The notes under the pieces were generated by a model. That model saw only the letters and a list, made by a program, of their open reading frames with translations. It did not search any database and had not been told where the DNA came from. A stretch of DNA of 64,000 nucleotides. Source: Patescibacteria group bacterium. Lineage in GTDB: Bacteria > Patescibacteriota > Microgenomatia > UBA1400 > PJMF01. Shown here one piece after another: positions 1-64,000 of the stretch (positions within the stretch are counted from its first letter, which is position 1; the number at the start of each line of letters is the position of its first letter). The stretch is from NCBI GenBank assembly GCA_016861205.1, contig BOKX01000001.1:392539-456538 (forward strand). Direction: 5' to 3'. The position numbers were made by a program, and so were the translations under genes.

Positions 1-480
1 ACGTTAGCTGCCTTTCAAATCATTGCAAAAGAGAACCCCACCATTAAGTTGTTGATCGGCGGTGCTGGACCGGAGAGCCAGTTTATTAAAAAGTTTATTC
101 GCACCCAACAACTGGAACAGAGTATTATCTATTTGGGTCCCATCTCCAACGACGCTAAAGAGGCGTTTTTTGCGCGTGGTGAGTGCTTGATTCAACCCTC
201 ATACTCAGAAGGTTTTGGTCTAGTATATGCTGAGGCAGCCGTCAGAAAAAAAGTGCTGATTGCCACCGATGTGGCAGATCTCAAACACACCTTTGGCAAT
301 CAGATATATTGGTGCCAAAAACAAAGTGTGAAAAGCCTAGTTGAGGCAATTCAAACGGTGCTCAATGAGCCTAATTTCTCTCATCTCAACTATGCGCCGA
401 TAATTCCACGCTACAACCTGCAAAAAATTGCCGACTCCATCCTGGAAGTTGCTTTTCAAGACAATGTTTCCAACAGCTGA
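1..480 (+). CDS. Glycosyltransferase family 4 (GT4), C-terminal fragment; 5' end lies outside the window
   Basis: The reading frame is open from nt 1. The 'EGFGLVYAEAAVRKKVLIATDV' block is the typical GT4/GT-B C-terminal nucleotide-sugar-binding motif. Confidence 0.7.
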   Translation, partial: TLAAFQIIAKENPTIKLLIGGAGPESQFIKKFIRTQQLEQSIIYLGPISNDAKEAFFARGECLIQPSYSEGFGLVYAEAAVRKKVLIATDVADLKHTFGNQIYWCQKQSVKSLVEAIQTVLNEPNFSHLNYAPIIPRYNLQKIADSILEVAFQDNVSNS

Positions 481-1535
481 AGTATCTGTTTCGCCCCCTC
501 ATGATAACTGAGCTGTTTCAAGTGCACCACCCGTTTGGGGGTACGTAGTAGCTTCAGAATCTTTGGTGCATCCGCCTCTGCTGAAAAAGTAAACTCGTGC
601 AGAAGTGCCTGAACGTCTGGCAAGTATGGTTGTTTATTGCCGACAATTGTCGGCAGGCCGGCATTCAGCGCCTCGTAAACCGGAAAACCAAACCCCTCAT
701 ACACACTGGGAAATACAAACATTTTCGCGTCATGATACAGTCTAGCTAGCTTTGCCAAGGACACTTTGGGAAACCAATACAACCCTGGTGTAGCACGCAG
801 CTGATCCGACAATTCAAACAACTGGTTGCCATTGTGGCCAACCAACACCAGCTTGAGGTCAGGACGAGCTGCCAGAATTTTGGGCCACAACTCTAATAGA
901 TACATAATCCTTTTGTGCGGATAAAAAGCACTCACACACAGAATATAGTTGTCTGTGACCAACTTCGGTTCAGATGGTTTGGTAAGTAGAGTTAAAAACC
1001 ATTCATCGAGCCCCGGCAAAACAACTTTGATGCGTTCGCTCAAACTCGGAAAGTAGTGCTGCAGTCTCGCCTGTGAAAAAGGTGAGTCGGTCACAATCAG
1101 CTGACTGCGATGAGCAGACTGGGTAATCAAAAAGTTAAGTAGTTGATTCTGAAGCCAGGCCGTGTCTTCTGGATGGTCCTTCCAGTTTGCATCATGAATG
1201 GTCGTAACTTTTGCAAAGTTACCCCACAGTGGCCCAAAGTAACCATATGAATGGAGCACGGCACAACCAGCCGCAGACACCTTGAGGGGAAAGGCCACCT
1301 GCTCATACAGCAGTCTTGCAACTCTGGCTTTGCCAGATATGGGACACAAAACTTTTTTCCACTGAGGATGATCTACCGAAAAGGTCTCGAAGTTCTCTTT
1401 GTTACAAAAAAGTACAAACCTATGTTCAGTTTTGAGTTGTTGGAGATACTTCACGAACGATCGCAAGTGATACTCAGTTCCGCCCACTGCATTTGGAACT
1501 AGAAATAAGGCGTTAATACCAATTACTTTTTTCAT
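456..1535 (-). CDS. Glycosyltransferase family 4 (GT-B fold)
   Basis: 359 aa with the C-terminal 'VFPSVYEGFGFPVYEALNAGLPTIV' EX7E-like GT4 motif. It is co-directional with downstream glycosylation genes. Confidence 0.75.
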   Translation of the reverse strand: MKKVIGINALFLVPNAVGGTEYHLRSFVKYLQQLKTEHRFVLFCNKENFETFSVDHPQWKKVLCPISGKARVARLLYEQVAFPLKVSAAGCAVLHSYGYFGPLWGNFAKVTTIHDANWKDHPEDTAWLQNQLLNFLITQSAHRSQLIVTDSPFSQARLQHYFPSLSERIKVVLPGLDEWFLTLLTKPSEPKLVTDNYILCVSAFYPHKRIMYLLELWPKILAARPDLKLVLVGHNGNQLFELSDQLRATPGLYWFPKVSLAKLARLYHDAKMFVFPSVYEGFGFPVYEALNAGLPTIVGNKQPYLPDVQALLHEFTFSAEADAPKILKLLRTPKRVVHLKQLSYHEGAKQILQLLETLS

Positions 1536-2953
1536 GTTTCTTTAAACCAGTTATTCCATACTGGGCAGCTCAAAATGTAAAACCAAATTAAGGCAACGAG
1601 AAACATACTCATTCTCATGACTGACCCGCCGATTTGATCCCAAGTCACAAACACAAAACTAAAAATATACGTCCCAGTAAAGATCAAGATCAAAGTTGCC
1701 CAAATCGTGCCATTCATTACCAATAATCGATACCAGTTTTGATGTCGCAAATCATGCCATTGGACCGCCAGCCATGGTACAAACAGGTAATTAATTAGCG
1801 GCCAAACATAGGCCAGTAAGTACCGAAAAACTGCCAAAATATGGCTGCCTTGTGTACTCAATGGTTGGGTGAGAATGTGTAAATAACTGACCGGAATAAC
1901 TTGAGAAATAATTGACAGCAATTTAGTACCCAGATTGGTTTGTTGGCTCTGTTCATTGTTTGGCAAAGCTACTTGAACTGGTGACTGGCTTATCAAATAA
2001 ACCAAGTTGAGCCAGGCTCGCTTTGCTCCATATAAAACGAATACTCCTCCCACCGCAACGCTCCACGAGCGCTGCCTCAGTACTGCTATGGTCAACAAGC
2101 CAGCCCCTACTACCCAAAACGGCTCGCTCGACCGAACCCAGAGGCTCAAAGCCACCAGTAACGTACCTACCAACCAATCTCGGCTGGGTGTCTTCCTATC
2201 ACCGGCTAACCACAAATACACAATCCCCAAAGCTAAAAATGCACTATAAGCCAGATTGGTATAGGCGACCGTGGCATGTTCCAAAAAATGTGGCGAGTAG
2301 GCCAGTAGCACTGCCCCAAACAAGCTCACGCCTCGCGTTGTCCGTCTTCTCAGCAATGCATAAAAAGTGATGACGAACGACAGGTAGATCAGCGTGTACC
2401 AGACCTTAGCAGCTTGGAAACCTAGTGCATAGTTGGCTGCGTGCAGCAGCGAGGTGAATGGCGGATACTGAAAAAAGTAACCCAGAGTAAAACCTGATTT
2501 CCAACTCCCCTCAGCGATAAGAACCTTGGCCCGGAAATCATAGAGTGCTAACGCATCCCAATCAGTTACTGGCCAAACAACGTTGGGAATCAAGCTGAGC
2601 ACAACCGGAACTATCACCAGGACCACCAATATCTGCTGCCAGACCGGCAAGACAAAAAACTTGGTGATAAACGCCAACTCAAACCACCGTCCACCTTGAA
2701 GCTTGTAAAGCGTCCCCAGCGAGACCAGGTTGAAAATGAGAACCGCTCCAACCAGCTCAGCAGTAAATGGGATTCGCAGTCCCAGGTGCGCAGCCAATAA
2801 GACTATGGTCAACCACGCCGAACCAAGTAGACCAGCCAAACCCAGCCGTTCCCAATTGTGTGCAACCCCCAGCAATCGAGTTAACCACCAACCACTAAAC
2901 CAGGTACTACCAAATAAAAACCCGGCCGATAGTATCTGACTGATTGTGTTCAT
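1532..2953 (-). CDS. Polytopic integral membrane protein (possible polymerase/ligase or GT-C-like), function unknown
   Basis: 473 aa, with more than ten hydrophobic helices throughout. It is embedded in the glycosylation locus and overlaps its neighbour by 4 nt. Confidence 0.4.
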   Translation of the reverse strand: MNTISQILSAGFLFGSTWFSGWWLTRLLGVAHNWERLGLAGLLGSAWLTIVLLAAHLGLRIPFTAELVGAVLIFNLVSLGTLYKLQGGRWFELAFITKFFVLPVWQQILVVLVIVPVVLSLIPNVVWPVTDWDALALYDFRAKVLIAEGSWKSGFTLGYFFQYPPFTSLLHAANYALGFQAAKVWYTLIYLSFVITFYALLRRRTTRGVSLFGAVLLAYSPHFLEHATVAYTNLAYSAFLALGIVYLWLAGDRKTPSRDWLVGTLLVALSLWVRSSEPFWVVGAGLLTIAVLRQRSWSVAVGGVFVLYGAKRAWLNLVYLISQSPVQVALPNNEQSQQTNLGTKLLSIISQVIPVSYLHILTQPLSTQGSHILAVFRYLLAYVWPLINYLFVPWLAVQWHDLRHQNWYRLLVMNGTIWATLILIFTGTYIFSFVFVTWDQIGGSVMRMSMFLVALIWFYILSCPVWNNWFKET

Positions 2954-2983
2954 TCCCCCAATCGCTTTCCGATTATGTACATA

Positions 2984-3970
2984 TTATCGCTTTAATTTTA
3001 AAATGCCCCAAAAATCCTGATATTTTATGGGGTCGTAGCCCTCGTTTCTGATCAATGTTTCAGCTTGACTATCTCGATCAATAAATGACAGGAACTCAAC
3101 TTGCCTCGCAGGTATCGTGATCTTGGGCCAGCCACACTCAACATTGATACATTCACCCTTTGCAATAAGGATGTACTCAGCGTTTGGTGGAATTTGATTG
3201 TCAGCCATCATATGTACCAGACGACGTGGATAGAGGTACCACCGAAGATACTCAACATTCCCTTCCATCTTCCAGTCGTCGCTCTGTGGGGGAAGCACAA
3301 TGACCGCATTTTCGGGTGTTATCCTTTTTATAAACTGAGAGTAGGGCCAAATCCAACCGTAATAATGAACACCCCCCAGCTGCGATGTAATTCGTTCAAA
3401 GTAGGGCGTTGGTAGATTTTGAAGGGCTCGCACTGAGGTAGACAGCAGCTGGCTCATACCCAGTTGCAGTTGCCACACACCCACCGCGAGCATCAAAAGT
3501 GCCACCGCACTCCACAGCTTGATCTTGATGTATGGTCGCAAATCAAACTTGAGCGACCACCACAAGCCAACGGCTAGGAGTAACCACCTGAGTAAGTACC
3601 AAAAAGGCAATGTGATCAACCGGTGCAACTTTAACGTAAAAAACCACCCAGGAACATCAAAGCGGTAAATATTAACCACTAAGCATCCAACCTGAAATAC
3701 CAAGGCCAAAGCTACCCCACCTAACAACAGCCCTACTCCTTTTAAGAACCGGCTTTGCCAGCTGGTGGTTGTAAACTGCACACCACACACCAGTATCAAA
3801 ATAAGCGCGACTTGATATCCAGCCGCGACTGCTGGGTCAAAGGGATACTTAACAGCTGTCCACGTGTTTACACCGGCAAACAAACCGAAGATCAGCAAAA
3901 GCCACAGTGGCAGAGTCTTTTTGAGACCCGCTCCACCGTTCCTGGGCTGCGTTACTGTAACACTCGGCAT
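2984..3970 (-). CDS. Membrane protein with an N-terminal TM bundle and a C-terminal soluble domain, function unknown
   Basis: 328 aa. Several N-terminal hydrophobic helices are followed by a ~130 aa hydrophilic C-terminus. Confidence 0.35.
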   Translation of the reverse strand: MPSVTVTQPRNGGAGLKKTLPLWLLLIFGLFAGVNTWTAVKYPFDPAVAAGYQVALILILVCGVQFTTTSWQSRFLKGVGLLLGGVALALVFQVGCLVVNIYRFDVPGWFFTLKLHRLITLPFWYLLRWLLLAVGLWWSLKFDLRPYIKIKLWSAVALLMLAVGVWQLQLGMSQLLSTSVRALQNLPTPYFERITSQLGGVHYYGWIWPYSQFIKRITPENAVIVLPPQSDDWKMEGNVEYLRWYLYPRRLVHMMADNQIPPNAEYILIAKGECINVECGWPKITIPARQVEFLSFIDRDSQAETLIRNEGYDPIKYQDFWGILKLKR

Positions 3971-5664
3971 TCTGTCTCAACGATACCAGATAAAACCAAC
4001 GAGTAGCAACCAGCTTCCGATTGTGGTAGCTCAGGCAGTGGCCGGTAGGCATTATTGCCTTCCACAGATATCTGCTCAAGTTGTCGAGCCAACCCAGCTT
4101 CCAAACCTGGTGATACTGTTGTTTCGTCATAACCATGCAATCGTAGATAAAATGGGTTGCTAATTTCCTGAGCTGTCAGAAATACCCGATAACTGTAAAT
4201 CGGCTCGTAATCCCATACTGATGCACTCTCCACCACGACCGGGACTTGTGGATGAGACCGCAACTCGGCAGCAATCTTCTCAATGTACGCCGTAAATGCC
4301 CTTGTTCGGGTCGCGTTTTCTGCGACCGCAACTTTGGTACTCACAAAGCCACGCATTATAACCAAACAGCCTAGCCCCAACAGAAAGCCCCATTTGATTC
4401 CCCCCGTAACAGCGGTTGGCAACTTTAGCTGTCGCAGCAAACTCACCACTAGCCAGAGCAAGACCAAATAGTACATCGGCTCATAAAGTAAGCCAGGGAA
4501 ATCGTATCGATTGTGATCTGGCCAGTGACCGTTGTAAAACACAAACTGCGTGATGAACAATGCCCACAATCCCATCAGGTATATTCCCGCCCGCAGCTGA
4601 GTGGGAAGTAACTTCTGGGTGTCAGGGTTTCTGGTCAACCACGTCAGGGATGTCAGACCTACCAGCAAGCCTATGGTAACCATCAGCTGCTTGCTTTGAT
4701 GAGTTTTAAAACTCAGAATGAGAATCTGGGTCCGACTTTGAGCAGATGTTGACTGAGCGTAAACATCTTGACCTGTGGTTAGGGTAGCTACCATCACTGC
4801 CCAAGTTACTAACGCTACCATAGCCACTTGTGCCACAAAACTTGTTATCGCCGGTAGCGTCAGTCGCCGATAGAACATGGTCCGCACAAACAGAACTGCC
4901 AACGGCACCACCATCAAAACCATGTTTTCTTTTGAGCCAACCGTAATGACTGCCCCTACCGCCAAGCCCAACCACCAGGTCCACTTGACGGGTCGCTTTG
5001 GTAGCGCCCGCCAAATGATGGCAAAACACCACAACCCTAAAGCTAGGCCAAACACTAGGTATGCTTCTGATGGACCCAATCGAGCCAGCACATCTTTCCA
5101 GAAATCATAGGAAAAAATGTAGAGTGTTACTACACCGCCACCAACCCAGCCTAATAATGGTGTACTCAGCCACCAAATAACAGCTAAAAAGCTGGTCATA
5201 AACAATAACCGGGTAACATACCAACCAGTCGGATTGTTATCCCAAGCAGCTGTCTCAAACAAACGTAGGGTTTGGTAGACTGGACGGTAGCGTGGTACTT
5301 TGCCCGGTAAGGCTGCTTCACTCTGTACCCAGCGCTCGGGAATATCTTGCAGGCTCATCTTGCCATCTGATCCCAAGTTATTCATGATTTCATGGTCATC
5401 AATGACACCCCATTTGGCTGTGATGTTTGGCCAGTAAATACTCAGGACCATGGCGAGCGAAAGCAGTCCAGTGGCCAACCAACGCAGCTTCATAAGCCAT
5501 GCTTGTTTGGGAGAACCAGCCAGCCACCAAATCCCGTATGCACCAAACCAAGCTGCTAATAGATACGTTAACGGCTGCGTCACCAAAAATCTTGGTTCAA
5601 ATTCGAAATAAGCCAAGGTCATGACCGCAAAGAGTACACTCAATATGCCGTCTTTTGCTTTCAT
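3952..5664 (-). CDS. GT-C-type (ArnT/PMT-like) polytopic membrane glycosyltransferase, putative
   Basis: 570 aa with many TM helices and an acidic 'IDDHEIM' loop motif near the first extracytoplasmic loop. Its stop overlaps the adjacent GT2 start by 4 nt. Confidence 0.45.
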   Translation of the reverse strand: MKAKDGILSVLFAVMTLAYFEFEPRFLVTQPLTYLLAAWFGAYGIWWLAGSPKQAWLMKLRWLATGLLSLAMVLSIYWPNITAKWGVIDDHEIMNNLGSDGKMSLQDIPERWVQSEAALPGKVPRYRPVYQTLRLFETAAWDNNPTGWYVTRLLFMTSFLAVIWWLSTPLLGWVGGGVVTLYIFSYDFWKDVLARLGPSEAYLVFGLALGLWCFAIIWRALPKRPVKWTWWLGLAVGAVITVGSKENMVLMVVPLAVLFVRTMFYRRLTLPAITSFVAQVAMVALVTWAVMVATLTTGQDVYAQSTSAQSRTQILILSFKTHQSKQLMVTIGLLVGLTSLTWLTRNPDTQKLLPTQLRAGIYLMGLWALFITQFVFYNGHWPDHNRYDFPGLLYEPMYYLVLLWLVVSLLRQLKLPTAVTGGIKWGFLLGLGCLVIMRGFVSTKVAVAENATRTRAFTAYIEKIAAELRSHPQVPVVVESASVWDYEPIYSYRVFLTAQEISNPFYLRLHGYDETTVSPGLEAGLARQLEQISVEGNNAYRPLPELPQSEAGCYSLVLSGIVETECRVLQ

Positions 5665-6668
5665 ATTTTCTTGTCTTTCGCAATCTCTTCCCGGATCAGT
5701 GCGACTGGTCTGGCTTTTATTTCTTCGTAAATTGCAGCTAAATACACCCCAACCAACCCAATAAAAAGTGACAAAAAACCACCGACAACTAACAGTACAA
5801 AGGTGACACTCGCCCAGCCACTGACCACGTCTCCCACCACCAGCTTTACATACAAAACGTACACCGCGTACACCAGTGCCGCGATAAATAAACCAACGCT
5901 AAAAAAAGAAGCTAGCTGTAACGGAACCGCTGTAAACGCAGTTACACCACTAAACGCTAAACTCCACATCTTATGCCAAGTATATTTACTCTCACCAACC
6001 ATACGAGCTGGGGCCTGAAACGGTAAAATAATAGTCTTGAAACCAATCCACCCCACCATGCCTCGCAAGAATTTTCGACCCTCAGGCAGTGATAGCAAGG
6101 CATCAAGGGCCGTCCGATTCATCGAGCGAAAGTCTGAACCATTGATCGTGATTCGGGTTTCACTCATCAAATTAATCAGGGTGTAAAAACTCTGCGAAGC
6201 GACTCGTTTCAGCCAAGGAACCCGGTCGGTATCTGTGCGCTCAGTCAAAACGATGTCGTAACCTTGGTGGTGTAGTTTCAACATGTCCAAGATCAGTTCA
6301 GGTGGATGCTGTAAGTCACCGTCCATTGTTACGATGATTCGACCTTTGGCTGCTCTCAAACCTACAAACAGCGCTGCTTGATGTCCAAAGTTTCGCGACA
6401 AACTAATAATGTGACATTGCCATGGCTGGCGAGCATTCTTCAACGTTTCCAAAGTCATGTCACTGCTGCCGTCATCGACCAAAATCAGCTCAGTTGCCGC
6501 CGGCAGTTGTCGAGCCAAACGGGTCAATGATTGAAGCAAATCAGGGATCACCTCAGCTTCATTAAAAAGGGGAATAACTATCGAAAGCTCGGGTACACGC
6601 GGTAGTGGCGACGTTAGCTTTCGGGCTGCCATAGATTGTCTTACGTTCTGGGCTGTGCTAAATACCAA
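5661..6668 (-). CDS. GT2 polyprenyl-phosphate sugar transferase (GtrB/ArnC/DPM1-like) with C-terminal TM helices
   Basis: Carries '[14 protein letters not shown]...[12 protein letters not shown]' GT-A/DxD motifs plus two C-terminal hydrophobic helices, the architecture typical of lipid-phosphate sugar synthases. Confidence 0.75.
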
Positions 6669-7606
6669 TCAACTGTTCGCTGTAGACCTTCTGCAAACGG
6701 AACACTTGATTCAAAATCAAACTCTTGCTTCGCTCTTGTCACATCTAATTTTCGTCGTGGCTGTCCGTCTGGTTTACTCTCATCAAACACAATGTGTCCA
6801 GTATAACCAACGGCAGCCTTGATTGTTTCGGCTAGATCCTTAATGCTGATTTCAAAACTTGAGCCCAAGTTAACTGGCTCAGAGCCATTGTATCGCTCAG
6901 CAGCCAACAAAATACCTCGAGCTGCATCTTCAACATATAAAAACTCTCGTGTTGGTGTACCGGTGCCCCACACCACAACTTCAGGCTCTTGAAGTTGCTT
7001 AGCTTCAACAAACTTTCTGATCAAGGCTGGAATGACATGGCTTGATGCCGGATCAAAATTATCACCTGGACCATACATATTGACTGGCAGCAAATAAATA
7101 GCATTAAAATCGTACTGGCGTCGATACGCCTGCGCTTGAACTAGCAACATTTTCTTAGCCAAGCCATAAGGCGCATTAGTTTCCTCAGGATATCCATTCC
7201 ACAAATCAACTTCTTTGAAAGGCACCGGCGTGTACTTGGGATAAGCGCAGATCGTGCCCAACCCCACAAACTTGCTTACGCCTGACTTGCGAGCTTCTTC
7301 CATGATATGAACGCCCATTAAAAGGTTGTCATAAAATAAAGAACCGGGATACTCGAGGTTGTAACCAATCCCACCCACATTGGCAGCCAAATGGATAACT
7401 ACATCAACACCCTTTGTTACTTCAGCGCAAACCGCTTGATCTCGTAGATCAGCTTCCTGGGAACGCGGAACTCTCAGCTCTGACAGCGGCAGAGACTCCA
7501 AGAGTTTAGTTACTTGCCGGCCAACAAACCCGTGTCCACCAGTAACTAAGACCCGCAACCCTTGCCATGACTGGGGATTAAGAGAGACCTGCTCTGAATT
7601 TGGCAT
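6641..7606 (-). CDS. fcl: GDP-L-fucose synthase (GDP-4-keto-6-deoxymannose 3,5-epimerase/4-reductase)
   Basis: Carries '[14 protein letters not shown]' NAD(P) Rossmann and '[12 protein letters not shown]', '[18 protein letters not shown]', '[18 protein letters not shown]' blocks that closely match E. coli Fcl. Confidence 0.85.
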
Positions 7607-7608
7607 AC

Positions 7609-8403
7609 CTATTTCAACAGTGTGTAAGCTAGTGCAATCAGCCTATTATGCACATTCTGCCAGAAAAGCCAAGGTGATTTTTGACTGTGTTGAGTTGCAA
7701 CTTGGAGTTGTTCGGCAAATTGTGCCTTAAAATTCAACGTCCCTTTAGCCGTTTGATGGACTCGGAACGCTGCCAGCTTTGCTGGTGAAATTAGGGGGGC
7801 TCCAAATTTTTTCCACATTTTCAACCAATAGTCATAATCCATGGTGTACTGCAAATGCTCGTTCATCTCACCCAACTCGAGCAGTGCCGAAACCTTCATA
7901 AAGGTGGCTGGTTGGGGAATTGGATTAAGAATTAAGAGTGTTGAAAAGGTCATCCAACTTCGCCACAACCGCTTGTAGTAGCGAATCGGTTGTTGAATCT
8001 CTTGACCGGTCTGGTTAACAATGAGACACTCACCTGTTAACCAAAATCTGGCCGGCTGCTGTAGCAGTTCGCTGGCCACGCGTTCTAACGCATGTGGTAA
8101 GTAGTAATCATCAGAGTTCAGGTAAGCCCAAACTTCTGAGTCGGGATTTTTTGATAGACGACGGATTTCAGCGATGCCCTTATTGATAGCATGAGTCTGC
8201 CCTCGATCAGGTTCCGAGACTACTTTTATCCGAGAACCAAAGGTTTTCAGCACACTGAGAGTGTTGTCACTTGAACCTCCATCAAAGACCAAGCATGTGA
8301 CATGCACATTCGTCTGCTGCAACACACTTTCCACAGTTTGTCGGATATATGAACCCTGGTTAAAGCTCGGAATGATGATGAAAAAATGCGGTTTATCTGT
8401 CAC
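7609..8403 (-). CDS. Glycosyltransferase family 2
   Basis: Carries '[24 protein letters not shown]...[11 protein letters not shown]' GT-A motifs. Confidence 0.75.
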
Positions 8404-8405
8404 GC

Positions 8406-8747
8406 CTATTTCTTAGAAGGCACACGGACTTCTTTAATCGCTAGTTGTTTAATAAGATACTCAACGCGCTGCTTAACTTGCTTTTGGGTAAAGTAACTCA
8501 TAAAAATCAAGAAGGTCAAAATCATTAATGCCCCAACCACCAATAAATCAAACACTCTCGAAAAGCGCAAAATCTGGGTGATCCCCAGCAACAAATTGGG
8601 AAATAAGGCAATAACAATAAATACTAACCACAGGCTCAACCAGAAACCAGCCTCCGCTGAATTTAAGACTTTCTTTTTTGTGAATATGAAAATCTCATAA
8701 ATCATCCACAGTCCAAATAAAACAGCTCCGAGTTGAAACAATGTCAT
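8406..8747 (-). CDS. Small 3-TM membrane protein (GtrA/DUF2304-like; possible lipid-linked sugar translocation partner)
   Basis: 113 aa with three hydrophobic helices. It sits between two GT2 genes and overlaps the upstream gene by 4 nt. Confidence 0.4.
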   Translation of the reverse strand: MTLFQLGAVLFGLWMIYEIFIFTKKKVLNSAEAGFWLSLWLVFIVIALFPNLLLGITQILRFSRVFDLLVVGALMILTFLIFMSYFTQKQVKQRVEYLIKQLAIKEVRVPSKK

Positions 8748-9415
8748 AAAGTCACTTTCAACTTAACTAGATACCACAAAATAGGGATAACATCTAACAT
8801 TGTCATACCCTTATTTGTATCATGATACACAGTTTTTATCCTGACATAATCATAGCGAAGTTTGGCTTTTGCTGTGCGGGCGGCAATCTCAAGCTCAACC
8901 GCATAGTTATGAGCTTCCCAAGCAATCGTCTGGTAAGCCTGGCGAGTGAAAGCTTTAAACCCAGAGGGAATGTCCAAAATGTATTCCCCAAAAACCAGAT
9001 ATGTCAAAAACGACCCCAACCGATTCATCTTGAGCCTGAGCCAAGGCATCTCCTTGGGCTCTTGGCGTATACCAAACACCACTTGGCTACCTCTGCCGAA
9101 GGCTGCGAAAAAGAGTGGTAGTTCACTCGCTTCGTGTTGATCATCCGCATCCATCATGACCACTGCGTCCGCACCAAGCTGGCTAAACGCATACTCACAA
9201 CCTGTCTTCATGGCTGCACCTTTACCTAAGTTCAGCCTATGGCGAATGACATGAACCGGAAAGGTGAGAGCCTGGGCGCAGGTGTTGTCGCTCGAACCAT
9301 CATCGACCACAATGACTTGGCTCGTTTCCGCTAGAACTTTGCTCAATACACGAGAAATATAGTTGGTTTCGTTGTAAGCTGGGATCACAACCCAGATGTT
9401 CTGTTTGATTTTCAT
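8744..9415 (-). CDS. Glycosyltransferase family 2 (DPM1-like, soluble)
   Basis: Carries 'IWVVIPAYNETNYI...VVDDGSSDNT'. No C-terminal TM helices. Confidence 0.75.
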   Translation of the reverse strand: MKIKQNIWVVIPAYNETNYISRVLSKVLAETSQVIVVDDGSSDNTCAQALTFPVHVIRHRLNLGKGAAMKTGCEYAFSQLGADAVVMMDADDQHEASELPLFFAAFGRGSQVVFGIRQEPKEMPWLRLKMNRLGSFLTYLVFGEYILDIPSGFKAFTRQAYQTIAWEAHNYAVELEIAARTAKAKLRYDYVRIKTVYHDTNKGMTMLDVIPILWYLVKLKVTL

Positions 9416-9467
9416 GTCACCCGCAGCTGCCAGCCTCAGTAGTGAGATCTGATTTATGCTTTGTCAC

Positions 9468-10388
9468 TTAAGACTGTTGACGATACCACTCAGCCACTCG
9501 CTGAATACCTTCGTCTACTGCCACAGTCGGTTCCCAACCCAAAATTTCTTTGGCTTTTTGATACGATAGACAACTCTCAGTCTGTTCACCAGGTCGTTCA
9601 GGACCATGTTCTTCGGGAATGTTAGCTTGCATGGCCGCTACCACTTTGCGGAAAACCTCGTTGGTGCTGATCTGCACCCCAGTACCAATATTTAAGGCCC
9701 CAACAAAGTCGCTGCTCAAGGCTAGTTCGTTCGCTCTAACCACGTCACTAACATACACATAATCACGAGTATGTGTGCCGTCACCGTTAATAACAGGGGC
9801 CTTGCCAGCTTGAATCATATCCATAAAAATGGCGACCACCCCAGACTCGCCGTGAGGATTCTGTCGCGGTCCATACACGTTGGCATATCGCAAACAAGTG
9901 TAAGGAATCTTGTACTGTTCGAAGTAGTAATTTAAGTACAACTCTCCTGAGCGTTTAGAGACACCATAAGGTGAGAGCGGCTCTTCCTTCATGGTCTCGT
10001 CAAATGGGACCGGTTTGTTGCCATACATGGCACCACCAGTCGACGCCATGATGACTTTCTTTGTTCCTACCTCAACAGCGGCTTGCATGATGTTCAGTAA
10101 GCCAATGATGTTGTTCTGGGCGTCAAACTGAGGATCGCGAACTGAGTTGCCTACTTGAATGTGCGCTGCATGATGATTAATGACTTCAGGTTTTTCAGTT
10201 CGAATCAGTGATTGAATCGCCTCTTTGTCAGTAATGTCTACTTTCACAAACCGAGCCTTTGGGTTGAGGTTTTGTTCGACGCCACTCGACAAGTTGTCGG
10301 CAACTATCACCTCGTGACCCAACTCAACGTAGCGGTCAACCACATGAGAAGCAATAAATCCGGCACCACCGGTAACAATTATTTTCAT
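9468..10388 (-). CDS. NAD-dependent UDP-sugar 4-epimerase (GalE family, short form)
   Basis: Carries 'MKIIVTGGAGFIASHVV' GxxGxxG, the 'SPYGVSKRSGE' YxxxK catalytic region, and 'YANVYGPRQNPHGESGVVAIF'. Confidence 0.75.
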   Translation of the reverse strand: MKIIVTGGAGFIASHVVDRYVELGHEVIVADNLSSGVEQNLNPKARFVKVDITDKEAIQSLIRTEKPEVINHHAAHIQVGNSVRDPQFDAQNNIIGLLNIMQAAVEVGTKKVIMASTGGAMYGNKPVPFDETMKEEPLSPYGVSKRSGELYLNYYFEQYKIPYTCLRYANVYGPRQNPHGESGVVAIFMDMIQAGKAPVINGDGTHTRDYVYVSDVVRANELALSSDFVGALNIGTGVQISTNEVFRKVVAAMQANIPEEHGPERPGEQTESCLSYQKAKEILGWEPTVAVDEGIQRVAEWYRQQS

Positions 10389-10402
10389 ACTATCTCCTTC
10401 AC

Positions 10403-11545
10403 CTAGGCTACCCAGTAGCCTTGTACGAACAAAACTGTCATAAGTATCAAAATACTGAGTGATCCTAACAAATATCCTACTCTAAGCCAACGGTGAGTTG
10501 TGAACTGCTCGGCTAAGGCCAACCAAATCGGAAAACAAACGAGCACATACCGCGGCATGCTGGAAAAAGTACCGGTGACAGTCGGTAACAAAAAGGCTCC
10601 CAGACCAAACAACGTCCAAGCCAAAGGCACTCGTCGTGCCGCCCACACTAAACCGACCAAACCCATCACCCCGACTACACCCTCTTGGATAAAGGCCAGA
10701 TACTTCCAGTCATGCGGTTGATAGGTCAACCAAATCTTGATGTATCGCCAGACAACCTGAGGATATAGTATCAATGACTCTTGTCGCCCACTACCAAACT
10801 CACTCTGGACATGGAAAAAATAGAGAGGATCGTGAAACTCTCGATACAGAAACCACATATACAAACCTAGCCCTACCACTCCCCCAATGATTGGTACAAC
10901 TTGCCACCACTGACGAGGTAGCTTGGCATCTCGCGATTGCCACCACCATAGCAACAAACAGGGCACCAAGCCCACCCCAACCACCCGGGTGGCAGCAGCC
11001 ACTGCAACCACTGCTCCTGCTAGCCACCATTGTTGTCGTTGGGCTGCCCAGAAGGCACCAATGACTAACAGCAAGAACAAACTTTCAGAATAAACTGCAC
11101 CGAAATAAAACGAGGTAGGAAAAACTGCTAAAATAGCGGTCGCCCAGATCGCAACCGCAGAGCCTTTCCAAGCTTTCACAAATCCGAACCAAACCCACAC
11201 CAATACTAAACTGGCAACGTTGGCCACAATCAAACCACTCAGTAGAGTGTTCGCTGTAATAGTGTTGAGTGCAGCGACTAATCCTGGATATACCGGAAAA
11301 AAAGCTTGTATCAGACCGGTCCCAATATAACCCTTCTCGGCTATGGTGAGATAGTGAACCCCATCAAAGTTTGCCCACGAGTACAACCATCTAGGTAGAT
11401 CATACTTTGGTAAAAGCGTGAACGCATAGGGAAACGTCGGCTCATACTTGAGAAATCGATCTGCCACCACCGCAACAAGCATCAGCACTGAACGCCAAAT
11501 AAACCAAGCTAGTGTTAACCATCCAAACTCACGCCGTGACAACAT
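10403..11545 (-). CDS. GT-C mannosyltransferase-like membrane protein (PIG-V/DUF2029-like)
   Basis: 'WANFDGVHYLTIAEKGY...FFPVYPGL' is the hallmark motif of PIG-V-type GT-C mannosyltransferases. The protein is multi-TM. Confidence 0.55.
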   Translation of the reverse strand: MLSRREFGWLTLAWFIWRSVLMLVAVVADRFLKYEPTFPYAFTLLPKYDLPRWLYSWANFDGVHYLTIAEKGYIGTGLIQAFFPVYPGLVAALNTITANTLLSGLIVANVASLVLVWVWFGFVKAWKGSAVAIWATAILAVFPTSFYFGAVYSESLFLLLVIGAFWAAQRQQWWLAGAVVAVAAATRVVGVGLVPCLLLWWWQSRDAKLPRQWWQVVPIIGGVVGLGLYMWFLYREFHDPLYFFHVQSEFGSGRQESLILYPQVVWRYIKIWLTYQPHDWKYLAFIQEGVVGVMGLVGLVWAARRVPLAWTLFGLGAFLLPTVTGTFSSMPRYVLVCFPIWLALAEQFTTHRWLRVGYLLGSLSILILMTVLFVQGYWVA

Positions 11546-11554
11546 ATCTATATC

Positions 11555-13270
11555 CTAACCTTTGACAGCCCATCTGTGCGACCCCCATCGGTGACCAGTC
11601 CAAACAAGTTTGCCGCCTAACACAATCAAGGCTACCAAGCTAACTGCATTTGCCATGTGACGTACAGGAGTAACTTGTCCAAAACGTGTTCTCACTTGAA
11701 AGTGTCCCGCGGGAACTTGGTAAGCTATGCGACCTTGTGTCTCGGCATTAAAAATAGGCGACAACAGCGTCTTGGCCCCGGCTTGGTCAGTGATAGCTGT
11801 CTGCCATCCGGCATACATCATCGTTGGCTCAACTATGACCACAGGTTCTGCTGCCGTGATTTGGAACTCGTGCGTGGTCCCCGTCCATCGCGATACAAGC
11901 ACCTCCGCCTGACCCGATACCACAGTCGGCGCTGGTTGCCAGTCACCAATGTTCAAGTACTCAAAAGTAACTGGACGATTTTCATTAGCGGTAGTTGTAC
12001 TCTGTCCAAAGTTTTCATAGTACTCATCGGGATAGTGACGCCTGTCAACCGCTTTAAGATGTAAAGCTACACCAACTTGTCCCATCAACAAGATACCAAG
12101 CAAACTAGCCATCCAACGAGTTCGACTTACGACATTAGCTATCCACAGCGGGGCAATCACCAGCCAAATTAAACTTAGTCGCCACGGAAACTGAACAAAG
12201 TTTAAGAAAGGAACAGTCGTCCATAGCCGAGCAGCCAGCGATAGCTGAGCAAGAATCACTACCCACCCAATACCCACCCATAACCCCACAGAATTTTCTA
12301 ACCCCACCGGCTTTGACCTTAATTTTGTGATAAACCAGGTGCACAGTATGATACCTAGGCTTACCCAGCTCACGACACCCAATTGAAAACCCAACGAATC
12401 AATTGGACCTGGTAGTGAGAAACCAAACTGAAGTGGTGACCAAAGAAGTTGGCTGAATGTCACCGCATGTTGTGCTACTTGGTTTGATAATCCCGCTTCA
12501 CCTAGAACCACCAGTTTTTTTTCGAGTAACGCTGGGATCCAAAACCAAGCACTCAAACCAAAACTGAGCACTCCTGCCTCGACCGCTGGCCACCAGATGT
12601 GTTTTCCACGCCATCGCCACAAACACCACACCGCCAAAACAGGCGCTGTAATGAGCACCGCTACATTGTGGGCCAGTAGCCACCATGCTAACCAGAACAC
12701 CATGGCCCACCATGTCTGAGGTTGCCACTTTTGGTCTCGACTGACTCTCTCAATAATACCCAGTAACCAAGGCAAACTAGCTAAACTCATAACTTCACCG
12801 ATCGAACCTCGAAACCAAACTGCACTCAACAAATAGGGGCTGGTCGCTATCGTTCCAACGGCCACCAGTTTTGCCAACCAAGTGTGGTTGTACCGCCCCA
12901 ACCACCACCAACTACCTGCGAGCAAGCTACCCACGCAGCCAACAACAATAAGCTTGAAAGCACTCTCGTAGCTAACTCCCATGGCTACCAGCGGCATCGC
13001 CAGGATATTGGGTAATGGGTAGTTGTAGTTAAAAACTGGGTATCCGTAATGGTTCATCAAGGCAGGCGCCCAACGAGGTGGCAGTTGACCGTCTTTGAGA
13101 GCCAACTTGTAGTTTGCGAATCTCGCTAGATGGTTCTCCCCATCATGGGTATACGGCACACCAGGATGTATATATGTTCGAGTTGCCAACCAAACTCCAG
13201 CCACGATTACGATCAGTGTTGCCAACTGGTGCCACCAGGTTTGGCTGACGGCTTTAGGTTTTTTGTTCAT
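11555..13270 (-). CDS. Large polytopic membrane protein with a C-terminal extracytoplasmic domain (putative GT-C/YfhO-like)
   Basis: 571 aa. It has a 'THDGENHLARFANYKL' loop after TM1 and about 12 TM helices, followed by a ~150 aa soluble tail. Confidence 0.4.
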   Translation of the reverse strand: MNKKPKAVSQTWWHQLATLIVIVAGVWLATRTYIHPGVPYTHDGENHLARFANYKLALKDGQLPPRWAPALMNHYGYPVFNYNYPLPNILAMPLVAMGVSYESAFKLIVVGCVGSLLAGSWWWLGRYNHTWLAKLVAVGTIATSPYLLSAVWFRGSIGEVMSLASLPWLLGIIERVSRDQKWQPQTWWAMVFWLAWWLLAHNVAVLITAPVLAVWCLWRWRGKHIWWPAVEAGVLSFGLSAWFWIPALLEKKLVVLGEAGLSNQVAQHAVTFSQLLWSPLQFGFSLPGPIDSLGFQLGVVSWVSLGIILCTWFITKLRSKPVGLENSVGLWVGIGWVVILAQLSLAARLWTTVPFLNFVQFPWRLSLIWLVIAPLWIANVVSRTRWMASLLGILLMGQVGVALHLKAVDRRHYPDEYYENFGQSTTTANENRPVTFEYLNIGDWQPAPTVVSGQAEVLVSRWTGTTHEFQITAAEPVVIVEPTMMYAGWQTAITDQAGAKTLLSPIFNAETQGRIAYQVPAGHFQVRTRFGQVTPVRHMANAVSLVALIVLGGKLVWTGHRWGSHRWAVKG

Positions 13271-14315
13271 GTAAAACCTGCTGATAAACTTTCACCGTCT
13301 CAACCGCGGTGCGACTCCACGTAAACTTACTCGCCCACAATGAAGCTCGTCGGGTTCGATCTGATCTCACTCGTTCTGACCAGCCGGCCACAGTGGTAAT
13401 ACCTTGAGCCAATCCCTCTGCTGTTGGCTGCACAACAACTGCTTGAGCGCCAGCGACTTCCACCAAAGCAGCCGTGTCAGTAATCACAACCGGCACTCGG
13501 CACTGCATGGCTTCTAAAACGGGTAGTCCGAAACCTTCGGCTAGCGATGGTTGCACGTAAGCTAGAGCACCAGAGTAGATTGCGGCCAAGTCTTCGACTG
13601 CTTCCGGACCAAGATCAGTTATAAACTTGACTCGACTCTCGACATTACTCAACGCCAATTGAGACTCGATCCACTTCCATTCTGGAATCGGCTGAGGTAT
13701 GAAGTTCTTTCCGACACACACTAAATGGATGTGTTCTGGAATAAATTTGAGCGCCTTAATTAGTTGTGGCAGATTTTTGTTGTAGTTGATGTCACCCACG
13801 TACAAAATATATGCGTCCGGCAACTGCAACTTCTGTTTTACGGTTATGATTTGACTTTGTTTTGACCGGGTTATTTCCGGTTGGGCTGCTAAGGGAACTA
13901 CAAAAACTTTGCGATCTGACACCCCAAGATAACGAATAATATCTTGCTTTGATGCCTGAGAATCTGTGATCACAGCTTCCACTCGCTGGACCAGCCATCT
14001 TTGTCGCCACAAGGCTGCGCGGCCTTTGATTCCTGGTTTGTAGTGGGCTGGATAACGTAAAGGAATGACATCGTGTACCGTAACCACAGTTGGAGCCGGT
14101 CGACGAACAGGTAGGGTAGGAAAAAAGAGATCAAAGTACGGATAGTGAATCAAGTCTGGCTTCAGCTTGGAAACTTCTGCTGGTTGCGTCGTCTCAAGCA
14201 ACTCAACAGTTCGTCGACGTTTCAGTTCGGCTGCTAACTCTCGGGTGTATCGACCGATACCCCTATGAGCATGGCCCGTTAGTAGCGGTGTGGTATCGAG
14301 TTGAACAGTAATCAT
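13254..14315 (-). CDS. Glycosyltransferase family 4
   Basis: C-terminal 'AYVQPSLAEGFGLPVLEAMQCRVPVVITD' GT4 motif. Confidence 0.75.
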   Translation of the reverse strand: MITVQLDTTPLLTGHAHRGIGRYTRELAAELKRRRTVELLETTQPAEVSKLKPDLIHYPYFDLFFPTLPVRRPAPTVVTVHDVIPLRYPAHYKPGIKGRAALWRQRWLVQRVEAVITDSQASKQDIIRYLGVSDRKVFVVPLAAQPEITRSKQSQIITVKQKLQLPDAYILYVGDINYNKNLPQLIKALKFIPEHIHLVCVGKNFIPQPIPEWKWIESQLALSNVESRVKFITDLGPEAVEDLAAIYSGALAYVQPSLAEGFGLPVLEAMQCRVPVVITDTAALVEVAGAQAVVVQPTAEGLAQGITTVAGWSERVRSDRTRRASLWASKFTWSRTAVETVKVYQQVLHEQKT

Positions 14316-15109
14316 ACGTTTTTCTTTGGTAACTTTAGTTCCCAGTACTTAAGGAATGCCACCGGATGATGCAAACCACTCATCACTGCGAACACAAAAC
14401 CCGGAAATCCATCAACAAACCCTTTATGGCGCAGGTACATTGAAACAAACGTAGCGAGTGGCAACCACACCCAAAACCTCAGAACACTGGGCAAGGCAAT
14501 TTTCAGTTTTTGATCTTTAAGCTGATAGGCTTTAAACGTTGTGTAGGTGTTGAACTTACGCAAGTAATCGGCAAAAGTTGGATTACTGTAATGTAGCAAA
14601 TGCCCCTCTGCCCAGCCGGTGCTGCCGTTGACCACCATCTGTTCGTGAACATCTTTCTGGGGCAACTCAGCCTGCCCCGCCTTGAACAACCTAATGACTG
14701 CATCAGGATACTGACCACCTTTGCTCAACCAGCGACCCATAAAAAAGTTCTTGCGCTTAATCCACCAGGCGCTGTCGGTGGTGGCCTCAAGATTTTGGGC
14801 AACTTTGACGATGAACGTCGCCAGTTCCGCATCAACCACTTCGTCAGCATCGAGTTGCAAAATCAGGTCACCTTTGGCGGCGTCGTTACCCATTTGCTTA
14901 TTGATATGAAAGTTGCGTTTGTTGGTAGTTTTTATGACACGAGCGCCATAACGACGTGCGATAGAGACCGTTTCATCGGTTGATTCACCATCAACGACCA
15001 CAATTTCGTCAGCCCATTTTTTGACCGAGTCTAACGACCGAGCTAAGTTCTCGGCCTCATTGTGAACTGCTAGAACGACTGAAATCATACCTATTCCAAG
15101 TTGTGCCAT
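14312..15109 (-). CDS. Glycosyltransferase family 2 with C-terminal TM segment
   Basis: Carries 'ISVVLAVHNEAENL...VVVDGESTDET' and a hydrophobic C-terminus. The start may be at M8 (15088). Confidence 0.7.
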   Translation of the reverse strand: MAQLGIGMISVVLAVHNEAENLARSLDSVKKWADEIVVVDGESTDETVSIARRYGARVIKTTNKRNFHINKQMGNDAAKGDLILQLDADEVVDAELATFIVKVAQNLEATTDSAWWIKRKNFFMGRWLSKGGQYPDAVIRLFKAGQAELPQKDVHEQMVVNGSTGWAEGHLLHYSNPTFADYLRKFNTYTTFKAYQLKDQKLKIALPSVLRFWVWLPLATFVSMYLRHKGFVDGFPGFVFAVMSGLHHPVAFLKYWELKLPKKNV

Positions 15110-16661
15110 CCCATTGTAGCAGGATTACCTCAGTCGGCACACGATCGGCCTGTTGGGCTATGAAGTGGTATCTACCAACCTGTTGGCCATATTGTAACCC
15201 AACTTGATTCGGCTGCTGCATGATAACAGTGGCTCGAAAAACACTGGGTGGCAAACGCAAACTCCAAGCTACTTGGATGTAACTGTAACCATCTTCATCC
15301 ACCACTGCCACTGGCACGCCAGGATATCGCTGCTCTACGTCTTGGACTGCCTCGGTTAATCCGGCTTTGAGAATCCGAGTGCTCTGGGCTGGATACCCAC
15401 GAAAGTACCGCCACAGATAGTGGCCACTTTGGTAAACGGCTAATGAAACCAAAGCCACCACAGCAACTTGAGCTAGGCGTCGCGACCAGCGTCTGAGCCA
15501 CTCAGTCAGGAACCAGACTCCAAACCCTGACCACCAAATCAGAGTCAGCAAGAAAACTAAGCTCCGGGTAGCGTGCGGAGCATCGACGGTGATCACGGCC
15601 GGACCCAAACTCACCATCGTTGTGAGCCACCACCAGAGTTGCCATCGCCCAGCTTCGGACTTCAATTTTTGGCGGCGTTGACCTGCAAAATCAATCAGCC
15701 ACCCCAACCAGCCCACCACAGCCATCACGTACACAACACTCACTAGATGTCCTGTGCCTGGTACCTGGTGCCAAGGATGAGCACCTCCACGTTGCACCAC
15801 AAAAGCAGGGCTCCAGCTCGCCACCCAATTCCTGGTGAGGCGCGTTGTTAGATAAACATACTTGTTTCCCAACAGGAGCTGCTGAGAACTGGGTAGCGCA
15901 GATCGATACTCAACAAACTGTGCCCATACCGTCGGATCACCAAAGAGCGTGACTGCCGACTTTTGGGCAGAGGCGGCTCGTTGCACCAGGAAACCCAGAC
16001 CAGCCACCAAACAAAGACCCATGACTGGCAACACCCAGGCTCGCCATTGCTTCCAACCGCGACCTAACACCACCCCCACCACCACCCAAGGAGCGAGTAA
16101 AAGTGGGGTGTTGTACGTTAAAATAGCTGCCGACATTGCCACCAATCCCAGTATGTCAGTCCGCCACCGGTGCTGGGTTTTTGGTTTACTTACTACCCAA
16201 ATGCTCAGCAACCACCAGGCTAACGCCACCATCGCCTCCCAAGCCATTCGCGAGTAGAAGAGCATGACTGGGCTGACGGCTACCACGCCAAGTACCCACC
16301 ACTGACTCCGCTTTGGCCAAGCAGCTTGGCGCACAATAGCGAACGACAAGCCAACTACAGCTACCCCAGCCGCAGCGGCTGGCCAGCGAATGACACTATC
16401 GCTGTCACCAAACATTCGGAATAACGCCACCAACAACCACACGTATCCACTCAGTTTGTAATCACCAAACGATTTCAGAGTCAGCGGCCAGCGTTGACCC
16501 CACTCATCAGCCCCCGTTTGATGAATCAAAAACGCGTTGTACGCTAAGGCTGCCTCATCCCGATTCAAAGCGGCCGGAACTTGAGCCAGGCGCCAAAACC
16601 GAGTGATCGTGGCCAAACCCAAAATCAAAACCAAACCAATAACGGGCAACTGTGACTTCAT
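15057..16661 (-). CDS. GT-C family 39/83-like (ArnT/PMT-like) membrane glycosyltransferase
   Basis: First-loop 'NRDEAALAYNAF' DE motif and 'FGDYKLSGYVWL', with more than 10 TM helices. It is a paralog of the next gene (shared GDYKL). Confidence 0.6.
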   Translation of the reverse strand: MKSQLPVIGLVLILGLATITRFWRLAQVPAALNRDEAALAYNAFLIHQTGADEWGQRWPLTLKSFGDYKLSGYVWLLVALFRMFGDSDSVIRWPAAAAGVAVVGLSFAIVRQAAWPKRSQWWVLGVVAVSPVMLFYSRMAWEAMVALAWWLLSIWVVSKPKTQHRWRTDILGLVAMSAAILTYNTPLLLAPWVVVGVVLGRGWKQWRAWVLPVMGLCLVAGLGFLVQRAASAQKSAVTLFGDPTVWAQFVEYRSALPSSQQLLLGNKYVYLTTRLTRNWVASWSPAFVVQRGGAHPWHQVPGTGHLVSVVYVMAVVGWLGWLIDFAGQRRQKLKSEAGRWQLWWWLTTMVSLGPAVITVDAPHATRSLVFLLTLIWWSGFGVWFLTEWLRRWSRRLAQVAVVALVSLAVYQSGHYLWRYFRGYPAQSTRILKAGLTEAVQDVEQRYPGVPVAVVDEDGYSYIQVAWSLRLPPSVFRATVIMQQPNQVGLQYGQQVGRYHFIAQQADRVPTEVILLQWDGTTWNRYDFSRSSSSQ

Positions 16662-16668
16662 GTTCCTT

Positions 16669-18408
16669 TTAGCGCGGAGCTACTTCTACTACTATGTAAC
16701 TTGACTGGGCGGTGGGACCGGGTATGTCTTGTTTTGATGAAACTACCAGCGGCTGTTCATCGAGGAGTCGCCGAACAGCCTCAGCAGTCCCAGCCACTAC
16801 TGTTGGTCGGACGACTGGATCACGGGCATCAAGTTTAATCCCATCAAAATCGTGAAACAAGTATGCCGCTGTTGGCCAAGTTTGATACTGGCTTGCTGGG
16901 TACGGCCCAAACGCCAGCAACCACAGATAGAAACGATAATCAAAACTCAGAATAGCCACTGGCTCACCAGGCTGTCGTAGCTGATAAATAGTTTCGGCCA
17001 CTTGCTTGTAGTTGCCCTGCCAGGCTTCAAATGAGTCTTGGGGATAGACGTGTAAGTAGTGATACCACCACGGCCAACTCGAAACGACAACAACCATTAC
17101 CGCTAGACCTGTGCTAAGTTCAGCTACATATCGTACTTTTGATCCAGTTACTTCGACAAACCAACCAATAGCCGCAGTTATGCCGCCAGCAACTAACAAA
17201 CAAACCGGCACTAAAGCGTTCAGTGATCGAAGTGCATGTGGTGTATCTTCTGGAATCGAAGCTGGCAGTAAAGCGATCAGCCACCAAGTTATGAGTAGTG
17301 CTAAAACACCCGGTCGGCGCTGCCACCACCAGCTCACACCCCAAAACAAGAATGGTAAAAGTGTTAGTGACAACAAACCGTGCTGACCAGTACCATGACG
17401 AAGATTGGGATCGCCAGTCATGAATAAGTAGTTCAGATCCAAATGGTCGGCATAGTTCGACAATACTTCTCTAACAAGCAACCAATGCCGGTGAAACAGG
17501 ATCCGATCCCACAGTTGGTTGCCCGCCAACTCTCGGTAGACATTTGACTGCACCACGTATGAACTCGAGTTTAAAACTGAGGTGGTTCCCAACCGAAATC
17601 GGTTGCTGTCGGCATACAGCGGCGAACGTATCATTGGAATCAGACAAACCCCAAACACAATACCCGCACCACCTACCCGCAATAGCCAAGCTTTCCACCA
17701 ATCCAACTCTCGCCAACGCCAGCCGTCAGCCGGAATGACCACAAAGATTGCTGTGGCAAGCAAAAGAACTGGCCACACAAACCGAACTGAAAAATAGCCA
17801 TACGTAGCGAGGCCACCCAAGATGGGAGCCAGCCACCACACTTTTGGCCACTTGGTGGACAAGACCATGCTCAACACTGATAGCGCAACCAGCAGTTGTG
17901 CTACATGTCCCTCAAAACCTGTTCGCGAAAACATGACACTCCAAGGTGTCAATGCCACCACTGCCATAGCAACGACCCGAAGTATGATATTGATTGGTGG
18001 TTTACTTTTCGGTTGGCTAAACTCGCCAAGTAAGTAATGGGCCAAGTAACCCGCCACCAGCACAGTGCCCAGCCCTGCCAGAGCACTCGGTAGCCGCAAA
18101 GCCCACTCATTTGCGCCAGCTAACTTGACACTCAGTGACGCCAACCAGATATAGACTGGCAACTTGTAGTCACCGTATGAGGGGTACATGACTTGAAACC
18201 ACGGCCGATTGTGCATATCCCGACCTGTTTCGGCAACCGCTCGGGCATCAGCCAAAATGGCAACTTCATCCCAATACAGACCAAGGGGAACTTCACCAAG
18301 ACGGTACAACCGCACGAAAACTGCTACCAACAGTATTACTCCTATGAGCCAGCCGTACCAACGCATGCCATCATCATAGCATTGAGGTACAATGATGGTA
18401 CATGTCAA
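16669..18408 (-). CDS. GT-C family 39/83-like (ArnT/PMT-like) membrane glycosyltransferase
   Basis: Carries 'YWDEVAILADARAV...YGDYKLPVYIWL'. The likely true start is M15 (18366), which removes the 5'-5' overlap with the divergent gene. Confidence 0.6.
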   Translation of the reverse strand: MTCTIIVPQCYDDGMRWYGWLIGVILLVAVFVRLYRLGEVPLGLYWDEVAILADARAVAETGRDMHNRPWFQVMYPSYGDYKLPVYIWLASLSVKLAGANEWALRLPSALAGLGTVLVAGYLAHYLLGEFSQPKSKPPINIILRVVAMAVVALTPWSVMFSRTGFEGHVAQLLVALSVLSMVLSTKWPKVWWLAPILGGLATYGYFSVRFVWPVLLLATAIFVVIPADGWRWRELDWWKAWLLRVGGAGIVFGVCLIPMIRSPLYADSNRFRLGTTSVLNSSSYVVQSNVYRELAGNQLWDRILFHRHWLLVREVLSNYADHLDLNYLFMTGDPNLRHGTGQHGLLSLTLLPFLFWGVSWWWQRRPGVLALLITWWLIALLPASIPEDTPHALRSLNALVPVCLLVAGGITAAIGWFVEVTGSKVRYVAELSTGLAVMVVVVSSWPWWYHYLHVYPQDSFEAWQGNYKQVAETIYQLRQPGEPVAILSFDYRFYLWLLAFGPYPASQYQTWPTAAYLFHDFDGIKLDARDPVVRPTVVAGTAEAVRRLLDEQPLVVSSKQDIPGPTAQSSYIVVEVAPR

Positions 18409-19988
18409 TCAAACGCAGTTGGTGGTTAGGAATCGTTGGTAGTCTCGGTTACTTAGCAGTGACCTGGTGGCGGTTAACGAGCTTGCCTGTCTTTGCTGAC
18501 GAAGCCATTTACATCAGATGGGCTCAACTCATTATCGATGATTGGTCACGCTATCTTTTCTTTCCAATGAACGATGGTAAAACCCCATTGTTTGTATGGC
18601 TGATGGTACCTGCCTTACAATTATTCAACAACCCGGTCTGGGCAGCGAGACTGGTATCTGTGTTGGGTGGGTTCGTTCAAATCTGGCTGACTGGCCACAT
18701 TCTGAAAACGCTCGGGGCTAAACGGCAAACTCAGTGGTTGGGTATGCTGTTTATGACCGTTTTGCCCTACTGGTACTTCCACCATCGTATGGCTTTGATG
18801 GATGGGTGGCTAGCCACTGCTGTCACCGGCACATTATGGGCACTACTGCAGCTGGCCCAAGTCGTAGCTAACCGCTTGAAAACCAAGAAGGATCATCAGA
18901 GAATTTGGCAGCCAACTGGTTCAGAGCTCATGTGGATCGCGATGGCTGGTGGGTGGTGGGGTCTAGCTTGGTGGTTAAAGTTGCCCGCTATCTTGATAGC
19001 ACCCTTGTTTGTGCTGATACCTCTGTGGCCAAAAACTATGAGTTGGTCAGGTCGTTTAGCACTGACCATCCGAGTTGGTGCTGCCGGCTTTTTAGGCTTG
19101 TGTCTGTTTGTAATTCTAAGAGTGAGCCCCGTGTTTGGCCAACTATTTGCTCGTGGCAGTGACTTTCTTTACCCTTTGAGCACTGTGCTGGCTGGTGGGT
19201 GGACCCAAACTTTGCCAAACCTACCCACGTATGCTTGGTACTTCGTCACGTATCTGACCTGGCCGATCTGTTTGGCAGCGGTAAGTGGTTGGTTTTCAAA
19301 GCGGCATCAGCGAACTCATTTCCTGCTGTGGGGAGCTGCGTTGGGGTATGCTGTGCCCATAGCCCTGCTAGGCCGAGTGGTTTATCCCCGCTACTTGCTG
19401 CCAGCGGCAGTGTTCCTAACCATCAGCGCCGCCTTGGTGTACGAAGAGTGGTTGACCCATTGGGTTGGTGAGGCAAAAACTCTTCTCGCCAAAACTTGGC
19501 ATGGCTTGGTGATTGTCGGCTTAATCGCCCAAACGCTCGGTTTGAGCACTGTTTTTATGGTCACCAGCTGGTACTGGCCTGATCAAACCCCATTCGTCAG
19601 TGCTGATCGTTCTCAGTACTTGGAAGAATGGTCATCTGGTCACGGAATTGTCGAAGCGGTTCAGTACATTCAATCCCAACAGGCCAATCACTCAGTGGCG
19701 GTAGCCACTGAAGGCTACTTCGGCACTTTGCCCGATGCGCTGTTACTCTACTTCTTTGGCCACAATGTTGACAACCTAATGATTGAGGGTATTGGTCAGC
19801 CAGTTGTCTCGATTCCCGCTGAGTTCTGGCAACGATCAACTAGCTACCAACAAGTTCTCTTGGTTGTTAACTCACATCGCTTGCAACTACCCTTAGCTCG
19901 CGAGCACCTCCGGCTTGAAGTGTGTCGACCGAACGGGGCCCCGTGTTTGCAGGTGTGGGACATCACTACGCTGCGGCCGAAGAACTAG
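18402..19988 (+). CDS. GT-C family ArnT/PMT-like membrane glycosyltransferase
   Basis: 'FADEAIYIRWAQ' DE-motif loop after TM1, with about 12 TM helices. It is divergent from the two paralogs. Confidence 0.55.
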   Translation: MSIKRSWWLGIVGSLGYLAVTWWRLTSLPVFADEAIYIRWAQLIIDDWSRYLFFPMNDGKTPLFVWLMVPALQLFNNPVWAARLVSVLGGFVQIWLTGHILKTLGAKRQTQWLGMLFMTVLPYWYFHHRMALMDGWLATAVTGTLWALLQLAQVVANRLKTKKDHQRIWQPTGSELMWIAMAGGWWGLAWWLKLPAILIAPLFVLIPLWPKTMSWSGRLALTIRVGAAGFLGLCLFVILRVSPVFGQLFARGSDFLYPLSTVLAGGWTQTLPNLPTYAWYFVTYLTWPICLAAVSGWFSKRHQRTHFLLWGAALGYAVPIALLGRVVYPRYLLPAAVFLTISAALVYEEWLTHWVGEAKTLLAKTWHGLVIVGLIAQTLGLSTVFMVTSWYWPDQTPFVSADRSQYLEEWSSGHGIVEAVQYIQSQQANHSVAVATEGYFGTLPDALLLYFFGHNVDNLMIEGIGQPVVSIPAEFWQRSTSYQQVLLVVNSHRLQLPLAREHLRLEVCRPNGAPCLQVWDITTLRPKN

Positions 19989-20665
19989 TCCTCGCGCAAG
20001 ATATATCCCAGACCACGAACAGTTTGTAACATGCTCGCACTGTTACCGAGCTTCATCCGCAACCGACGCATGTATACCTCGATCGTCACATCACTTGGCA
20101 CGACGGCATGGTTCCCCCAGACTTCATTTACCAAACGTTCCCGTGTCACTACTTGATTCTTATAGCGGCATAAGCACCAAAAAACTTGGGCTTCGCGCCG
20201 ACGAAGTACCAATGTACGATTTGCGACTTCCATCACCCCTGTTTCAGGGTAAAACAATATCTGACCAACTCTAACTGCAGTGGGTGGCTTGGGTTTTTCT
20301 AGGTGCAACAGTTTGCGAACTCGCCACATGCACTCATCCCAAGCAAATGGTTTAACTAGGTAATCATCAGCTCCGGCGACAAATCCTGCTACTCGATCAG
20401 CCACCTGGTAGCGATTGCTGATCATCATGGTTCGCGTTGGACGTGGTGAACGGGACACGTGCGTTAAAAGTTGTAACCCGTCCCCATCCGGCAGTTCTTG
20501 GTCGACCACCATGACGTCGTAGCTGGCAGTTTCCAAGCACTCGAGAGCCGCTTCCACAGAGTTGACGCGATGCACCTGGCACTGCAAGTTTTGGATGTTT
20601 TTAGCCAACAAGCCTCCCAAAACTGAGTGAGGCTCGACAATCAGAACAGCAGCCACCAGATGCAC
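19985..20665 (-). CDS. OmpR-family response regulator (receiver + winged-helix DNA-binding), atypical acidic pocket
   Basis: The receiver has the phospho-acceptor context 'VMVVDQELPDGDG', 'MMIS' and 'DYLVKPF', but 'LIVEPH' replaces the usual DD pair. The C-terminus 'VLRRREAQVFWCL...VWG...SDVTIEVYMRRLRMKLG' is an OmpR wHTH. There is no adjacent histidine kinase. Confidence 0.7.
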   Translation of the reverse strand: MHLVAAVLIVEPHSVLGGLLAKNIQNLQCQVHRVNSVEAALECLETASYDVMVVDQELPDGDGLQLLTHVSRSPRPTRTMMISNRYQVADRVAGFVAGADDYLVKPFAWDECMWRVRKLLHLEKPKPPTAVRVGQILFYPETGVMEVANRTLVLRRREAQVFWCLCRYKNQVVTRERLVNEVWGNHAVVPSDVTIEVYMRRLRMKLGNSASMLQTVRGLGYILRED

Positions 20666-20678
20666 TTTCTAAGGCAGT

Positions 20679-20706
20679 TTGGTATACTTCACAGCGCAAC
20701 TATACT
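20679..20706 (+). promoter_or_regulatory. Putative sigma70-like promoter for tRNA-Gln (TTGGTA-16-TATACT)
   Basis: The -35/-10-like hexamers have 16-nt spacing and lie about 45 nt upstream of the tRNA 5' end. Confidence 0.3.
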
Positions 20707-20751
20707 GCGGAGAGATTAAAAAAAGATTAAATCAGCTCGAAGCACACAGCT

Positions 20752-20822
20752 TCCCGGATAGTGAAGTGGCATCACAACAGGTTCTGACCCTGTTATCCTA
20801 GGTTCGAATCCTAGTCCGGGAT
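20752..20822 (+). tRNA. tRNA-Gln (anticodon CUG); CCA not encoded
   Basis: Manual fold gives a 7-bp acceptor TCCCGGA/TCCGGGA, D-stem GTGA/TCAC and anticodon stem ACAGG/CCTGT with loop TTCTGAC (U33, CUG, A37). The T-arm is CTAGG-TTCGAAT-CCTAG and the discriminator is T. The following sequence 'CACCA' is not an in-register CCA. Confidence 0.8.
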
Positions 20823-20832
20823 CACCATAATC

Positions 20833-21309
20833 ATGTCAGATCTCTTAACCATTCTCGACCAACTTGGCATTGTTAGTACTCGCTATGACCACCCGGCAGT
20901 TTTTACTGTCGCAGATGCAGAAAAGTATGAACGTGGACAGGCTGCCAAAAGTAAAAATTTGTTCCTAAGAGATAAAAAAGGTGCTCGACACTTTCTGGTC
21001 GTGTTGGCTGCCGAGAAACGAGTTGATCTGGCTAAACTGGGAGTAACGTTGAACGTCAAGAACTTGAGTTTCGCTTCACCATCCAGATTACTGCAGTATT
21101 TGCAGTTAACACCTGGTTCAGTTTCACCGTTCGGCCTGATACATGACCGTGACAAGCGTGTCGAAGTTGTTGTCGATCAGAGTTTACTCAAAGAAACCGA
21201 ACAAGGATTTCATCCTAACACCAACACCGCCACTCTCATCATCAGCACTGATGATTTTCTAAAGTTCCTCAGCTGGACAGGTAACAAAATTACGACAGTT
21301 GAGATTTGA
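20833..21309 (+). CDS. YbaK/ProX-family aminoacyl-tRNA deacylase
   Basis: 158 aa with 'YDHPAVFTVADAEKY...KSKNLFLRDKKG..FLVVLAAEKRVDLAKL', the typical YbaK/ProX trans-editing domain. Confidence 0.7.
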   Translation: MSDLLTILDQLGIVSTRYDHPAVFTVADAEKYERGQAAKSKNLFLRDKKGARHFLVVLAAEKRVDLAKLGVTLNVKNLSFASPSRLLQYLQLTPGSVSPFGLIHDRDKRVEVVVDQSLLKETEQGFHPNTNTATLIISTDDFLKFLSWTGNKITTVEI

Positions 21310-21327
21310 TTTCAGCGAGATACGCTT

Positions 21328-22986
21328 TCAAGTTGAGCCGTACAACTTTTCCTGGTACTCTGCCAACATTCTTTTTGCCGAAAACTTCTCGCTCAACTTC
21401 ATGGACGCCTGCATGCGTTTTACCCATTCCTCGGGAATACCGTGTTCGTTGCGGTTGTAAAACATAGGCACAACTTCGGTTTCCAGAACTCGGTAGATAT
21501 CCTGGCTGACGTTTTGGTCACTGAGTGTCCAACCAATCCCCGCCCAGTCAACTTCAGTGGTCCAACCATCAATCGTCGTGCATTGGAGTACTCCATTACT
21601 AATCGCTTTCATGCCAGAGGTACCGCAGGCTTCCCGCCCGGCCTCGGGTGTATTGAGCCATAGGTCTGAACCTTGTGCCAGATGGCGAGCCACATCGAGG
21701 TCATAGTTGGGAATAAACAACGCGTGGCCAGCAAGTTCTGTCTGGAACAGTTGGATAATGCTTTGGAGTTGTTGTTTGCCAGCGGAGTCGTACCGATGGG
21801 CCTTGCCTGACATCAAGATTTGAATTGGCCGATCGAGTTGCTTTACCAACGCCACCAGTCTAGTGATGTCATCAAACAAAGCTCCGAATCGTTTGTACCC
21901 AGCCAGCCGCCTAGCCCAAGTGATGACCAACTGATCTGGGTTGTATCCAAAGCCAGTTCTGTCATGCACAAAGTTGGCGAGGGTCCGCTTGTTTTCGATG
22001 TGTCGACGCCACAAACCAGCGGGATCATTGACCAGACTGGCTGTGGTCGCATCTTGCCAAGTTGGGAGATGGACGCCGTTGGTGATGTTCACCCAAGTGT
22101 AGCCAGGCCAGGTCTTGGCTGACAGGTCCGTGTGCAGTTGACTAACACCCGAAGCCCGCCGCGAGGTGTTGAGTGCAAACCGAGTGACATAAAATCGGTC
22201 AGGATCGTTTTCTTTGCCTGGATCCAAGAGCGTCTCGACACTGATCCCCATTTTCTGGGCGTAGTACGTAGCATAGCGCTTGAGTAAGTGACTGTCATAA
22301 CCTTGGTTACCTGCTGCCACCAAGGTGTGATTCGTGTAAACCGTTTTTTGCTTAGCCTGCTCACGAGCCTCATCAAAATGTAAACCATGATCATCCATGT
22401 ATGAGCGAATTAGTTGCCAGTGCAGAAAAGCAGGTCGCCCCTCTTGCACATGGTACATCGTGGGGTGAATGTCCAAAGCGTGGAGCAGCTTGACTCCACC
22501 GATCCCCAGGATCAGTTGTTGCTTGATAACAGTTTCTTCGGTACCAGCGTACAGTACATGCGTAATACTGCGCTCACTAATTTGGTTTTGGTCGGTGTCA
22601 GTATCTAAGAGATACAACGAAACTTTGTCTGACAAAGTCTTTTTCCAGCATCGTACCCAGACATCGATTTCGGTTAAGTGCACCTTGATGAACAACGGCA
22701 TATCATCCACATACACGTGTTCCAAACCTGCCGCCACCGGATCAAACGGCTGATCAGCTTCCTGCTGCTCGCCCTCTTGAGTCAAAACTTGAATCGCTGC
22801 TTCACCTCGGTACAGCAACCCAATCCCAACCATGGGCACTTGATCATCGGCCGCCTGTTTTAAGGTGTCACCAGCCAAAACGCCGAGTCCACCTGCGTAC
22901 CACGGCAGATAGCTTTCCAAACCAAACTCAGCACAGAAATAAGCAATAGGACCAGTGTGGTGGTCATTCTGAGGAACAGCCGACAT
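21328..22986 (-). CDS. glgP: Alpha-glucan (glycogen/maltodextrin) phosphorylase, short GT35 form
   Basis: 552 aa with an N-terminal 'YFCAEFGL...GGLGVLAGD' region and 'EACGTSGMKAISNG', the pyridoxal-phosphate lysine motif of GT35. Confidence 0.8.
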   Translation of the reverse strand: MSAVPQNDHHTGPIAYFCAEFGLESYLPWYAGGLGVLAGDTLKQAADDQVPMVGIGLLYRGEAAIQVLTQEGEQQEADQPFDPVAAGLEHVYVDDMPLFIKVHLTEIDVWVRCWKKTLSDKVSLYLLDTDTDQNQISERSITHVLYAGTEETVIKQQLILGIGGVKLLHALDIHPTMYHVQEGRPAFLHWQLIRSYMDDHGLHFDEAREQAKQKTVYTNHTLVAAGNQGYDSHLLKRYATYYAQKMGISVETLLDPGKENDPDRFYVTRFALNTSRRASGVSQLHTDLSAKTWPGYTWVNITNGVHLPTWQDATTASLVNDPAGLWRRHIENKRTLANFVHDRTGFGYNPDQLVITWARRLAGYKRFGALFDDITRLVALVKQLDRPIQILMSGKAHRYDSAGKQQLQSIIQLFQTELAGHALFIPNYDLDVARHLAQGSDLWLNTPEAGREACGTSGMKAISNGVLQCTTIDGWTTEVDWAGIGWTLSDQNVSQDIYRVLETEVVPMFYNRNEHGIPEEWVKRMQASMKLSEKFSAKRMLAEYQEKLYGST

Positions 22987-22994
22987 GAACTCTA

Positions 22995-24227
22995 TTATGG
23001 CTGATAAAACACAAACTGACCATCCCGGTACAGTTCGCGGCGCTCACCGGACTTTAAAATCGCCGTCACGGTTCGATCAGTGGTAGTAACAATATCAGTG
23101 TGCTCGGCTGAGTCATTGAATCCCTTGGCCAACCAATCTTCTTTGGTTAGCTTAGTGGCATCACCTCGATAGCAATCTTTGTAGGCCATGCCGACCGCCA
23201 GGTGCATGTTTCCAAACGGACCGCTGATGTTTTCGTCGAACAACGTCTCGGCCATCACGTGGGTAATGCGAGACATTCGCCGATCGGTGAGTGAAAACTC
23301 ACCAACTTTATCGGCGTGTGGACTCTTGAACATTTGATCCAGCAGCGCTTGTCCCTGACTTGCGGTAGCTTTTGTGACTAAGCCGTTGTGAAACTCCAGC
23401 CGCACATCAGCCATAACTTGACCATAGCGATACACCGGCTGATTAAACTTAATCCAGCCTTCAGTGCCACGCCAATCTGGTGAGGTAAAGAACTCGAAAC
23501 TGGGAATGTTCCGGCCGCTGCCACCTTGCCAAATACGATCTTCACCCAGCTTGACTTTCAAGTCCATGTCATCGCCTTTGACTTCCAACCACTCAATTGG
23601 CCAACTATTGAGCTCTTGCTTGATCTCTTCTTGCATCGCCGAGATGCGTTTCCATTCGGTGACAGGGTCAGGGGTATCTAAAAAGCAGGCTTGAATAATC
23701 TGATCCCAATAGGCTTCCAGTGTTAAACCCACCGCTTTGGCTTTGGCTGGCACGCCCCAGAGCGCGAGTGTCCACGTAAACTTGCCATGCGTCTCTTTAT
23801 CTACCAACCACTCCCGGTAACCTTTTTTGGCGTCACGAGCCATGATAATTTTCTCAGGATCTACTTCTTTCAAGTCATAAGGATCAACATCCGCCAAAAC
23901 ACCAATATGATGATCGAGCAACTCGACTTTAGTGCGCAAGTACTTTTCAGGGAAAAATCGGAGCTGGTCGGCGTTGGCCAAAGTAAAGAAGTCTTTGTCA
24001 AAACCGGTCGGCATCAACCGAATCATCGGGTGCGCACCAGCCTCTAACAAGACATTTTGCAGTTGGAGGGCTAACGGTTTAGCCACATCGGGTACTACAC
24101 ACTCAACTACCTCACCGGCTTTGACACCCTGGCCACCGTTTAAGGCGTATAGCACCAGCACTTCGGCGTACTTGCGCAGTAGCTGAATTGGTGGTTGGTA
24201 AGAATCGGCTGACTTTGCTCTAGGCAT
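22995..24227 (-). CDS. Aminopeptidase, M29 (AmpS/PepS) family
   Basis: The N-terminal 'LLRKYAEVLVLYALNGGQGVKAGEVV' resembles the M29 'LEKYAELAVKVGVN..G' block. Start chosen at M11; the ORF-track M1 (24257) would overlap rdgB by 38 nt. Confidence 0.6.
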   Translation of the reverse strand: MPRAKSADSYQPPIQLLRKYAEVLVLYALNGGQGVKAGEVVECVVPDVAKPLALQLQNVLLEAGAHPMIRLMPTGFDKDFFTLANADQLRFFPEKYLRTKVELLDHHIGVLADVDPYDLKEVDPEKIIMARDAKKGYREWLVDKETHGKFTWTLALWGVPAKAKAVGLTLEAYWDQIIQACFLDTPDPVTEWKRISAMQEEIKQELNSWPIEWLEVKGDDMDLKVKLGEDRIWQGGSGRNIPSFEFFTSPDWRGTEGWIKFNQPVYRYGQVMADVRLEFHNGLVTKATASQGQALLDQMFKSPHADKVGEFSLTDRRMSRITHVMAETLFDENISGPFGNMHLAVGMAYKDCYRGDATKLTKEDWLAKGFNDSAEHTDIVTTTDRTVTAILKSGERRELYRDGQFVFYQP

Positions 24228-24849
24228 AGTGTTCCTCCAAGTAAACTCGTAGCGCATCCAAAGCCCGGCGGCGGTGACTCACTTGTTGCTTGATGGCTGG
24301 TCCCAACTCAGCAAACGTCAGTTGGTTGGCTGGCTGGTCGGGTAAATCCGGGATAAACACCGTATCATAGCCCAAACCTTCAGTCACATCCTGCTCAGCA
24401 ATCTTAGTCGCAATCTGTCCCGTAACTTGGCCTTCAAATAGCTTTGTTTGACCGGTGGTTGCATCAAACAAACACAGCGCTGTCACAAACCGAGCTGACC
24501 GATCAGGATTTCCTTCAGCAGCCAGTTCACTGAGCAAGCGTTGGTTGCGTGCTTCGGCGGTTGGTCCGTAGCGCTTGGCGTGAACACCTGGCTCACCGTG
24601 CAACGCGGTCACTTCTAAACCAGTATCATCCGCAACAGTTAGAACGTGCGCGGCTTGCCCAAAGGCAATAGCTTTTTTGGTGGCGTTGGCGGCCAGAGTC
24701 TGGCCATCTTCCACGACATCCAGACTGGCTACCGCCGGCACCTGACTCGGCACCAGCACCTCCCAGCCTAAGGGACGGAGGAGCTGCGACAACTCTTCCG
24801 CTTTGCCTCGATTGTGAGTAGCGAGCAACAGGGTGTGTTTTTTGGCCAC
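24220..24849 (-). CDS. rdgB: Non-canonical purine NTP pyrophosphatase (RdgB/HAM1)
   Basis: Carries 'LLLATHNRGKAEEL' and 'TFAELGPAIKQQVSHRRRAL', the canonical RdgB/Ham1 motifs. Confidence 0.8.
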   Translation of the reverse strand: MAKKHTLLLATHNRGKAEELSQLLRPLGWEVLVPSQVPAVASLDVVEDGQTLAANATKKAIAFGQAAHVLTVADDTGLEVTALHGEPGVHAKRYGPTAEARNQRLLSELAAEGNPDRSARFVTALCLFDATTGQTKLFEGQVTGQIATKIAEQDVTEGLGYDTVFIPDLPDQPANQLTFAELGPAIKQQVSHRRRALDALRVYLEEHYA

Positions 24850-24852
24850 GAA

Positions 24853-25143
24853 TTATTCGGCTTTATTGCCGCCCATCATGCCTGCCAAACCACCAGTCAT
24901 TTCCTGGAGTTTTTTGGCGGCTAGTTCTTGAGACTTTTTGATGGCTTTGTTGAGAACGTCGATGGCGTCTTGACTGGTGATACCCTGCACTGAAAAAGCT
25001 TTGATTTTCTGGTCACCAGAAATCACAACTCGGATATCGCCTTCTTCAACTACGATTTCTTCAGCAGCTAACTGTTGCTGCATCTGCTTAGCTTGTTGGC
25101 GGAGTTGATTGAGATCGCCCAACGCTTTAAATGGATTTGCCAT
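24853..25143 (-). CDS. ybaB: Nucleoid-associated protein YbaB/EbfC
   Basis: 96 aa with 'MANPFKALGDLNQLRQQAKQMQQQL..'. It lies immediately downstream of dnaX, the conserved dnaX-ybaB synteny. Confidence 0.85.
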   Translation of the reverse strand: MANPFKALGDLNQLRQQAKQMQQQLAAEEIVVEEGDIRVVISGDQKIKAFSVQGITSQDAIDVLNKAIKKSQELAAKKLQEMTGGLAGMMGGNKAE

Positions 25144-25232
25144 GTGACTCCTTTACAACTAACTCTAGGCGGCATTGTACTAGAACCCATCCCATAATGC
25201 CAGATTTGAATAGCTAAGACCTAATAAAACCA

Positions 25233-26879
25233 CTACGTTAACACATCTGCCACCAACGTATTAAGCGCCGCTTGCGGGTCGGCTCCATCTGGAACGGATA
25301 TCGGCGGCGTCTCGAGGATAAACTCCACTGGCACCAAAGTGCCAATTAGTTCATGGATTGATTCATCAACCATTTTCTTAAATTTTGGTTGTTGCAGCTG
25401 TTCTTGATGAAATCGATAAAAGACGCAAATCTGGGCCTGGCCTTGCTGTCCCAGCTGCGGTCGAGCTGAACCCAAGATGGCCGCCAGTGAAGAGTTGCGT
25501 TGCTTAACACCAGTGATGAACTCTTGCCATTTATTCAGTAACTTAGCACTCACTTCAGGATCAGGTTGAATCAGGTCGTCACTAATTAGTGTTGGCGGCA
25601 CCACCTCAGTTTCTGGTGAAACATCTGGCGCTTCCAACTTGGGGCTCGGGGAGGTAACTAAGGATGACTCTGATGAAACCTCAGTCACTACTCGATCGAC
25701 TACTGACTTGGCAGCTGGCTCAGGTTTGGCAACTGCCTTGGCGGCAGTTTTCCCACCAGAAGTGGTTGGGCCTTCACTTCCACGCTGTTTATCTTTCGCG
25801 CGAAAGACAAGCTCAAGACACTTTAGCTCCAACGCTAACAAAACAATGGGTGAGTTTGCCGCCAGCTCAACCTGTGAAAACTCTTGCAACAAGAAAACTA
25901 ACACCCGCTCAGTGTAAGGTGCCTGACCCTGCTCCACACCGAGGGCTTGCATCAACTGGGCATGCAACCGCAACACTACCATTTTCTCAACCAAACCAGC
26001 TGGCAAGCCTCTCGACCGCCAGGTTTGACAAATCTCAACGACTTTGGCTTCTTCTTTATGGACCACCGCCGCCACCAATTGATCTATTTCTTGACCAAGT
26101 GTGCCTACTAATCGCTGGCTGACAGCCTCTAGAGTTAAACCGCCTAGTTCACTCGACAACTGTTCTGCTAACTTCACAGCATCACGGAAGCTACCATCAG
26201 CTTGTTCTGCTATTAGGGACAAAGCTCCAGTTTCAGTCTTCACTCCTTCGGCTTTGGTAATACCTTGCAGAGCGGTAACTAACTCGTCGATGGTGGCTTT
26301 GCTAAATTGAATCAAAGTGCATCGAGAAACTACGGTGGCTGGCAACTTGTGTAACTCTGTCGTAGCCAAAATAAACATGACATGGGCTGGCGGTTCTTCG
26401 AGCAGTTTGAGGAGGGCATTAAATGCCTCCGTGGTCAGCATGTGCACTTCATCAAGAATCACGACCGATACAGCACCTTCTGTTGGTGGGACCGCAACTC
26501 GTTCCTTGAGAGCACGAACATCATCAATACCTCGATGACTTGCGGCATCGAGTTCTTGAACATTGAAAGCCTGACCGGTTTTGATCCGACTAACGAGTGG
26601 ATCATCATAGTCTGGTTCGCTCAGCGGTCGCGGGCTGACGGGGGCTGTGGTTTTGGCTGCTGAAAACTGCGCTGTGACCTGCTCGGCGTTGCTCGGAGTA
26701 TTGACCAAAGCTGCCAAAATACGGGCAGTAGATGTCTTTCCTGTACCCTTAGGACCAGCAAACAACCAAACTTGCGGGAGTTTGCCATTCTGCAACAGTC
26801 GCTGCAACTGCTCCCGCACAGAAGTTAGGTGCAGTTGGTCGACTTTAGCTGGTCGATAGGTTCGGTACCAAGCGCTCAT
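25233..26879 (-). CDS. dnaX: DNA polymerase III subunit gamma/tau
   Basis: N-terminal 'YRTYRPAKVDQL...FAGPKGTGKTSTARILAALVN' with Walker A, plus the 'VVILDEVHML' DExx box. Confidence 0.9.
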   Translation of the reverse strand: MSAWYRTYRPAKVDQLHLTSVREQLQRLLQNGKLPQVWLFAGPKGTGKTSTARILAALVNTPSNAEQVTAQFSAAKTTAPVSPRPLSEPDYDDPLVSRIKTGQAFNVQELDAASHRGIDDVRALKERVAVPPTEGAVSVVILDEVHMLTTEAFNALLKLLEEPPAHVMFILATTELHKLPATVVSRCTLIQFSKATIDELVTALQGITKAEGVKTETGALSLIAEQADGSFRDAVKLAEQLSSELGGLTLEAVSQRLVGTLGQEIDQLVAAVVHKEEAKVVEICQTWRSRGLPAGLVEKMVVLRLHAQLMQALGVEQGQAPYTERVLVFLLQEFSQVELAANSPIVLLALELKCLELVFRAKDKQRGSEGPTTSGGKTAAKAVAKPEPAAKSVVDRVVTEVSSESSLVTSPSPKLEAPDVSPETEVVPPTLISDDLIQPDPEVSAKLLNKWQEFITGVKQRNSSLAAILGSARPQLGQQGQAQICVFYRFHQEQLQQPKFKKMVDESIHELIGTLVPVEFILETPPISVPDGADPQAALNTLVADVLT

Positions 26880-26897
26880 AGTTCAATCAAACCCTAA

Positions 26898-27287
26898 CTA
26901 CTCATGGTGATAGCCCAATAAGTGCATGAGGCCATGTTCCAAGTAAAAACAAATTTGGTCATCAACCAGTTTACCAAACCGTTTGGCGGACCGGACGGCC
27001 TCAGGGAAACTGATCACGATGTCCCCCAAGTGAGGTGGGACTCCACTCGGCAACGGAAAGTCATCAAGTTGGTGCCGCTCGTGTTGGGGAAAGGACAGCA
27101 CATCAGTTTCACCTTCGTGCTTCAGTTGCGACTCATTGAGTTCTTTAATTTTGCGCGCACCAACCACTGAGACATCAACCTGAGCGTGAGTTACCCCATG
27201 TTCGGCTAAAACGCGCTCGACGGTGGACCGTAACTTGCGTCGATTGACGCTAAACCGAGACCCAACTGAAACGTTCGTCACAATCAT
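26898..27287 (-). CDS. ybeY: Endoribonuclease YbeY (rRNA maturation factor)
   Basis: 129 aa with the C-terminal 'HGLMHLLGYHHE' zinc-binding H3xH5xxxH motif. Confidence 0.8.
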   Translation of the reverse strand: MIVTNVSVGSRFSVNRRKLRSTVERVLAEHGVTHAQVDVSVVGARKIKELNESQLKHEGETDVLSFPQHERHQLDDFPLPSGVPPHLGDIVISFPEAVRSAKRFGKLVDDQICFYLEHGLMHLLGYHHE

Positions 27288-27294
27288 AAAAACC

Positions 27295-27558
27295 TCATGA
27301 CACTTGGCGATCTAGTTCTGCCTGTAACTGGGCAGCAGTGGCATTAATATGATCGCTAATTTGCAGTGTAATACCTGGCAACAAACTTTCCAACCAGGGC
27401 AATAGGTCGGCTGGTGGCTGGGCAATGCCTTCACACACTTGCTGCACAAGTTGCAACTGAGCCGCATCAAGCTGGCCAGCTTCAGCGGCTTTGAGTGCAG
27501 CTTGCATAATAGTGTCTTTGGCCAAGGCACCAAAAGTGGCGGCTACGACATTAACCAT
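27295..27558 (-). CDS. Small hypothetical protein
   Basis: ORF of 87 aa taken from M9. It is alanine/glutamine-rich and helical with no recognisable motif. Confidence 0.3.
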   Translation of the reverse strand: MVNVVAATFGALAKDTIMQAALKAAEAGQLDAAQLQLVQQVCEGIAQPPADLLPWLESLLPGITLQISDHINATAAQLQAELDRQVS

Positions 27559-27734
27559 TTTGGTCTGTCTCCTCCATCGCACCTAAGTCATATAACTGGC
27601 GCGCCGTATCTGTCAGTGATAATTGGTCAGGACCAAGTGTTTCCCAAAAGATGGCATCTTCGACCATGGCTCGTGGAGTTTCAAGTTCAGCTGGTGGGAT
27701 CATTGGGCTGGTTTCAATCATAGGCTCCTTGCAG

Positions 27735-28685
27735 TTATGACTCCAAGTTCGGGGCTTCTAAGTTAATCGGCCCTAACGGAATTTGGTTGGCAGGATCATC
27801 GACAAAGTACAACAGGACGCGACCTCGGCTGGCCTTACTCCAGATTCTACCTTCCCGGATCACTTCTGGCGAGCCGCCAAACTGTTTCTTAACCCACAAG
27901 GCCGGTCCGGCGTCACCGACTACGCCAACAACCGCCACTTTTTCGGCCGGGTTGACCACCACCATTTTACGGAACTTGTACCACTCCTTCAAGTAAGGGT
28001 GGTCAGTGTTCCAGTTCGGTAAATACAACGTCTGCACTGCAAAGTAATACTTCTCTCGCTGGATGGCTTCGGCGGTTAATTGGCCTTGGTCGGTAAACCA
28101 ACCAAATGCCCCTCGATTAGGAGCAATCCCAGACTCCTGATATGCGTCATGTTGGTCAATCCCATCTCCTGGGAAACGCTTCAAATGTTGTTCCCCGCCC
28201 ATAATGCCTAAGCTGTGATTGAGTCGGTTGCCATCTAGTTCGGCGGCAACAGGAAAACCCAGAATATCACTCAACTGTTGCTCAATGTACAACTCTTCTG
28301 ATCGCTCCAGGTGGCCGGGTGCTTGGTGCACAGCCTGATCCAGTTTGGCCATAATCGAGTCAAATTCTTCTTGGCTCATTTGATTCAGTTCGCTAGCGGC
28401 TGGAGTAGCCACCTGTCCACTTTGACCAGCACTGGCGACAACTTGGGCTCTGACTTGCTCAAGACTTGGCAATGGACTAGGGTTCTGCATGGCAATCGTG
28501 CCAGCGAGCGAAGCTGCAGCCAAAGCCTGCTGTGAAGTTTGGCGCAGTTTTTCAAGCTGAGCGGTGTGCTGGCTCAACCAAGCATTGACCTTTTGAGAGG
28601 TGCTTTGGTACTGTTGGCGCGCCGCGCTATACCACTGTGTGGTCAGTTTTTGGGGTAGTGGTTTTTGCACTGGGGCAGCCATCAT
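27735..28685 (-). CDS. Hypothetical protein with a possible C-terminal RlpA/DPBB-like (3D-like) domain
   Basis: 316 aa. 'KMVVVNPAEKVAVVGVVGDAGPALW' resembles the RlpA 'VxVxNxxNGxSVVVRVNDRGPF' double-psi beta-barrel segment. Confidence 0.3.
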   Translation of the reverse strand: MMAAPVQKPLPQKLTTQWYSAARQQYQSTSQKVNAWLSQHTAQLEKLRQTSQQALAAASLAGTIAMQNPSPLPSLEQVRAQVVASAGQSGQVATPAASELNQMSQEEFDSIMAKLDQAVHQAPGHLERSEELYIEQQLSDILGFPVAAELDGNRLNHSLGIMGGEQHLKRFPGDGIDQHDAYQESGIAPNRGAFGWFTDQGQLTAEAIQREKYYFAVQTLYLPNWNTDHPYLKEWYKFRKMVVVNPAEKVAVVGVVGDAGPALWVKKQFGGSPEVIREGRIWSKASRGRVLLYFVDDPANQIPLGPINLEAPNLES

Positions 28686-28770
28686 AAACGTCTGTAGCTA
28701 TTGGCAGTCGTACTTCAGTGTAGCAAGAAAACCTGTCCTTCACTAGTTGGGGCAATCCATGTACCGGACA

Positions 28771-30228
28771 TTACAGCTGCGTGGCTGCTTCCAGGCGGCT
28801 GAGCACTTCACTCTGACCAATGATGGCCATAGTCTCGAAGAGAGGTGGTGTAGCGGTTCGACCAGTTACAGCTACTCTCAGCATCATGAAGTACTGGCTC
28901 TTCGGCCAGTTGTGTTGGGCTTGTAGATCTCGAATACAGTTTTCCAGCTGGCTACTTTCCCAAGTGGTTAGTGCACGTAAGGCCGCCGAAGTTGTTTGCA
29001 ACTGTTCAGCAACTACCGCTGGCTCGGCTTTCTTGTGTAGTAAGGTTGGGTCAACAGTGACTGGCCGATAGAAGAAACTGGTTAATTCCTCAATCTCTCC
29101 CAGTCTCTCTAGACGCTCTGCCACCAGACTGATAATACGGTCTGTTTGAGCCGCAGGGAAATCTGTGGGCAAGAACGGTGTTAAGCGTTGTTTTAACTCA
29201 GTTGGCGACAGCTTGCGAATGTACATCCCATTGATCCATCGCAACTTTGCCAAGTCAAACACTACTGACTTAGCGCTGATTTCAGCTGGATCAAACTCTT
29301 GGATGTACTCGTCCAAGGTCAGAATTTCGCGCTGGTCCTTTGGTGTCCAGCCCAAAATCATGAAGAAGTTGAGCATGGCTTCCGGCAAGAAACCGTCATC
29401 CAAAAACGACTGGGCAGCCACGGTGCCTTTGCGTTTGCTCATCTTGCCTTTGCCGTCTGGGTTGAGGAAAACTGGAATGTGTGCGTAAATCGGTGGCTGC
29501 CAGCCAAAGGCTTGGTACAGCAACATATGCTTCGGTGTGGAACTAATCCACTCTTCACCGCGCATGACGTGTGTAATCTGCATCTCATAGTCATCAACGA
29601 CCACTCCCAAGTGGTAGGTCGGGAAACCATCAGACTTGAGCAAAACCTGGTCATCAACACTGTTCGAAGCCACTTCAATTTCGCCTCGAATCAGATCGGT
29701 AAACCGAATGGTCTCATTCTCTGGCACTGCCAGCCGAATCACATAGCTCTCACCAGCCTCAACACGTCGTAAGGCCTCAGCCGGATCAAGGTGACGACAG
29801 TGCTTGTCATACATTGGTGGTTGATTGGCAGCTCGTTGGGCTTCTCGGATCCGTTCCAATCGCTCTGAGGTACAGAAACAGTAGTAAGCCTGACCTTTGG
29901 CCACCAGCTCTTCAGCTTTTGCTTTATAGAGCGGTAGGCGCTCTGACTGGGTGTAAGGCGCATACGGGCCACCTTTGTCCGGACCCTCGTCCCAGTCCAA
30001 GCCGTAGGCTTTAATAACTGACATGATGCGCTCAACAGCGCCCTCAACTTTGCGTTCCTGATCAGTATCCTCAATCCGCAGCACAAACTGGCCACCATGC
30101 TTCTTGGCGAACGCGTAGTTCTTGAGGAGTGTAGCGATGTGGCCGACATGGTACTCACCAGTTGGGCTGGGAGCCATCCGAGTTCGCACCGGTCGTGAAG
30201 AAGTTGAAGCTGACGTTGAGTTCGACAT
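28771..30228 (-). CDS. gltX: Glutamyl-tRNA synthetase
   Basis: Carries 'RMAPSPTGEYHVGHIATLL' (HIGH = HVGH), 'VLRIEDTDQER' and 'KMSKRKG' (KMSKS). Confidence 0.9.
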   Translation of the reverse strand: MSNSTSASTSSRPVRTRMAPSPTGEYHVGHIATLLKNYAFAKKHGGQFVLRIEDTDQERKVEGAVERIMSVIKAYGLDWDEGPDKGGPYAPYTQSERLPLYKAKAEELVAKGQAYYCFCTSERLERIREAQRAANQPPMYDKHCRHLDPAEALRRVEAGESYVIRLAVPENETIRFTDLIRGEIEVASNSVDDQVLLKSDGFPTYHLGVVVDDYEMQITHVMRGEEWISSTPKHMLLYQAFGWQPPIYAHIPVFLNPDGKGKMSKRKGTVAAQSFLDDGFLPEAMLNFFMILGWTPKDQREILTLDEYIQEFDPAEISAKSVVFDLAKLRWINGMYIRKLSPTELKQRLTPFLPTDFPAAQTDRIISLVAERLERLGEIEELTSFFYRPVTVDPTLLHKKAEPAVVAEQLQTTSAALRALTTWESSQLENCIRDLQAQHNWPKSQYFMMLRVAVTGRTATPPLFETMAIIGQSEVLSRLEAATQL

Positions 30229-30269
30229 ATCTAGAGGTAATTATACCAGGCAAAGAACGGTTTTGACGC

Positions 30270-33200
30270 TTATGTTTGCTTGAGCTGTTCGTATAGTTGT
30301 TCGGGAGATAACAGAGCATCAGCTGTTACTCTGGGTTGGTACTCTCCAATGATCCGCTCAGCTTGGTTCCAATCCACATCTAACACCATCTCTTCCAAAA
30401 TCTGGCGTTGCCCTTCGTAAAACTGTCGATTATGCGTCATATTCTCACCACGATTCTCAACACGGTGCTGGTACTCATGGGAACCTGTTTCAACTAACCT
30501 ATACACAAACTGTTGGGCTGTATCCATAGTCCGGTTACCAAGCACCACATCTTGTAATTGCCTAATAGCTTCAGTATTGGCCATGAAATCCCAGGCTATT
30601 ATGTTGCCAACAGGTCGGTAGTAGGCAATGGCACCCACGCTACCAACCCACCCATGACCAACTGAGGCTTGCCGTCGTTCACTCACTTTAGACAGCAGGT
30701 GCTGGTACATTTGAGTCCAGGCCTGATATATCTCGGTGCCAGATGGAAGCTCCTCCCATCGCACCTCCTGTGTTTTCAAAGCACTTGCTACCTGATTCTT
30801 TTCGGTTTTTTGATCCTGTGCACTCACAGCTTGAACTATCACATTCCGAAGTACGTCGGGCAAACGCTCAAGCTGTGTCGGATCAGTCTTGACCACCTCA
30901 ATACACTCCACAAAAGAAACCGTTCGACCATTCAGTTCAATGCTGGGTATAGAAAATAGCAGTTTAATAAACTTCGCTTGATTGGTTGAGTACTTTGTCC
31001 AGTCAATTGTGTCAGTTTGTCCCGACTCTAACAGCTTTACATCAGCTTCAACATCTGGATTCTCAACTAAATACCGTTGCATGTCTTCAAAAAAGTCATA
31101 AGGCAGCTCAGCCAGCTTCATTTTGCCTTCTGCAAAAAGCTTGATCGTAGCCTGCATCGTCGCAATCAAGACAGCCGTTTCAAGTTGCGGCCAAATTGTT
31201 TCTTTTTGAGCGATATCGGTGCGGCCATCGGTAAGCTTAATTTGCGGGGGAATATCGATCACCAAGCCAAACTGGGTGATGGCTTTTTGACAAATGACTG
31301 GCAACTTATCAGCAATAGATTTATCGATGATTCGTAAACCAAGACCATTTTGTGTTAATCGGTTTGCTCCTCGAATAGTGAATACTCGAACTCTGCCCAA
31401 TGGTGACTCAGCTTGTCCCGCCACGGGTTGATCAGAGTTTATTGTGGTTTCGTTAAACTTAACATTCAGATCAGCCCTCGGCATCAGACTGGTTGTTTCA
31501 ATAAGTTCTTCTTTGACTTTAGCTAGCTCAAGAGCTGCTGTATCACTGGCTTTTTGCCAAACTATCTTGGTTCCTTTGTACTCTTCGTCACGCTGTTCTA
31601 TTTGATACTGGATATCAACCACTTTGCCGTCTTTCCTGACAGGCACACACCGCAAGTAAATGACATGGCCATCACCGATTGAGGTTTTGATGTTAACTTC
31701 TGATGCCTCTTTAAAAATCGAAAAGAAACCATGACCATAGTAACCAATTGCCTCAGCACTCTCCCAATCACTCACTTGAGGAATCAGCAAATTATTGAGA
31801 ACTTGTTGCAGTGTCATTCCCACATTGTCTTCAACGGAAACAGTGAGTTGGTCGTCTTTGGCAAACGCTTTCACATCGGCAAATGGGTTTTCTTGACCAC
31901 GAGTCGCGTTGTAGGTATTTTGAACCAGCTCGCGCAACCAGTTGAAACTTTCAATTCCCTGGTAATTGACCGCATGCTCAATGCGACGTTGACCAAGCTC
32001 TCGACTCAAAGCTGGCAAGACATCACCCTTGGCAGTAGTTTTAAATACTTCAAGCAGGGCGGCTGAGTCTTGTTTCTCTTGAGATAAGTAGTTGGCAACC
32101 AAATGACTGGCCTGCACATTCACTGCTCGGTCAGGATTAATCTCGACTGAATCAGTGCTGATACCCTGGCTCAGACCAGATAAGAAATCTAAATATGCGC
32201 GGACTTCGGTACTGTACACGCCCCAATCAACCTTGCCAGCACTCATGTCATCGACAGCTCTCGATAACTGCTTGATAAGCTCTTTTACCTGGGGAGCCGG
32301 CCGTTTTAGAATATCTTGAAAAACGTTCAACAACTTTTTATGTGTCTCGCCCGTTTGGTCACGGTACTCAGCCAGCTTGGTCCCAGGTTGTACATTGATG
32401 AGCAGGTCTTGAATTTGTAAAAAAGACTGCAGAAACTCAGCTGGCATGTCTTTGAAGACAGTAATTCTTTCCTTGACCATTTCTGGTGTTTCATTCTCGA
32501 TGATCACCATTGAGCGAAAAGAACTCAATTTATTGGTGTACAGTATCTGCCTCTCTTGCAGTGCTAGTTGTAAGTACTGGTCAAATACTTCTGGTGGGTA
32601 GCTTGTTAAAGCAATCATGACTCTTAACCAGTCACTGTTTGCACTGATCTGTTCTGCCATGGCTGTTTTGACGAGTTTGACCACATTCTCTTTATGTAAC
32701 GGCTTGGTTAGAATGTGCACTGGGTCAGCCAGACTCCTGACCATTTCAATGATTACGTATTGTGAGGTACTTAATCTCTCCTTAAAAAGATACTGGCGAA
32801 TCTCAGGGTCCATGTAGAGCTCAACAAAAATGTGCTGATTTTGGTCGATGGCAGCTCGGACGGCTGGCTCAGCAATCCCAGCATACAGTGCCTCCATCCT
32901 CAACTTATCGTGAGTCATTCCTGACCTTGATATTTCGACTGTTAACGACTCAACGGTGGGTTCTTGATCAGTAAATAAGCTTGGTTCTTCACTTCTGGTA
33001 AATTTTGCTTTGTACGCTTCGATATCGATTTCTTTTTGTCGATCGTACTGGATAAACCACTTCAAAAAGCGCACCTTATTTTCGGCTGTGGCTTGAGGTG
33101 AGTTCAGCATTCTTAAGGTGCGAGGGGTGTTAAAGATAGCCGCAAAAAAATGTGTATCAAAAATGTTACTGAGCATGTTTGTTTCACGGGCCAATTCATC

Positions 33201-35849
33201 GTCTGGTTCTACATTCACTTTTTCTGCATTAAAAAGTGAGAGATCGACTCGGATACGGCGCTCAGCAATCAGCTTACCCAGTTCACCAGATCGGACTATG
33301 TGTCGCAGTAACTCGGTGTCAGTCAGCACAACTACAGCTTCATTCAGGGCGGTCAGCACTTGGCACCAGAGCCCAAACGTAGCTAGCTTAACTTTGTCAC
33401 TGTCACTGTGTGACTGGTTTCTAAATTGTGTAATAATAAATTCGCGCGTTGCCTCAGACTCTTTGACATTATTTTTATTTCGACGACCTTGTACATAGCT
33501 TGTCCATTCGCTGGTTAATTCAGCAGACAGTCCCACTTTTTGAGCAATTTTTTGAGTTTGCTCAAACTGATTTGCACCTCTCATGTCTAAAAAGAATCTC
33601 AGGCATTCATTGGCCGTTGTGTCAGTAACCACTTGAGATACTAGATCTACATCAGCGCCAAGTTTTAATGGAGTCAGAATAGATGAGTAAGGCTCGATAT
33701 CTTCACCCATCGTGGCTACAACGTCAGTTATAACTTTTTTGACATAAAAAAGTTGCAATTTTTCAACTGTTTCAAATTCGGCAGCTATTTCGATCCGATA
33801 ATCTGGTCCATCATCCGATCGATTCACACCCTTTCGTCCCATTCCCCTAAGAATGTTGTCCATTTGGTTGAAAGCTTTTAACCTGCCCCGCCCTGTTTCT
33901 TCTTTTTTTGCCTGCTCCGTTCGAACTTGCTCAAGATACTCACCGTAACTCATCACTTGCTCTGGCTCAATTATCTGCTCGCCCCTCACGCGAGCTACAT
34001 GAACTCTAAGTTGGCCTGGCATGGATCGGTATGTCTCGATAAAGTGAGCCAGTCTTTCTTTCCGAGCTTTACTGTCGGCAGCTTCTTCTGATCGACGACG
34101 ACGATACTCGCCACCTGCTCTGCCTGTGCCAGCTGACATTGCTTCTCCGAATGGCGAAACATCCCCCGCCGATGTTTGAGCTGGTTGATACTCAAGTTTT
34201 GGTCGTTTTTGATCTGACTCTGGACTCGTGACTGTCCGAGACAGTTTATATGGATTCTTAATTTTTAAGTCGTCATCGACTGCTAGATTGTAGACGTCAA
34301 GCAATGCACTTAAAACAGGTCTCATGTGAGGATCGTTGTCATCGATTTTTTCATTGAGCAAAATCACATCACCGCAAACGGCTAAGGCCCGAGTCGGCTC
34401 TTGAAATGGCACTTTGATAATTTTCACCCCATCTACCTCTTGAATTGTGCGATCTTTGACCCGAACATTAAATGGGATTAGTTCTTGATTCAAACTCAAT
34501 ACGTTAGTCAAGTTGACCGCTGCCAGCTCATGGCCATTGGGCAGCAAGGTCATTTCAGGAGGTAAATCGAGTACCCAATGCATGGCCAGGCGTCTAAAAC
34601 TCTTATCGAGTTGTAAGTTATTTTTGACGAGCTTGTTTCGGGACTGAAGGATTTTGACAGCCTCGGCTAAACCATTTAGTAGCTGGGCTTTTTGCTGTTG
34701 CTCCATGGGAATCTGAAAGATTAAAGCCAGGAGATCGTTGAAAGCCGTGGCAACAGCCTCATTTAACTCAACTTTGTCACGTGACTTGGGTAACTCGGTG
34801 GTGAGTGGTAAGTCAAACACCAACTGCTTTGGAATCTGAAAACCTGCTACTTCAATTTCCTCCACTAACACCCCACCGACATCAATTCTGACTCGGCACT
34901 GTTCTCCAACTTCGGGACTGTAAAGAAAACGACCCACGGAAAAAACGTGCTCTTTGAGGTGTGACGTATTGTTCAGCTCTTTTTCATTACCACGGCTTCT
35001 CACTTTAACCTTGGCTCGGCTCTCCGGTAAATCTTGCAACACATTTGACAAGTAGTCCTCAATTTCGGTAGCTTGGATAGCTGCAGATTGAACGGTCACT
35101 TTGGTTTTCACCTGCTCTGCTGTCAGCTGCGCCTGCTCAATATCCGTCAGAGGTTTGATCGAAACCTGGTACCTGCCATTCTGGAAACCATCAGCAGTTG
35201 CTACCCTAGTCAGGGTGACCGACACGCCAGCTTTGGCATCACGAGTCTTGGACTTGATAGTGATACTCGAATTTGGTTCGTTAAGATAATTGAGCAATGA
35301 GTAAAAACCGACTCCAAACCGACCTGTGGTTTGGTCTGTCAGATCCGTGTTACCAGTAATTTTAGGAATGAGCAACTTCGTAACGATGGTTTTTAAATCC
35401 ATCCCCTCACCATCGTCACTAACCTCAAACAAACCATCCTCAATAACAGTTGTCACTACTGGAGGATTTGCCAATCGATCCTCACGTGTTTTGCCTTCTT
35501 TGTTCGCCTGACGCGTTATCGAATCACCCGCATTAAAAATGACCTCAGCCATGGCGCGTCTACGATCAGTAAACTGGTAATTAGCTTCGTCATAGAGTGC
35601 TTTTTCCCAGTTTTTGATGTTGAGCTTCTTGCCGATCAGGGTACTCAATTCCGGATTTTTCTCAAGGGCGTATAGCAATCCCTTAAACTCATCAGGATCG
35701 CTGCTCACCACTTGCGAAACCAGTTCTGCCAATGACCCCTCGTACACTTGGCCACGCATTTTCTCTAGCCATGGGTGCTCAGTAGCAGCCACCACCTCAC
35801 CAACAGGCACAACCTGACTACGAAGACCCGCATCGACCATCACACACAT
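30270..35849 (-). CDS. Giant (1859 aa) protein with two Hsp90/sacsin-like GHKL (Bergerat-fold) ATPase modules and a C-terminal HExxH motif; function unknown
   Basis: Module 1 (aa ~100-190) carries 'AEVIFNAGDS' (N-box), 'EVSDDGEGMD' (G1) and 'TGRFGVGFYS' (G2, Hsp90-like). Module 2 (aa ~1290-1380) carries 'ELVQNTYNA' (sacsin-type N-box), 'VEDNVGMT' and 'GYYGHGFFS'. 'HEYQH' lies at aa 1791-1795. There is no signal peptide or TM segment. Confidence 0.6.
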   Translation of the reverse strand: MCVMVDAGLRSQVVPVGEVVAATEHPWLEKMRGQVYEGSLAELVSQVVSSDPDEFKGLLYALEKNPELSTLIGKKLNIKNWEKALYDEANYQFTDRRRAMAEVIFNAGDSITRQANKEGKTREDRLANPPVVTTVIEDGLFEVSDDGEGMDLKTIVTKLLIPKITGNTDLTDQTTGRFGVGFYSLLNYLNEPNSSITIKSKTRDAKAGVSVTLTRVATADGFQNGRYQVSIKPLTDIEQAQLTAEQVKTKVTVQSAAIQATEIEDYLSNVLQDLPESRAKVKVRSRGNEKELNNTSHLKEHVFSVGRFLYSPEVGEQCRVRIDVGGVLVEEIEVAGFQIPKQLVFDLPLTTELPKSRDKVELNEAVATAFNDLLALIFQIPMEQQQKAQLLNGLAEAVKILQSRNKLVKNNLQLDKSFRRLAMHWVLDLPPEMTLLPNGHELAAVNLTNVLSLNQELIPFNVRVKDRTIQEVDGVKIIKVPFQEPTRALAVCGDVILLNEKIDDNDPHMRPVLSALLDVYNLAVDDDLKIKNPYKLSRTVTSPESDQKRPKLEYQPAQTSAGDVSPFGEAMSAGTGRAGGEYRRRRSEEAADSKARKERLAHFIETYRSMPGQLRVHVARVRGEQIIEPEQVMSYGEYLEQVRTEQAKKEETGRGRLKAFNQMDNILRGMGRKGVNRSDDGPDYRIEIAAEFETVEKLQLFYVKKVITDVVATMGEDIEPYSSILTPLKLGADVDLVSQVVTDTTANECLRFFLDMRGANQFEQTQKIAQKVGLSAELTSEWTSYVQGRRNKNNVKESEATREFIITQFRNQSHSDSDKVKLATFGLWCQVLTALNEAVVVLTDTELLRHIVRSGELGKLIAERRIRVDLSLFNAEKVNVEPDDELARETNMLSNIFDTHFFAAIFNTPRTLRMLNSPQATAENKVRFLKWFIQYDRQKEIDIEAYKAKFTRSEEPSLFTDQEPTVESLTVEISRSGMTHDKLRMEALYAGIAEPAVRAAIDQNQHIFVELYMDPEIRQYLFKERLSTSQYVIIEMVRSLADPVHILTKPLHKENVVKLVKTAMAEQISANSDWLRVMIALTSYPPEVFDQYLQLALQERQILYTNKLSSFRSMVIIENETPEMVKERITVFKDMPAEFLQSFLQIQDLLINVQPGTKLAEYRDQTGETHKKLLNVFQDILKRPAPQVKELIKQLSRAVDDMSAGKVDWGVYSTEVRAYLDFLSGLSQGISTDSVEINPDRAVNVQASHLVANYLSQEKQDSAALLEVFKTTAKGDVLPALSRELGQRRIEHAVNYQGIESFNWLRELVQNTYNATRGQENPFADVKAFAKDDQLTVSVEDNVGMTLQQVLNNLLIPQVSDWESAEAIGYYGHGFFSIFKEASEVNIKTSIGDGHVIYLRCVPVRKDGKVVDIQYQIEQRDEEYKGTKIVWQKASDTAALELAKVKEELIETTSLMPRADLNVKFNETTINSDQPVAGQAESPLGRVRVFTIRGANRLTQNGLGLRIIDKSIADKLPVICQKAITQFGLVIDIPPQIKLTDGRTDIAQKETIWPQLETAVLIATMQATIKLFAEGKMKLAELPYDFFEDMQRYLVENPDVEADVKLLESGQTDTIDWTKYSTNQAKFIKLLFSIPSIELNGRTVSFVECIEVVKTDPTQLERLPDVLRNVIVQAVSAQDQKTEKNQVASALKTQEVRWEELPSGTEIYQAWTQMYQHLLSKVSERRQASVGHGWVGSVGAIAYYRPVGNIIAWDFMANTEAIRQLQDVVLGNRTMDTAQQFVYRLVETGSHEYQHRVENRGENMTHNRQFYEGQRQILEEMVLDVDWNQAERIIGEYQPRVTADALLSPEQLYEQLKQT

Positions 35850-35910
35850 AACTCCATAATAGGTGCCTAAAAAAAAGAAAACAAGTCACGCACTAGAAGT
35901 AAGCTGCTTA

Positions 35911-37002
35911 CTAATTACCGTCTGCCGTCGACTGGCTCACGTACTGCTGGTCCAGTGCAGGCACGTAGCCCAAAAAGCCATCATCACCTTCAAAAACGTA
36001 AATCGGCTGTAAGTAATCCTGTTCATCGAAACTATCGAAATACCCCAGGTAGATATCCCGAATTACAGCTTGTTGACCGTTACCAGGATTCGCAATATAC
36101 CCCTCGCCAGCTTGCAAAACTTTCCAAGCTGCCTGTGAACTGCGCAGCGGATACGTATGAACCTGAGCGTACTCGACTGGTTGGTAGTCGTAATTGAGAC
36201 GAACGATCCCGTCGTTATTATCAAAAGCCCCGGTCACGATTGCCTCAACAGAACCACGTCCATTCGGCGTGTACATCTGATACCGACCATCAATGGGATT
36301 ACGGAACAGGTCAACCTGAATAAAGTTGGCATCAGATACAGAGACAGCCTCTTCCAACTCACCCCCAACTACTTTTAGAAACTTGGTTTTACCAGCAACC
36401 GTTGCCATGTCTGAAGACAGTAGTTGTGCTCGTTGCAAATAACTTTTGACCTGTGAGACAGCCTTAAATGTATCTGGCAAATCCTTGTCTGCCAACAGCT
36501 CCGGCCGACTCAAAAAGTCTGTGGTTAACTCCAGACGATTGGTCTGGATATCCATCTCGAGTGTAGACTCGATCGGTTTTGACTTGGTCCACCGGTACGT
36601 TCGCTCATCGAGAATCTGTGGATCAAACAAAAAATCCAGATTTGCTGCCCGTTTACGAGCATCCTCGTCAGCTAACAAACTTGGACTGGAGCGAGGCATG
36701 AAAAATACTTTGGCTCGATCACCGAAGTTTGGGGTAGTTCCCGTGGCTGTTTCCAGAGTATAAGAGGCTGGCTTATCCTCGCTACTCTGCTCAGGAAAAG
36801 TTATGGCAGGCAGTAACCCAAATCCCACCGTTGGTGGTGGTGGTGGCGGTGGATGTGTCGCTTTCCAGTAGGCACTGAAAGCTGAAAACATCGTTCGACC
36901 CACAATTAATGCTACGACTGCAATTGCTCCAAACTTAACTGCTTGCCGACCTAGAAACGCCACCATCGTCAAGTTTGGGCCGGTATTAGTGGTGGTTGGC
37001 AT
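35911..37002 (-). CDS. Membrane-anchored extracytoplasmic protein, function unknown
   Basis: 363 aa with an N-terminal TM 'FGAIAVVALIVGRTMFSAFSAYW', a poly-Pro tract (PPPPPPP) and a soluble domain. It lies upstream of the DD-carboxypeptidase. Confidence 0.4.
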   Translation of the reverse strand: MPTTTNTGPNLTMVAFLGRQAVKFGAIAVVALIVGRTMFSAFSAYWKATHPPPPPPPTVGFGLLPAITFPEQSSEDKPASYTLETATGTTPNFGDRAKVFFMPRSSPSLLADEDARKRAANLDFLFDPQILDERTYRWTKSKPIESTLEMDIQTNRLELTTDFLSRPELLADKDLPDTFKAVSQVKSYLQRAQLLSSDMATVAGKTKFLKVVGGELEEAVSVSDANFIQVDLFRNPIDGRYQMYTPNGRGSVEAIVTGAFDNNDGIVRLNYDYQPVEYAQVHTYPLRSSQAAWKVLQAGEGYIANPGNGQQAVIRDIYLGYFDSFDEQDYLQPIYVFEGDDGFLGYVPALDQQYVSQSTADGN

Positions 37003-37019
37003 ACAGGTAGTGTAGCAAG

Positions 37020-37958
37020 TTACTCAGGTTCAATCCAGCGATAGTGTTGCTTGAGCCAGTCAAGAATGGCAGAGGTATCACCATAACGATCACTACTACC
37101 CATTACCACGATAGCCACTTCGTGACCTTTAACATCGGCTATGCTGACCAACACCTCGCCTGCTAGCTCTGTAGTCCCTGTCTTCCCCGCTACGACACCT
37201 TTATCTGCCCCTAACAGTTGGTTCGTTGATCGCAACTGGTGCTGACGCTGTCCCGTGATGTCACTGATAGTGTACTGCTTCGTACTGAGTATCGGCCGCA
37301 CCACCTGATCTTGGCTAGCAATTCGTGCGAGTAGCGCCAAATCCCGAGCTGTAGTCAAATGGTTAGTTTGATCTAGACCAGACGGATTGGTAAAGTGAGT
37401 GTCCTTGAGCGACCACTCTTTAGCTGCTTGATTCATCGCCGCCACAAAGCCACTGTAACCAAGTTGATGGTGATTGGCTAAAGCAAACGCCGCATCATTT
37501 CCTGAAGTCATCAGTAAACCATAGAGCAAATTGTGAACAGTGAGTTGTTCACCGACTGTCAACTGCATGACAGTGCCTTGACTAAAAGCTTCTTCACCAA
37601 TGGTCACTATCTGATCAAGTGGATAAATATGTTTGGCAACCAAAGCCGTTAGCAACTTGGTGGTTGAGGCAGGTGACCGAGGCTGGGTGCTACTTTTTTC
37701 CAGCAAAATGCTGCCGCTCGCCACATCCTGCACCATCACAGCCTGAGCAGAAACAGATGGTGGAACTAGTTGTGCACCTGGAACATCAGGCACTGGCACC
37801 GGTGCGGGCTTTACCAAAGTTACTGTGTGTGACTGAGGTTGAAGTTCACTACCTGCTACAACCCAGTGAGTAGTCTTCGTTAGACCTGTAGCAGCCACGC
37901 AAGCTACAACCACCCCCAACGTTAACCACTGATCTGCGCGTAATCCAGCCATAACCAA
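37020..37958 (-). CDS. D-alanyl-D-alanine carboxypeptidase (S11 serine peptidase, PBP5-like)
   Basis: Signal/TM N-terminus plus the SxxK 'ASTTK', SxN 'TSGND' and KTG 'KTGTT' motifs. Confidence 0.8.
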   Translation of the reverse strand: MVMAGLRADQWLTLGVVVACVAATGLTKTTHWVVAGSELQPQSHTVTLVKPAPVPVPDVPGAQLVPPSVSAQAVMVQDVASGSILLEKSSTQPRSPASTTKLLTALVAKHIYPLDQIVTIGEEAFSQGTVMQLTVGEQLTVHNLLYGLLMTSGNDAAFALANHHQLGYSGFVAAMNQAAKEWSLKDTHFTNPSGLDQTNHLTTARDLALLARIASQDQVVRPILSTKQYTISDITGQRQHQLRSTNQLLGADKGVVAGKTGTTELAGEVLVSIADVKGHEVAIVVMGSSDRYGDTSAILDWLKQHYRWIEPE

Positions 37959-38019
37959 TCACTATTGTACTGGGTTTCGAACCGCTTTCACAATCCGGTT
38001 GGTAACAAACTGGATTCGG

Positions 38020-39438
38020 TTACTTGTTTATCACCTTCAGATGCAGTTCGGCCAGCTGCTCGTCAGTGACTGGGCTTGGGGCATCCATCACGGCGGTCCG
38101 GCCAGAGGCGGTCATTGGGAAAGCGATGACTTCTTTGAGTGAGGTTTCACCAGCCAACAGCATCACCATCCGGTCAAGACCTAACGCAATACCACCGTGC
38201 GGCGGGGTTCCCACTTCAAACGCGTCCAACATGTGGCCGACACTGTCACGAATTTCCTCATCCGAGTACCCCATGACTTTAAACGTTGCGGCCAACAACT
38301 CTGGTCGATGAGCGCGGATGCTGCCACCACCTACTTCATAACCGTTACAAACCAAGTCGTACTGCGTGGTCAAAATCTCGCCGATCTGCTCACCTTTCAG
38401 CAGCATCTCCTGGTGTTCAGGCAACGGTGCACTGAATGGATTATGAGTAAAGGTCCAACCACTCTTGCCATCACGAACTTCGGCTGCATCAGCCTTGTCT
38501 ACTTGTTTGAAGAATGGAAAGTTAACCACCCAGGCAAAAGCTAGAACGCCATTGGCTTTATCCTCTTCACTGCGCAAGTCGAAGCGGTCGGCACCATACT
38601 TGGCCATAGCATCTTGGTAATCAACCACTGGGAAGGTCTCAGCCTTGAGCTTGCCACCAACTGCCTTAACAGCCGACTTAACCATCGACTCCACTGTTTG
38701 CATGACGTCATCACGCTCGACGAAACTCAACTCTAAGTCGAGCTGGGTGAACTCAAAACCACGGTCAGCGCGCAAGTCTTCGTCACGGATGCACCGGGCA
38801 AACTGGAAGTACCGTTCAACACCAGCGGTCATCAACAGCTGCTTGTACTGTTGGGGACTCTGGGGCAAGGCATAAAACTTACCAGGTTGAAAACGACTCG
38901 GTACCACAAAGTCGCGGGCTCCTTCTTTGGTTGACTTGGTCAACATAGGGGTTTCGACTTCAGTAAAGTTTTGCTCGTATAGTGCTTCGCGCAAGGCCCG
39001 GAAGTAGTCTGATCGAAGCTTAACAATGTTACGCATCCGTTCGCGGCGAAGGTCTAAATAGCGGTAACGCAACCGGACTTCTTCACTAACTTCACGACCA
39101 TCACCCTCCACCAAAATGGGAAGCTCTTTGGCTGGATTCAAGATCTCATAAGCTTTGACCTCAAACTCAATATTGCCATTGATGACGTTGGCGTTGACCA
39201 ACTTAGCAGGTCGCTCTTTGACCAATCCTGTCACAGAAATAACTGACTCAGTGGTCAGTTCACCCATCATTTGAAAACCCACACACTGGAGCTTGCCAGT
39301 GCGGTCGCGCAAATCAATGAACGTTAACTTACCATGGTCACGTTTGGTATCTACCCAACCTACCAGGGTCACGGTCTGACCCAATTGCGAGGCCACTTGG
39401 CCAATTGGTAGTTGCTGGGTGGTTGTTGAACTGGTCAT
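38020..39438 (-). CDS. aspS: Aspartyl-tRNA synthetase, short form lacking the GAD insertion (likely non-discriminating)
   Basis: Class II motifs and 'FARCIRDEDLRADRGFEFTQLDLELSF', the AspRS signature. 472 aa, versus about 590 for the typical bacterial enzyme. Confidence 0.85.
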   Translation of the reverse strand: MTSSTTTQQLPIGQVASQLGQTVTLVGWVDTKRDHGKLTFIDLRDRTGKLQCVGFQMMGELTTESVISVTGLVKERPAKLVNANVINGNIEFEVKAYEILNPAKELPILVEGDGREVSEEVRLRYRYLDLRRERMRNIVKLRSDYFRALREALYEQNFTEVETPMLTKSTKEGARDFVVPSRFQPGKFYALPQSPQQYKQLLMTAGVERYFQFARCIRDEDLRADRGFEFTQLDLELSFVERDDVMQTVESMVKSAVKAVGGKLKAETFPVVDYQDAMAKYGADRFDLRSEEDKANGVLAFAWVVNFPFFKQVDKADAAEVRDGKSGWTFTHNPFSAPLPEHQEMLLKGEQIGEILTTQYDLVCNGYEVGGGSIRAHRPELLAATFKVMGYSDEEIRDSVGHMLDAFEVGTPPHGGIALGLDRMVMLLAGETSLKEVIAFPMTASGRTAVMDAPSPVTDEQLAELHLKVINK

Positions 39439-39700
39439 ACAACTCCTTGTCCCGCCAGTAGCGGGGCTTTATATAAAATAATGTTTCTAACGAGCTACAA
39501 AAAAAGCCCTCTCGTTTTAACCAACCTGGCTAAAACGAAAAGGCTTTCTCAATTGCTTGAGAAAAGGTGCCAACCTCTTCACTACTTATTTCCAGCGATT
39601 TCGGGCTTACCCGCTTAGTTGCTCGGGGTTGTCAGGCCCAAGTAGATCAAGTCAAACTCGATCAATGACTACGCCCGTAAGTATATCACAATTTTTTTGG

Positions 39701-39728
39701 TTGACATATATGTTTATTTCGCTAAAAT
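39701..39728 (+). promoter_or_regulatory. Sigma70-like promoter (TTGACA-16-TAAAAT)
   Basis: Consensus -35 at 39701-39706 and near-consensus -10 at 39723-39728, inside a 430-bp AT-rich intergenic region. Confidence 0.5.
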
Positions 39729-39736
39729 AGCTCTTT

Positions 39737-39866
39737 GGTATGTATCAAATGCATCACACCACTACCCGTCAAGTCTTTGCCCTTATTTGGACCCAAGGGC
39801 GGGTGTGTAGTGCAGCGTAAGTAAAAAAAAGCACAAACAACACCCCGCCACACCGGCGGGGTTTTT
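39737..39866 (+). promoter_or_regulatory. Approximately 130-nt structured leader ending in an intrinsic terminator immediately 5' of the start codon (attenuator/riboswitch-like)
   Basis: Hairpin GCCCTT..AAGGGC (approx. 39780-39801) sits upstream of the terminator. The upstream 'GGGCGGGTGTG' is a potential anti-terminator partner for the terminator 5' arm. Confidence 0.4.
39843..39866 (+). terminator. Rho-independent terminator hairpin CCCCGCC-acac-GGCGGGG followed by TTTTT
   Basis: Perfect 7-bp GC-rich stem with a 4-nt loop and a U5 tract. It ends 5 nt before the ATG at 39871. Confidence 0.6.
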
Positions 39867-39870
39867 GGTT

Positions 39871-40575
39871 ATGGCACGAACAAACACTGAACAACGACGC
39901 TACATGGACCTGCTCACTGCAGGTGTCATGGTGGGATTCGCTGAACTAGTCGGTCAGTATTTTTGTGGTGCAACTTCAACAACTGAGTTTGTAAACTTAT
40001 TTAACGAGCGATTTGAAGGCCCAGCTGATACATACTACCAAACTGGTCGCCGGTTACATTTCGATCCATGGGAGATTGCTGAGTCTGGTAAGATTTCCTG
40101 TTTTGCTTCTGCCTTTTTGATGGGTCTTTGGAGTCGGGCCACTTTTCTGGGTAATCCCGACATGTATCCAAGCTATATTGTGCAGGACCTCTATCCCAGT
40201 GATGATCCAAGAATCGCAAAAACCCCGATCCAAAAATCCCATGAGGTACACGGTGTTGTCAAAATTAATGGGACGTTGTATCAACAGTGGCGGAATAAAG
40301 ATCGTGTATGGTTCGAACAAATTATGAAACCGACAGCGGTCAACACAATCCATCAAAACAGCGATCAAGCTATCACTAGCTGTCGATTTGTAGCCAGCCG
40401 CTTGAGCCGATTCCCGTTGCAAAAATCCCGCGCTGAGCTGGCACTGCGCGTTGCCAACCAGCGTAGCCTCGAGCGATACCGCAACGATTTTTCAAATCTG
40501 TTACATGAAGTGCTACTACCAATTATCTACGAAGCTGCCGAACAGAAAGGGCCAAATCACTATGCCAGTCGTTAA
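39871..40575 (+). CDS. Hypothetical protein (Cys..His pair compatible with a papain-like/CHAP-like hydrolase fold; speculative)
   Basis: 234 aa taken from the ATG at 39871; the ORF track uses an upstream TTG. 'GKISCFASAFLMGLW' and 'KSHEVHGVVKINGTLY' lie about 56 aa apart. No TM segment. Confidence 0.45.
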   Translation: MARTNTEQRRYMDLLTAGVMVGFAELVGQYFCGATSTTEFVNLFNERFEGPADTYYQTGRRLHFDPWEIAESGKISCFASAFLMGLWSRATFLGNPDMYPSYIVQDLYPSDDPRIAKTPIQKSHEVHGVVKINGTLYQQWRNKDRVWFEQIMKPTAVNTIHQNSDQAITSCRFVASRLSRFPLQKSRAELALRVANQRSLERYRNDFSNLLHEVLLPIIYEAAEQKGPNHYASR

Positions 40576-40876
40576 AGACAAGCAATACTATATCGATGTA
40601 CTGACCGCCAGACAGGCCATCATCCAAAGGAAGCGCTATAACCAAGCGGCTTTGAATGAGATTCACGAATCCGAGATCAGTGGCGGTATTGACGAAAAAA
40701 CCAACCAAGTGATCGCGTTTTGGCAAGCTGTCGCTGAGCTAACTGGCTCGGCTACCAACACCATCCAGTTTGCGACGTACTTCTACGAGCATATCTATAA
40801 GGGACAAATTGACTTGGAACTGCTGGCTCTGGAAACTTACCGCTTACAAGTGCTCACCCAACCGGCTGAGGCGTAA
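40562..40876 (+). CDS. Small hypothetical protein co-transcribed with the upstream gene
   Basis: 104 aa from M38 of the ORF-track ORF, with an AAAGGG SD-like sequence about 10 nt upstream. It overlaps the upstream stop by 14 nt and the recJ 3' end by 33 nt (convergent). Confidence 0.4.
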   Translation: MPVVKDKQYYIDVLTARQAIIQRKRYNQAALNEIHESEISGGIDEKTNQVIAFWQAVAELTGSATNTIQFATYFYEHIYKGQIDLELLALETYRLQVLTQPAEA

Positions 40877-42544
40877 ATCTTTGATCATCAATTGGAGCGA
40901 CTGGCGACCTTGCCACTCGTTCCACTCGAGGGCTGCCGCCACATCAATCTGGTTACCAGCTTTGAGCTCTTCAGCTAAATCAGCTTTGCCCCAAGCCAGG
41001 GCCGTCACTGGTTGCGACTGAGTTGGAACCGCTAGTTTTAAACGCAGATGCTGCTTGTCACTGCCAAAGGTTTCCACTTTGGTCAGCGCTAGTTTCTGCC
41101 ACCCAAAAACTGGTTGTGGATTTCCGGCTCCAAATGGCTCAAAAGTAGCTACCTCATCGGCGAGTTCAGCTGTGACAAGATCGGCAGGCAAGTAGGCTTC
41201 CAGCTCAAGGCCGGGCACTAACCATTCTGGCTGGACACGCTCGCGAGCCAAGGTATGCAGCTGATCGGTTACGATCTTGATCTTACTCACCTCCAAACTA
41301 AAACCTGCCGCCATCGGATGACCACCGACCTCCAGCAAATCGTGACGAACTTGCCGGATGAGTTCCACTACATTAACTTGACTGATTGAACGAGCGGACG
41401 CTTTGGCTGTTGATTCACCCACCGCAATCACAATGGTGGGTTTGGCATACTCCTCCATCAACCGGCCAGCCAGTAAACCGATCACCCCTTCGTGATACTC
41501 AGTCGAGGCAACCACCAAAACACGTTCGGCTGCCTGGGCTTCTGCTGCTAGGCGAGCAGTTGTTAGCCACTGTGCCGTCAGTTCCTGCCGCCGTGAGTTC
41601 ATGTCAGAAATTACCTGCGTAAGTTGCCGTGCTCGATCACGATTGGTGGTACACAGGAGACGCAAGGCATCGAGGCCATGAGCAAGCCGACCCATGGCAT
41701 TCAAACGGGGTGCTAAACCAAAGTTAATGGTGGTCGTGGTAATTGTGGAAGGTGCCACATTGGCCCATGTCATCAAACTTTGCAAACCAACGCGCTCGCT
41801 CCGTCGGAGAGCAGGCAAGCCATGGACAACAAAACTGCGATTGGCACCAAGTAGAGGTACTTGATCGGCAACAGTAGCCAAAACAGTAAGGTCTAAACCG
41901 AGCTTGGTATCGGTACTTGGATCGTAGTCGTCAAGAAAGCGTCGTTTTATGGCTTGCGCTAAAAACCACGCTACCGTGCAACCACACAGCTTCGTGCTAT
42001 GCACTACAGCTAAGGCCGGTGGATAACCAGCATCTTCTGGTTGATGGTGATCACTCACGATCACATCAACTCCGGCTTCAGCCAGCCGGGTCAAAGACGC
42101 ATGGGCAACGATACCATTATCAGCCGTGATGATCAGACTTGGTCGAGAGGCACCAGCTAATACTTCGTCAACTGCCCGGGTGGACAGTCCGTAGCCGTGT
42201 TTCTCCCGATGCGGGATAAAGGGCTGCGCTGTGATTCCAATCGCTTGCAACGCTTCCCACATGACAGCGGTAGCGGTGATTCCATCAACATCATAGTCAC
42301 CGAACACCAGAACTGATTCCTGCTGCTGTCGAGCTTGCTCAATTCGATCCAAGGCAACCGTGACCTGAGCCTCATCGATCCCAACTTCACCGAGCTGCAT
42401 CTCAACAGGAGACCGTGGTGAAAAAAAACTTGGCTCGTCACTCACACCGCGATTAACCAATAACAACTTATGGATCTCGGCCATGGTTGTTGGCTGCTTG
42501 TCACTTTTGGCCAGCCAACGCCTGGAGTTTTGGGACGAATTCAT
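40844..42544 (-). CDS. recJ: Single-stranded-DNA-specific exonuclease RecJ (DHH/DHHA1)
   Basis: Carries 'LVFGDYDVDGITATAV', 'IITADNG' and 'VIVSDHHQP' DHH motifs. Confidence 0.85.
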   Translation of the reverse strand: MNSSQNSRRWLAKSDKQPTTMAEIHKLLLVNRGVSDEPSFFSPRSPVEMQLGEVGIDEAQVTVALDRIEQARQQQESVLVFGDYDVDGITATAVMWEALQAIGITAQPFIPHREKHGYGLSTRAVDEVLAGASRPSLIITADNGIVAHASLTRLAEAGVDVIVSDHHQPEDAGYPPALAVVHSTKLCGCTVAWFLAQAIKRRFLDDYDPSTDTKLGLDLTVLATVADQVPLLGANRSFVVHGLPALRRSERVGLQSLMTWANVAPSTITTTTINFGLAPRLNAMGRLAHGLDALRLLCTTNRDRARQLTQVISDMNSRRQELTAQWLTTARLAAEAQAAERVLVVASTEYHEGVIGLLAGRLMEEYAKPTIVIAVGESTAKASARSISQVNVVELIRQVRHDLLEVGGHPMAAGFSLEVSKIKIVTDQLHTLARERVQPEWLVPGLELEAYLPADLVTAELADEVATFEPFGAGNPQPVFGWQKLALTKVETFGSDKQHLRLKLAVPTQSQPVTALAWGKADLAEELKAGNQIDVAAALEWNEWQGRQSLQLMIKDLRLSRLGEHL

Positions 42545-42569
42545 TGTACAATGCCTTATTCTTTAATCT

Positions 42570-44195
42570 ATGAAACTTGCGCTTAGCTTACACGCTCTCT
42601 GGATAATGCACCAGCTACAAACCGTTGGCTATGAAGTGTTTCTCGTGGGAGGAGCAGTTCGCGACATCATGATTGGACAACAGGCGTACCCCTACGCCCC
42701 CGCAATCACAAAACACCCATTACTTTTTGACTATGACTTTGCCACCAATGCCACGCCAGACCAAATCCAAGCTGTTTTTCCAGACAGTTTTTATGAAAAC
42801 CAATTTGGGACGGTCAGCTTAACATTTGATCACGTCAACACTATTTTGGGTGAACCACTCACAGCAGCCGAGCTCGCCAAGCTCCAACCAGTACCCGATC
42901 CTCGCCCTCGGATTATCGACGTGGCTAAGGCTACTAAGTTACACACTTCACTCCAGTCTGAACCGTTACCTGAGGTTGATGCAGCGCACCCATTGGTGCC
43001 AAGTTTTCAAATCACAACCTATCGCACCGACGAGCTGTATGATAATCACCGCCAACCCAGCTCCATGACTTGGGGAAAAACACTCGTTGAAGATCTCGAG
43101 CGGCGAGACTTCACCATCAATGCTTTAGCTCTGTCTGTAACAGCTGAACAGCTATCTCAGCTGTTTAGTGGTCAACCACCAGCCACCGCGCTGATGGAGG
43201 TTGAGGCCATGTTATTGGACTACCATCATGGTCAAGCCGATCTTAAAACTGGCACCATTCGGACAGTGGGTGACCCACAGCGACGTTTTCAAGAAGATGC
43301 CCTGCGAATGCTGCGGGCCATTCGATTTAGTGTTCAGCTCAACTGTGAAATTGAATCCCAGACGTATGAACACCTCAGTCAACAAGCCACGTTACTCCAG
43401 CACATTAGCCAGGAGCGCATCCGGGATGAGTTTTTGAAAATGCTGGCTAGTCCGTTTCCAGCCGAAGCGGTTGAGTTGCTTGCAGACACTGGGCTGTTGG
43501 AGTTCGTCTTGCCAGAACTGTTAGCAGCGCAAGGAGTCCAACAAGGTGGGCATCACACCACGGATGTTTGGGTACACAGCTTGGACGCTCTACGATGTTG
43601 CCCATCACCTGATCCCATCGTTCGGCTAGCCACGTTACTCCATGACATCTCTAAGCCTGAAACACAAGGTCGCTCTGGATCTCAAATCACGTTTTACAAT
43701 CATGAGGTGGTTGGTGCTCGGGTGGCCAAAAAAGTTGGTCAACGACTGCGGTTGGCTCGTCATGATATTGATCGGTTGTTCATCCTCGTCAGATATCATA
43801 TGTTCCATTACCAACCAGAAAACAGTGATGCTGCCATCCGCCGCTTGATGCGTCAGGTCGGCCTAGAACACCTCGATGATTTACTGGACTTACGTGAAGC
43901 TGATCGGCTGGGCAGCGGCGCTAAGAAAACGAGTTGGCGACTCGAAGAGTTGAAAGCGCGCATGATTGCTCAGTTACATCAGCCAATGGACGTGACTGAT
44001 TTAGCAATTGATGGTACCGTGTTAATGAACGAAGCTGGTTTTAAACCAAGCCGAGAGCTGGGTGAAGCTCTCAAGTATTTACTGGAGTTGGTTCTCGACC
44101 AACCAGACCTGAACACCAAGGACACTCTGCTTGCTAAAGCTCGCGAGTGGCGTCAACATCTGCACCATGACTCCAACTTGGCATCAACCACCTAG
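42570..44195 (+). CDS. cca: CCA-adding tRNA nucleotidyltransferase / poly(A) polymerase family with HD domain
   Basis: Carries the 'VFLVGGAVRDIMIG' head motif, the 'RRDFTINALA' motif and the 'GGHHTTDVWVHSL...LLHDISK' HD domain. Confidence 0.75.
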   Translation: MKLALSLHALWIMHQLQTVGYEVFLVGGAVRDIMIGQQAYPYAPAITKHPLLFDYDFATNATPDQIQAVFPDSFYENQFGTVSLTFDHVNTILGEPLTAAELAKLQPVPDPRPRIIDVAKATKLHTSLQSEPLPEVDAAHPLVPSFQITTYRTDELYDNHRQPSSMTWGKTLVEDLERRDFTINALALSVTAEQLSQLFSGQPPATALMEVEAMLLDYHHGQADLKTGTIRTVGDPQRRFQEDALRMLRAIRFSVQLNCEIESQTYEHLSQQATLLQHISQERIRDEFLKMLASPFPAEAVELLADTGLLEFVLPELLAAQGVQQGGHHTTDVWVHSLDALRCCPSPDPIVRLATLLHDISKPETQGRSGSQITFYNHEVVGARVAKKVGQRLRLARHDIDRLFILVRYHMFHYQPENSDAAIRRLMRQVGLEHLDDLLDLREADRLGSGAKKTSWRLEELKARMIAQLHQPMDVTDLAIDGTVLMNEAGFKPSRELGEALKYLLELVLDQPDLNTKDTLLAKAREWRQHLHHDSNLASTT

Positions 44196-46812
44196 CCAAC
44201 TTGATTTAACGGCGATTCTCAATCAGTTGCATGTGTCTGGTGAACGCGGCCTCTCATCGCACCAAGTTATCGAACTCCAAAAAGCCAGCCAACCTAACGA
44301 ACTACCGACACAGAAACCACTTAACTTTCTCTGGCTGTACCTCAAACAGTTCCAGAGTCCCTTGATTTACTTATTGTTTGGGGCGGCGGTAGTTAACTGG
44401 TTGGTTGGACAAACCAGCGACACTTGGGTCATTTTAATGGTAGTTGGCATTAATAGTTTGATTGGTTTTGTCCAAGAAGCTCGAGCTGAACAACGGGTCA
44501 GATCACTTCGCCAACTCCTAACTCCGACCACAAAAGTGCTGCGCGACGGAACACTCCATGTGATCCCTGCGAAAGAACTGGTACTTGGCGACATTGTTCA
44601 CCTGGAGCCTGGTGATCGAGTTCCCGCTGATGCTCGATTAATGGCAAGCTATAACTTGCAGTGTAACGAAGCACACTTAACAGGCGAATCATTACCAAGT
44701 CGAAAATCAACTCAAAAACTTGCTCATATAGCCCTGATCAGCGATCAACATAATATGGTGTGGATGGGGGCACTGGTTACCCAGGGCCAAGGGCAAGCGA
44801 TAGTGACAGCCACTGGTCTAGATACCGAGCTAGGCCGCATCTCAAATTTGATTGAGACGGCTCACGAACTCAGCTCGCCACTGGCAACCACAATTCGTCA
44901 ATTTAGTCGAACTTTAATGCTCCTGGTGTTGGTGGCTGTTGGCATAGTCGGAGTGATTGGATGGTGGCGAGAGCTACCAAGCACCGTGCTGGTAACCACA
45001 ATTGTCAGCTTGGTGGTGTCTATTATTCCCGAGGGACTACCCGTGGTAGTGACTGTAACACTATCGCTTGGTTTATGGCGAATGGCCAAACAACGCAGTG
45101 TGATTCGCAAACTTGACACACTGGAAACACTGGGCAGTGTTGAGGTGATCTGTACTGACAAGACTGGGACTCTTACCCGAGGTGAAATGATGGTGAGCCG
45201 AATCCTAGCTCCTGGTCAAACCTGGACCGTAACCGGTGATGGCTTTGTACCTGAAGGTACAATTTTGGACAACCAGCAGGTAGTTCACTTGACAGAGCAG
45301 CCATTTCTTGAGGATGTTTTGCGAGCAGCAGCCCTGTCTACCCAAGCTCAAACTGAACTAAGTTCCAACGGACAGTACCTACCAATTGGTGATCCTACCG
45401 AGGTAGCTTTGACCGTATTAGCAGCCAAGATGAAAATCTTTAGTCGTGATCTTCACACTACGTTGCGTCTCGTTTTTATTGCCCCTTTTGATCAAAACCG
45501 ACGCTGGAGTAGCTTGGTGTACAAACGTAGTGATGGAAAGTATCTCAGTGTAACCAAAGGTTCACCAGAGAGCTTGGCCCAACACTGCCCCCGTCGCGAG
45601 TGGATCATTGCCAAAACAAAGCATTCAGCTCGAGCGGGCAATCGGGTCATCGCCCTTGGCTGGAGTGTGACTTCGTCAGACCCCACCAAACAACTGAGTG
45701 ATGGCCAACTACCACCCCTTGATAACACCGCACTCTTAATCTTGAATGATCCTCTTCGCTCCGACACATTTACGGCAATTCAAACATGTCAAACCAGTGG
45801 CATTCAGGTCATTATGGTCACGGGAGACCACCCTGACACGGCCAAAGAAATTGGTCGGCAACTGAATCTTCCTACTGAACCGTTGCTCATGAGCAGCCAA
45901 CTTTCCGAACTACCACCGGATGAGCAATCGCTTAAGTTGGCCCAAGCAAGTATTATTGCCCGTGCAACCCCCGAAATTAAGCTCAACTTAGTCCATTTGC
46001 TTCAGTCGCAATCAAAAGTCATTGCCATGACAGGCGATGGCGTCAATGATGCACCTGCCTTGAAGCAGGCCGACGTGGGAGTGGCTATGGGTCGATCTGG
46101 ATCTGATGTCGCGAAAGAAGCATCAGATATGGTCATTACTGATGACCGATTCGCCACGCTGGTGACTGCAATCCAAGAAGGGAGGTTGGTGTGGAGCAAT
46201 CTCCGGAAAGTCCTTTTTTATCTTTTGTCTACCTCAGTTGGGGAGCTGCTCTTGATTCTAATCGCCCTCATCGTCGGTTGGCCGCTTCCATTGCTCGCGT
46301 CCCAAATTATTTGGTTGAACCTCATCACTGATGCTTTTTTTGACATGGCCTTGGCTACCGAAGGACCGGAATACGATTTGATGAAAGCGAAACCTCGTGG
46401 GCGACGACGGACGTTGCTCGATAGGCGGCTGGTTGGCAGATTAATCTATACTGGGCTTCTGATGAGTGTGCTGGGCTTAAGTTACTTCCGCTGGCACATC
46501 GATATTGATCTAGATCGGGCTAGAACTCTCATGTTAACTACCTTAGCTGTCATCCAGTGGTTTAACGCCTGGAACGCCCGATCGGAACAGCGCACCATCT
46601 TTGAACTACCACCCTTTGGAAATCGTAATCTACTCATCGCCCTAACCTGCGCAGCTGTGTTGCAGTTCGCTGCCGTCTACTGGTGGCCTTTACAACACAT
46701 TCTCAAGACCACTCCACTGTCTGTTCATGACTGGGTGAGCATTATCGCGACTAGCAGCTTAATCTTACTCGCTGATATCATCTGGAAAAAAGTTTGGCCG
46801 AACCAACCCTAA
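44167..46812 (+). CDS. P-type cation-transporting ATPase (type IIA/IIIB-like, Ca2+/Mg2+)
   Basis: Carries 'ICTDKTGTLT' (the phosphorylation site), 'TGDHPDTA', 'MTGDGVNDAPALKQADVGVAMG' and 10 TM helices. Start taken at 'MTPTWHQ' (44167); the ORF-track start at 44131 would overlap cca by 65 nt. Confidence 0.9.
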   Translation: MTPTWHQPPSQLDLTAILNQLHVSGERGLSSHQVIELQKASQPNELPTQKPLNFLWLYLKQFQSPLIYLLFGAAVVNWLVGQTSDTWVILMVVGINSLIGFVQEARAEQRVRSLRQLLTPTTKVLRDGTLHVIPAKELVLGDIVHLEPGDRVPADARLMASYNLQCNEAHLTGESLPSRKSTQKLAHIALISDQHNMVWMGALVTQGQGQAIVTATGLDTELGRISNLIETAHELSSPLATTIRQFSRTLMLLVLVAVGIVGVIGWWRELPSTVLVTTIVSLVVSIIPEGLPVVVTVTLSLGLWRMAKQRSVIRKLDTLETLGSVEVICTDKTGTLTRGEMMVSRILAPGQTWTVTGDGFVPEGTILDNQQVVHLTEQPFLEDVLRAAALSTQAQTELSSNGQYLPIGDPTEVALTVLAAKMKIFSRDLHTTLRLVFIAPFDQNRRWSSLVYKRSDGKYLSVTKGSPESLAQHCPRREWIIAKTKHSARAGNRVIALGWSVTSSDPTKQLSDGQLPPLDNTALLILNDPLRSDTFTAIQTCQTSGIQVIMVTGDHPDTAKEIGRQLNLPTEPLLMSSQLSELPPDEQSLKLAQASIIARATPEIKLNLVHLLQSQSKVIAMTGDGVNDAPALKQADVGVAMGRSGSDVAKEASDMVITDDRFATLVTAIQEGRLVWSNLRKVLFYLLSTSVGELLLILIALIVGWPLPLLASQIIWLNLITDAFFDMALATEGPEYDLMKAKPRGRRRTLLDRRLVGRLIYTGLLMSVLGLSYFRWHIDIDLDRARTLMLTTLAVIQWFNAWNARSEQRTIFELPPFGNRNLLIALTCAAVLQFAAVYWWPLQHILKTTPLSVHDWVSIIATSSLILLADIIWKKVWPNQP

Positions 46813-46836
46813 CAAGTCACGCATCCATCAGGTGAG

Positions 46837-47712
46837 TTATTTTTTTCGACTGAGTGTTTGCCAAGCCAACAGGAGCGGAGCAGCTGTAAATGTCGATGAG
46901 TACGTGCCAGTCACTGCCCCAACTAACAACGCCAGAGCAAAGTAACGAATACTTTCTCCGCCCAGAAGTGTTAAACAAAGCAACATAATGATAATCGTCA
47001 TTGAGTTATTAATTGATCTACCCAAAGTTTGGGTAACTGCAATGTTCAGCACTTCTTTGAGTGCGAGCCTCGGTTGCTGGCGACTGATTTCACGCACCCG
47101 GTCATACACTACGATAGTGTCATGCACTGAAAAAGATAAGGTGGTCAGCAAGGCGGTCACAAACAACACGTCAACTTCCACGCCCCACCAAACTCCCAAT
47201 AAGCTAAATACCCCCAACAATACAAGTAAGTCATGGCACATTGCTAAAATGGCACACACTCCAAATGACAATTGCCGGAACTGTCGCCAAACATACAGGG
47301 TAATTCCGCCAGCGGCCAATGCCACCGCCACTAGTGTTTTGCTAATTAGTTCTTGGCCCAGTACCGGCCCTACGGTGGTAAATCGGTGTTCGACTACAGG
47401 TCCCCACCCAGCCGTCACCACCTGCAAAGCTTGTTGATGTTGCTCGGGTGTCATTGCTTTACCACGCAAAACATAGACGTGGTCCCCACTGGCCTGCACC
47501 ACTTCCACTTCCCAAACCGGCCCTAAAACGGCTTGTGCTTCACTCTGACTTAGATTTTCGGGAATTCGGGCTCCACTGACTTCCCAAAGTGCACCCCCAG
47601 TGAAATCAATACCTAGTCGCAAACCATTCATTGCCAATGAAATCAGTCCAGGGACGATCACTAGTGCTGAAATAGCCAGATACAGCCATCGAAATTTCAT
47701 GAAATCAATCAT
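46837..47712 (-). CDS. secF: Protein translocase subunit SecF
   Basis: Starts at 'MIDFMKFRWLYLAISALVIVPG' (the ATG forms an ATGA overlap with the secD stop). It carries the SecD/F family TM bundle; the ORF-track N-terminal extension was rejected. Confidence 0.8.
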   Translation of the reverse strand: MIDFMKFRWLYLAISALVIVPGLISLAMNGLRLGIDFTGGALWEVSGARIPENLSQSEAQAVLGPVWEVEVVQASGDHVYVLRGKAMTPEQHQQALQVVTAGWGPVVEHRFTTVGPVLGQELISKTLVAVALAAGGITLYVWRQFRQLSFGVCAILAMCHDLLVLLGVFSLLGVWWGVEVDVLFVTALLTTLSFSVHDTIVVYDRVREISRQQPRLALKEVLNIAVTQTLGRSINNSMTIIIMLLCLTLLGGESIRYFALALLVGAVTGTYSSTFTAAPLLLAWQTLSRKK

Positions 47713-49076
47713 GACTCTGACCCTTTCAAAAATAAGCGCATTAGAGTGCGCGTCACTACCAAACCAGTGAACAAACTGATTACCACCCCAATCAGGAGCG
47801 TGATACCAAAGCCGCGAACCAAGCCGCTGGTGTTCAGAAACGGCCAATCGAGTGGATTAACCAAAATACTGGCTGTCAGCAAAGTCGCAACGTTGGCGTC
47901 TTTGATGCTATCCCAAGCTCGTCCAAATCCCAGCTGCATCGCTTGTGAAAAGGCCCGACCGCGCCGCAGCTCTTCTTTCAATCGTTCAAACACCAAAATG
48001 TTACTGTCGACTGCCATCCCAATTGACAGCAATAAGCCAGCTAAACCAGGTAATGTTAAGGTAATCCCCAGAATTTTGTAGGTAGCAATCGTCAACAAGG
48101 CATACACAACGAGTGCCATACAGGCCAAGAAACCTTGCCAGCCGTAAATGGCAATCATAAATACCATCACTAAACCAATCCCCAGTAAACCAGCTTGCAG
48201 ACTGGCTTTTACCGACTCAAACCCCAAACTCGCACCCAAATTTCGTTGTTCAAGGACGGTAATCGGGACAGGCAGTGCACCCGCGTTGAGTTGGATGGCC
48301 AGCTGCTGGGCTTCTGACAAACTGAACTGGCCGGTCATAACAGCACGACCGTCTAAAATCGGGGTATTGATAGTAGGCATGGCGATTGGAAAATCATCAA
48401 TAAAAATGGCCAACATTTCGCCTGTGTGGTCAGTCGTCAACTGCCCAAATAAATCGCGTCCAACTGCGTCGAACTCCAAACCGATTACTGGTTCGCCAGA
48501 TTGTGGGTCAAACTGGACCTGGGCTCGCTTTAAGTTTTGACCGGTCAAGCCTGTCGTTCGGAAACCTTCAATCCATGCAGTGGCTGAGTCACTTGCCACC
48601 GCCGCCTGACTTGCTGGCAAACGGAAATCAAGTTCTGCTGTCGTTCCGATCAGCTGTAAAGCTTGGTCAGGGTTCTGGACACCAGGTAACTCTACCAAAA
48701 TCCGGTAATCCTCACCTTGTTGCGCGGTTTGTACAACTGGCTCAGCTATACCAAACAAATCCACTCGACGCTTGAGAATTTCCCGTGCTGACGTCAATGC
48801 ATCTCCGCGGTCAGCCGGGTCTATTTTCGACATGTCAGCTTGCAAAACCACCTGCATGCCACCTTGAATATCTAAGCCTTGCTTCAAATTCCAGCTGGGT
48901 TGCCACTCCCAGTTTCCCAATTTTAAGTATGGCTGGGGACCCCGGATGGTAGTAGTAAATCGTCGACCAGCTACCGTGACATCGATTGGCCACTCTTTGG
49001 GTAGCGCGATTAAACTAGCGATCACACTGAGCGCACAAATAAATAAAAAGGTTTGCAGTGGTCTACTCTTTGACAT
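47709..49076 (-). CDS. secD: Protein translocase subunit SecD
   Basis: 455 aa with an N-terminal TM helix, a periplasmic domain and a C-terminal 6-TM region ('LDIQGGM', 'AIFIDDFPI'). Confidence 0.85.
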   Translation of the reverse strand: MSKSRPLQTFLFICALSVIASLIALPKEWPIDVTVAGRRFTTTIRGPQPYLKLGNWEWQPSWNLKQGLDIQGGMQVVLQADMSKIDPADRGDALTSAREILKRRVDLFGIAEPVVQTAQQGEDYRILVELPGVQNPDQALQLIGTTAELDFRLPASQAAVASDSATAWIEGFRTTGLTGQNLKRAQVQFDPQSGEPVIGLEFDAVGRDLFGQLTTDHTGEMLAIFIDDFPIAMPTINTPILDGRAVMTGQFSLSEAQQLAIQLNAGALPVPITVLEQRNLGASLGFESVKASLQAGLLGIGLVMVFMIAIYGWQGFLACMALVVYALLTIATYKILGITLTLPGLAGLLLSIGMAVDSNILVFERLKEELRRGRAFSQAMQLGFGRAWDSIKDANVATLLTASILVNPLDWPFLNTSGLVRGFGITLLIGVVISLFTGLVVTRTLMRLFLKGSES

Positions 49077-49081
49077 AGGTT

Positions 49082-49693
49082 CTAGGCAGGAGTAGTTAAA
49101 CCAGCAATTTGCCGGAACGTGAACTCATCTTCACTACCCACGATCATGACGCGGGTCCCGTATAAAATATCCATCACGAAGGGATCACGACGGGTTTTTC
49201 GGAACTCAAACTCTTCCGCCGAAAAGACGGCATAGTTGATTTCACGACCCAGTTTGGTTTCTTCTTCCTTGATCATGGCTTGAAGCTCAGGGAGTACCAC
49301 TTCACCAACAATCAGAATATCAACTTCATCTCCGCGTGGTCGCAAACCACGCACAAACCGACCTGAAAACATAACGTATTCAAGTGTACCAAGCTTGCTG
49401 CGATACTTGAGAATTTTACGACCCAAACCAGTGCTTTTTGCCACCATTTGTTGAAGTTCGGGATAGTACAGATAGCGATTATTGAGGAAGTAGTACAAAC
49501 GATTCCCGCGTTGTTCACACTTCAGCAATCCGTAGGCGATCATCCGATCCAGTTCGCGACGAACTGCGTTGATCTCTTCTTTAGTGGCTCGGGTTATCTC
49601 CCGAACATAGTACATCTCTTCTGGATGACCAAAAAACAACTCCATCAAGCGAGCTCGCACCCGGGACATCATGAAGTCTTGTAATGTACTCAT
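49082..49693 (-). CDS. Winged-helix transcriptional regulator fused to a minimal nucleotidyltransferase-like domain
   Basis: N-terminal 'YYVREITRATKEEINAVRRELDRMIAYGLL' wHTH. C-terminal 'FSGRFVRGLRPRGDEVDILIVGE' is like the MNT G[SG]..D.D motif. Confidence 0.4.
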   Translation of the reverse strand: MSTLQDFMMSRVRARLMELFFGHPEEMYYVREITRATKEEINAVRRELDRMIAYGLLKCEQRGNRLYYFLNNRYLYYPELQQMVAKSTGLGRKILKYRSKLGTLEYVMFSGRFVRGLRPRGDEVDILIVGEVVLPELQAMIKEEETKLGREINYAVFSAEEFEFRKTRRDPFVMDILYGTRVMIVGSEDEFTFRQIAGLTTPA

Positions 49694-49729
49694 ATCGACC
49701 TTACTTAGAAGTAGACAATCTGTACTCAG

Positions 49730-49758
49730 ATTCTACCCTGACTTTTTGACAAACACAA
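49730..49758 (-). promoter_or_regulatory. Putative promoter (TTGTGT-17-TAGAAT) for the wHTH-NTase gene
   Basis: On the minus strand, the -10 lies at 49730-49735 and the -35 at 49753-49758, about 35 nt upstream of the start at 49693. Confidence 0.3.
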
Positions 49759-49797
49759 TTCTCAGAGATCCAGAAGCCAATGAATAACCTCATTGAG

Positions 49798-51000
49798 CTA
49801 GTACTTAACTTCAGTCGTTTTGCCGACCACTGACACCCAAGTTAGACCGCGGTCGAGAACAACTGGCTTACCTTTCTCAGTAAACTGCAGTTCTGATTCA
49901 CGATCCTTCTTTGACCAGGTAGCTTTGATAACTTCACCATTCTTGAAAATCAGCGCATCACCGGTGCCGATCACCTCATACATCATGTGCTTCTTTTCAT
50001 TGAGCGGTCCTTTTTCGGTGGTCAACATTACAATCACGTTATTGGCTGCGATTTGCTTATCGTTGTTCAAGTCTGTGTGAACTTCACCGCCGTGCTTGCG
50101 CAAATACGTGTTGGTGTTGGGATCATAGGTCCACTCGACTGCGTAATCAGAGTAACCGCTCCAGAAGTCATAGGAGATGGTTTGGGCTTGCCCTTTGGCA
50201 CTGCCGTCTTCAAATGTCCAACCAGTGTAACCTTCTTTCCAGTCAGTCCCAGGGATAACTTTGCCGCCCTTACCTTTGAGACTTGGTGACAAGTTTGTCC
50301 AGCCACGCTTAGTTGCGACAGCCCAAAGTTTCTCGGTAGTAGTCACCATAGTATGCTCGGTAGCAATCTCTTTACCAGCAATGCGGTTGTAGTCTCGCAC
50401 AAATGTTGGATAACCGATCGAGAACTGATCCATGTCATTTTGTTGTGTCCAGCCATACTCTCGCAACTGGCCCAAAGCATTGGTCGGTCCATCGATGTTG
50501 GCTCCGCCTACGTGGACATACAGTGGCCGATTAAAACCAGAAGCTAAGTTGACATAGTATGTACGAGCAGACCGGATTGGAGCTAAGGTCGTGTCATAGG
50601 CTTGCACACCACAATAGAAAAAGGCCATAAAGCGGGTCACACCGCCCTCAGCCACTGCTTCAAACACAAGGTCTGCACTCGACAAACCTGATTGCGGTCG
50701 AGCATCAGGAGTGTTTTCGATCATAACAGCTAAAGGTCGTTTCTTTTCCCAGGCTGCCTTCTCAGTGGCTGTGTACATTTTGCCATTCAGAGGACAAACC
50801 TGATCTTTTGGCTCACCAGGGTTGATGGTTAATAAACTAGTTAAAGCTGATGTCTCACCTTCGCCTTCAGACCCGGTTTGCGTCACTTGCTCCATAGCAA
50901 CTTGCGAGGCGCGCTTACTCCAGAGACTCACACCTCCGTACGATACTAGGGCTGACGCCACGTACAAAATAAGCAGAAGCAGGAGTGTCTTTTTGGTCAT
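49798..51000 (-). CDS. Secreted DUF3048 (YerB-like) domain protein
   Basis: Signal peptide 'MTKKTLLLLLILYVASALVS' (start taken at M17), plus 'RPLAVMIENTPDARPQSGLSSADLVFEAVAEGGVTRFMAFF', which is characteristic of DUF3048. Confidence 0.55.
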   Translation of the reverse strand: MTKKTLLLLLILYVASALVSYGGVSLWSKRASQVAMEQVTQTGSEGEGETSALTSLLTINPGEPKDQVCPLNGKMYTATEKAAWEKKRPLAVMIENTPDARPQSGLSSADLVFEAVAEGGVTRFMAFFYCGVQAYDTTLAPIRSARTYYVNLASGFNRPLYVHVGGANIDGPTNALGQLREYGWTQQNDMDQFSIGYPTFVRDYNRIAGKEIATEHTMVTTTEKLWAVATKRGWTNLSPSLKGKGGKVIPGTDWKEGYTGWTFEDGSAKGQAQTISYDFWSGYSDYAVEWTYDPNTNTYLRKHGGEVHTDLNNDKQIAANNVIVMLTTEKGPLNEKKHMMYEVIGTGDALIFKNGEVIKATWSKKDRESELQFTEKGKPVVLDRGLTWVSVVGKTTEVKY

Positions 51001-51061
51001 GATTAGTTCGCTTTCAACCCGATAGTTGTACCACGATTTACTACTCAACTACAAGCAACGA

Positions 51062-51328
51062 TTACGGTCGCCAAAGTGCAATCCCTACAATGATAACAAT
51101 AATTAGGGCTGTCAACAGCACGGTTTTCAGTAAGTCACGGTAAATCAAATTGACTGGGTAACCAAAGACTGACTGCATAGCCTGAGCTAGGTTGTGGCTA
51201 GCTTGAACAGGTGTTTGACTTGGGGCTGTGTGTTGGTCCGCACTGTGAATTACCACCGGACCGCTGCTTTGACGCCGAGCGGCCGCTTTGATTTTGGCGA
51301 GGCGAGTTCGATTACGAGCCATATACAA
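51062..51328 (-). CDS. Small membrane-anchored hypothetical protein
   Basis: 88 aa with a basic N-terminus and a C-terminal TM helix 'VLLTALIIVIIVGIALW'. It overlaps the rseP 3' end by 17 nt. Confidence 0.35.
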   Translation of the reverse strand: MYMARNRTRLAKIKAAARRQSSGPVVIHSADQHTAPSQTPVQASHNLAQAMQSVFGYPVNLIYRDLLKTVLLTALIIVIIVGIALWRP

Positions 51329-52427
51329 TCCTTACTACATCTCGCGCTGTCACAGCCAAGATTAGTCCAATTAAAACGATAAAACCACCGTAATGGATTT
51401 GAGCTTCCCAGTTGGCAAGTCTTTTTTTGCCAATCACTGGTTCAAGCAAAATAAATACTGCCCGACCACCATCGAGTGCGGGAATTGGCAACACATTCAT
51501 GATAGCGAGATTGACTGATAGCATACCCGCAAAGTACAGCATGGCTAGCCACCCCTGGCTGAAAACATTATTAACCTGGGCTTGGTGCACGATACCAACT
51601 GGCCCACTCAATTCCTTTGGTAACTGTCCACGAGTAAAACCTTCCACTACGGCCTGACGCAGCGCCATGAGCATGTCACCACCCAACTCCACCGCCTGTT
51701 GCAAACCGTACCAAGTACCTCGCAGCGGCATCTCGTACCATGGATAAAACTGTAACGTCACTGACTCGAAAGCGATGCCAATTGCTCCCTGCCCGGCTGG
51801 TGTTTGTTCCGGCGTCCGTGCGTACACCGTATAGTTTTGGACAAGTTCCTGGCATCCTTGGGCGGTACAACTGCCAGTTGTGGCTATGTGGATGTTTTGA
51901 CCTCGATGTGAGTTGATAAATTGAATAGCCGACTCAACACTCGGTTGGCTCACTGTTTCATCCCCGACGGTCAGAGCCACCAACTCGACGTTAGCTGGCA
52001 AGCCAGCTGTTGCAGCTGGCGACTCGGGCTGAACTAGGCCGATTCGGGCAGTTTTCAATGGGGTAGGAATACCCATAGTTGAAAAAACGACCGCAAAGGC
52101 GAGCACCCCAAACATAAAGTTGACCGCTGCACCAGCCAAGATCACCGCTAATCGTTGAGGGGCAGATTTTACTTGCAGTGATTTTTGAGACAACGTGGTT
52201 TCGCCGGGGACCGCATCTTCACCTTCCATCTTCACGAACCCACCAAAGGGAATCCAGTTGAGACTAAACAAAGTTCCCCACCATGTACCAAGCTTCAGAG
52301 CCCGAGGTGGATAACCAAGTCCAAACTCTTCCACTTTGACACCACACCACTTTGCTACCAGGTAGTGACCAAGTTCATGAATCACAACCAGGAACGATAA
52401 GATGATGATGAAGATAAGTGCAGACAT
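51312..52427 (-). CDS. rseP: Site-2 protease RseP (M50 zinc metalloprotease)
   Basis: Carries 'VVIHELGHYLVAKWCGV' HExxH in TM1, a PDZ region and 'LNLAIMNVLPIPALDGG' (the LDG motif). Confidence 0.85.
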   Translation of the reverse strand: MSALIFIIILSFLVVIHELGHYLVAKWCGVKVEEFGLGYPPRALKLGTWWGTLFSLNWIPFGGFVKMEGEDAVPGETTLSQKSLQVKSAPQRLAVILAGAAVNFMFGVLAFAVVFSTMGIPTPLKTARIGLVQPESPAATAGLPANVELVALTVGDETVSQPSVESAIQFINSHRGQNIHIATTGSCTAQGCQELVQNYTVYARTPEQTPAGQGAIGIAFESVTLQFYPWYEMPLRGTWYGLQQAVELGGDMLMALRQAVVEGFTRGQLPKELSGPVGIVHQAQVNNVFSQGWLAMLYFAGMLSVNLAIMNVLPIPALDGGRAVFILLEPVIGKKRLANWEAQIHYGGFIVLIGLILAVTARDVVRIVYGS

Positions 52428-52434
52428 GACAGAT

Positions 52435-52989
52435 TTAAATAGTCATCAGCTCGGCTTCTTTTTCGCTAGCCCAAGTGTCAAGCTCAGCCAAAGCTGCTTT
52501 GGTTTTAGTTTCCAACTGCTCTATCCAAGCCTTAATTTGGTCCTCACTGACCCCACTTTCAGACTTCATTTGTTCGATGTCCTTCTTGGTATCGGTTCTG
52601 ATTGTGCGAATCATAACGCGACCAGCCTCGATTTTTTGATGCAGGACTTTCACCAGTTCCTTGCGGCGCTCTTCAGTCAAAGCTGGTACGACGATGCGAA
52701 TCACTTGGCCATCCACAACTGGACTCAAGTTCAGCCCAGCACTAGCAATGGCCTTCTCAACGTTGGCTAGTAAACTTTTGTCCCAAGGAGTTACGATCAA
52801 CATGTGGGCATCTGGGGCACTTACATTGGCAACTTCGTGAATCTTGAGCTGCGTCCCATAGGCTTCAACAACAACTGGGTCCAGTAACTGAGTAGTAGCT
52901 CGACCGGTTCGCAAGGTACTTAGGTCCTGCCGAAGGTGAACCTTAGCTTTATCGACTTTTTGATCAAAGTCTGCAAATGAAAACATCAT
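52435..52989 (-). CDS. frr: Ribosome recycling factor
   Basis: 185 aa taken from 'MMFSFADFDQKVDKAKVHLRQDLSTLRTGRA', with an 'IRTIRTDTKKD' C-terminus. The ORF-track 36-aa N-terminal extension was rejected. Confidence 0.85.
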   Translation of the reverse strand: MMFSFADFDQKVDKAKVHLRQDLSTLRTGRATTQLLDPVVVEAYGTQLKIHEVANVSAPDAHMLIVTPWDKSLLANVEKAIASAGLNLSPVVDGQVIRIVVPALTEERRKELVKVLHQKIEAGRVMIRTIRTDTKKDIEQMKSESGVSEDQIKAWIEQLETKTKAALAELDTWASEKEAELMTI

Positions 52990-53114
52990 AGAACTCCTCT
53001 GTTGGCTAATTGTACCAGACTTTGTGTACCAGTTGCGGTCGTCGCTTGTTGCTCGAGACAAGGCCAGATGTATGATGAAACAGGCGTGAACTACCATGCT
53101 ATACTCAGCCGGTC

Positions 53115-53978
53115 ATGTGGATAACTGTTTTTCGTTCAACATTAATTGCCAGTTTGACTGACACACGGTTTTACCGGTGGCTGAGAACCCAGAAACTTCG
53201 GTTCAGTTGGCTGTTTTGGTTCACTGCCTATATTCTTGTGATCCTCCCGCTCGTCACACTGCAAGTCTGGTGGCGTTGGCTACCAGTTTGGGACGCACAG
53301 CTCGACAAAACCTTTCAAGAACTCGAGACTCGGTTCCCCTATGACCTTGAACTGAGTTGGGACACCCGACGCTTGAGCTTTAACCCGGTACAACCAGTCA
53401 CCCTTCCATATCCCGCGGCCGTGACCGTACCTCGATCCGGTGAGTACCCCTACACTCTCGCGTACCTGACCCCCAATGAACAACCACCTTGGGAACAAAG
53501 CAACTTGCCCAGTACTTGGGTCGTCATCACCCCACAGACCGCCTGGATTTACGACAGTACACAAACTTGGTCACAACTGTCATTGAGTGAGCTGCCTGGC
53601 ATGGATCAAGCGTGGGTACTCAACAAACAGACCCTTCCTGAGTGGATGACGGCCATCCGGCGAGAAGCAGCGGCGCTATCTTTCCAGTTGCGATGGCTAC
53701 TGCCGCTGGTTCTTGTGATCGGTCTGATGCTCGCTCGACTGTGGACTGCCCTGATTGTTGCAATTTTGATGTCAGTTTTAACCAGGTTTAACCATTGGCC
53801 ATGGAGTTTCCGACAGTTGTGGCAAGTGATGCTACATCTCATGGTCGCCGCTGAAATAACCGCGCAAGTTGCTAGTTTGCTCTATCAGGACTTACCATTC
53901 CAAATTTTTGGCTTGGTCCTGTGGTTGGGCAGCGGATACATTATCCTGAGCTCATTACGCCGACCTGTCAGTGTTTAG
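53115..53978 (+). CDS. Polytopic membrane protein, function unknown
   Basis: 287 aa with about 6 predicted TM helices. Confidence 0.4.
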   Translation: MWITVFRSTLIASLTDTRFYRWLRTQKLRFSWLFWFTAYILVILPLVTLQVWWRWLPVWDAQLDKTFQELETRFPYDLELSWDTRRLSFNPVQPVTLPYPAAVTVPRSGEYPYTLAYLTPNEQPPWEQSNLPSTWVVITPQTAWIYDSTQTWSQLSLSELPGMDQAWVLNKQTLPEWMTAIRREAAALSFQLRWLLPLVLVIGLMLARLWTALIVAILMSVLTRFNHWPWSFRQLWQVMLHLMVAAEITAQVASLLYQDLPFQIFGLVLWLGSGYIILSSLRRPVSV

Positions 53979-54367
53979 CGTTGATTCCGGGGTAACTCGT
54001 CGAGACGAAGTTCCATGTCAACTTGAGGAAAACTGAGTGATTGGCGAGCTGGGTCAGCCGCTTCTAACTCGGTCTTGAGGGCCTGAATCCGAGCAGGCCA
54101 ACCAGATAGTGGAGTCGTAGAGGCAGTGGGCAGCGGTGTCTCTGATACTCGATTTGGAGTAGATCTTTGTCCTGATAGTAACCACATCATGGCACCTACC
54201 AACACCAAAACCAAACTGACACCCATACCAACAATGCCAAACAACTTCCGCTGCGTGGCTTTTTTTGCTTGCGCCTCGGCTTCTGTTATCGGCTGGTATA
54301 CCGACTCAAAAAGTGGTTCTTCAGCTCCAAACTCAGTCTGATGGTCGGGGACAAAATCTTGGTTCAT
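53975..54367 (-). CDS. Small single-TM hypothetical protein
   Basis: 130 aa with a central TM helix 'LFGIVGMGVSLVLVLVGAMMWLL'. Confidence 0.35.
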   Translation of the reverse strand: MNQDFVPDHQTEFGAEEPLFESVYQPITEAEAQAKKATQRKLFGIVGMGVSLVLVLVGAMMWLLSGQRSTPNRVSETPLPTASTTPLSGWPARIQALKTELEAADPARQSLSFPQVDMELRLDELPRNQR

Positions 54368-54378
54368 AAAACTTCCGG

Positions 54379-55266
54379 TCAGACACTGCCTTTAATCAAC
54401 TCTTCTAAGTACGATAAAACTTGAGACAACTGAGTAAAAGCTGGTGTTAAGTTTCTGACGACTTGGTTGAACGTCGAAGAGTTGTGTCGGCCAGCGTGTG
54501 ACACAAACTCAGTATCGACTTCGGTAAACAGACCTTGAGCGGTATCGAGCGCTCGGAATGTTTCGACAAAAGCCCGATCTCGCTCAGCTTGTCGCAATGG
54601 ATTAGTGGCATCTGCCGATGTGCTCTGTAACTCCATCGTCGCCGCATTCGTGCGATCGTAGACTACCCGCAATCGACCGATGCTCAGCAAACTCAGGACC
54701 CGGTAACTGACCTCTTCAACTCGCGGTCTTAAACTGACAAAACTCAGGACAGCACCAGCCAAATCATCTCGACTCTCAATGCGGTCAGCAATCTGGCCAT
54801 ACGTTTCCACATCAGCCGTAAGTTGGGTCAAGTCCTCGATAGCCTGCTCTTTTAAGCTCACTTCGATACCTTGAGCATCGCGGAGAGATAAGTCCAAAAT
54901 GTCAAAATAGGCTAGCAAAACTTCATTGCGAGCGACCAAAGCTACTCGGCCTGCCTTAACAGCAGTTTCTAGTGAGGCCAAAGTATTGAGCTGTTTGTAC
55001 TGCTGTTTGGCAATCGAAAACTCCCGTTCAGTCGTTAAGTACGTCGCGAACAACGCTCGATACGTGACTTTCTTGGCTTCAAGCTCAGCCTCAATGTCAG
55101 GTGCTTCGTTAATGTTTAATGCCTCATCTGTCAGCTGGGGCTCCGCAAACGTTTCGCCAGTCATAGGCGTCGCTGTCGGTTCTTGTGCCATCGCCATGGG
55201 GACCAGCATCGCAAAAGCGATGATGGTGACACTCAAGCCGATGAGCAGGTTTTTGGTCATGCGCAA
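54379..55266 (-). CDS. Secreted alpha-helical/coiled-coil hypothetical protein
   Basis: Signal peptide 'MRMTKNLLIGLSVTIIAFAMLVPMAMAQEP'. The rest is helical and low-complexity. Confidence 0.4.
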   Translation of the reverse strand: MRMTKNLLIGLSVTIIAFAMLVPMAMAQEPTATPMTGETFAEPQLTDEALNINEAPDIEAELEAKKVTYRALFATYLTTEREFSIAKQQYKQLNTLASLETAVKAGRVALVARNEVLLAYFDILDLSLRDAQGIEVSLKEQAIEDLTQLTADVETYGQIADRIESRDDLAGAVLSFVSLRPRVEEVSYRVLSLLSIGRLRVVYDRTNAATMELQSTSADATNPLRQAERDRAFVETFRALDTAQGLFTEVDTEFVSHAGRHNSSTFNQVVRNLTPAFTQLSQVLSYLEELIKGSV

Positions 55267-55268
55267 AT

Positions 55269-55985
55269 CTAGGCGGCGCGACTTCTGTCTCGCGCAAATA
55301 CAATGGCTTCAAATAGTGACTCAAATGTACCAGTGTCCAGCCATTTTCCTTCTACAAATGCTACATCTAAGCTACCTTCTTGCAGATAAACGTTATTGAG
55401 ATCAGTAATTTCTAGTTCACCGCGAGCTGATGGCTGGAGATTCTTCACTTTCTCCACCACAGTCGAGTCATAGATGTATAAACCGGTGACCGCATAGTTC
55501 GACTTTGGCTCAGTCGGCTTCTCCACGATCGACAGGGCCCGACGTTGATCATCAAACTCGACCACCCCAAACCGCTCTGGATCTGTCACTTCTTTGGCAA
55601 AAATACGACCACCAGACTTGAAACTGCGAATCGCATCACTGAAGTCATCTTCAAACAAGTTGTCACCTAAAATCAGCGTGACGCTGTCATTGCCGATAAA
55701 GTTTTGACCAATGATGAAAGCTTGGGCTAAACCGTCTGGTTTGTCCTGAATCTCATAGGTGAACTTGCATCCAAATTCTTGACCACTACCCAGCAACTTC
55801 AAGAAGTCACCTGCATGATCGGGGGCCACAATGATGAGAATGTCTTTGATACCAGCCTTGAGGAGTGTCTCAAGAGGATAAAAAATCATGGGTTTGTCGT
55901 AAATCGGCAACAACTGTTTACTGGTGACTTTTGTCAACGGTCGCAACCGAGTGCCTGAACCACCTGCCAGAATAATACCTTTCAT
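55269..55985 (-). CDS. rfbA: Glucose-1-phosphate thymidylyltransferase (short form)
   Basis: Carries '[38 protein letters not shown]', 'DGLAQAF', '[10 protein letters not shown]', '[16 protein letters not shown]' and '[11 protein letters not shown]', a near-collinear match to RmlA. 238 aa. Confidence 0.85.
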
Positions 55986-56042
55986 AAATCTTTGGTCCTT
56001 TCACCATGTGACGTTAGTGTGAGTGTATCACACTGGTCACCA

Positions 56043-56300
56043 TTACAACGTCATTGCCAACAAACCGATACCGGCCAAACTGGCCACCCCTAAATACTCA
56101 TAAAAAACTTGCTTAGTGAGGGTTTGGGTCTTTACGTGCGTACTCACTCCCCACATCAGGTAAAACGCCGCCATAGCTATGCTCACTACTCGAAGCGGAC
56201 CGCGGTTTGGCCAGGCTCCTAAAAATAAAATAACAAAAGCCGCCAAACCTAACAGCAACGAGACATATGCCCACCGGTGTTTACGCAGTTCCAACCACAT
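56043..56300 (-). CDS. Small 2-3 TM membrane protein
   Basis: 85 aa, hydrophobic throughout. Confidence 0.35.
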   Translation of the reverse strand: MWLELRKHRWAYVSLLLGLAAFVILFLGAWPNRGPLRVVSIAMAAFYLMWGVSTHVKTQTLTKQVFYEYLGVASLAGIGLLAMTL

Positions 56301-57304
56301 TAGCCGATAATTCCTCCTCTAAATAAGAGTATCAAGAAACCCACCACAATCAAAAAAGTAATATGGCCGAAGTTATGACCAACCAAACGCATCGTCCGAC
56401 GGTGACCAATGACCGCCAAGTCATAGGTCAGTGTCAGTATGATCATCAAGATTACAGCCAGAAAGAAGACCTTTGTCAGTTGGAGTGGTGAGAAGAGGGG
56501 CGATCGCTCCAAAGAACCTTGTGGGACTAATGCTCGAGCTAAAACAGTAGGCGTTGGTACGAGCTGCGTGACTGGCGCTGGCCGACTCTCAACGGCTACT
56601 AACTGCTCCGCTTGGTCGGTCGCCGGTGCAACTGCAACTTGGTTCGCTTCGGCTGCCGGTAAGACAGTCGGCTGACGAGCCACGGTTTTGCTTGGCTGCC
56701 CAAACATTTGCACCACTAAAGTCGTTTCATAACCTTGCAACGTACCATCGATCACCGCCACTCCAATCTCGGTGTACTTGGGATTGACTACATTCGCTCG
56801 GTGCGTTGGCGAGTCCATCCACGCTTGAACCATATCCGAGGTAACTGAAAAGTCACGTGCTAGATTTTCGCCAGCAGCCTGGTACTCATACCCAGCCTCT
56901 TTCATAAATGCCCATGGCTCTTTGCCCACAGGTGAAGTGTGGGCCCAGTACTGTTGGCTAAACATATCCTGCCCTTTTTTAAGAGCGGCTGCGTTCAACT
57001 CCGCGTTGTAGGTCAGCGCTGGCAATCCTAGTCGGCGGCGTTCTTGATTGGTTTGTTCGATAACTTGTGTCGGTGTAATGTTTGAAGCGTATCCCAAAAC
57101 ACTACCTTGGCTCATCAAGGTTTGCAGTCGCAAACCTGCCAGGAATATAACCCCAAATGATAAGTACACCAGATAAGCCGCTGGGTGCAGTAATCGAGGT
57201 CGATGGTTGTTGGACCGCTGAGGGTGAAACAGGTGGGCCAACGTGGTCAATCGCATAGATAGATCATTATGCCCTAGAAAGTGAGTGGGACTCAAGTCTG
57301 ACAA
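56300..57304 (-). CDS. CAP/SCP (PR-1-like, YkwD-type) domain protein, membrane anchored
   Basis: Carries 'YNAELNAAALKKGQDMFSQQYWAHTSP...GENLARDF...MDSPTHRANVVNPKYTEIGVAV' CAP-domain motifs. There is an N-terminal TM helix and a C-terminal hydrophobic region. Confidence 0.65.
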   Translation of the reverse strand: MSDLSPTHFLGHNDLSMRLTTLAHLFHPQRSNNHRPRLLHPAAYLVYLSFGVIFLAGLRLQTLMSQGSVLGYASNITPTQVIEQTNQERRRLGLPALTYNAELNAAALKKGQDMFSQQYWAHTSPVGKEPWAFMKEAGYEYQAAGENLARDFSVTSDMVQAWMDSPTHRANVVNPKYTEIGVAVIDGTLQGYETTLVVQMFGQPSKTVARQPTVLPAAEANQVAVAPATDQAEQLVAVESRPAPVTQLVPTPTVLARALVPQGSLERSPLFSPLQLTKVFFLAVILMIILTLTYDLAVIGHRRTMRLVGHNFGHITFLIVVGFLILLFRGGIIG

Positions 57305-57334
57305 TTGGTTTTGGCTATGCTACGATGAATTTAT

Positions 57335-59452
57335 ATGGCGAAACCAGCTTTGGATCGACTTTTTGCGGCACGGAGTGTAGCGGTGATCGGCGCCAGCCGG
57401 CACCCAGGCAAAGTCGGCAACTCAATTGTCGTTAATCTCAAAAAGAGTGAGTTTCAGGGTCATGTGTACCCTGTCAACCCGGCTGCCAGCAGCGTGGCTG
57501 GTTACCCATGTTACCCGGACATTACAGCAGTCCCCAGTGTTCCAGACGTAGCTGTCGTGGTCGTACCCGCTTCAGTGGTCATTCCGACCGTGAAAGCTTG
57601 TGGCGAGAAAGGCATTCCATTCCTGATTATCATCAGTGCTGGCTTTAAAGAAACTGGTTCTGAAGGTGCTCGCCGGGAACAAGAACTCAAAAGTGTCATT
57701 CAGCAGTACGACATGCGAGTGGTTGGACCAAACTGCTTAGGTGTGTTGAATCCACATCGCCGGTTTAACGCCACGTTTGCCAGCCCACAGGACTTTCCGA
57801 CACCAGGTGGCCTGGCTTTTATCAGCCAATCGGGCGCATTGGGCACTGCTATTCTGGATGTGAGCGTCACAAATCCTCTCTTTGGCTTGAGCAGTTTCGT
57901 GAGTCTTGGCAACAAAGTTGATATAGATGAAGCTGAGTTACTCGAGTACTTTGCCCATGATCCCAAGACCCAAGCCATTGCCTTGTATGTAGAAGGCTTG
58001 ACCGATGGTCAACGCTTTGTCCAGGCAGCTCGCCGAGTATCTCGTGCCAAACCAATCGTCATGCTTAAAAGTGGTCGCTCGAGCTCTGGCCAAAAAGCTA
58101 TCAGCTCTCATACCGGAAGTTTGGCTGGCAACGAAGTTGTGTACGATGTGGCGTTAGCCACTGCTGGGGTCATTCGAGTAACGAGTTTTCAAGAACTGAT
58201 CGATGTCAGCACCGCTGTCACCCACCTACCCCGACTGCGTCAAAACCGAATTGCGATCATTACCAATGCTGGTGGACCGGCCATTTTGGCCACCGATGCT
58301 ATTCAACGACATCCATTAGTTTTGTCGCAGCTGCACAATGTGACCACTCGCCGGCTGGAACGCTTTTTACCCGACACTGCCAGTGTTCATAACCCAATCG
58401 ATATCCTCGGTGACGCACTGAGCGATCGCTATCGTGGTGCTCTCGATATCATTGGACATGATAGCTCCGTTGATGCGGTCCTGGTTATCTTGACCCCCCA
58501 ATCAATGACCGACATTTCTGAAGTTGCTGAAGTGATTGCCGAAACTGCTCGGCGGTTGGCTCGCCCGATCATTGCTTGCTTTATGGGTGAGCGACGGGTA
58601 GAAGTTGGCCGGAAGCTGTTAGCTGAGGCTAAGGTACCAGTTTTTGAAGACCCAGACCAAGCTGTGGCGGCGCTCGCTGGGTTGTACAAACACACGTACC
58701 TGCGTGAAATTGCCAATGAGACATGGCTCGACACTCCCCGTCCTCCATCTTTGGCTACACGTCGGTTACTGGAACTTCCTCCCGAGTCCGAGTCCCTTCG
58801 TCTATCACTGATGCAGTCACTCGATCTGCTCAGAGAAATCGAAATCCCGGTGGCCCGCACGCAAGTTGTGACTTCCCTCACCCAAGCTGAAGAGCTGGCT
58901 ACCCGGTGGCAATGGCCCATCGTTCTCAAGATTGATAGCCCAGATTTAAATCACAAAAGTGACAAAGGCGGAGTGGTGGTGGGCATTCACAACCGAGATG
59001 AGCTCGCAACAGCGTATAAACAGTTGAGCAGTCTGATTGAACAATCAGGCTGGAGTCAAGCTGACATCGTGATCCAAAACCAAGTTACAACGGGACAGCA
59101 GTTTATTGTTGGTGCCCATCAAGATCCAACCTTTGGACCAGTGATTACCGTCGGCCTTGGTGGCATTTATGTGGAAGTGTTCAAAGATGCAGTCAATCAA
59201 CTGGCTCCAGTGAGTGTCAATGAGGCCCGACGCATGTTGGCAAAACTCAAGTCGTACCCGTTACTCAGTGGCGCCCGAGGTCAAGCCAAGGCGGACATCG
59301 CCGGCCTAGCCAAGGTCGTCTCTGCCGTTAGTCACCTGGTTGCTGCTTGTCCTGAGTTGAATCAACTTGACATCAACCCTGTGTTTGTCCAAGATGAGCA
59401 GGTTATTGCTGTTGATGCACGCGTGATTCTGGCCCCAGCTCTGAGAAGATAA
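57335..59452 (+). CDS. Acetyl-CoA synthetase (ADP-forming), fused alpha/beta (NDP-forming acyl-CoA synthetase)
   Basis: Carries the 'SVAVIGASRHPGKVGNSIVVNL' CoA-binding region, 'FISQSGALGTAIL', and an ATP-grasp C-terminal half. 705 aa. Confidence 0.75.
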   Translation: MAKPALDRLFAARSVAVIGASRHPGKVGNSIVVNLKKSEFQGHVYPVNPAASSVAGYPCYPDITAVPSVPDVAVVVVPASVVIPTVKACGEKGIPFLIIISAGFKETGSEGARREQELKSVIQQYDMRVVGPNCLGVLNPHRRFNATFASPQDFPTPGGLAFISQSGALGTAILDVSVTNPLFGLSSFVSLGNKVDIDEAELLEYFAHDPKTQAIALYVEGLTDGQRFVQAARRVSRAKPIVMLKSGRSSSGQKAISSHTGSLAGNEVVYDVALATAGVIRVTSFQELIDVSTAVTHLPRLRQNRIAIITNAGGPAILATDAIQRHPLVLSQLHNVTTRRLERFLPDTASVHNPIDILGDALSDRYRGALDIIGHDSSVDAVLVILTPQSMTDISEVAEVIAETARRLARPIIACFMGERRVEVGRKLLAEAKVPVFEDPDQAVAALAGLYKHTYLREIANETWLDTPRPPSLATRRLLELPPESESLRLSLMQSLDLLREIEIPVARTQVVTSLTQAEELATRWQWPIVLKIDSPDLNHKSDKGGVVVGIHNRDELATAYKQLSSLIEQSGWSQADIVIQNQVTTGQQFIVGAHQDPTFGPVITVGLGGIYVEVFKDAVNQLAPVSVNEARRMLAKLKSYPLLSGARGQAKADIAGLAKVVSAVSHLVAACPELNQLDINPVFVQDEQVIAVDARVILAPALRR

Positions 59453-59476
59453 ACTAGAGAACCCGATCAAGTTACG

Positions 59477-59830
59477 TTAATTTTTGAAGCGCTGTCGCAA
59501 CTCAATGCCAAAGTTGGCAGTTCGGAGCATAGTCGGCCAGTGGTTTGCTGTGGCGATTCTGATGTACTCGGGATCGCTCGTCAAAATTAAGATTTGCTCC
59601 AGTGTGTAGCCTTCGGCCAGCAGCATCGGTATCACTTCCAAAAAGCCGCCTTGTAATCCATCAACGATCACTTGATCATAGCGTTCTTTGCCGAGAGCTT
59701 GGGGTACTTCTTGCGGATGACTGACACCGGTTGTAGTGAAGAGGCCGCGAAAAGCCAACTGATAAATCGTTTCGGTCGTGGACCAATCATCGTCCACGAT
59801 CAGCGCTAATCTGTTTTCAGCATTCGACAT
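59477..59830 (-). CDS. Stand-alone response-regulator receiver (CheY-like) domain protein
   Basis: 117 aa with 'LALIVDDDWST' (acidic pair), 'QVIVDGLQ' and 'ILILTSD'. It has no output domain and no neighbouring kinase. Confidence 0.5.
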   Translation of the reverse strand: MSNAENRLALIVDDDWSTTETIYQLAFRGLFTTTGVSHPQEVPQALGKERYDQVIVDGLQGGFLEVIPMLLAEGYTLEQILILTSDPEYIRIATANHWPTMLRTANFGIELRQRFKN

Positions 59831-60064
59831 AGTGCCTCCTACTTTATACAGCTACGACAGGAAGCTGATTGTAACAGTCGCTGGTTACCTTAGAAAAGGT
59901 TTAGAACTCATTGCAAAACTCGCTTTCGCAGTGAAACAGGGATGGTTTGAGCCAAAAAGGATGTTTCTTAACGCAGGACTAGCTGAGCTAATTCAAGGAG
60001 AAAAACAGCCTTTTTAACCAAAGCAGCGCCTGTTGTAATAGAAATGGAGTTTTGCAATAAGTTC

Positions 60065-61426
60065 TTACTTCTTGAACAGTTTGTAGGCGCTAAATCCGAA
60101 CAAGCCCAACCCAGCTAAAACAGCCACCGCGGCCAAAATTGTCCGGACTGGACCAGCGCCGCCGGCTTGGGCCTTAGGTGATGGTAATGGTGTCAATAAT
60201 CGTGGTGAGGCAGTCGCCTTGGGTGAACTTGAAGCACGAGGTGTGGCACTCACTGTGGCAGATGGCCGGGCACTAACCGTGGCTGTGGCGCGTGGACTTG
60301 GTGTTGGCGTCACCACCACGGCCACCACTCTCGGTGTGGGAGTAGGCGTTACCCGGGTGGTGCTACCGGTACCACCAGTGCCACTACTACCCTTGCTAGC
60401 AGAAGTGGTTGTTTTGGGGCTCGGACTTGGCAAGTTTGCACAACTTGAACTGGTGACGTTCTTGGGATTGCGGCATTGGTTAAAGTAACATACGAACTGG
60501 CTTTGGCATTCTCGGCCGTCGGCACAGTACTGATTGCAACTACGTTGAAGACCATTGTCTTTCAATTTACTACAGTTGGCATCTTCTAGGTCATCCTTGT
60601 GTCGGCATTGACCTTTGTAACAACGCAGCGCTGACTGGCACTCGGTGTCTGTGGCACAGTTTTGATTACAAGTCTTCTTAGAACTATCTGGATCGCTACT
60701 GGCTGCCGGAGTGACTGTGAAGGTTTGGTTACCTGGCAATTCAAGTACCGCTTCTGCGGCTGACAAGGCCGGCACTAAGGTCGTGTTGGCCAACTTAAAG
60801 GTCACCCCACTACTGGGCGGGTTGCTGACAGTGAATGTGGCCACGACTTGGTCAGCGTTACGGGTACTGACTAACTGACTTGGGTTTGGTGGGGCAAAGG
60901 AAGTCACTAAAAAGTCGGTGGCTTGGCCAGATTGATCATTCAAGTCTTTGGCTACTTCCTGTAAACCAAGTGGATTGGAGGTGGAAACTACGACACTGGG
61001 CGATTTAACACCTTCAATCGTGCCATGAAGTTCCACACCAGCAATGTTGAAACTTTTACTATTCAACAACACTTCTACCACAATTTTGCCGTCGTCAGTC
61101 CGACCACGCCATTTGAGGGTCATTGTGTTCTCCGGTGCAGCAGCCTGCTCTCGCACTTCTTGCGGTTGTCGTAACACGGTAGTCGCGACACCCAAACTGA
61201 CCCCAATCATCAGCAACAAACCACCAACGACAACTGGCCATCGTTTAGTGAGATTAGTTTTGGGGGTTGGCTTTTGTGATTGGCTCACTGGCGTCTGAGC
61301 GTTAGGAGCTAAACGGGAATTACGAGCTGGCACCGACTCATCACCAGACTCGGGCAATCGGGCTGACATAGTTGGTAGTTGTGAGAAGTTAGCTTTGGTA
61401 CCCATACCGTGACTTCTACTGCACAA
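60065..61426 (-). CDS. Cell-surface protein: N-terminal TM helix, beta-rich domain, duplicated Cys-rich module, Pro/Thr/Ser linker, C-terminal hydrophobic anchor with KK tail
   Basis: The Cys-rich module 'CNQ(N/Y)CA(T/D)..ECQS...CY..QCR' occurs twice. A 'TPTPTPRVVAVVVTPTPSP..' linker follows. The C-terminus 'LAAVAVLAGLGLFGFSAYKLFKK' resembles a sortase-type anchor, but no canonical LPXTG is present. Confidence 0.5.
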   Translation of the reverse strand: MCSRSHGMGTKANFSQLPTMSARLPESGDESVPARNSRLAPNAQTPVSQSQKPTPKTNLTKRWPVVVGGLLLMIGVSLGVATTVLRQPQEVREQAAAPENTMTLKWRGRTDDGKIVVEVLLNSKSFNIAGVELHGTIEGVKSPSVVVSTSNPLGLQEVAKDLNDQSGQATDFLVTSFAPPNPSQLVSTRNADQVVATFTVSNPPSSGVTFKLANTTLVPALSAAEAVLELPGNQTFTVTPAASSDPDSSKKTCNQNCATDTECQSALRCYKGQCRHKDDLEDANCSKLKDNGLQRSCNQYCADGRECQSQFVCYFNQCRNPKNVTSSSCANLPSPSPKTTTSASKGSSGTGGTGSTTRVTPTPTPRVVAVVVTPTPSPRATATVSARPSATVSATPRASSSPKATASPRLLTPLPSPKAQAGGAGPVRTILAAVAVLAGLGLFGFSAYKLFKK

Positions 61427-62333
61427 ATTTCAAGTACTCTTCCAAAAAGAGCTTGTAGTCATTGATATCAACTTTGCCGTCTTTGTTGAGGTCGGCGACC
61501 GAGCCAGCTCCAGGTGTTGGTGACACCGACTGATCTTTTGTGTAGGTACACTGTGCATTCACATTGGTGGCTGTGGCACAGGTAGTCCCGATACATGGGT
61601 TACATTGAACCTGTAAGAATGGTGAAACTTCCAGCTCAGCTGATAGATTACCGCTGGCCACCGCTAAAGGTTGCATCCCCTCACTGGTGCTACGACGATA
61701 AGCAAAGAAATAACTGGTCGCGTTACTGGGCCCGTTACAGCGGAACTGGATACGAGTGCCGACGGTGGGCGTTTTATTGCCATCAATCGAAATTGAGTTA
61801 CACGTACTGACCGTGGCGGCTGGTGTCGGAGTCACCTGCGCAGCTGGCGTAGGAGTGACTTGGGCTGCTGGAGTGGGTGTAACTTGGGCTGTGGCTGCTA
61901 CAGTAAAAGTATCACTGTCGGCACAACTGTTGGCACTGTTCGCACAGCGGAAAGTGTAGGTACCCGCTTGTGTTAAGCGATAGTCGCGCAAAGTGTTGCC
62001 CCAACTCGATTGGGTGAGGTTAACAGTTTGGCCTTGTGGGGTGACAACAGTCGCAGTGATCCGCCCAGTGCTCAGCAAACTAACGGTGCCATTACTGGCA
62101 GTCATGAAACAGTTCACATCAATAAAGCTATTCTGGGCTGGCGCGAAAACTGCCCCATGGACCCATGGTGTTTCAGCAGCGGCCGACTGGCGGAACTGAG
62201 TGTTGACCGTGCCTGAACTACAGGCAGTTTGAGCCTGAACAGGCGTCACAAATGGCGCGGTGGCTCGAACAATCAGGGCAAAGACCCCGACAACTAACAG
62301 ACACAACGCAAGTTTGGCAACTTTCATACGCAT
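61416..62333 (-). CDS. Secreted protein with TPTPAAQV x3 repeats and a C-terminal dockerin/EF-hand-like Ca-binding motif
   Basis: Signal peptide 'MRMKVAKLALCLLVVGVFALIVRATA', and a C-terminal 'DLNKDGKVDINDYKLF' (DxNxDGxVDxxD). It overlaps the downstream gene by 11 nt. Confidence 0.5.
   Translation of the reverse strand: MRMKVAKLALCLLVVGVFALIVRATAPFVTPVQAQTACSSGTVNTQFRQSAAAETPWVHGAVFAPAQNSFIDVNCFMTASNGTVSLLSTGRITATVVTPQGQTVNLTQSSWGNTLRDYRLTQAGTYTFRCANSANSCADSDTFTVAATAQVTPTPAAQVTPTPAAQVTPTPAATVSTCNSISIDGNKTPTVGTRIQFRCNGPSNATSYFFAYRRSTSEGMQPLAVASGNLSAELEVSPFLQVQCNPCIGTTCATATNVNAQCTYTKDQSVSPTPGAGSVADLNKDGKVDINDYKLFLEEYLKFVQ
61819..61890. repeat. 3 x 24-nt imperfect tandem direct repeat (codes TPTPAAQV x3 on the minus strand)
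   Basis: The three units are gctggtgtcggagtcacctgcgca, gctggcgtaggagtgacttgggct and gctggagtgggtgtaacttgggct. Confidence 0.7.
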
Positions 62334-62399
62334 ACCTCATTGTGCCGAAGTTTCACTGGTGGTGCAAGCGGGAGTTGCGTGAGTGAGACGTAGACTGGC

Positions 62400-63380
62400 T
62401 TAGCGTTCTCGCTTGAACTGAGCCAAGTTGGGATCGGCCAGGAGAGCTTCGATGGCAAACTCAGCATCTCGGCGAAGAATAAAGTAGTAGGTTTGAGTGC
62501 CACTTGCTACAGACTGCTCCCGAGTTCCCAAAGGTACACCCGCCGAGCGCAGTGCTTGAGCCACTGTTTTGACATCCCGGCTACTAATGTTGAGAACAGG
62601 TCGAACTAAGGAAGACACGTCGATCAAGATAGGCCGTAAACTGTTGGCATCTGCCAACAGCGTACGACGAGTCACCTTGTTCAACAGAGCTTGGGCTTCT
62701 TCGTCAGTGCGCGATCGACGGAGTTGCCGCATCACTTGCAGCTGTTCAGATTTATTGGTGTGGGCCCGAGTCAGAGGTAAAAGGTCTTTATCAGGTCCCA
62801 GCAGGAGCCGGAACTTACTTCGCTGTTGGCTGGTTATGTTGCCATTATGGATTTCGCCAGATTTTATTTTGCCGATCAGGGCCAACCGATCTTGCATTTG
62901 CTGCGGGTTAAGCACCCACTGTTGTCGAACCACACTCAGTTGCTCACGAGGCCAGCTGGCCTTAATTTCCTCTGGCGCATTCCGCCACAACCAACCCATG
63001 ACCATTTTAATTTGCAGTTCGACTGTTTGTCTCGATACTCCCACTCGCTCGGCAATCTCAGCTTTTTGCTTAAAACCAAAAAAGTGCAGACACAGCACTT
63101 CTAAGTACACCTGCCACCGCTGCTGAGGAGGCACGAGGTTACCAATTTGCTCTCCCCACTCACGGGGAGTAATCAGGCGTTGCTGCCGCTTACGATCAAG
63201 AGTCGCAATCCCGTTTTGGTACTCACGAGTCAGCTGAATAGGCACTTTGTCGAGCAAACCCGACTCCACATACCACAAGATAAAACTAACTAGTGGCTCC
63301 GAAAACCCCACCATGCTCTCGCGCAAACTGTCAGGATGAATTGCCGGTTGGTACCCAGCCGGTGGCAGTGATTCTGGCAT
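62400..63380 (-). CDS. Hypothetical regulatory protein with a sigma-70 region-4/LuxR-like HTH
   Basis: 326 aa. 'KQKAEIAERVGVSRQTVELQIKMVMGWL' is an HTH of the sigma r4/LuxR type. No other domains recognised. Confidence 0.4.
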   Translation of the reverse strand: MPESLPPAGYQPAIHPDSLRESMVGFSEPLVSFILWYVESGLLDKVPIQLTREYQNGIATLDRKRQQRLITPREWGEQIGNLVPPQQRWQVYLEVLCLHFFGFKQKAEIAERVGVSRQTVELQIKMVMGWLWRNAPEEIKASWPREQLSVVRQQWVLNPQQMQDRLALIGKIKSGEIHNGNITSQQRSKFRLLLGPDKDLLPLTRAHTNKSEQLQVMRQLRRSRTDEEAQALLNKVTRRTLLADANSLRPILIDVSSLVRPVLNISSRDVKTVAQALRSAGVPLGTREQSVASGTQTYYFILRRDAEFAIEALLADPNLAQFKRER

Positions 63381-63435
63381 AACTTGAGTGGCCGGATTAT
63401 ATCAAAGTCACTCATAGCAGCTGGTATACTGAGAT

Positions 63436-64000
63436 ATGTCTGACTCTCACCTCGTATCAGTTTGTGAACGCTTAGCCCGGCAAGGCGGCCAGCGAGCCTG
63501 GCAGGCGTTTACCACTGGCACCATCAGTAGCACTCAAAAAGTTGATTCCAGTTTAGTCACTGAGTGGGATCAAAATATCGAACGCGAACTCATTGCTCAG
63601 CTCGAAGCCGAGTTCCCCGACCACTCCATCATTGGCGAAGAACTACCTCCTAAAGTTGGCTCGGGTGAGTACACCTGGTACCTCGATCCAATCGATGGCA
63701 CCAGCAACTTCAGCGCGGATGTACCACTATTTTGCTGCATGGTCTGTGTTACCAAAGGGGACCAAGTGGTGGCCGCCAGCATCTACATTCCGGCATCGCA
63801 AAAACAGTACACTGCCAGCAGTGATAGCCCCACCACCGTGAATGGTCAGCCATTTACCCCGCCGCCACTCCAACCTCAAGCCCAGCAAACCCTGTTGTTA
63901 GAAGGCGGCCGGACCGCTCAGGCCAAAGCCAAAGTTAGCCACTTGGCTGGGTTACTCAGTCAGTTTCGCTCACTGCGTAAGTTTGGCACGGTGTGCGGTG
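63436..64000 (+). CDS. Inositol monophosphatase family protein (SuhB/IMPase-like), 3' end outside the window
   Basis: Manual translation from the ATG at 63436 gives 'MSDSHLVSVCERLARQGG...EELPPKVGSGEYTWYLDPIDGTSNF', the IMPase family signature. The frame is open to the window end, so it is absent from the ORF track. Confidence 0.75.
   Translation, partial: MSDSHLVSVCERLARQGGQRAWQAFTTGTISSTQKVDSSLVTEWDQNIERELIAQLEAEFPDHSIIGEELPPKVGSGEYTWYLDPIDGTSNFSADVPLFCCMVCVTKGDQVVAASIYIPASQKQYTASSDSPTTVNGQPFTPPPLQPQAQQTLLLEGGRTAQAKAKVSHLAGLLSQFRSLRKFGTVCG

Follow-up and report, generated by a model that had tools for sequence, protein, structure and literature searches.

A probable surface-glycan locus with a lineage-conserved core in a Patescibacteria bacterium, in which two candidate lipid-phosphate-sugar synthases accompany seven GT-C glycosyltransferases

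The window (the whole 64,000-nucleotide stretch of DNA analysed) comes from a Patescibacteria (CPR) bacterium with a small genome and carries, in its first 19,988 nucleotides, about two thirds (the right-hand part) of a locus that spans 30 kb or more and probably serves surface-glycan biosynthesis. We consider it likely (probability of about 0.72) that two lipid-phosphate-sugar synthases feed seven GT-C glycosyltransferases working on the outer face of the membrane, and that cytoplasmic glycosyltransferases and SDR enzymes complement them. The proposal of the first-pass annotation that this is a cell-envelope glycosylation locus was supported; seven GT-Cs, conserved acidic loop motifs and a GT2 enzyme, g5, of genuine GtrB/ArnC type were found.

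The analysis established which genes are present, to which families and folds they are assigned, how far motifs and gene order are conserved, and that homologs exist in which g12 is fused with g11 or g2 with g3. Eighteen genes were found in positions 1-19988, 17 of them complete and one, g0, cut by the window edge (its complete form in the full contig encodes 373 aa; L003, 11056-12177). Sixteen closely packed or overlapping ORFs, g16 to g1, occupy the minus strand at 456-18408 and would constitute one long operon, whereas the plus strand at 18402-19988 holds a single divergent ORF, g17 (Table 1). According to Pfam and NCBIfam, the region encodes three GT4 (g0, partial, g1, and g13), four GT2 (g5, g7, g9, and g14), two SDR enzymes, one 113-aa protein, and eight polytopic membrane proteins (g2, g3, g4, g11, g12, g15, g16, and g17). 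The genes were real and lay where the first-pass annotation had placed them, and its count of four GT2 was right; its nineteen consecutive genes, four GT4 and five to seven polytopic proteins needed correction, and its island of about 20 kb truncated the locus, which extends at least 10 kb further left of the window edge.

Table 1. Genes of the glycosylation locus within positions 1-19988 of the window
Gene	Coordinates	Strand	Assignment
g0	1..480	+	C-terminal 143 aa of GT4, window-cut; Glycos_transf_1 1.3e-16
g1	456..1535	-	Soluble GT4, 359 aa; Glycos_transf_1 1.6e-24, Glyco_transf_4 4.9e-11
g2	1532..2953	-	GT-C-fold membrane glycosyltransferase, 473 aa, all-helical, without soluble domain
g3	2984..3970	-	328 aa: some 5 TM helices at the N-terminus, then a domain of roughly 160 aa at the C-terminus; split-off module of g2
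g4	3952..5664	-	GT-C-fold glycosyltransferase, 570 aa, C-terminal alpha/beta domain; family without Pfam model
g5	5661..6668	-	Predicted GtrB/ArnC-type polyprenyl-phosphate glycosyltransferase: GT2 domain and C-terminal TM hairpin
g6	6641..7606	-	GDP-L-fucose synthase-like SDR (GDP-4-keto-6-deoxyhexose epimerase/reductase type)
g7	7609..8403	-	Soluble GT2, 264 aa; Glycos_transf_2 1e-18
g8	8406..8747	-	DUF2304 protein, 113 aa, 3 TM; PF10066 5e-13
g9	8744..9415	-	GT2, 223 aa, without TM helices; candidate polyprenyl-monophosphate sugar synthase (PpgS/GacI/DPMS-like)
g10	9468..10388	-	GalE-like NDP-sugar epimerase/dehydratase (SDR); Epimerase 1.1e-58
g11	10403..11545	-	GT-C superfamily protein, PIG-V-like, 380 aa
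g12	11555..13270	-	GT-C superfamily protein, PTPS_related/AftD-like, 571 aa
g13	13254..14315	-	GT4, 353 aa, conserved core; Glycos_transf_1 3.6e-22
g14	14312..15109	-	GT2, 265 aa, conserved core; Glycos_transf_2 2e-21
g15	15057..16661	-	PMT_2-type GT-C, 534 aa
g16	16669..18408	-	PMT_2-like GT-C, paralog of g15
g17	18402..19988	+	Divergent, remote PMT_2-like GT-C, 528 aa

Seven of the eight polytopic proteins (g2, g4, g11, g12, g15, g16, and g17) are of GT-C type; the remaining one, g3, represents a module that has split off from g2. Evidence came from Pfam matches within the families, from profile-profile comparison and from confident AF2 models of g2 and g4; topology was based on a crude hydropathy and positive-inside count. 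At least five GT-Cs had been expected; the membrane proteins did not fall into non-GT families, and acidic loop residues were conserved in all the GT-C families tested. The PMT_2 model was matched by g15 just above its cutoff (8.2e-6; 26.6 bits vs. 26.1) and by g16 below it (0.0017); the two are paralogs (blastp 1e-19), and the likely start of g16, according to the gene caller, is the ATG at 18366, giving 565 aa. In the family of both proteins (n = 29), PMT_2 was found in 21 members and PMT in 5. The DE and GDYKL motifs described earlier were confirmed: g15 displays D35-E36 (E36 invariant, D35 at least 90% conserved) and G66-D67-Y-K69, the latter also present in g16, with G66, D67, and K69 invariant. 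Orthologs of g16 occurred in 32 of the 33 related loci, with scores up to 529 bits. No Pfam match of its own was obtained for g17, which carries D33-E34 in the motif FADEAIY and was retrieved at 1.8e-10 with the profile of the g15/g16 family; it had a close ortholog only in one related locus (L021). In g12 an invariant D43 and a conserved E45 lie in YTHDGENH, its homologs carry PF10131, a member of the Pfam GT-C clan (PMC7801869), or PF11847, and its profile matched the PMT_2-like one (HHalign 88% over 243 columns). The corresponding HHalign value for g11 was 84%. Without a Pfam family match of its own, g11 has 24 homologs among which Mannosyl_trans2 (PIG-V) was matched by four, PMT_2 by three, and GT87 and ALG10 by one each. 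The motif WANFDGVHY...FFPVYP, previously ascribed to PIG-V, is indeed present in g11 and its F60, D61, G62, F83, P84, and P87 are invariant across these homologs; the assignment to PIG-V is valid for the superfamily only. Of 120 homologs, 13 have g11 fused to the C-terminus of a g12-like protein. Profile searches with the g11, g12, and g15/g16 families matched no solved GT-C by sequence.

For g2 and g4 the AF2 models added structural evidence. PMT_2 was found in 4 of 35 homologs of g2, and HHalign against the PMT_2-like profile gave a probability of 67%, with the DWD of the loop motif D131-W-D133...D139 (D133 and D139 invariant) aligned to the DE motif. The best 17 Foldseek PDB matches of the g2 model (pLDDT 88.9) were all GT-C (ArnT, STT3, AglB, PimE, and ALG12), with moderate TM-scores of 0.34-0.40 and weak E-values (best 2.5e-2). 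Only 38 homologs of g4 were found, none of them with a Pfam domain, and its profile showed no resemblance to the PMT_2-like one (7%); both residues of its loop motif D89-D90 are at least 90% conserved, and the best 22 matches of its model (pLDDT 92.3, pTM 0.90) were again all GT-C (ArnT, STT3, ALG9, DPY19, PglB, Pmt4, and ALG3), with ArnT at 1.5e-4 and moderate TM-scores of 0.29-0.44. A Pfam or PDB match was lacking for g3, whose family counts 347 representatives. Its g3-like C-terminus is fused to a g2-like N-terminus in two proteins, P0302 (781 aa) and P0333 (759 aa), whose g2-like parts scored 4e-39 and 3e-42 against the profile, and g3 adjoins g2 in three related loci (L038, L033, and L014).

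Only two candidates for polyprenyl-phosphate-sugar synthases are present in the window, the GtrB-like g5 and the GacI/GacJ-like pair of g9 and g8. Residues 26-326 of g5 aligned with residues 26-327 of Synechocystis GtrB (sll0501; PDB 5EKP) at 1.3e-64; matches to PgfS (4e-67) and ArnC (1e-49) in NCBIfam were both under the equivalog cutoffs. Its C-terminal hydrophobic helices lie at 237-308, and the protein has 323 aa from the gene caller's start. Judged by its sequence, g5 is a genuine polyprenyl-phosphate glycosyltransferase of the GtrB/ArnC type. Two GT2s had been credited with C-terminal TM helices of this kind, which holds for g5 over its full length but not for g14, which has two weaker hydrophobic segments at its C-terminus and finds its closest solved relatives in GmaR (3.8e-11) and SunS. 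The NCBIfam model PpgS was matched by g9 over its full length (1.9e-29), far under the equivalog cutoff, and AglJ at 1.5e-21; its closest solved relatives, the best being DPMS (2e-10) and ArnC (1e-9), are all polyprenyl-phosphate sugar synthases. The start of g8 overlaps the stop of g9 by 4 nt, and the pair was kept in more than 20 related loci. The first-pass annotation had correctly described g8 as a three-helix protein between GT2s, here g9 and g7, and took it for a GtrA-type flippase. This candidate was rejected: g8 scored 49.7 bits against DUF2304 (PF10066; cutoff 25.5), and GtrA in Pfam was not matched even at E ≤ 10. In experiments, members of the GacJ/Rv3632 family, to which g8 belongs, bound the GT2 synthase encoded next to them and stimulated it, and GacJ likewise has 113 aa and three helices; export of the lipid-linked sugar in Streptococcus pyogenes has been proposed for another protein, GacK of the Wzx family (bioRxiv 10.1101/180810). 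We accordingly regard g8 as the predicted activating partner of g9.

Most NCBIfam equivalog matches in the locus were under their cutoffs, and this qualified both sugar-modifying enzymes named earlier. The GDP-fucose synthase model (NF047922, Fcl) was matched by g6 over its full length at 1.4e-85, with 287 bits against a cutoff of 500 (Epimerase, 8.3e-56), and the GalE-like epimerase g10 matched GalE at 7.9e-52 and RmlB at 3.9e-50, both under cutoff. The top NCBIfam match of g7 was TuaG (3.8e-13), and the best PDB relatives of g13 were GlgM (5.6e-14) and MshA.

Comparison with 33 species-level relatives indicated that the core of the locus is conserved in the lineage and is not an unusual island. 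The order g16-g15-g14-g13-g12(-g11-g10) was collinear in 27 of the 33 related species, an arrangement far beyond chance, and the conserved stretch often reached g5; orthologs of g13 and g14 occurred in 29 and 30 loci, respectively. In contrast with this vertically conserved core, the periphery (g0 to g4, thus including g1, and g17) is variable, with orthologs in only one of the 33 related loci. The locus is unusually rich in GT-Cs, as had been claimed, but a median of six per 21.6-kb locus among the relatives makes this density typical of the lineage and no oddity of the host genome. It is therefore very unlikely that horizontal transfer brought in the locus as an island varying between strains, inserted for example beside the tRNA-Gln gene located 760 bp past its right end. 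The variable periphery and the slightly lower GC at 1-2000 and 8001-10000 (0.44-0.45) would agree with acquisition, but the GC of the locus (0.44-0.51) lies inside the range of the remaining window (0.44-0.53), the flanks are housekeeping genes, and the locus showed neither an integrase nor any other gene for mobility.

The Gtr system of Shigella, Salmonella, and phages, which glucosylates O-antigen, consists of the synthase GtrB, the flippase GtrA, and a serotype-specific GT-C (Gtr*), and its logic pairs a cytoplasmic lipid-phosphate-sugar synthase with an extracytoplasmic GT-C (PMC11127046). Several such complete modules stacked in one locus, with the 113-aa protein as flippase, had been proposed, which we now find improbable. 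It is true that g5 is a full-length GtrB homolog including the TM hairpin, that the GT-C-fold g4 directly follows it, an arrangement shared by all 6 of 6 relatives, in which a g4-like gene comes after the ortholog of g5, and that the small membrane protein g8 is flanked by two GT2 genes. However, g8 is a DUF2304 protein whose characterised homologs GacJ and Rv3632 stimulate a synthase while export is proposed for GacK, and g14 did not align with GtrB or ArnC past the GT2 core. Further differences from the Gtr system lie in g4, which fits none of the Pfam GT-C families, and in the host, a CPR bacterium with no LPS or O-antigen genes seen in the window. As seven GT-Cs share two synthase candidates and neither GtrA nor another flippase is encoded in the window, stacked three-component modules misdescribe the locus; a better fit is a supply of two donors to many GT-Cs. 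A parallel to g9 and g8 is found in GacI/GacJ of the GlcNAc side-chain pathway of S. pyogenes (GacI/GacJ/GacK/GacL) and in PpgS/Rv3632 of Mycobacterium tuberculosis: a TM-less GT2 is followed by a DUF2304 gene with overlapping stop and start codons, and GT-C enzymes are encoded close by. Unlike the Gac pathway, the window lacks a GacK-type Wzx, which the relatives have beside the core. The assembly of lipomannan, lipoarabinomannan, and arabinogalactan in mycobacteria and corynebacteria (PimE, MptA-C, Emb, and AftA-D) similarly combines many divergent GT-C paralogs with one or two polyprenyl-monophosphate donors (polyprenyl-phosphate-mannose and decaprenyl-phosphate-arabinose) and a primer made by cytoplasmic GT4 enzymes. 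Some g12 homologs match the AftD model PF11847, and PimE and AftA were among the fold matches of g2. This is a likeness without demonstrated orthology; the mycobacterial genes are scattered whereas those of the locus are packed into a single predicted operon, and no inositol-lipid or arabinose-donor genes (DprE, UbiA-type) were seen.

A tentative possibility, clearly less probable than the main reading, is that the PMT_2-like enzymes (g15, g16, g17, and perhaps more) do not build a polysaccharide but serve as protein O-glycosyltransferases, modifying, like actinobacterial Pmt, secreted proteins such as pilins or those of an S-layer. The first-loop DE motif recalls the PMT (GT39) protein O-mannosyltransferases matched by some g15/g16 family members, Pmt4 and Pmt1-Pmt2 were among the fold matches of g4 and g2, the solved relatives closest to g14 glycosylate proteins or peptides, and glycosylated S-layers of CPR bacteria have been speculated on (PMC5220378). 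Unlike PMT, the window proteins showed no MIR domain match and scored at or under the PMT_2 cutoff. That family also includes the lipid and polysaccharide glycosyltransferases of ArnT type, ArnT is the best structural match of g4 as well as of g2, the locus contains no gene for a candidate acceptor protein, and the abundance of cytoplasmic GT4 and GT2 enzymes, like the Wzx flippases of relatives, points to a lipid-linked glycan. The likeness to ArnC/ArnT, which modify lipid A with aminoarabinose, extends to g5 (ArnC in PDB, 1.4e-43) and to the membership of the g15/g16 family in PMT_2, to which ArnT also belongs. By way of difference, ArnT was not matched at sequence level in profile searches, genes for ArnA, ArnB, ArnD, ArnE, and ArnF are absent, and a lipid A pathway is not expected in CPR bacteria (PMC5220378). 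It is also unlikely, if somewhat less so than the stacked modules, that some polytopic proteins are polymerases or ligases (Wzy, WaaL, or oligosaccharyltransferase-like) acting on polyprenyl-diphosphate oligosaccharides. The oligosaccharyltransferases STT3, PglB, and AglB were among the best fold matches of g4 and g2, one g15/g16 family member weakly matched O_anti_polymase, and the Wzx flippases and WecA-type initiating enzyme beside the core in relatives imply diphosphate-linked intermediates. However, WaaL was matched by g2 only at E 8.6, no WWDYG-type oligosaccharyltransferase motif was spotted by eye in the translated sequences, and two monophosphate-sugar synthases favour monosaccharide donors.

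For the reading in which two synthases feed seven GT-Cs, we infer the donor type, sidedness, and order of action as follows. On the cytoplasmic face, g6 and g10 would tailor nucleotide sugars and the soluble GT4 and GT2 enzymes (g0, g1, g7, g13, and g14) would assemble a lipid-linked primer, while g5, by means of its own TM hairpin, and the TM-less g9, in complex with g8 as in GacI with GacJ or PpgS with Rv3632, would load single sugars onto polyprenyl phosphate. As seen, the pathway is incomplete: the window and the adjoining 10 kb on its left contain no gene for a flippase, an initiating phosphoglycosyltransferase, a polymerase, or a ligase. The lipid-phosphate-sugars would be flipped by a flippase encoded elsewhere; in relatives, Wzx-type genes adjoin the core. 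On the outer face, the module of g2 and g3 and the GT-Cs g4, g11, g12, g15, g16, and g17 would then use these donors, by way of conserved Asp/Glu residues in the predicted first outer loop, and would thereby extend or decorate a polymer of the envelope or proteins at the surface. With seven GT-Cs and two synthases of lipid-sugar donors, the operon thus probably acts outside the cell, where it would make a surface glycan or decorate one.

Positions 1-19988 hold a probable envelope-glycan operon whose core is conserved in the lineage and whose peripheral genes vary. Gaps of at most 52 nt or overlaps of 4-53 nt separate the genes of its minus strand, and together with the divergent g17 and the edge-cut g0 a total of 18 genes were counted, in place of the 19 reported in the first-pass annotation. 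Four GT2 enzymes were recovered by Pfam and NCBIfam as that annotation had proposed (g5, g7, g9, and g14), the GT4 enzymes were three (g0, g1, and g13) and not four, and polytopic membrane proteins numbered eight, above the five to seven estimated; the motifs quoted in it are present in the sequence, and its remark on a small genome agrees with the occurrence of the exact g4 protein on a contig of 1,149,156 bp. Pfam GT2 and GT4 domain matches were found for the soluble glycosyltransferases. Two short-chain dehydrogenase/reductase (SDR) enzymes were present, g6, similar to GDP-L-fucose synthase (NCBIfam, 1.4e-85, 287 bits vs. a cutoff of 500 bits), and g10, of GalE/RmlB type (Pfam and NCBIfam). 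The products of g2, g3, g4, g11, g12, and g17, all of them polytopic membrane proteins, gave no Pfam or NCBIfam match.

Contigs carrying identical proteins showed that the glycan locus continues for at least 10 kb past the left edge of the window; one GT2 of this left extension, of 573 aa, is partial at the end of the L003 contig stretch. At the right border, housekeeping genes follow the response regulator and the tRNA, and an Rfam scan detected one tRNA and nothing else. Scans for promoter and terminator consensus sequences did not exceed the shuffled expectation (28 vs. 21.4±4.7 and 29 vs. 23.7±4.7, respectively), so the reading as a single operon is carried by gene spacing and synteny. As listed, g16 begins with a TTG at 18408 and overlaps the start of the divergent g17 at 18402. 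The public gene call places the start of g16 at the ATG at 18366 (565 aa), leaving 35 bp between both genes; with such a short gap, the promoters of both must sit inside coding sequence.

Features of the locus, of its surroundings, and of related loci (L, related or identical-protein contig loci; P, homologous proteins in the public library)
Feature	Location	Strand	Description
g0	window left edge	plus	last 143 codons of edge-cut gene; GT4
g1 to g16	456-18408	minus	16 ORFs
g17	18402-19988	plus	divergent ORF
Response regulator	19985-20665		right border of locus
tRNA-Gln(CTG)	20752-20823		just past response regulator
1859-aa ORF	30270-35849	minus	weak HATPase_c and HATPase_c_3 near residues 135-213, sole Pfam matches
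Left extension	L003 11056-21080		rest of GT4 g0, WavE-like, two Glyco_trans_1_2, two further GT2, NTP_transferase, HAD phosphatase, faint GDPD-like
Left extension, small or unassigned soluble proteins	L003 11056-21080		four, among them 106-aa cupin-like, 313 aa, 269 aa
g12+g11 fusion proteins	P0008, P0011, P0018, P0019, P0021, P0044, P0050, P0051, P0053, P0064, P0073, P0088, P0107
g12+g11 fusion in loci	L007, L008, L057
Wzx-type flippase (Polysacc_synt)	L021 14247-15530		beside core in relative
Wzx-type flippase (Polysacc_synt)	L010 16823-18019		beside core in relative
Wzx-type flippase (Polysacc_synt)	L016 15329-16516		beside core in relative
Wzx-type flippase (Polysacc_synt)	L047 3692-5182		beside core in relative
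WecA/MraY-type transferase (PF00953)	L036 7985-9037		beside core in one relative

Homologs of g12 were found almost only in Patescibacteria/CPR metagenome-assembled genomes labelled Pacebacteria, Woesebacteria, or Microgenomates (the present NCBI name of the phylum is Minisyncoccota). Among genomes scanned at one per species, 80 loci encoding g12 relatives were recovered, all from Patescibacteria, and the 33 with full 10-kb flanks were used for counting; as loci were picked for g12, all frequencies refer to g12-bearing genomes. The order g16-g15-g14-g13-g12 was collinear in 27 of these 33 loci, and orthologs became scarcer for g11 (25), g10 (20), g9 (15), g7 (11), g6 (10), and g5 (7), down to about one locus out of 33 for g0-g4 and g17. 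The median number of GT-C-like ORFs in the related loci was six per 21.6 kb (range 4-8), and additional polytopic ORFs of these loci also matched GT-C profiles. The GC content across the locus was not anomalous. A horizontally acquired island inserted next to the tRNA was considered as well, and it was rejected for the core on the grounds of the conserved synteny and the unremarkable GC.

The position of g10 (e.g., in L010, L013, L019, and L021) was occupied by a close ortholog in about half of the relatives (430-510 bits) and by a different SDR, often followed by a Wzx gene, in the remaining ones (~100-170 bits). This suggests that the region downstream of g11 exists in two alternative versions. 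Many clearly patescibacterial contigs (L007, L010, L021, L023-L025, and others) bear the public titles "uncultured Pseudomonadales bacterium" or "Vitreimonas sp.", which look like mislabelled or placeholder taxonomy.

The GT-C enzymes of the locus total seven, one of them split over two genes; "at least five" had been claimed initially, and the higher figure comes from Pfam matches of homologs, HHalign, and AF2/Foldseek matches. A hydropathy scan gave 7-11 hydrophobic segments for each of g2, g4, g11, g12, g15, g16, and g17 (~8-13 transmembrane helices are expected for GT-C enzymes). The paralogs g15 and g16 (blastp 1e-19) lie around the cutoff of 26.1 bits for PMT_2 (PF13231; CAZy GT39/GT83-type), g15 barely above it (26.6) and g16 below (19.1), and in their family alignment 21 of the 29 members matched PMT_2 and 5 matched PMT. 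In this family E36 is invariant and D35 conserved at ≥90%, these being the acidic loop residues known as the DE motif of GT-C enzymes, and G66-D67-x-K69 ("GDYKL") is also invariant. No direct match to PMT_2 was obtained for g17 or g2; the g15/g16 family profile picked up g17 at 1.8e-10, and g17 carries "FADEAIY" (D33-E34) at the equivalent position.

For g12, which gave no Pfam match itself, many homologs with 37-43% identity matched PF10131 (PTPS_related), a member of the Pfam GT-C clan (PMC7801869), and a few matched PF11847 (GT-C_AftD). HHalign related the g12 family to the PMT_2-like family with 88% probability over 243 columns, with "YTHDGENH" aligned to the DE motif; D43 is invariant and E45 conserved at ≥90%. 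No Pfam match was found for g11 even at E ≤ 10, and its homologs hit only GT-C families, namely PIG-V (4 of 24, best 1.6e-5), PMT_2 (3), GT87 (1), and ALG10 (1). This distribution does not sustain the initial assignment of g11 to PIG-V/Mannosyl_trans2 (PF04188; GT76). Judging from its homologs, from HHalign against the PMT_2-like family (84%), and from the invariant F60-D61-G62 and F83-P84, the predicted g11 product is a PIG-V-like member of the GT-C superfamily, for which GT76 is at most a candidate family. Natural fusions of about 920-960 aa, g12-like from residue 1 to ~550 and g11-like from ~550 to the end, were full-length in 13 of the best 120 g12 homologs; one of them carries the JGI label "Gpi18-like mannosyltransferase". 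When the g12, g11, g15/16, and g3 families were run as profiles over the full set of PDB sequences, no meaningful match emerged, and three family profiles found no further GT-C paralogs between 20 and 64 kb of the window.

Structural comparison with solved GT-C enzymes was confined to g4 and g2. Only 38 homologs of g4 were detectable, none with a Pfam domain, and its family showed no profile similarity to the PMT_2-like one (HHalign, 7%), so that the GT-C status of g4 relies on its structure model. The AF2 model was an all-helical transmembrane bundle (pLDDT 92.3, pTM 0.90) whose best 22 Foldseek matches in the PDB were all GT-C enzymes (probability 0.98-1.00, TM 0.29-0.44), led by ArnT (E 1.5e-4) and followed by STT3, ALG9, DPY19, PglB, Pmt4, and ALG3; D89-D90 ("IDDHE") are conserved at ≥90%. 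According to this predicted fold, g4 represents a GT-C family that Pfam does not cover. In the case of g2, 4 of 35 homologs matched PMT_2, HHalign placed "DWDALALYD" on the DE motif of the PMT_2-like family at a probability of 67%, and D133 and D139 are invariant (D131, ≥90%). Its AF2 model was also an all-helical transmembrane bundle (pLDDT 88.9), and the best 17 PDB matches were all GT-C enzymes (ArnT, STT3, AglB, PimE, AftA, Pmt, and ALG12/3/9) but weak (E 2.5e-2 or worse, TM 0.23-0.40).

None of the tests identified a glycosyltransferase in g3. Its C-terminal domain was compared, by HHalign between families, with those of g15/16 and g4, and the probabilities were 4 and 1%, respectively. 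In two natural fusions, P0302 (781 aa) and P0333 (759 aa), the N-terminal half is g2-like and the C-terminal half g3-like, and the g3-g2 adjacency recurs among relatives. Since g2 alone lacks a soluble domain, we read g3 as the putative detached module of g2, comprising its C-terminal membrane part plus outer domain. The order is g2 then g3 in the fusions, and in the window (1532-3970) g3 is transcribed ahead of g2.

A conserved loop Asp/Glu is thus a feature of the g15/16, g12, g11, g4, and g2 families. By a crude hydropathy and positive-inside count, the acidic motif falls on the outer side in five of the seven proteins (g2, g4, g12, g15, and g16); the same count gave no usable side for g11 and g17, in which TM1 was missed or over-split. 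That the GT-C candidates may use polyprenyl-phosphate-linked sugar donors is implied by the presence of two candidate synthases in the locus, g5 and g9 plus g8.

The first of these, g5, aligned with the solved Synechocystis GtrB (5EKP) at 1.3e-64 (g5 residues 26-326, chain residues 26-327) and with ArnC at 1.4e-43, and its C-terminal transmembrane hairpin, with hydrophobic helices at 237-308, lies within the alignment. C-terminal helices of GtrB/ArnC type had been attributed to two GT2 enzymes, and this holds for g5 but not for g14, a GT2 with a hydrophobic C-terminus that resembles GmaR and SunS. The end of g5 shares 4 nt with the GT-C gene g4, and a g4-like GT-C was located beside the g5 ortholog or within two genes of it in 6 out of 6 loci having such an ortholog. 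The second candidate, g9, is a GT2 of 223 aa without transmembrane helix, whose best NCBIfam match was PpgS, the polyprenyl-P-GalNAc synthase of mycobacteria (full-length match, 1.9e-29; 102.7 bits, below the equivalog cutoff of 370 bits) and whose best solved relatives were dolichyl-P-mannose synthase (DPMS) and ArnC. It is immediately upstream of g8, which starts 4 nt ahead of the g9 stop codon (a 4-nt overlap), and the g9-g8 pair is kept in more than 20 related loci.

The three-helix, 113-aa product of g8 was initially taken for a GtrA-type flippase. It matched DUF2304 (PF10066) with 49.7 bits, above the Pfam cutoff of 25.5, and gave no Pfam match to GtrA even at E ≤ 10, so this assignment was abandoned. 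GacJ, likewise of 113 aa and three helices, and Rv3632 belong to the DUF2304 family; GacJ is purified together with the GT2 GacI, whose Km for undecaprenyl phosphate drops in its presence from 18.7 to 1.1 µM and whose Vmax increases ~340-fold. In that system the Wzx-family protein GacK is considered the exporter of the lipid-linked sugar, and the GT-C GacL carries out the transfer (bioRxiv 10.1101/180810). With g8 in the family of the GacI activator, and export credited to GacK, g8 is best read, by analogy, as a probable activating subunit of g9 rather than as a flippase. Both elements of a GacI/GacJ (PpgS/Rv3632)-type complex, the DUF2304 protein and the adjoining upstream synthase-type GT2, are matched by g8 and g9, which make a candidate pair of this type. 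This corrects a tempting mis-annotation, as a small protein of three helices need not be a GtrA flippase when it is encoded between GT2 genes.

Flippases of the GtrA, Wzx, MATE, and SMR families were absent from Pfam results for the locus, the remainder of the 64-kb window, and the 10-kb left extension, and the same three regions contained no initiating phosphoglycosyltransferase, Wzy, or WaaL. From the Gtr-type three-component modules envisaged in the first-pass annotation, the GtrB-type g5 and its adjoining GT-C g4 remain, and the co-encoded flippase does not. Genes for Wzx-type flippases adjoin the core in several relatives, and a WecA/MraY-type transferase is found in one (Table).

Elsewhere in the window, the 1859-aa ORF lies in the stretch of lowest GC (0.44-0.47 at 30-36 kb), with genes for GluRS and a D-Ala-D-Ala carboxypeptidase as neighbors; a giant ATPase, defence-type or MORC-like, is one possible identity, and a mobile insertion is another.

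Extracytoplasmic glycosylation is the mechanism with the best support. In this scheme g5, and g9 with g8, would act as polyprenyl-phosphate-sugar synthases making donors for the seven GT-C enzymes, and in the cytoplasm the GT4, GT2, and SDR enzymes would provide the primer and nucleotide sugars. Three-component systems follow the same logic (PMC11127046), whereas here there are two synthases, no flippase, and seven GT-C enzymes, a 2:0:7 ratio closer to the mycobacterial pattern of few lipid donors and many GT-Cs. A farther-reaching proposal, to which we give about one chance in four, is that the g16-g10 core, present in most of the Microgenomates-type Patescibacteria examined, is the machinery for a major undescribed CPR envelope glycopolymer or lipoglycan, polymerised largely outside the membrane by a divergent GT-C array. 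If true, its assembly would be functionally analogous to that of lipomannan and arabinan in mycobacteria, and the machinery would include at least one Pfam-less GT-C family (g4), besides a GT-C split in nature (g2+g3) and a fusion of two GT-Cs (g12+g11).

The structure, composition, and assembly of the CPR envelope are essentially unknown (PMC5220378). Literature searches pairing Patescibacteria/CPR and GT-C or mannosyltransferase turned up no relevant work; the GT-C-rich core conserved in CPR bacteria appears to be undescribed, as do the g4 family, the split g2+g3, and the g12+g11 fusion. All parts belong to known enzyme superfamilies and the mechanism is conventional, so that known biology is extended and not overturned. 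Testable handles are the two donor synthases, the GtrB-plus-GT-C pair (g5 and g4), the GacI/GacJ-type pair (g9 and g8), and the Pfam-less g4 family. CPR/Patescibacteria account for a large share of bacterial diversity and have tiny genomes and a life attached to other cells. That a genome of ~1.15 Mb maintains at least 30 kb of glycan genes around a GT-C-rich core conserved across many species points to the glycan as important for this attached lifestyle.

Follow-up and report, generated by a model that had tools for sequence, protein, structure and literature searches.

A promoter, a short ORF, a hairpin, an A-rich linker and a terminator recur together in 15 diverged Patescibacteria (CPR) loci, and on balance we favour reading this leader as a ribosome-mediated (leader-peptide) transcription attenuator of the trp type, with three alternative hairpins, which controls two genes denoted A and B. 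The example analysed here lies in a 64-kb stretch of DNA from a Patescibacteria genome, referred to below as the window, and its features are given in Table 1. Comparison of the sequences establishes the parts and how they are conserved, and shows that both alternative pairings co-vary and that a frame is kept open by selection. Very little is known of gene regulation in Patescibacteria, and a literature search found no paper tying these bacteria to transcription attenuation or T-box control. A conserved, sequence-defined attenuator would give them a concrete and testable regulatory element, and could become a native expression switch for genetic tools in cultivated Patescibacteria.

Table 1. 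Features of the proposed attenuator and of the genes that follow it, in positions of the window.
Feature	Position	Strand	Remark
Sigma-70-type promoter: TTGACA (39701-39706), 16-nt spacer, TAAAAT (39723-39728)	39701..39728	+	11/12 positions match
Leader short ORF: 26 codons (MYQMHHTTTRQVFALIWTQGRVCSAA) and TAA	39740..39820	+	open frame kept across loci
Segment 1 (CACACCACUACCCG): 5' strand of the predicted anti-antiterminator hairpin, short-ORF codons ~4-11	39755..39768	+	
Apical hairpin P2: GCCCUU, loop AUUUGGACCC, AAGGGC	39779..39800	+	CCUU/AAGG-type stem in homologues
Segment 2 (GGGCGGGUGUGUAGUGCAG): predicted partner of segment 1 or segment 3	39797..39815	+	ends 3-4 nt before stop
A-rich unstructured linker, stop codon to segment 3	39821..39839	+	
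Segment 3 (ACACCCCGCC): last linker bases and terminator 5' arm, predicted 3' strand of the antiterminator	39840..39849	+	
Intrinsic terminator: ACCCCGCC, loop ACACC, GGCGGGGU, U5	39842..39866	+	
Putative regulated gene A: 234-aa orphan protein, invariant F44, P66, C77, W87, H124	39871..40575	+	
Putative regulated gene B: 104-aa protein	40562..40876	+	predicted as a gene at locus L096 of the same species

The promoter had been called near consensus in a preliminary description of this DNA, and it is, with only one of its 12 positions deviating. It is also the best promoter-like site within 37500-42000. All 15 loci carry a TTGACA-like -35 box, which is exactly TTGACA in 10 of them, and a TAnnnT-like -10 box in the same place, 16-18 nt from the -35 box. 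The leader between the promoter and the ATG of the ORF is ~130 nt long. An intrinsic terminator had likewise been described immediately before this ORF; its hairpin and U tract are present (arms CCCCGCC, 39843-39849, and GGCGGGG, 39855-39861; T5, 39862-39866; -15 kcal/mol), but the loop has 5 nt (ACACC) and not 4, and the ATG at 39871, close to the U tract as reported, follows after a gap of 4 nt and not 5. A GC-rich hairpin followed by U5-U7 occurs in 15/15 loci, the arms varying in sequence with their complementarity kept.

The whole architecture was recovered in the 15 diverged loci. A scan of 253 terminator-like sites in the DNA examined returned essentially only these loci. Three further assemblies of the same species carry a leader that is 100% identical. 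Within the 64-kb window no second copy of the leader was found. In metagenome contigs the DNA pattern TACCCGTNNNNTCTTTGNCCTTAT matched twice, both times by chance within coding sequence, and neither match was a leader.

Pairing within the leader can take several forms. We define segment 2 as the G-run plus the bases up to the stop codon of the short ORF, and segment 3 as the end of the linker plus the terminator 5' arm; segment 4, the terminator 3' arm, would pair with segment 3. The 1:2, 2:3 and 3:4 structures are all predicted in every locus, with mean energies of -21 kcal/mol for the hairpin, -18 for the antiterminator and -11 for the terminator (L083 is a weak member, with an antiterminator of only -11.5 kcal/mol). 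In the minimum-energy folds of 15/15 leaders, codons ~5-11 of the short ORF pair with its last codons, and the resulting hairpin topology is common to all 15 (mean z -1.85, t-test p 4e-5). The alternative hairpin of the preliminary description is able to pair (GCCCTT, 39779-84, with AAGGGC, 39795-800), and the complementarity to the terminator 5' arm that it pointed out is real, with GGGCGGGUGUGU and ACACCCCGCC forming a duplex of -21.9 kcal/mol with one bulge. In homologues P2 stands just 5' of the G-run, and RNAalifold recovers it with some compensatory changes. The invariant bases of a 10-sequence alignment fall in the P2 stem, the G-run, the terminator arms and the U tract.

Column covariation analysis with MAFFT and RNAalifold (10, 15 and 6 leaders) found only P2 and the terminator, and did not recover the segment 1:segment 2 helix. 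This helix shifts register between species, and the terminator arms were also out of register in the alignments. Because column alignment lost register, alignment-free tests were chosen in which cognate duplexes are compared with non-cognate ones. The mean energy of the segment 2:segment 3 duplex is -17.8 kcal/mol for cognate against -13.2 for non-cognate pairs, a cognate value that 0/20000 permutations reach, and for segment 1:segment 2 it is -16.6 against -14.7 kcal/mol (reached in 141/20000). Linker bases alone, which lie outside the terminator stem, give -6.6 against -5.5 with segment 2 (340/20000), and control regions show no effect. The core of segment 2 follows the terminator 3' arm from species to species, as GGCGGGG, AGCGGG, GGUGGGG, GAGGGG, GAUGGGGGC and GGGAGG. 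The proposal that mutually exclusive terminator and antiterminator structures control read-through is therefore supported, since the antiterminator pairing co-varies across species.

The leader also holds a short ORF, of which the preliminary description makes no mention. An ATG-initiated ORF of 21-32 codons is found in 15/15 loci, and its position relative to the promoter is nearly constant: the ATG lies 11 nt past the -10 box in the window, 8-13 nt past it in 13/15 loci, 6-9 nt in L009 and 20 nt in L043, and in the 11 loci measured from TTGAC it starts 37-41 nt from the first base of the -35 box. With the ATG so near the -10 box, the transcript should be near-leaderless; promoter geometry leads us to expect a 5' UTR of 0-6 nt, too short to hold a Shine-Dalgarno sequence. 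The frame of the short ORF is open in 15/15 loci, against 4/15 and 6/15 for the other two frames, and over 381 codons it contains 0 stops against 20 and 17. From base composition, the chance of an open frame is 0.14-0.43 per locus, with a product of 7e-10, a figure that overstates independence because the 15 loci are mutually related. The motifs ACCCGU and GCGGGU, homologous in the two loci, are 29 nt apart in the window and 27 nt apart in L029, so that the reading frame over segment 2 differs between them; both ORFs are open and both stop 12-13 nt past GCGGGU. In 15/15 loci the strand of the antiterminator pairing ends between -6 and +2 nt from the stop codon. A ribosome protects roughly 15 nt upstream of the P site, so the end of segment 2 is within its reach. 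In all loci an A-rich stretch of 22-37 nt separates the stop codon from the terminator stem.

Peptide similarity (BLOSUM mean) is 5.6 in the frame of the short ORF against 5.1 and 6.4 in the other frames, so the evidence for the ORF is that of openness and position, and the sequence of the leader peptide has no conservation beyond the nucleotide level. A functional small protein was rejected as the main reading, as peptide similarity in the short-ORF frame is not above that in the others. No run of tandem regulatory codons is shared by the 15 leader peptides and no amino acid is common to all of them: the window has TTT (Thr x3), other loci have TIIT, IIIV or, as in L043, none. No Cys run was found in the leader peptides, and no cluster of rare codons in the short ORF of the window. 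Thr, Ile and His codons are over-represented in segment 1, for which complementarity to the G/U-rich segment 2 can account. Sensing specific to Thr, Ile or His was considered and is unsupported, given that no residue is shared and that the codon bias follows from this complementarity.

As the conserved and probably near-leaderless short ORF spans both pairing segments, a translating ribosome is the most likely sensor. For the start site, the translation of the short ORF, the three-state logic and the signal we infer the following. Transcription would start a few bases upstream of the 26-codon short ORF. On a leader without a ribosome, segments 1 and 2 would pair, the 3:4 terminator would form and transcription would stop at the U tract (OFF). 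A ribosome keeping pace would reach the stop codon and cover segment 2, and 3:4 would again form (OFF). If instead the ribosome were delayed on codons ~3-12, it would mask segment 1 and leave segment 2 free to pair with segment 3, which would block the terminator and let RNA polymerase continue into A and B (ON). The terminator's G-rich 3' arm lies 10-16 nt before the ATG of gene A, at the position of a ribosome-binding site, and in the ON state this arm would be freed at the site where the ribosome is expected to bind. An added translational effect through this arm is therefore possible.

The signal is probably slowed translation, resulting from amino-acid shortage or translation stress, since no specific codon run is shared. 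A more far-reaching version of this, which we put forward tentatively and hold to be possible rather than likely, is that the leader is a codon-agnostic sensor of translation pace specific to Patescibacteria. The near-leaderless short ORF would report whether the leading ribosome is keeping up with RNA polymerase, and not on any single amino acid, and would switch on the lineage-specific, fast-evolving A and B module when translation slows, for example when a host-dependent supply of amino acids fails.

The leader has several features in common with those of amino-acid operons (trpL, hisL, pheL, thrL, leuL and the ilv leaders; RF00513, RF00514, RF01859 and related families). A leader short ORF is common to both, as are mutually exclusive 1:2 anti-antiterminator, 2:3 antiterminator and 3:4 terminator structures, and in both the outcome would depend on the position of the ribosome. 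The best sub-threshold Rfam matches are to the Trp, Phe and His leaders, but these matches are driven by the terminator and score well below the gathering thresholds (Trp_leader 22.5 against 41, His_leader 19 against 49 and Phe_leader 19.2 against 55). Unlike the amino-acid operon leaders, the leader described here has no regulatory codon run common to its 15 peptides, and it precedes an uncharacterised Cys/His family and a small acidic protein rather than biosynthetic enzymes. Segments 1 and 2 both lie within its short ORF, whose stop codon comes past segment 2 and not between the two, and which appears to begin only a few bases from the 5' end.

In this last respect it resembles the leaderless short-ORF attenuators of Actinobacteria, where the sensory short ORF is the first cistron, at or near the 5' end, as is predicted here, and where a stalled ribosome keeps an inhibitory RNA structure from forming, as it would in our model. 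Leader peptides have been described upstream of trpE, leuA, ilvB and aroF in Corynebacterium glutamicum (PMC3890552), and in Mycobacterium smegmatis polycysteine leaderless short ORFs are reported to sense cysteine via Cys runs and to unmask a ribosome-binding site (bioRxiv 10.1101/834739). The present leader differs from the mycobacterial elements in having a canonical intrinsic terminator with U5-U7 and no codon run. It differs also in that the leaderless start is deduced from promoter geometry, and in that its hosts are Patescibacteria. Leader-peptide attenuation from a near-leaderless short ORF without a codon run, as proposed here, would extend beyond the Actinobacteria and Firmicutes.

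Leader-peptide attenuators that respond to antibiotics or translation stress control ermK, cat and the ABC-F genes vmlR and lmo0919. These are recognisable resistance genes, and the leader peptides are often conserved arrest peptides. The leader of the window is like them in having a short ORF without amino-acid-specific codon runs, on which any stalling would flip the terminator to the antiterminator. It is unlike them in that the proteins it would regulate match no known family and in that its peptide is unconserved beyond the nucleotide level.

Among the alternatives, the best placed is that the leader is a gene in its own right: an independent ~130-nt small RNA, as the preliminary description had also considered, or a gene for a 26-aa protein, with read-through being incidental, or else a terminated leader with an added function in trans. 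Conservation extends to a strong promoter and a strong terminator, and the leader is conserved far better than gene A (~71-76% DNA identity between the window and L029, compared with 23% protein identity for gene A). The element is also present without the gene A family, in L043 and in L005, L009 and L012, where no family member comes directly after it; the last three loci count against the attenuator that we favour. Small RNAs and leader peptides derived from attenuators have been documented to function in trans, namely rnTrpL and peTrpL of Sinorhizobium meliloti (PMC6614838; PMC7298713). The small RNA, for which its own promoter and terminator speak, is weakened by the position of the next start codon, which lies 0-17 nt past the U tract in 10/15 loci and leaves no space for a separate promoter; no other promoter-like site for the next gene was found. 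An independent gene would also leave unexplained why the end of the short ORF co-varies with the terminator 5' arm and the linker, and selection on the amino acids of the peptide is not seen. We therefore regard an independent gene as unlikely, though the terminated leader may act as a small RNA in trans beside its part in attenuation.

The leader shares the geometry of its expression platform with riboswitches of the terminator/antiterminator kind and with T-box leaders, and might be a switch that works without translation. A small ligand (as in a riboswitch), a protein (e.g. the product of gene A or B, by autoregulation) or another RNA would then stabilise or open the hairpin of segments 1 and 2 and thereby select the antiterminator or the terminator, and the short ORF would be incidental. 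The three alternative pairings would also serve such a switch, the best-conserved bases are those of the P2 stem (CCUU/AAGG) and the G-run, and there is no visible selection on the peptide sequence. Unlike riboswitches and T-boxes, the leader shows neither a conserved aptamer nor a UGGN-ACC motif, and it has no match in Rfam. A scan with Rfam 15 at gathering thresholds over the whole window and 16 related loci gave no match, in agreement with the earlier statement that the leader was not recognised as any known riboswitch class, and a search at E up to 10 over 39380-39950 gave no riboswitch family, only sub-threshold look-alikes of leaders and terminators. Neither the P2 loop nor the internal loops are constant in length or sequence, both varying freely (AUUUGGACCC, AUU, UUUG, CAAUUU, AAG and others), so that no conserved binding pocket is visible. 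Control by a bound ligand, which had been suggested earlier, is therefore not supported, with Rfam scores below threshold and no conserved aptamer core among the 15 leaders. Translation-independent switching as a whole would leave unexplained the spacing of the ATG, the open frame in 15/15 loci and a stop codon ≤6 nt from the end of segment 2, and we give it little credence, slightly less than the readings with an independent gene or a function in trans taken together.

That a promoter-like site and an ordinary terminator came to lie together by chance, without any part in regulation, is very improbable: promoter-like sites are not enriched in the stretch examined (5 against 3.4 expected) and the fold of the window leader is by itself unremarkable (z -1.8), so that the single sequence proves nothing, but recurrence in 15 diverged loci with co-varying pairings places the architecture beyond chance, and upstream there is no gene on the same strand that would need a terminator, aspS being divergent.

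Returning to the ribosome-mediated attenuator that we favour, it points to an uncharacterised two-gene module under tight conditional control. A profile search of 1.84 billion representative proteins gave the gene A family ~10 small relatives. Gene A has no match in Pfam, PHROGs, PADLOC, NCBIfam or PDB sequences, nor by Foldseek against the PDB, and in a word-indexed protein search gene A and its L029 homologue each matched only itself. Gene B, whose product is a small acidic protein, has no match in Pfam, NCBIfam or the PDB; it shares 14 nt with the end of gene A and 33 nt with the 3' end of recJ. In most loci a small ORF lies alongside gene A, and those of L089 and L093 (L089_B and L093_up) share 31% identity (E 1e-10) in a swapped gene order.

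On the other side, the intergenic region toward aspS is ~430 bp long. A T-box-like leader, missed by Rfam, stands there back-to-back with the attenuator, upstream of the divergent aspS. Should the attenuator indeed sense the pace of translation, two sensors of translation status, each of its own kind, would share this one region. At L005 the element is oriented toward aspS, with ~560 nt between them.

The leader upstream of gene A, which consists of a promoter, a transcript of about 130 nt and an intrinsic terminator, is almost certainly a real and conserved element, and it very probably has a terminator, antiterminator and anti-antiterminator geometry. The promoter, terminator and downstream ATG are present as the preliminary description reported them, save that the terminator loop has 5 nt rather than 4, and that the U tract ends 4 nt rather than 5 nt before the ATG. 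There is no excess of promoter-like sites (5 against an expected 3.4), and the window leader folded alone gives z = -1.8. Taken singly, the element is statistically unremarkable, and the case therefore depends on comparison with other genomes. The candidate promoter of the divergent aspS gene (ATGTCA, 16-nt spacer, TATACT, TG extension) overlaps the -35 box of the leader promoter, so that the divergent transcripts have a common promoter core of ~30 bp.

Features of the leader and its surroundings (window positions)
Feature	Position	Strand	Remarks
-35 box	39701-39706	+	TTGACA; then 16-nt spacer
-10 box	39723-39728	+	TAAAAT; promoter matches 11/12 positions, best site in 37500-42000
Short ORF	39740-39820	+	26 codons
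Segment 1	39755-39768	+	pairs with segment 2 (anti-antiterminator)
P2	39779-39800	+	apical hairpin
SD-like purine motif	39795-39803	+
Segment 2	39797-39815	+	pairs with segment 1 or 3
(A/G)UG-GUU-NNN-stop	39804-39820	+	end of short ORF
Segment 3	39840-39849	+	pairs with segment 2 (antiterminator) or 4 (terminator)
Terminator 5' arm	39843-39849	+	CCCCGCC
Terminator loop	39850-39854	+	ACACC, 5 nt
Terminator 3' arm (segment 4)	39855-39861	+	GGCGGGG
U tract	39862-39866	+	T5; 4 nt to gene A ATG
Gene A	39871-40575	+	234-aa ORF; ATG at 39871
Gene B	40562-40876	+	104 aa; 14-nt overlap with gene A end
recJ	40844-42544	-	convergent
aspS	38020-39438	-	divergent from leader
aspS 5' leader	39439-39680	-	T-box-like
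aspS-leader terminator	39547-39503	-	20 bp, then U7
Insertion in aspS leader	about 39446-39495		~45 nt
GC-rich hairpin in insertion	39449-39467	+	GTCCCGCCAGTAGCGGGGC then TTTATAT
Candidate aspS promoter	39680-39707	-

Leader homologues were sought in contigs encoding relatives of gene A and, by leader profile, on aspS loci. The search upstream of gene A homologues had been proposed at the outset, and the element recurs, being found in 15 diverged Patescibacteria loci in all (the window, its closest relative L029, L083, L084, L086-L089, L091-L093, L005, L009, L012 and L043). Each has a near-consensus promoter, an A-rich linker, and a GC-rich hairpin with U5-U7 after it. In 15/15, a short ORF of 21-32 codons folds back on itself, its 5' half against its 3' half, into a long imperfect hairpin with a CCUU/AAGG-type hairpin at the apex. 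Thirteen loci have 8-13 nt between the -10 box and the short-ORF ATG, L009 has 6-9 nt and L043 has 20 nt; in ten loci, the next gene's ATG comes 0-17 nt past the U tract. A gene of ~100 aa separates the leader from the gene A homologue in L088 and L093, and the genes following the leader in L005, L009, L012 and L043 are outside the gene A family. Conservation is far stronger in the leader than in gene A, with about 71-76% DNA identity for the leader and 23% protein identity for gene A when the window is compared with L029. Three other assemblies of the window species carry an identical leader. A blind scan for a short ORF with both segment 1:2 and segment 2:3 pairing, over 253 terminator-like sites in the DNA examined, recovered the known leader loci and only two unconvincing extras.

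Column-wise covariation for the segment 1:2 helix was not obtained (MAFFT with RNAalifold gives only P2 and the terminator) because the register of the helix shifts between species. Cognate and non-cognate partners were therefore compared, an alignment-free approach which shared ancestry does not inflate; energies are means, and counts are permutations among 20000 reaching the cognate mean. The mutually exclusive terminator/antiterminator geometry suggested from the window is borne out, as the last nine codons plus stop pair with 12 linker nt plus the terminator 5' arm at -17.8 kcal/mol in cognate and -13.2 in non-cognate combinations (0/20000). The segment 2 region gave -10.1 against -8.6 kcal/mol with the 5' arm only (2/20000), and -6.6 against -5.5 with 14 linker nt outside the stem (340/20000). 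In control pairings, the first 30 nt of the short ORF gave -2.79 against -2.69 kcal/mol with the linker (7322/20000), and -2.97 against -3.21 with the linker plus 5' arm (14663/20000). For segments 1 and 2 the values were -16.6 and -14.7 kcal/mol (141/20000). By eye, the segment 2 core copies each species' terminator 3' arm, mirroring GGCGGGG, AGCGGG, GGUGGGG, GAGGGG, GAUGGGGGC and GGGAGG. As an ensemble, the hairpin regions fold better than dinucleotide shuffles (mean z -1.85, p 4e-5). Mean energies of -21 (hairpin), -18 (antiterminator) and -11 kcal/mol (terminator) follow the hierarchy needed by a three-state attenuator.

The frame of the short ORF has no stop in 381 codons; the other two have 20 and 17, and are open in only 4/15 and 6/15 loci. 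The chance of an open frame from base composition is 0.14-0.43 per locus, and the product, 7e-10, overstates significance because the loci are related. Even so, divergence among them is large enough for short-ORF length, and even frame, to vary. The homologous motifs ACCCGU and GCGGGU are 29 nt apart in the window and 27 nt in L029, so the two loci use different frames through segment 2; each ORF is open all the same, with the stop 12-13 nt past GCGGGU. Amino-acid similarity is not higher in the short-ORF frame (5.6) than in the others (5.1 and 6.4), and selection appears to act on translation itself rather than on the peptide. In 15/15 loci the antiterminator strand of segment 2 ends -6 to +2 nt from the stop codon, and segment 1 spans codons about 5-11. 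All 15 leaders also have an SD-like purine motif (AAGG, GGAG or GAGG) just 5' of the G-run, and many short ORFs end in an in-frame (A/G)UG-GUU-NNN-stop; pairing (ACCAU with AUGGU) probably accounts for the two features as a by-product.

From this arrangement, we consider it rather likely that a ribosome translating the short ORF serves as the sensor. With no ribosome, segments 1 and 2 would pair and the terminator would act, as it would again with a ribosome at the stop codon covering segment 2. If the ribosome lagged on codons about 3-12, it would mask segment 1 and leave segment 2 free to pair with segment 3, and transcription would run on into genes A and B. As the G-rich 3' arm lies 10-16 nt upstream of the gene A ATG, the terminator hairpin may also hide the gene A ribosome-binding site in read-through transcripts.

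Slowing of translation, whatever its cause, would be the simplest signal. One specific amino acid is possible; the 15 leader peptides share no codon run, no rare codons were seen in the window short ORF, and segment 1 is enriched in Thr, Ile and His codons because it is complementary to a G/U-rich strand. The element resembles the classical trp, his, thr and phe leaders in its working, but differs in having neither a codon run nor a downstream biosynthetic operon, and its Rfam scores are far below the threshold of those families. Attenuators responsive to antibiotics or translation stress likewise have no codon run; unlike them, this leader is not followed by a resistance gene. Leader peptides have been reported upstream of amino-acid operons in C. 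glutamicum (PMC3890552). The apparently near-leaderless start resembles the leaderless short-ORF attenuators of mycobacteria, which sense cysteine and act on a ribosome-binding site (10.1101/834739).

By analogy with rnTrpL and peTrpL of S. meliloti, for which such a role has been shown (PMC6614838, PMC7298713), the terminated leader may also act in trans, which would fit both how well it is conserved and its presence ahead of unrelated genes. A ligand-controlled riboswitch, as first suggested, is unlikely because there is no conserved unpaired core, and the Rfam scan matched no known riboswitch class, finding only a tRNA in the window and, over 39380-39950, nothing above sub-threshold Trp, Phe and His leader look-alikes carried by the terminator.

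Interest lies mainly in the organism group, in which gene regulation is almost unexplored (no paper joining Patescibacteria to transcription attenuation or T-boxes was found in the literature collection searched), and in the controlled module, which is entirely uncharacterised. Gene A has no match in Pfam, PHROG, PADLOC, NCBIfam or PDB sequences, and a word-indexed protein search returned only itself. When 1.84 billion representatives were searched exhaustively with a profile built from gene A and the L029 counterpart, about ten relatives (160-217 aa) came up, in whose alignment F44, P66, C77, W87 and H124 are invariant. The AlphaFold model of gene A, of moderate quality (pLDDT 69, pTM 0.69), matched nothing in the PDB with Foldseek. 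Most loci have a small partner ORF beside gene A. Those of L089 and L093 are homologous with gene order swapped, the gene B homologue being downstream of gene A in L089 and upstream in L093. Gene B overlaps the 3' end of recJ by 33 nt, and a CCA-adding enzyme gene comes after recJ. In L092, the U tract is separated from the gene A homologue by a mini-ORF of 7 codons (ATGCAGAATGAGAGTGAATTATGA; 2981-3004), whose stop overlaps the start of that homologue (ATGA).

The closest relatives of the window AspRS (up to 74% identity) are all from Patescibacteria (CPR) metagenome-assembled genomes. The aspS leader contains a hairpin with the loop CCUGACAAC on a co-varying stem, GAC being an Asp codon, then a CGGGUAAGCCCG hairpin and AAGAGG-UUGGCAC-CUUUUC. 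The UGGC in this last stretch fits the GCCA end that tRNA-Asp should have, and the flanks can pair with the 5' arm of the terminator. The leader folds with z -4.8 and is conserved in eight Patescibacteria loci (classical GGUGGCACC in four), with 11 of 41 consensus pairs showing compensatory changes; the Rfam T-box model gave no match even at E up to 10. The insertion between its terminator and the aspS Shine-Dalgarno, which holds a GC-rich hairpin, is missing from the seven other aligned aspS leaders. In L029 (922-1601, minus strand), two genes are inserted between aspS leader and attenuator, encoding proteins of 93 aa (AbrB/MazE-like) and 133 aa (Doc/Fic-like, with the motif FLDGNKRT), as judged by eye. 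The leader-like element of L005 is directed toward aspS, and between the two (3200-3640) lie two repeated units, each with GGTGCAAAGCGC, a strong Shine-Dalgarno, a Lys/Arg-rich mini-ORF (e.g. MKKDKKKKRGHKKKH) and a GC hairpin.
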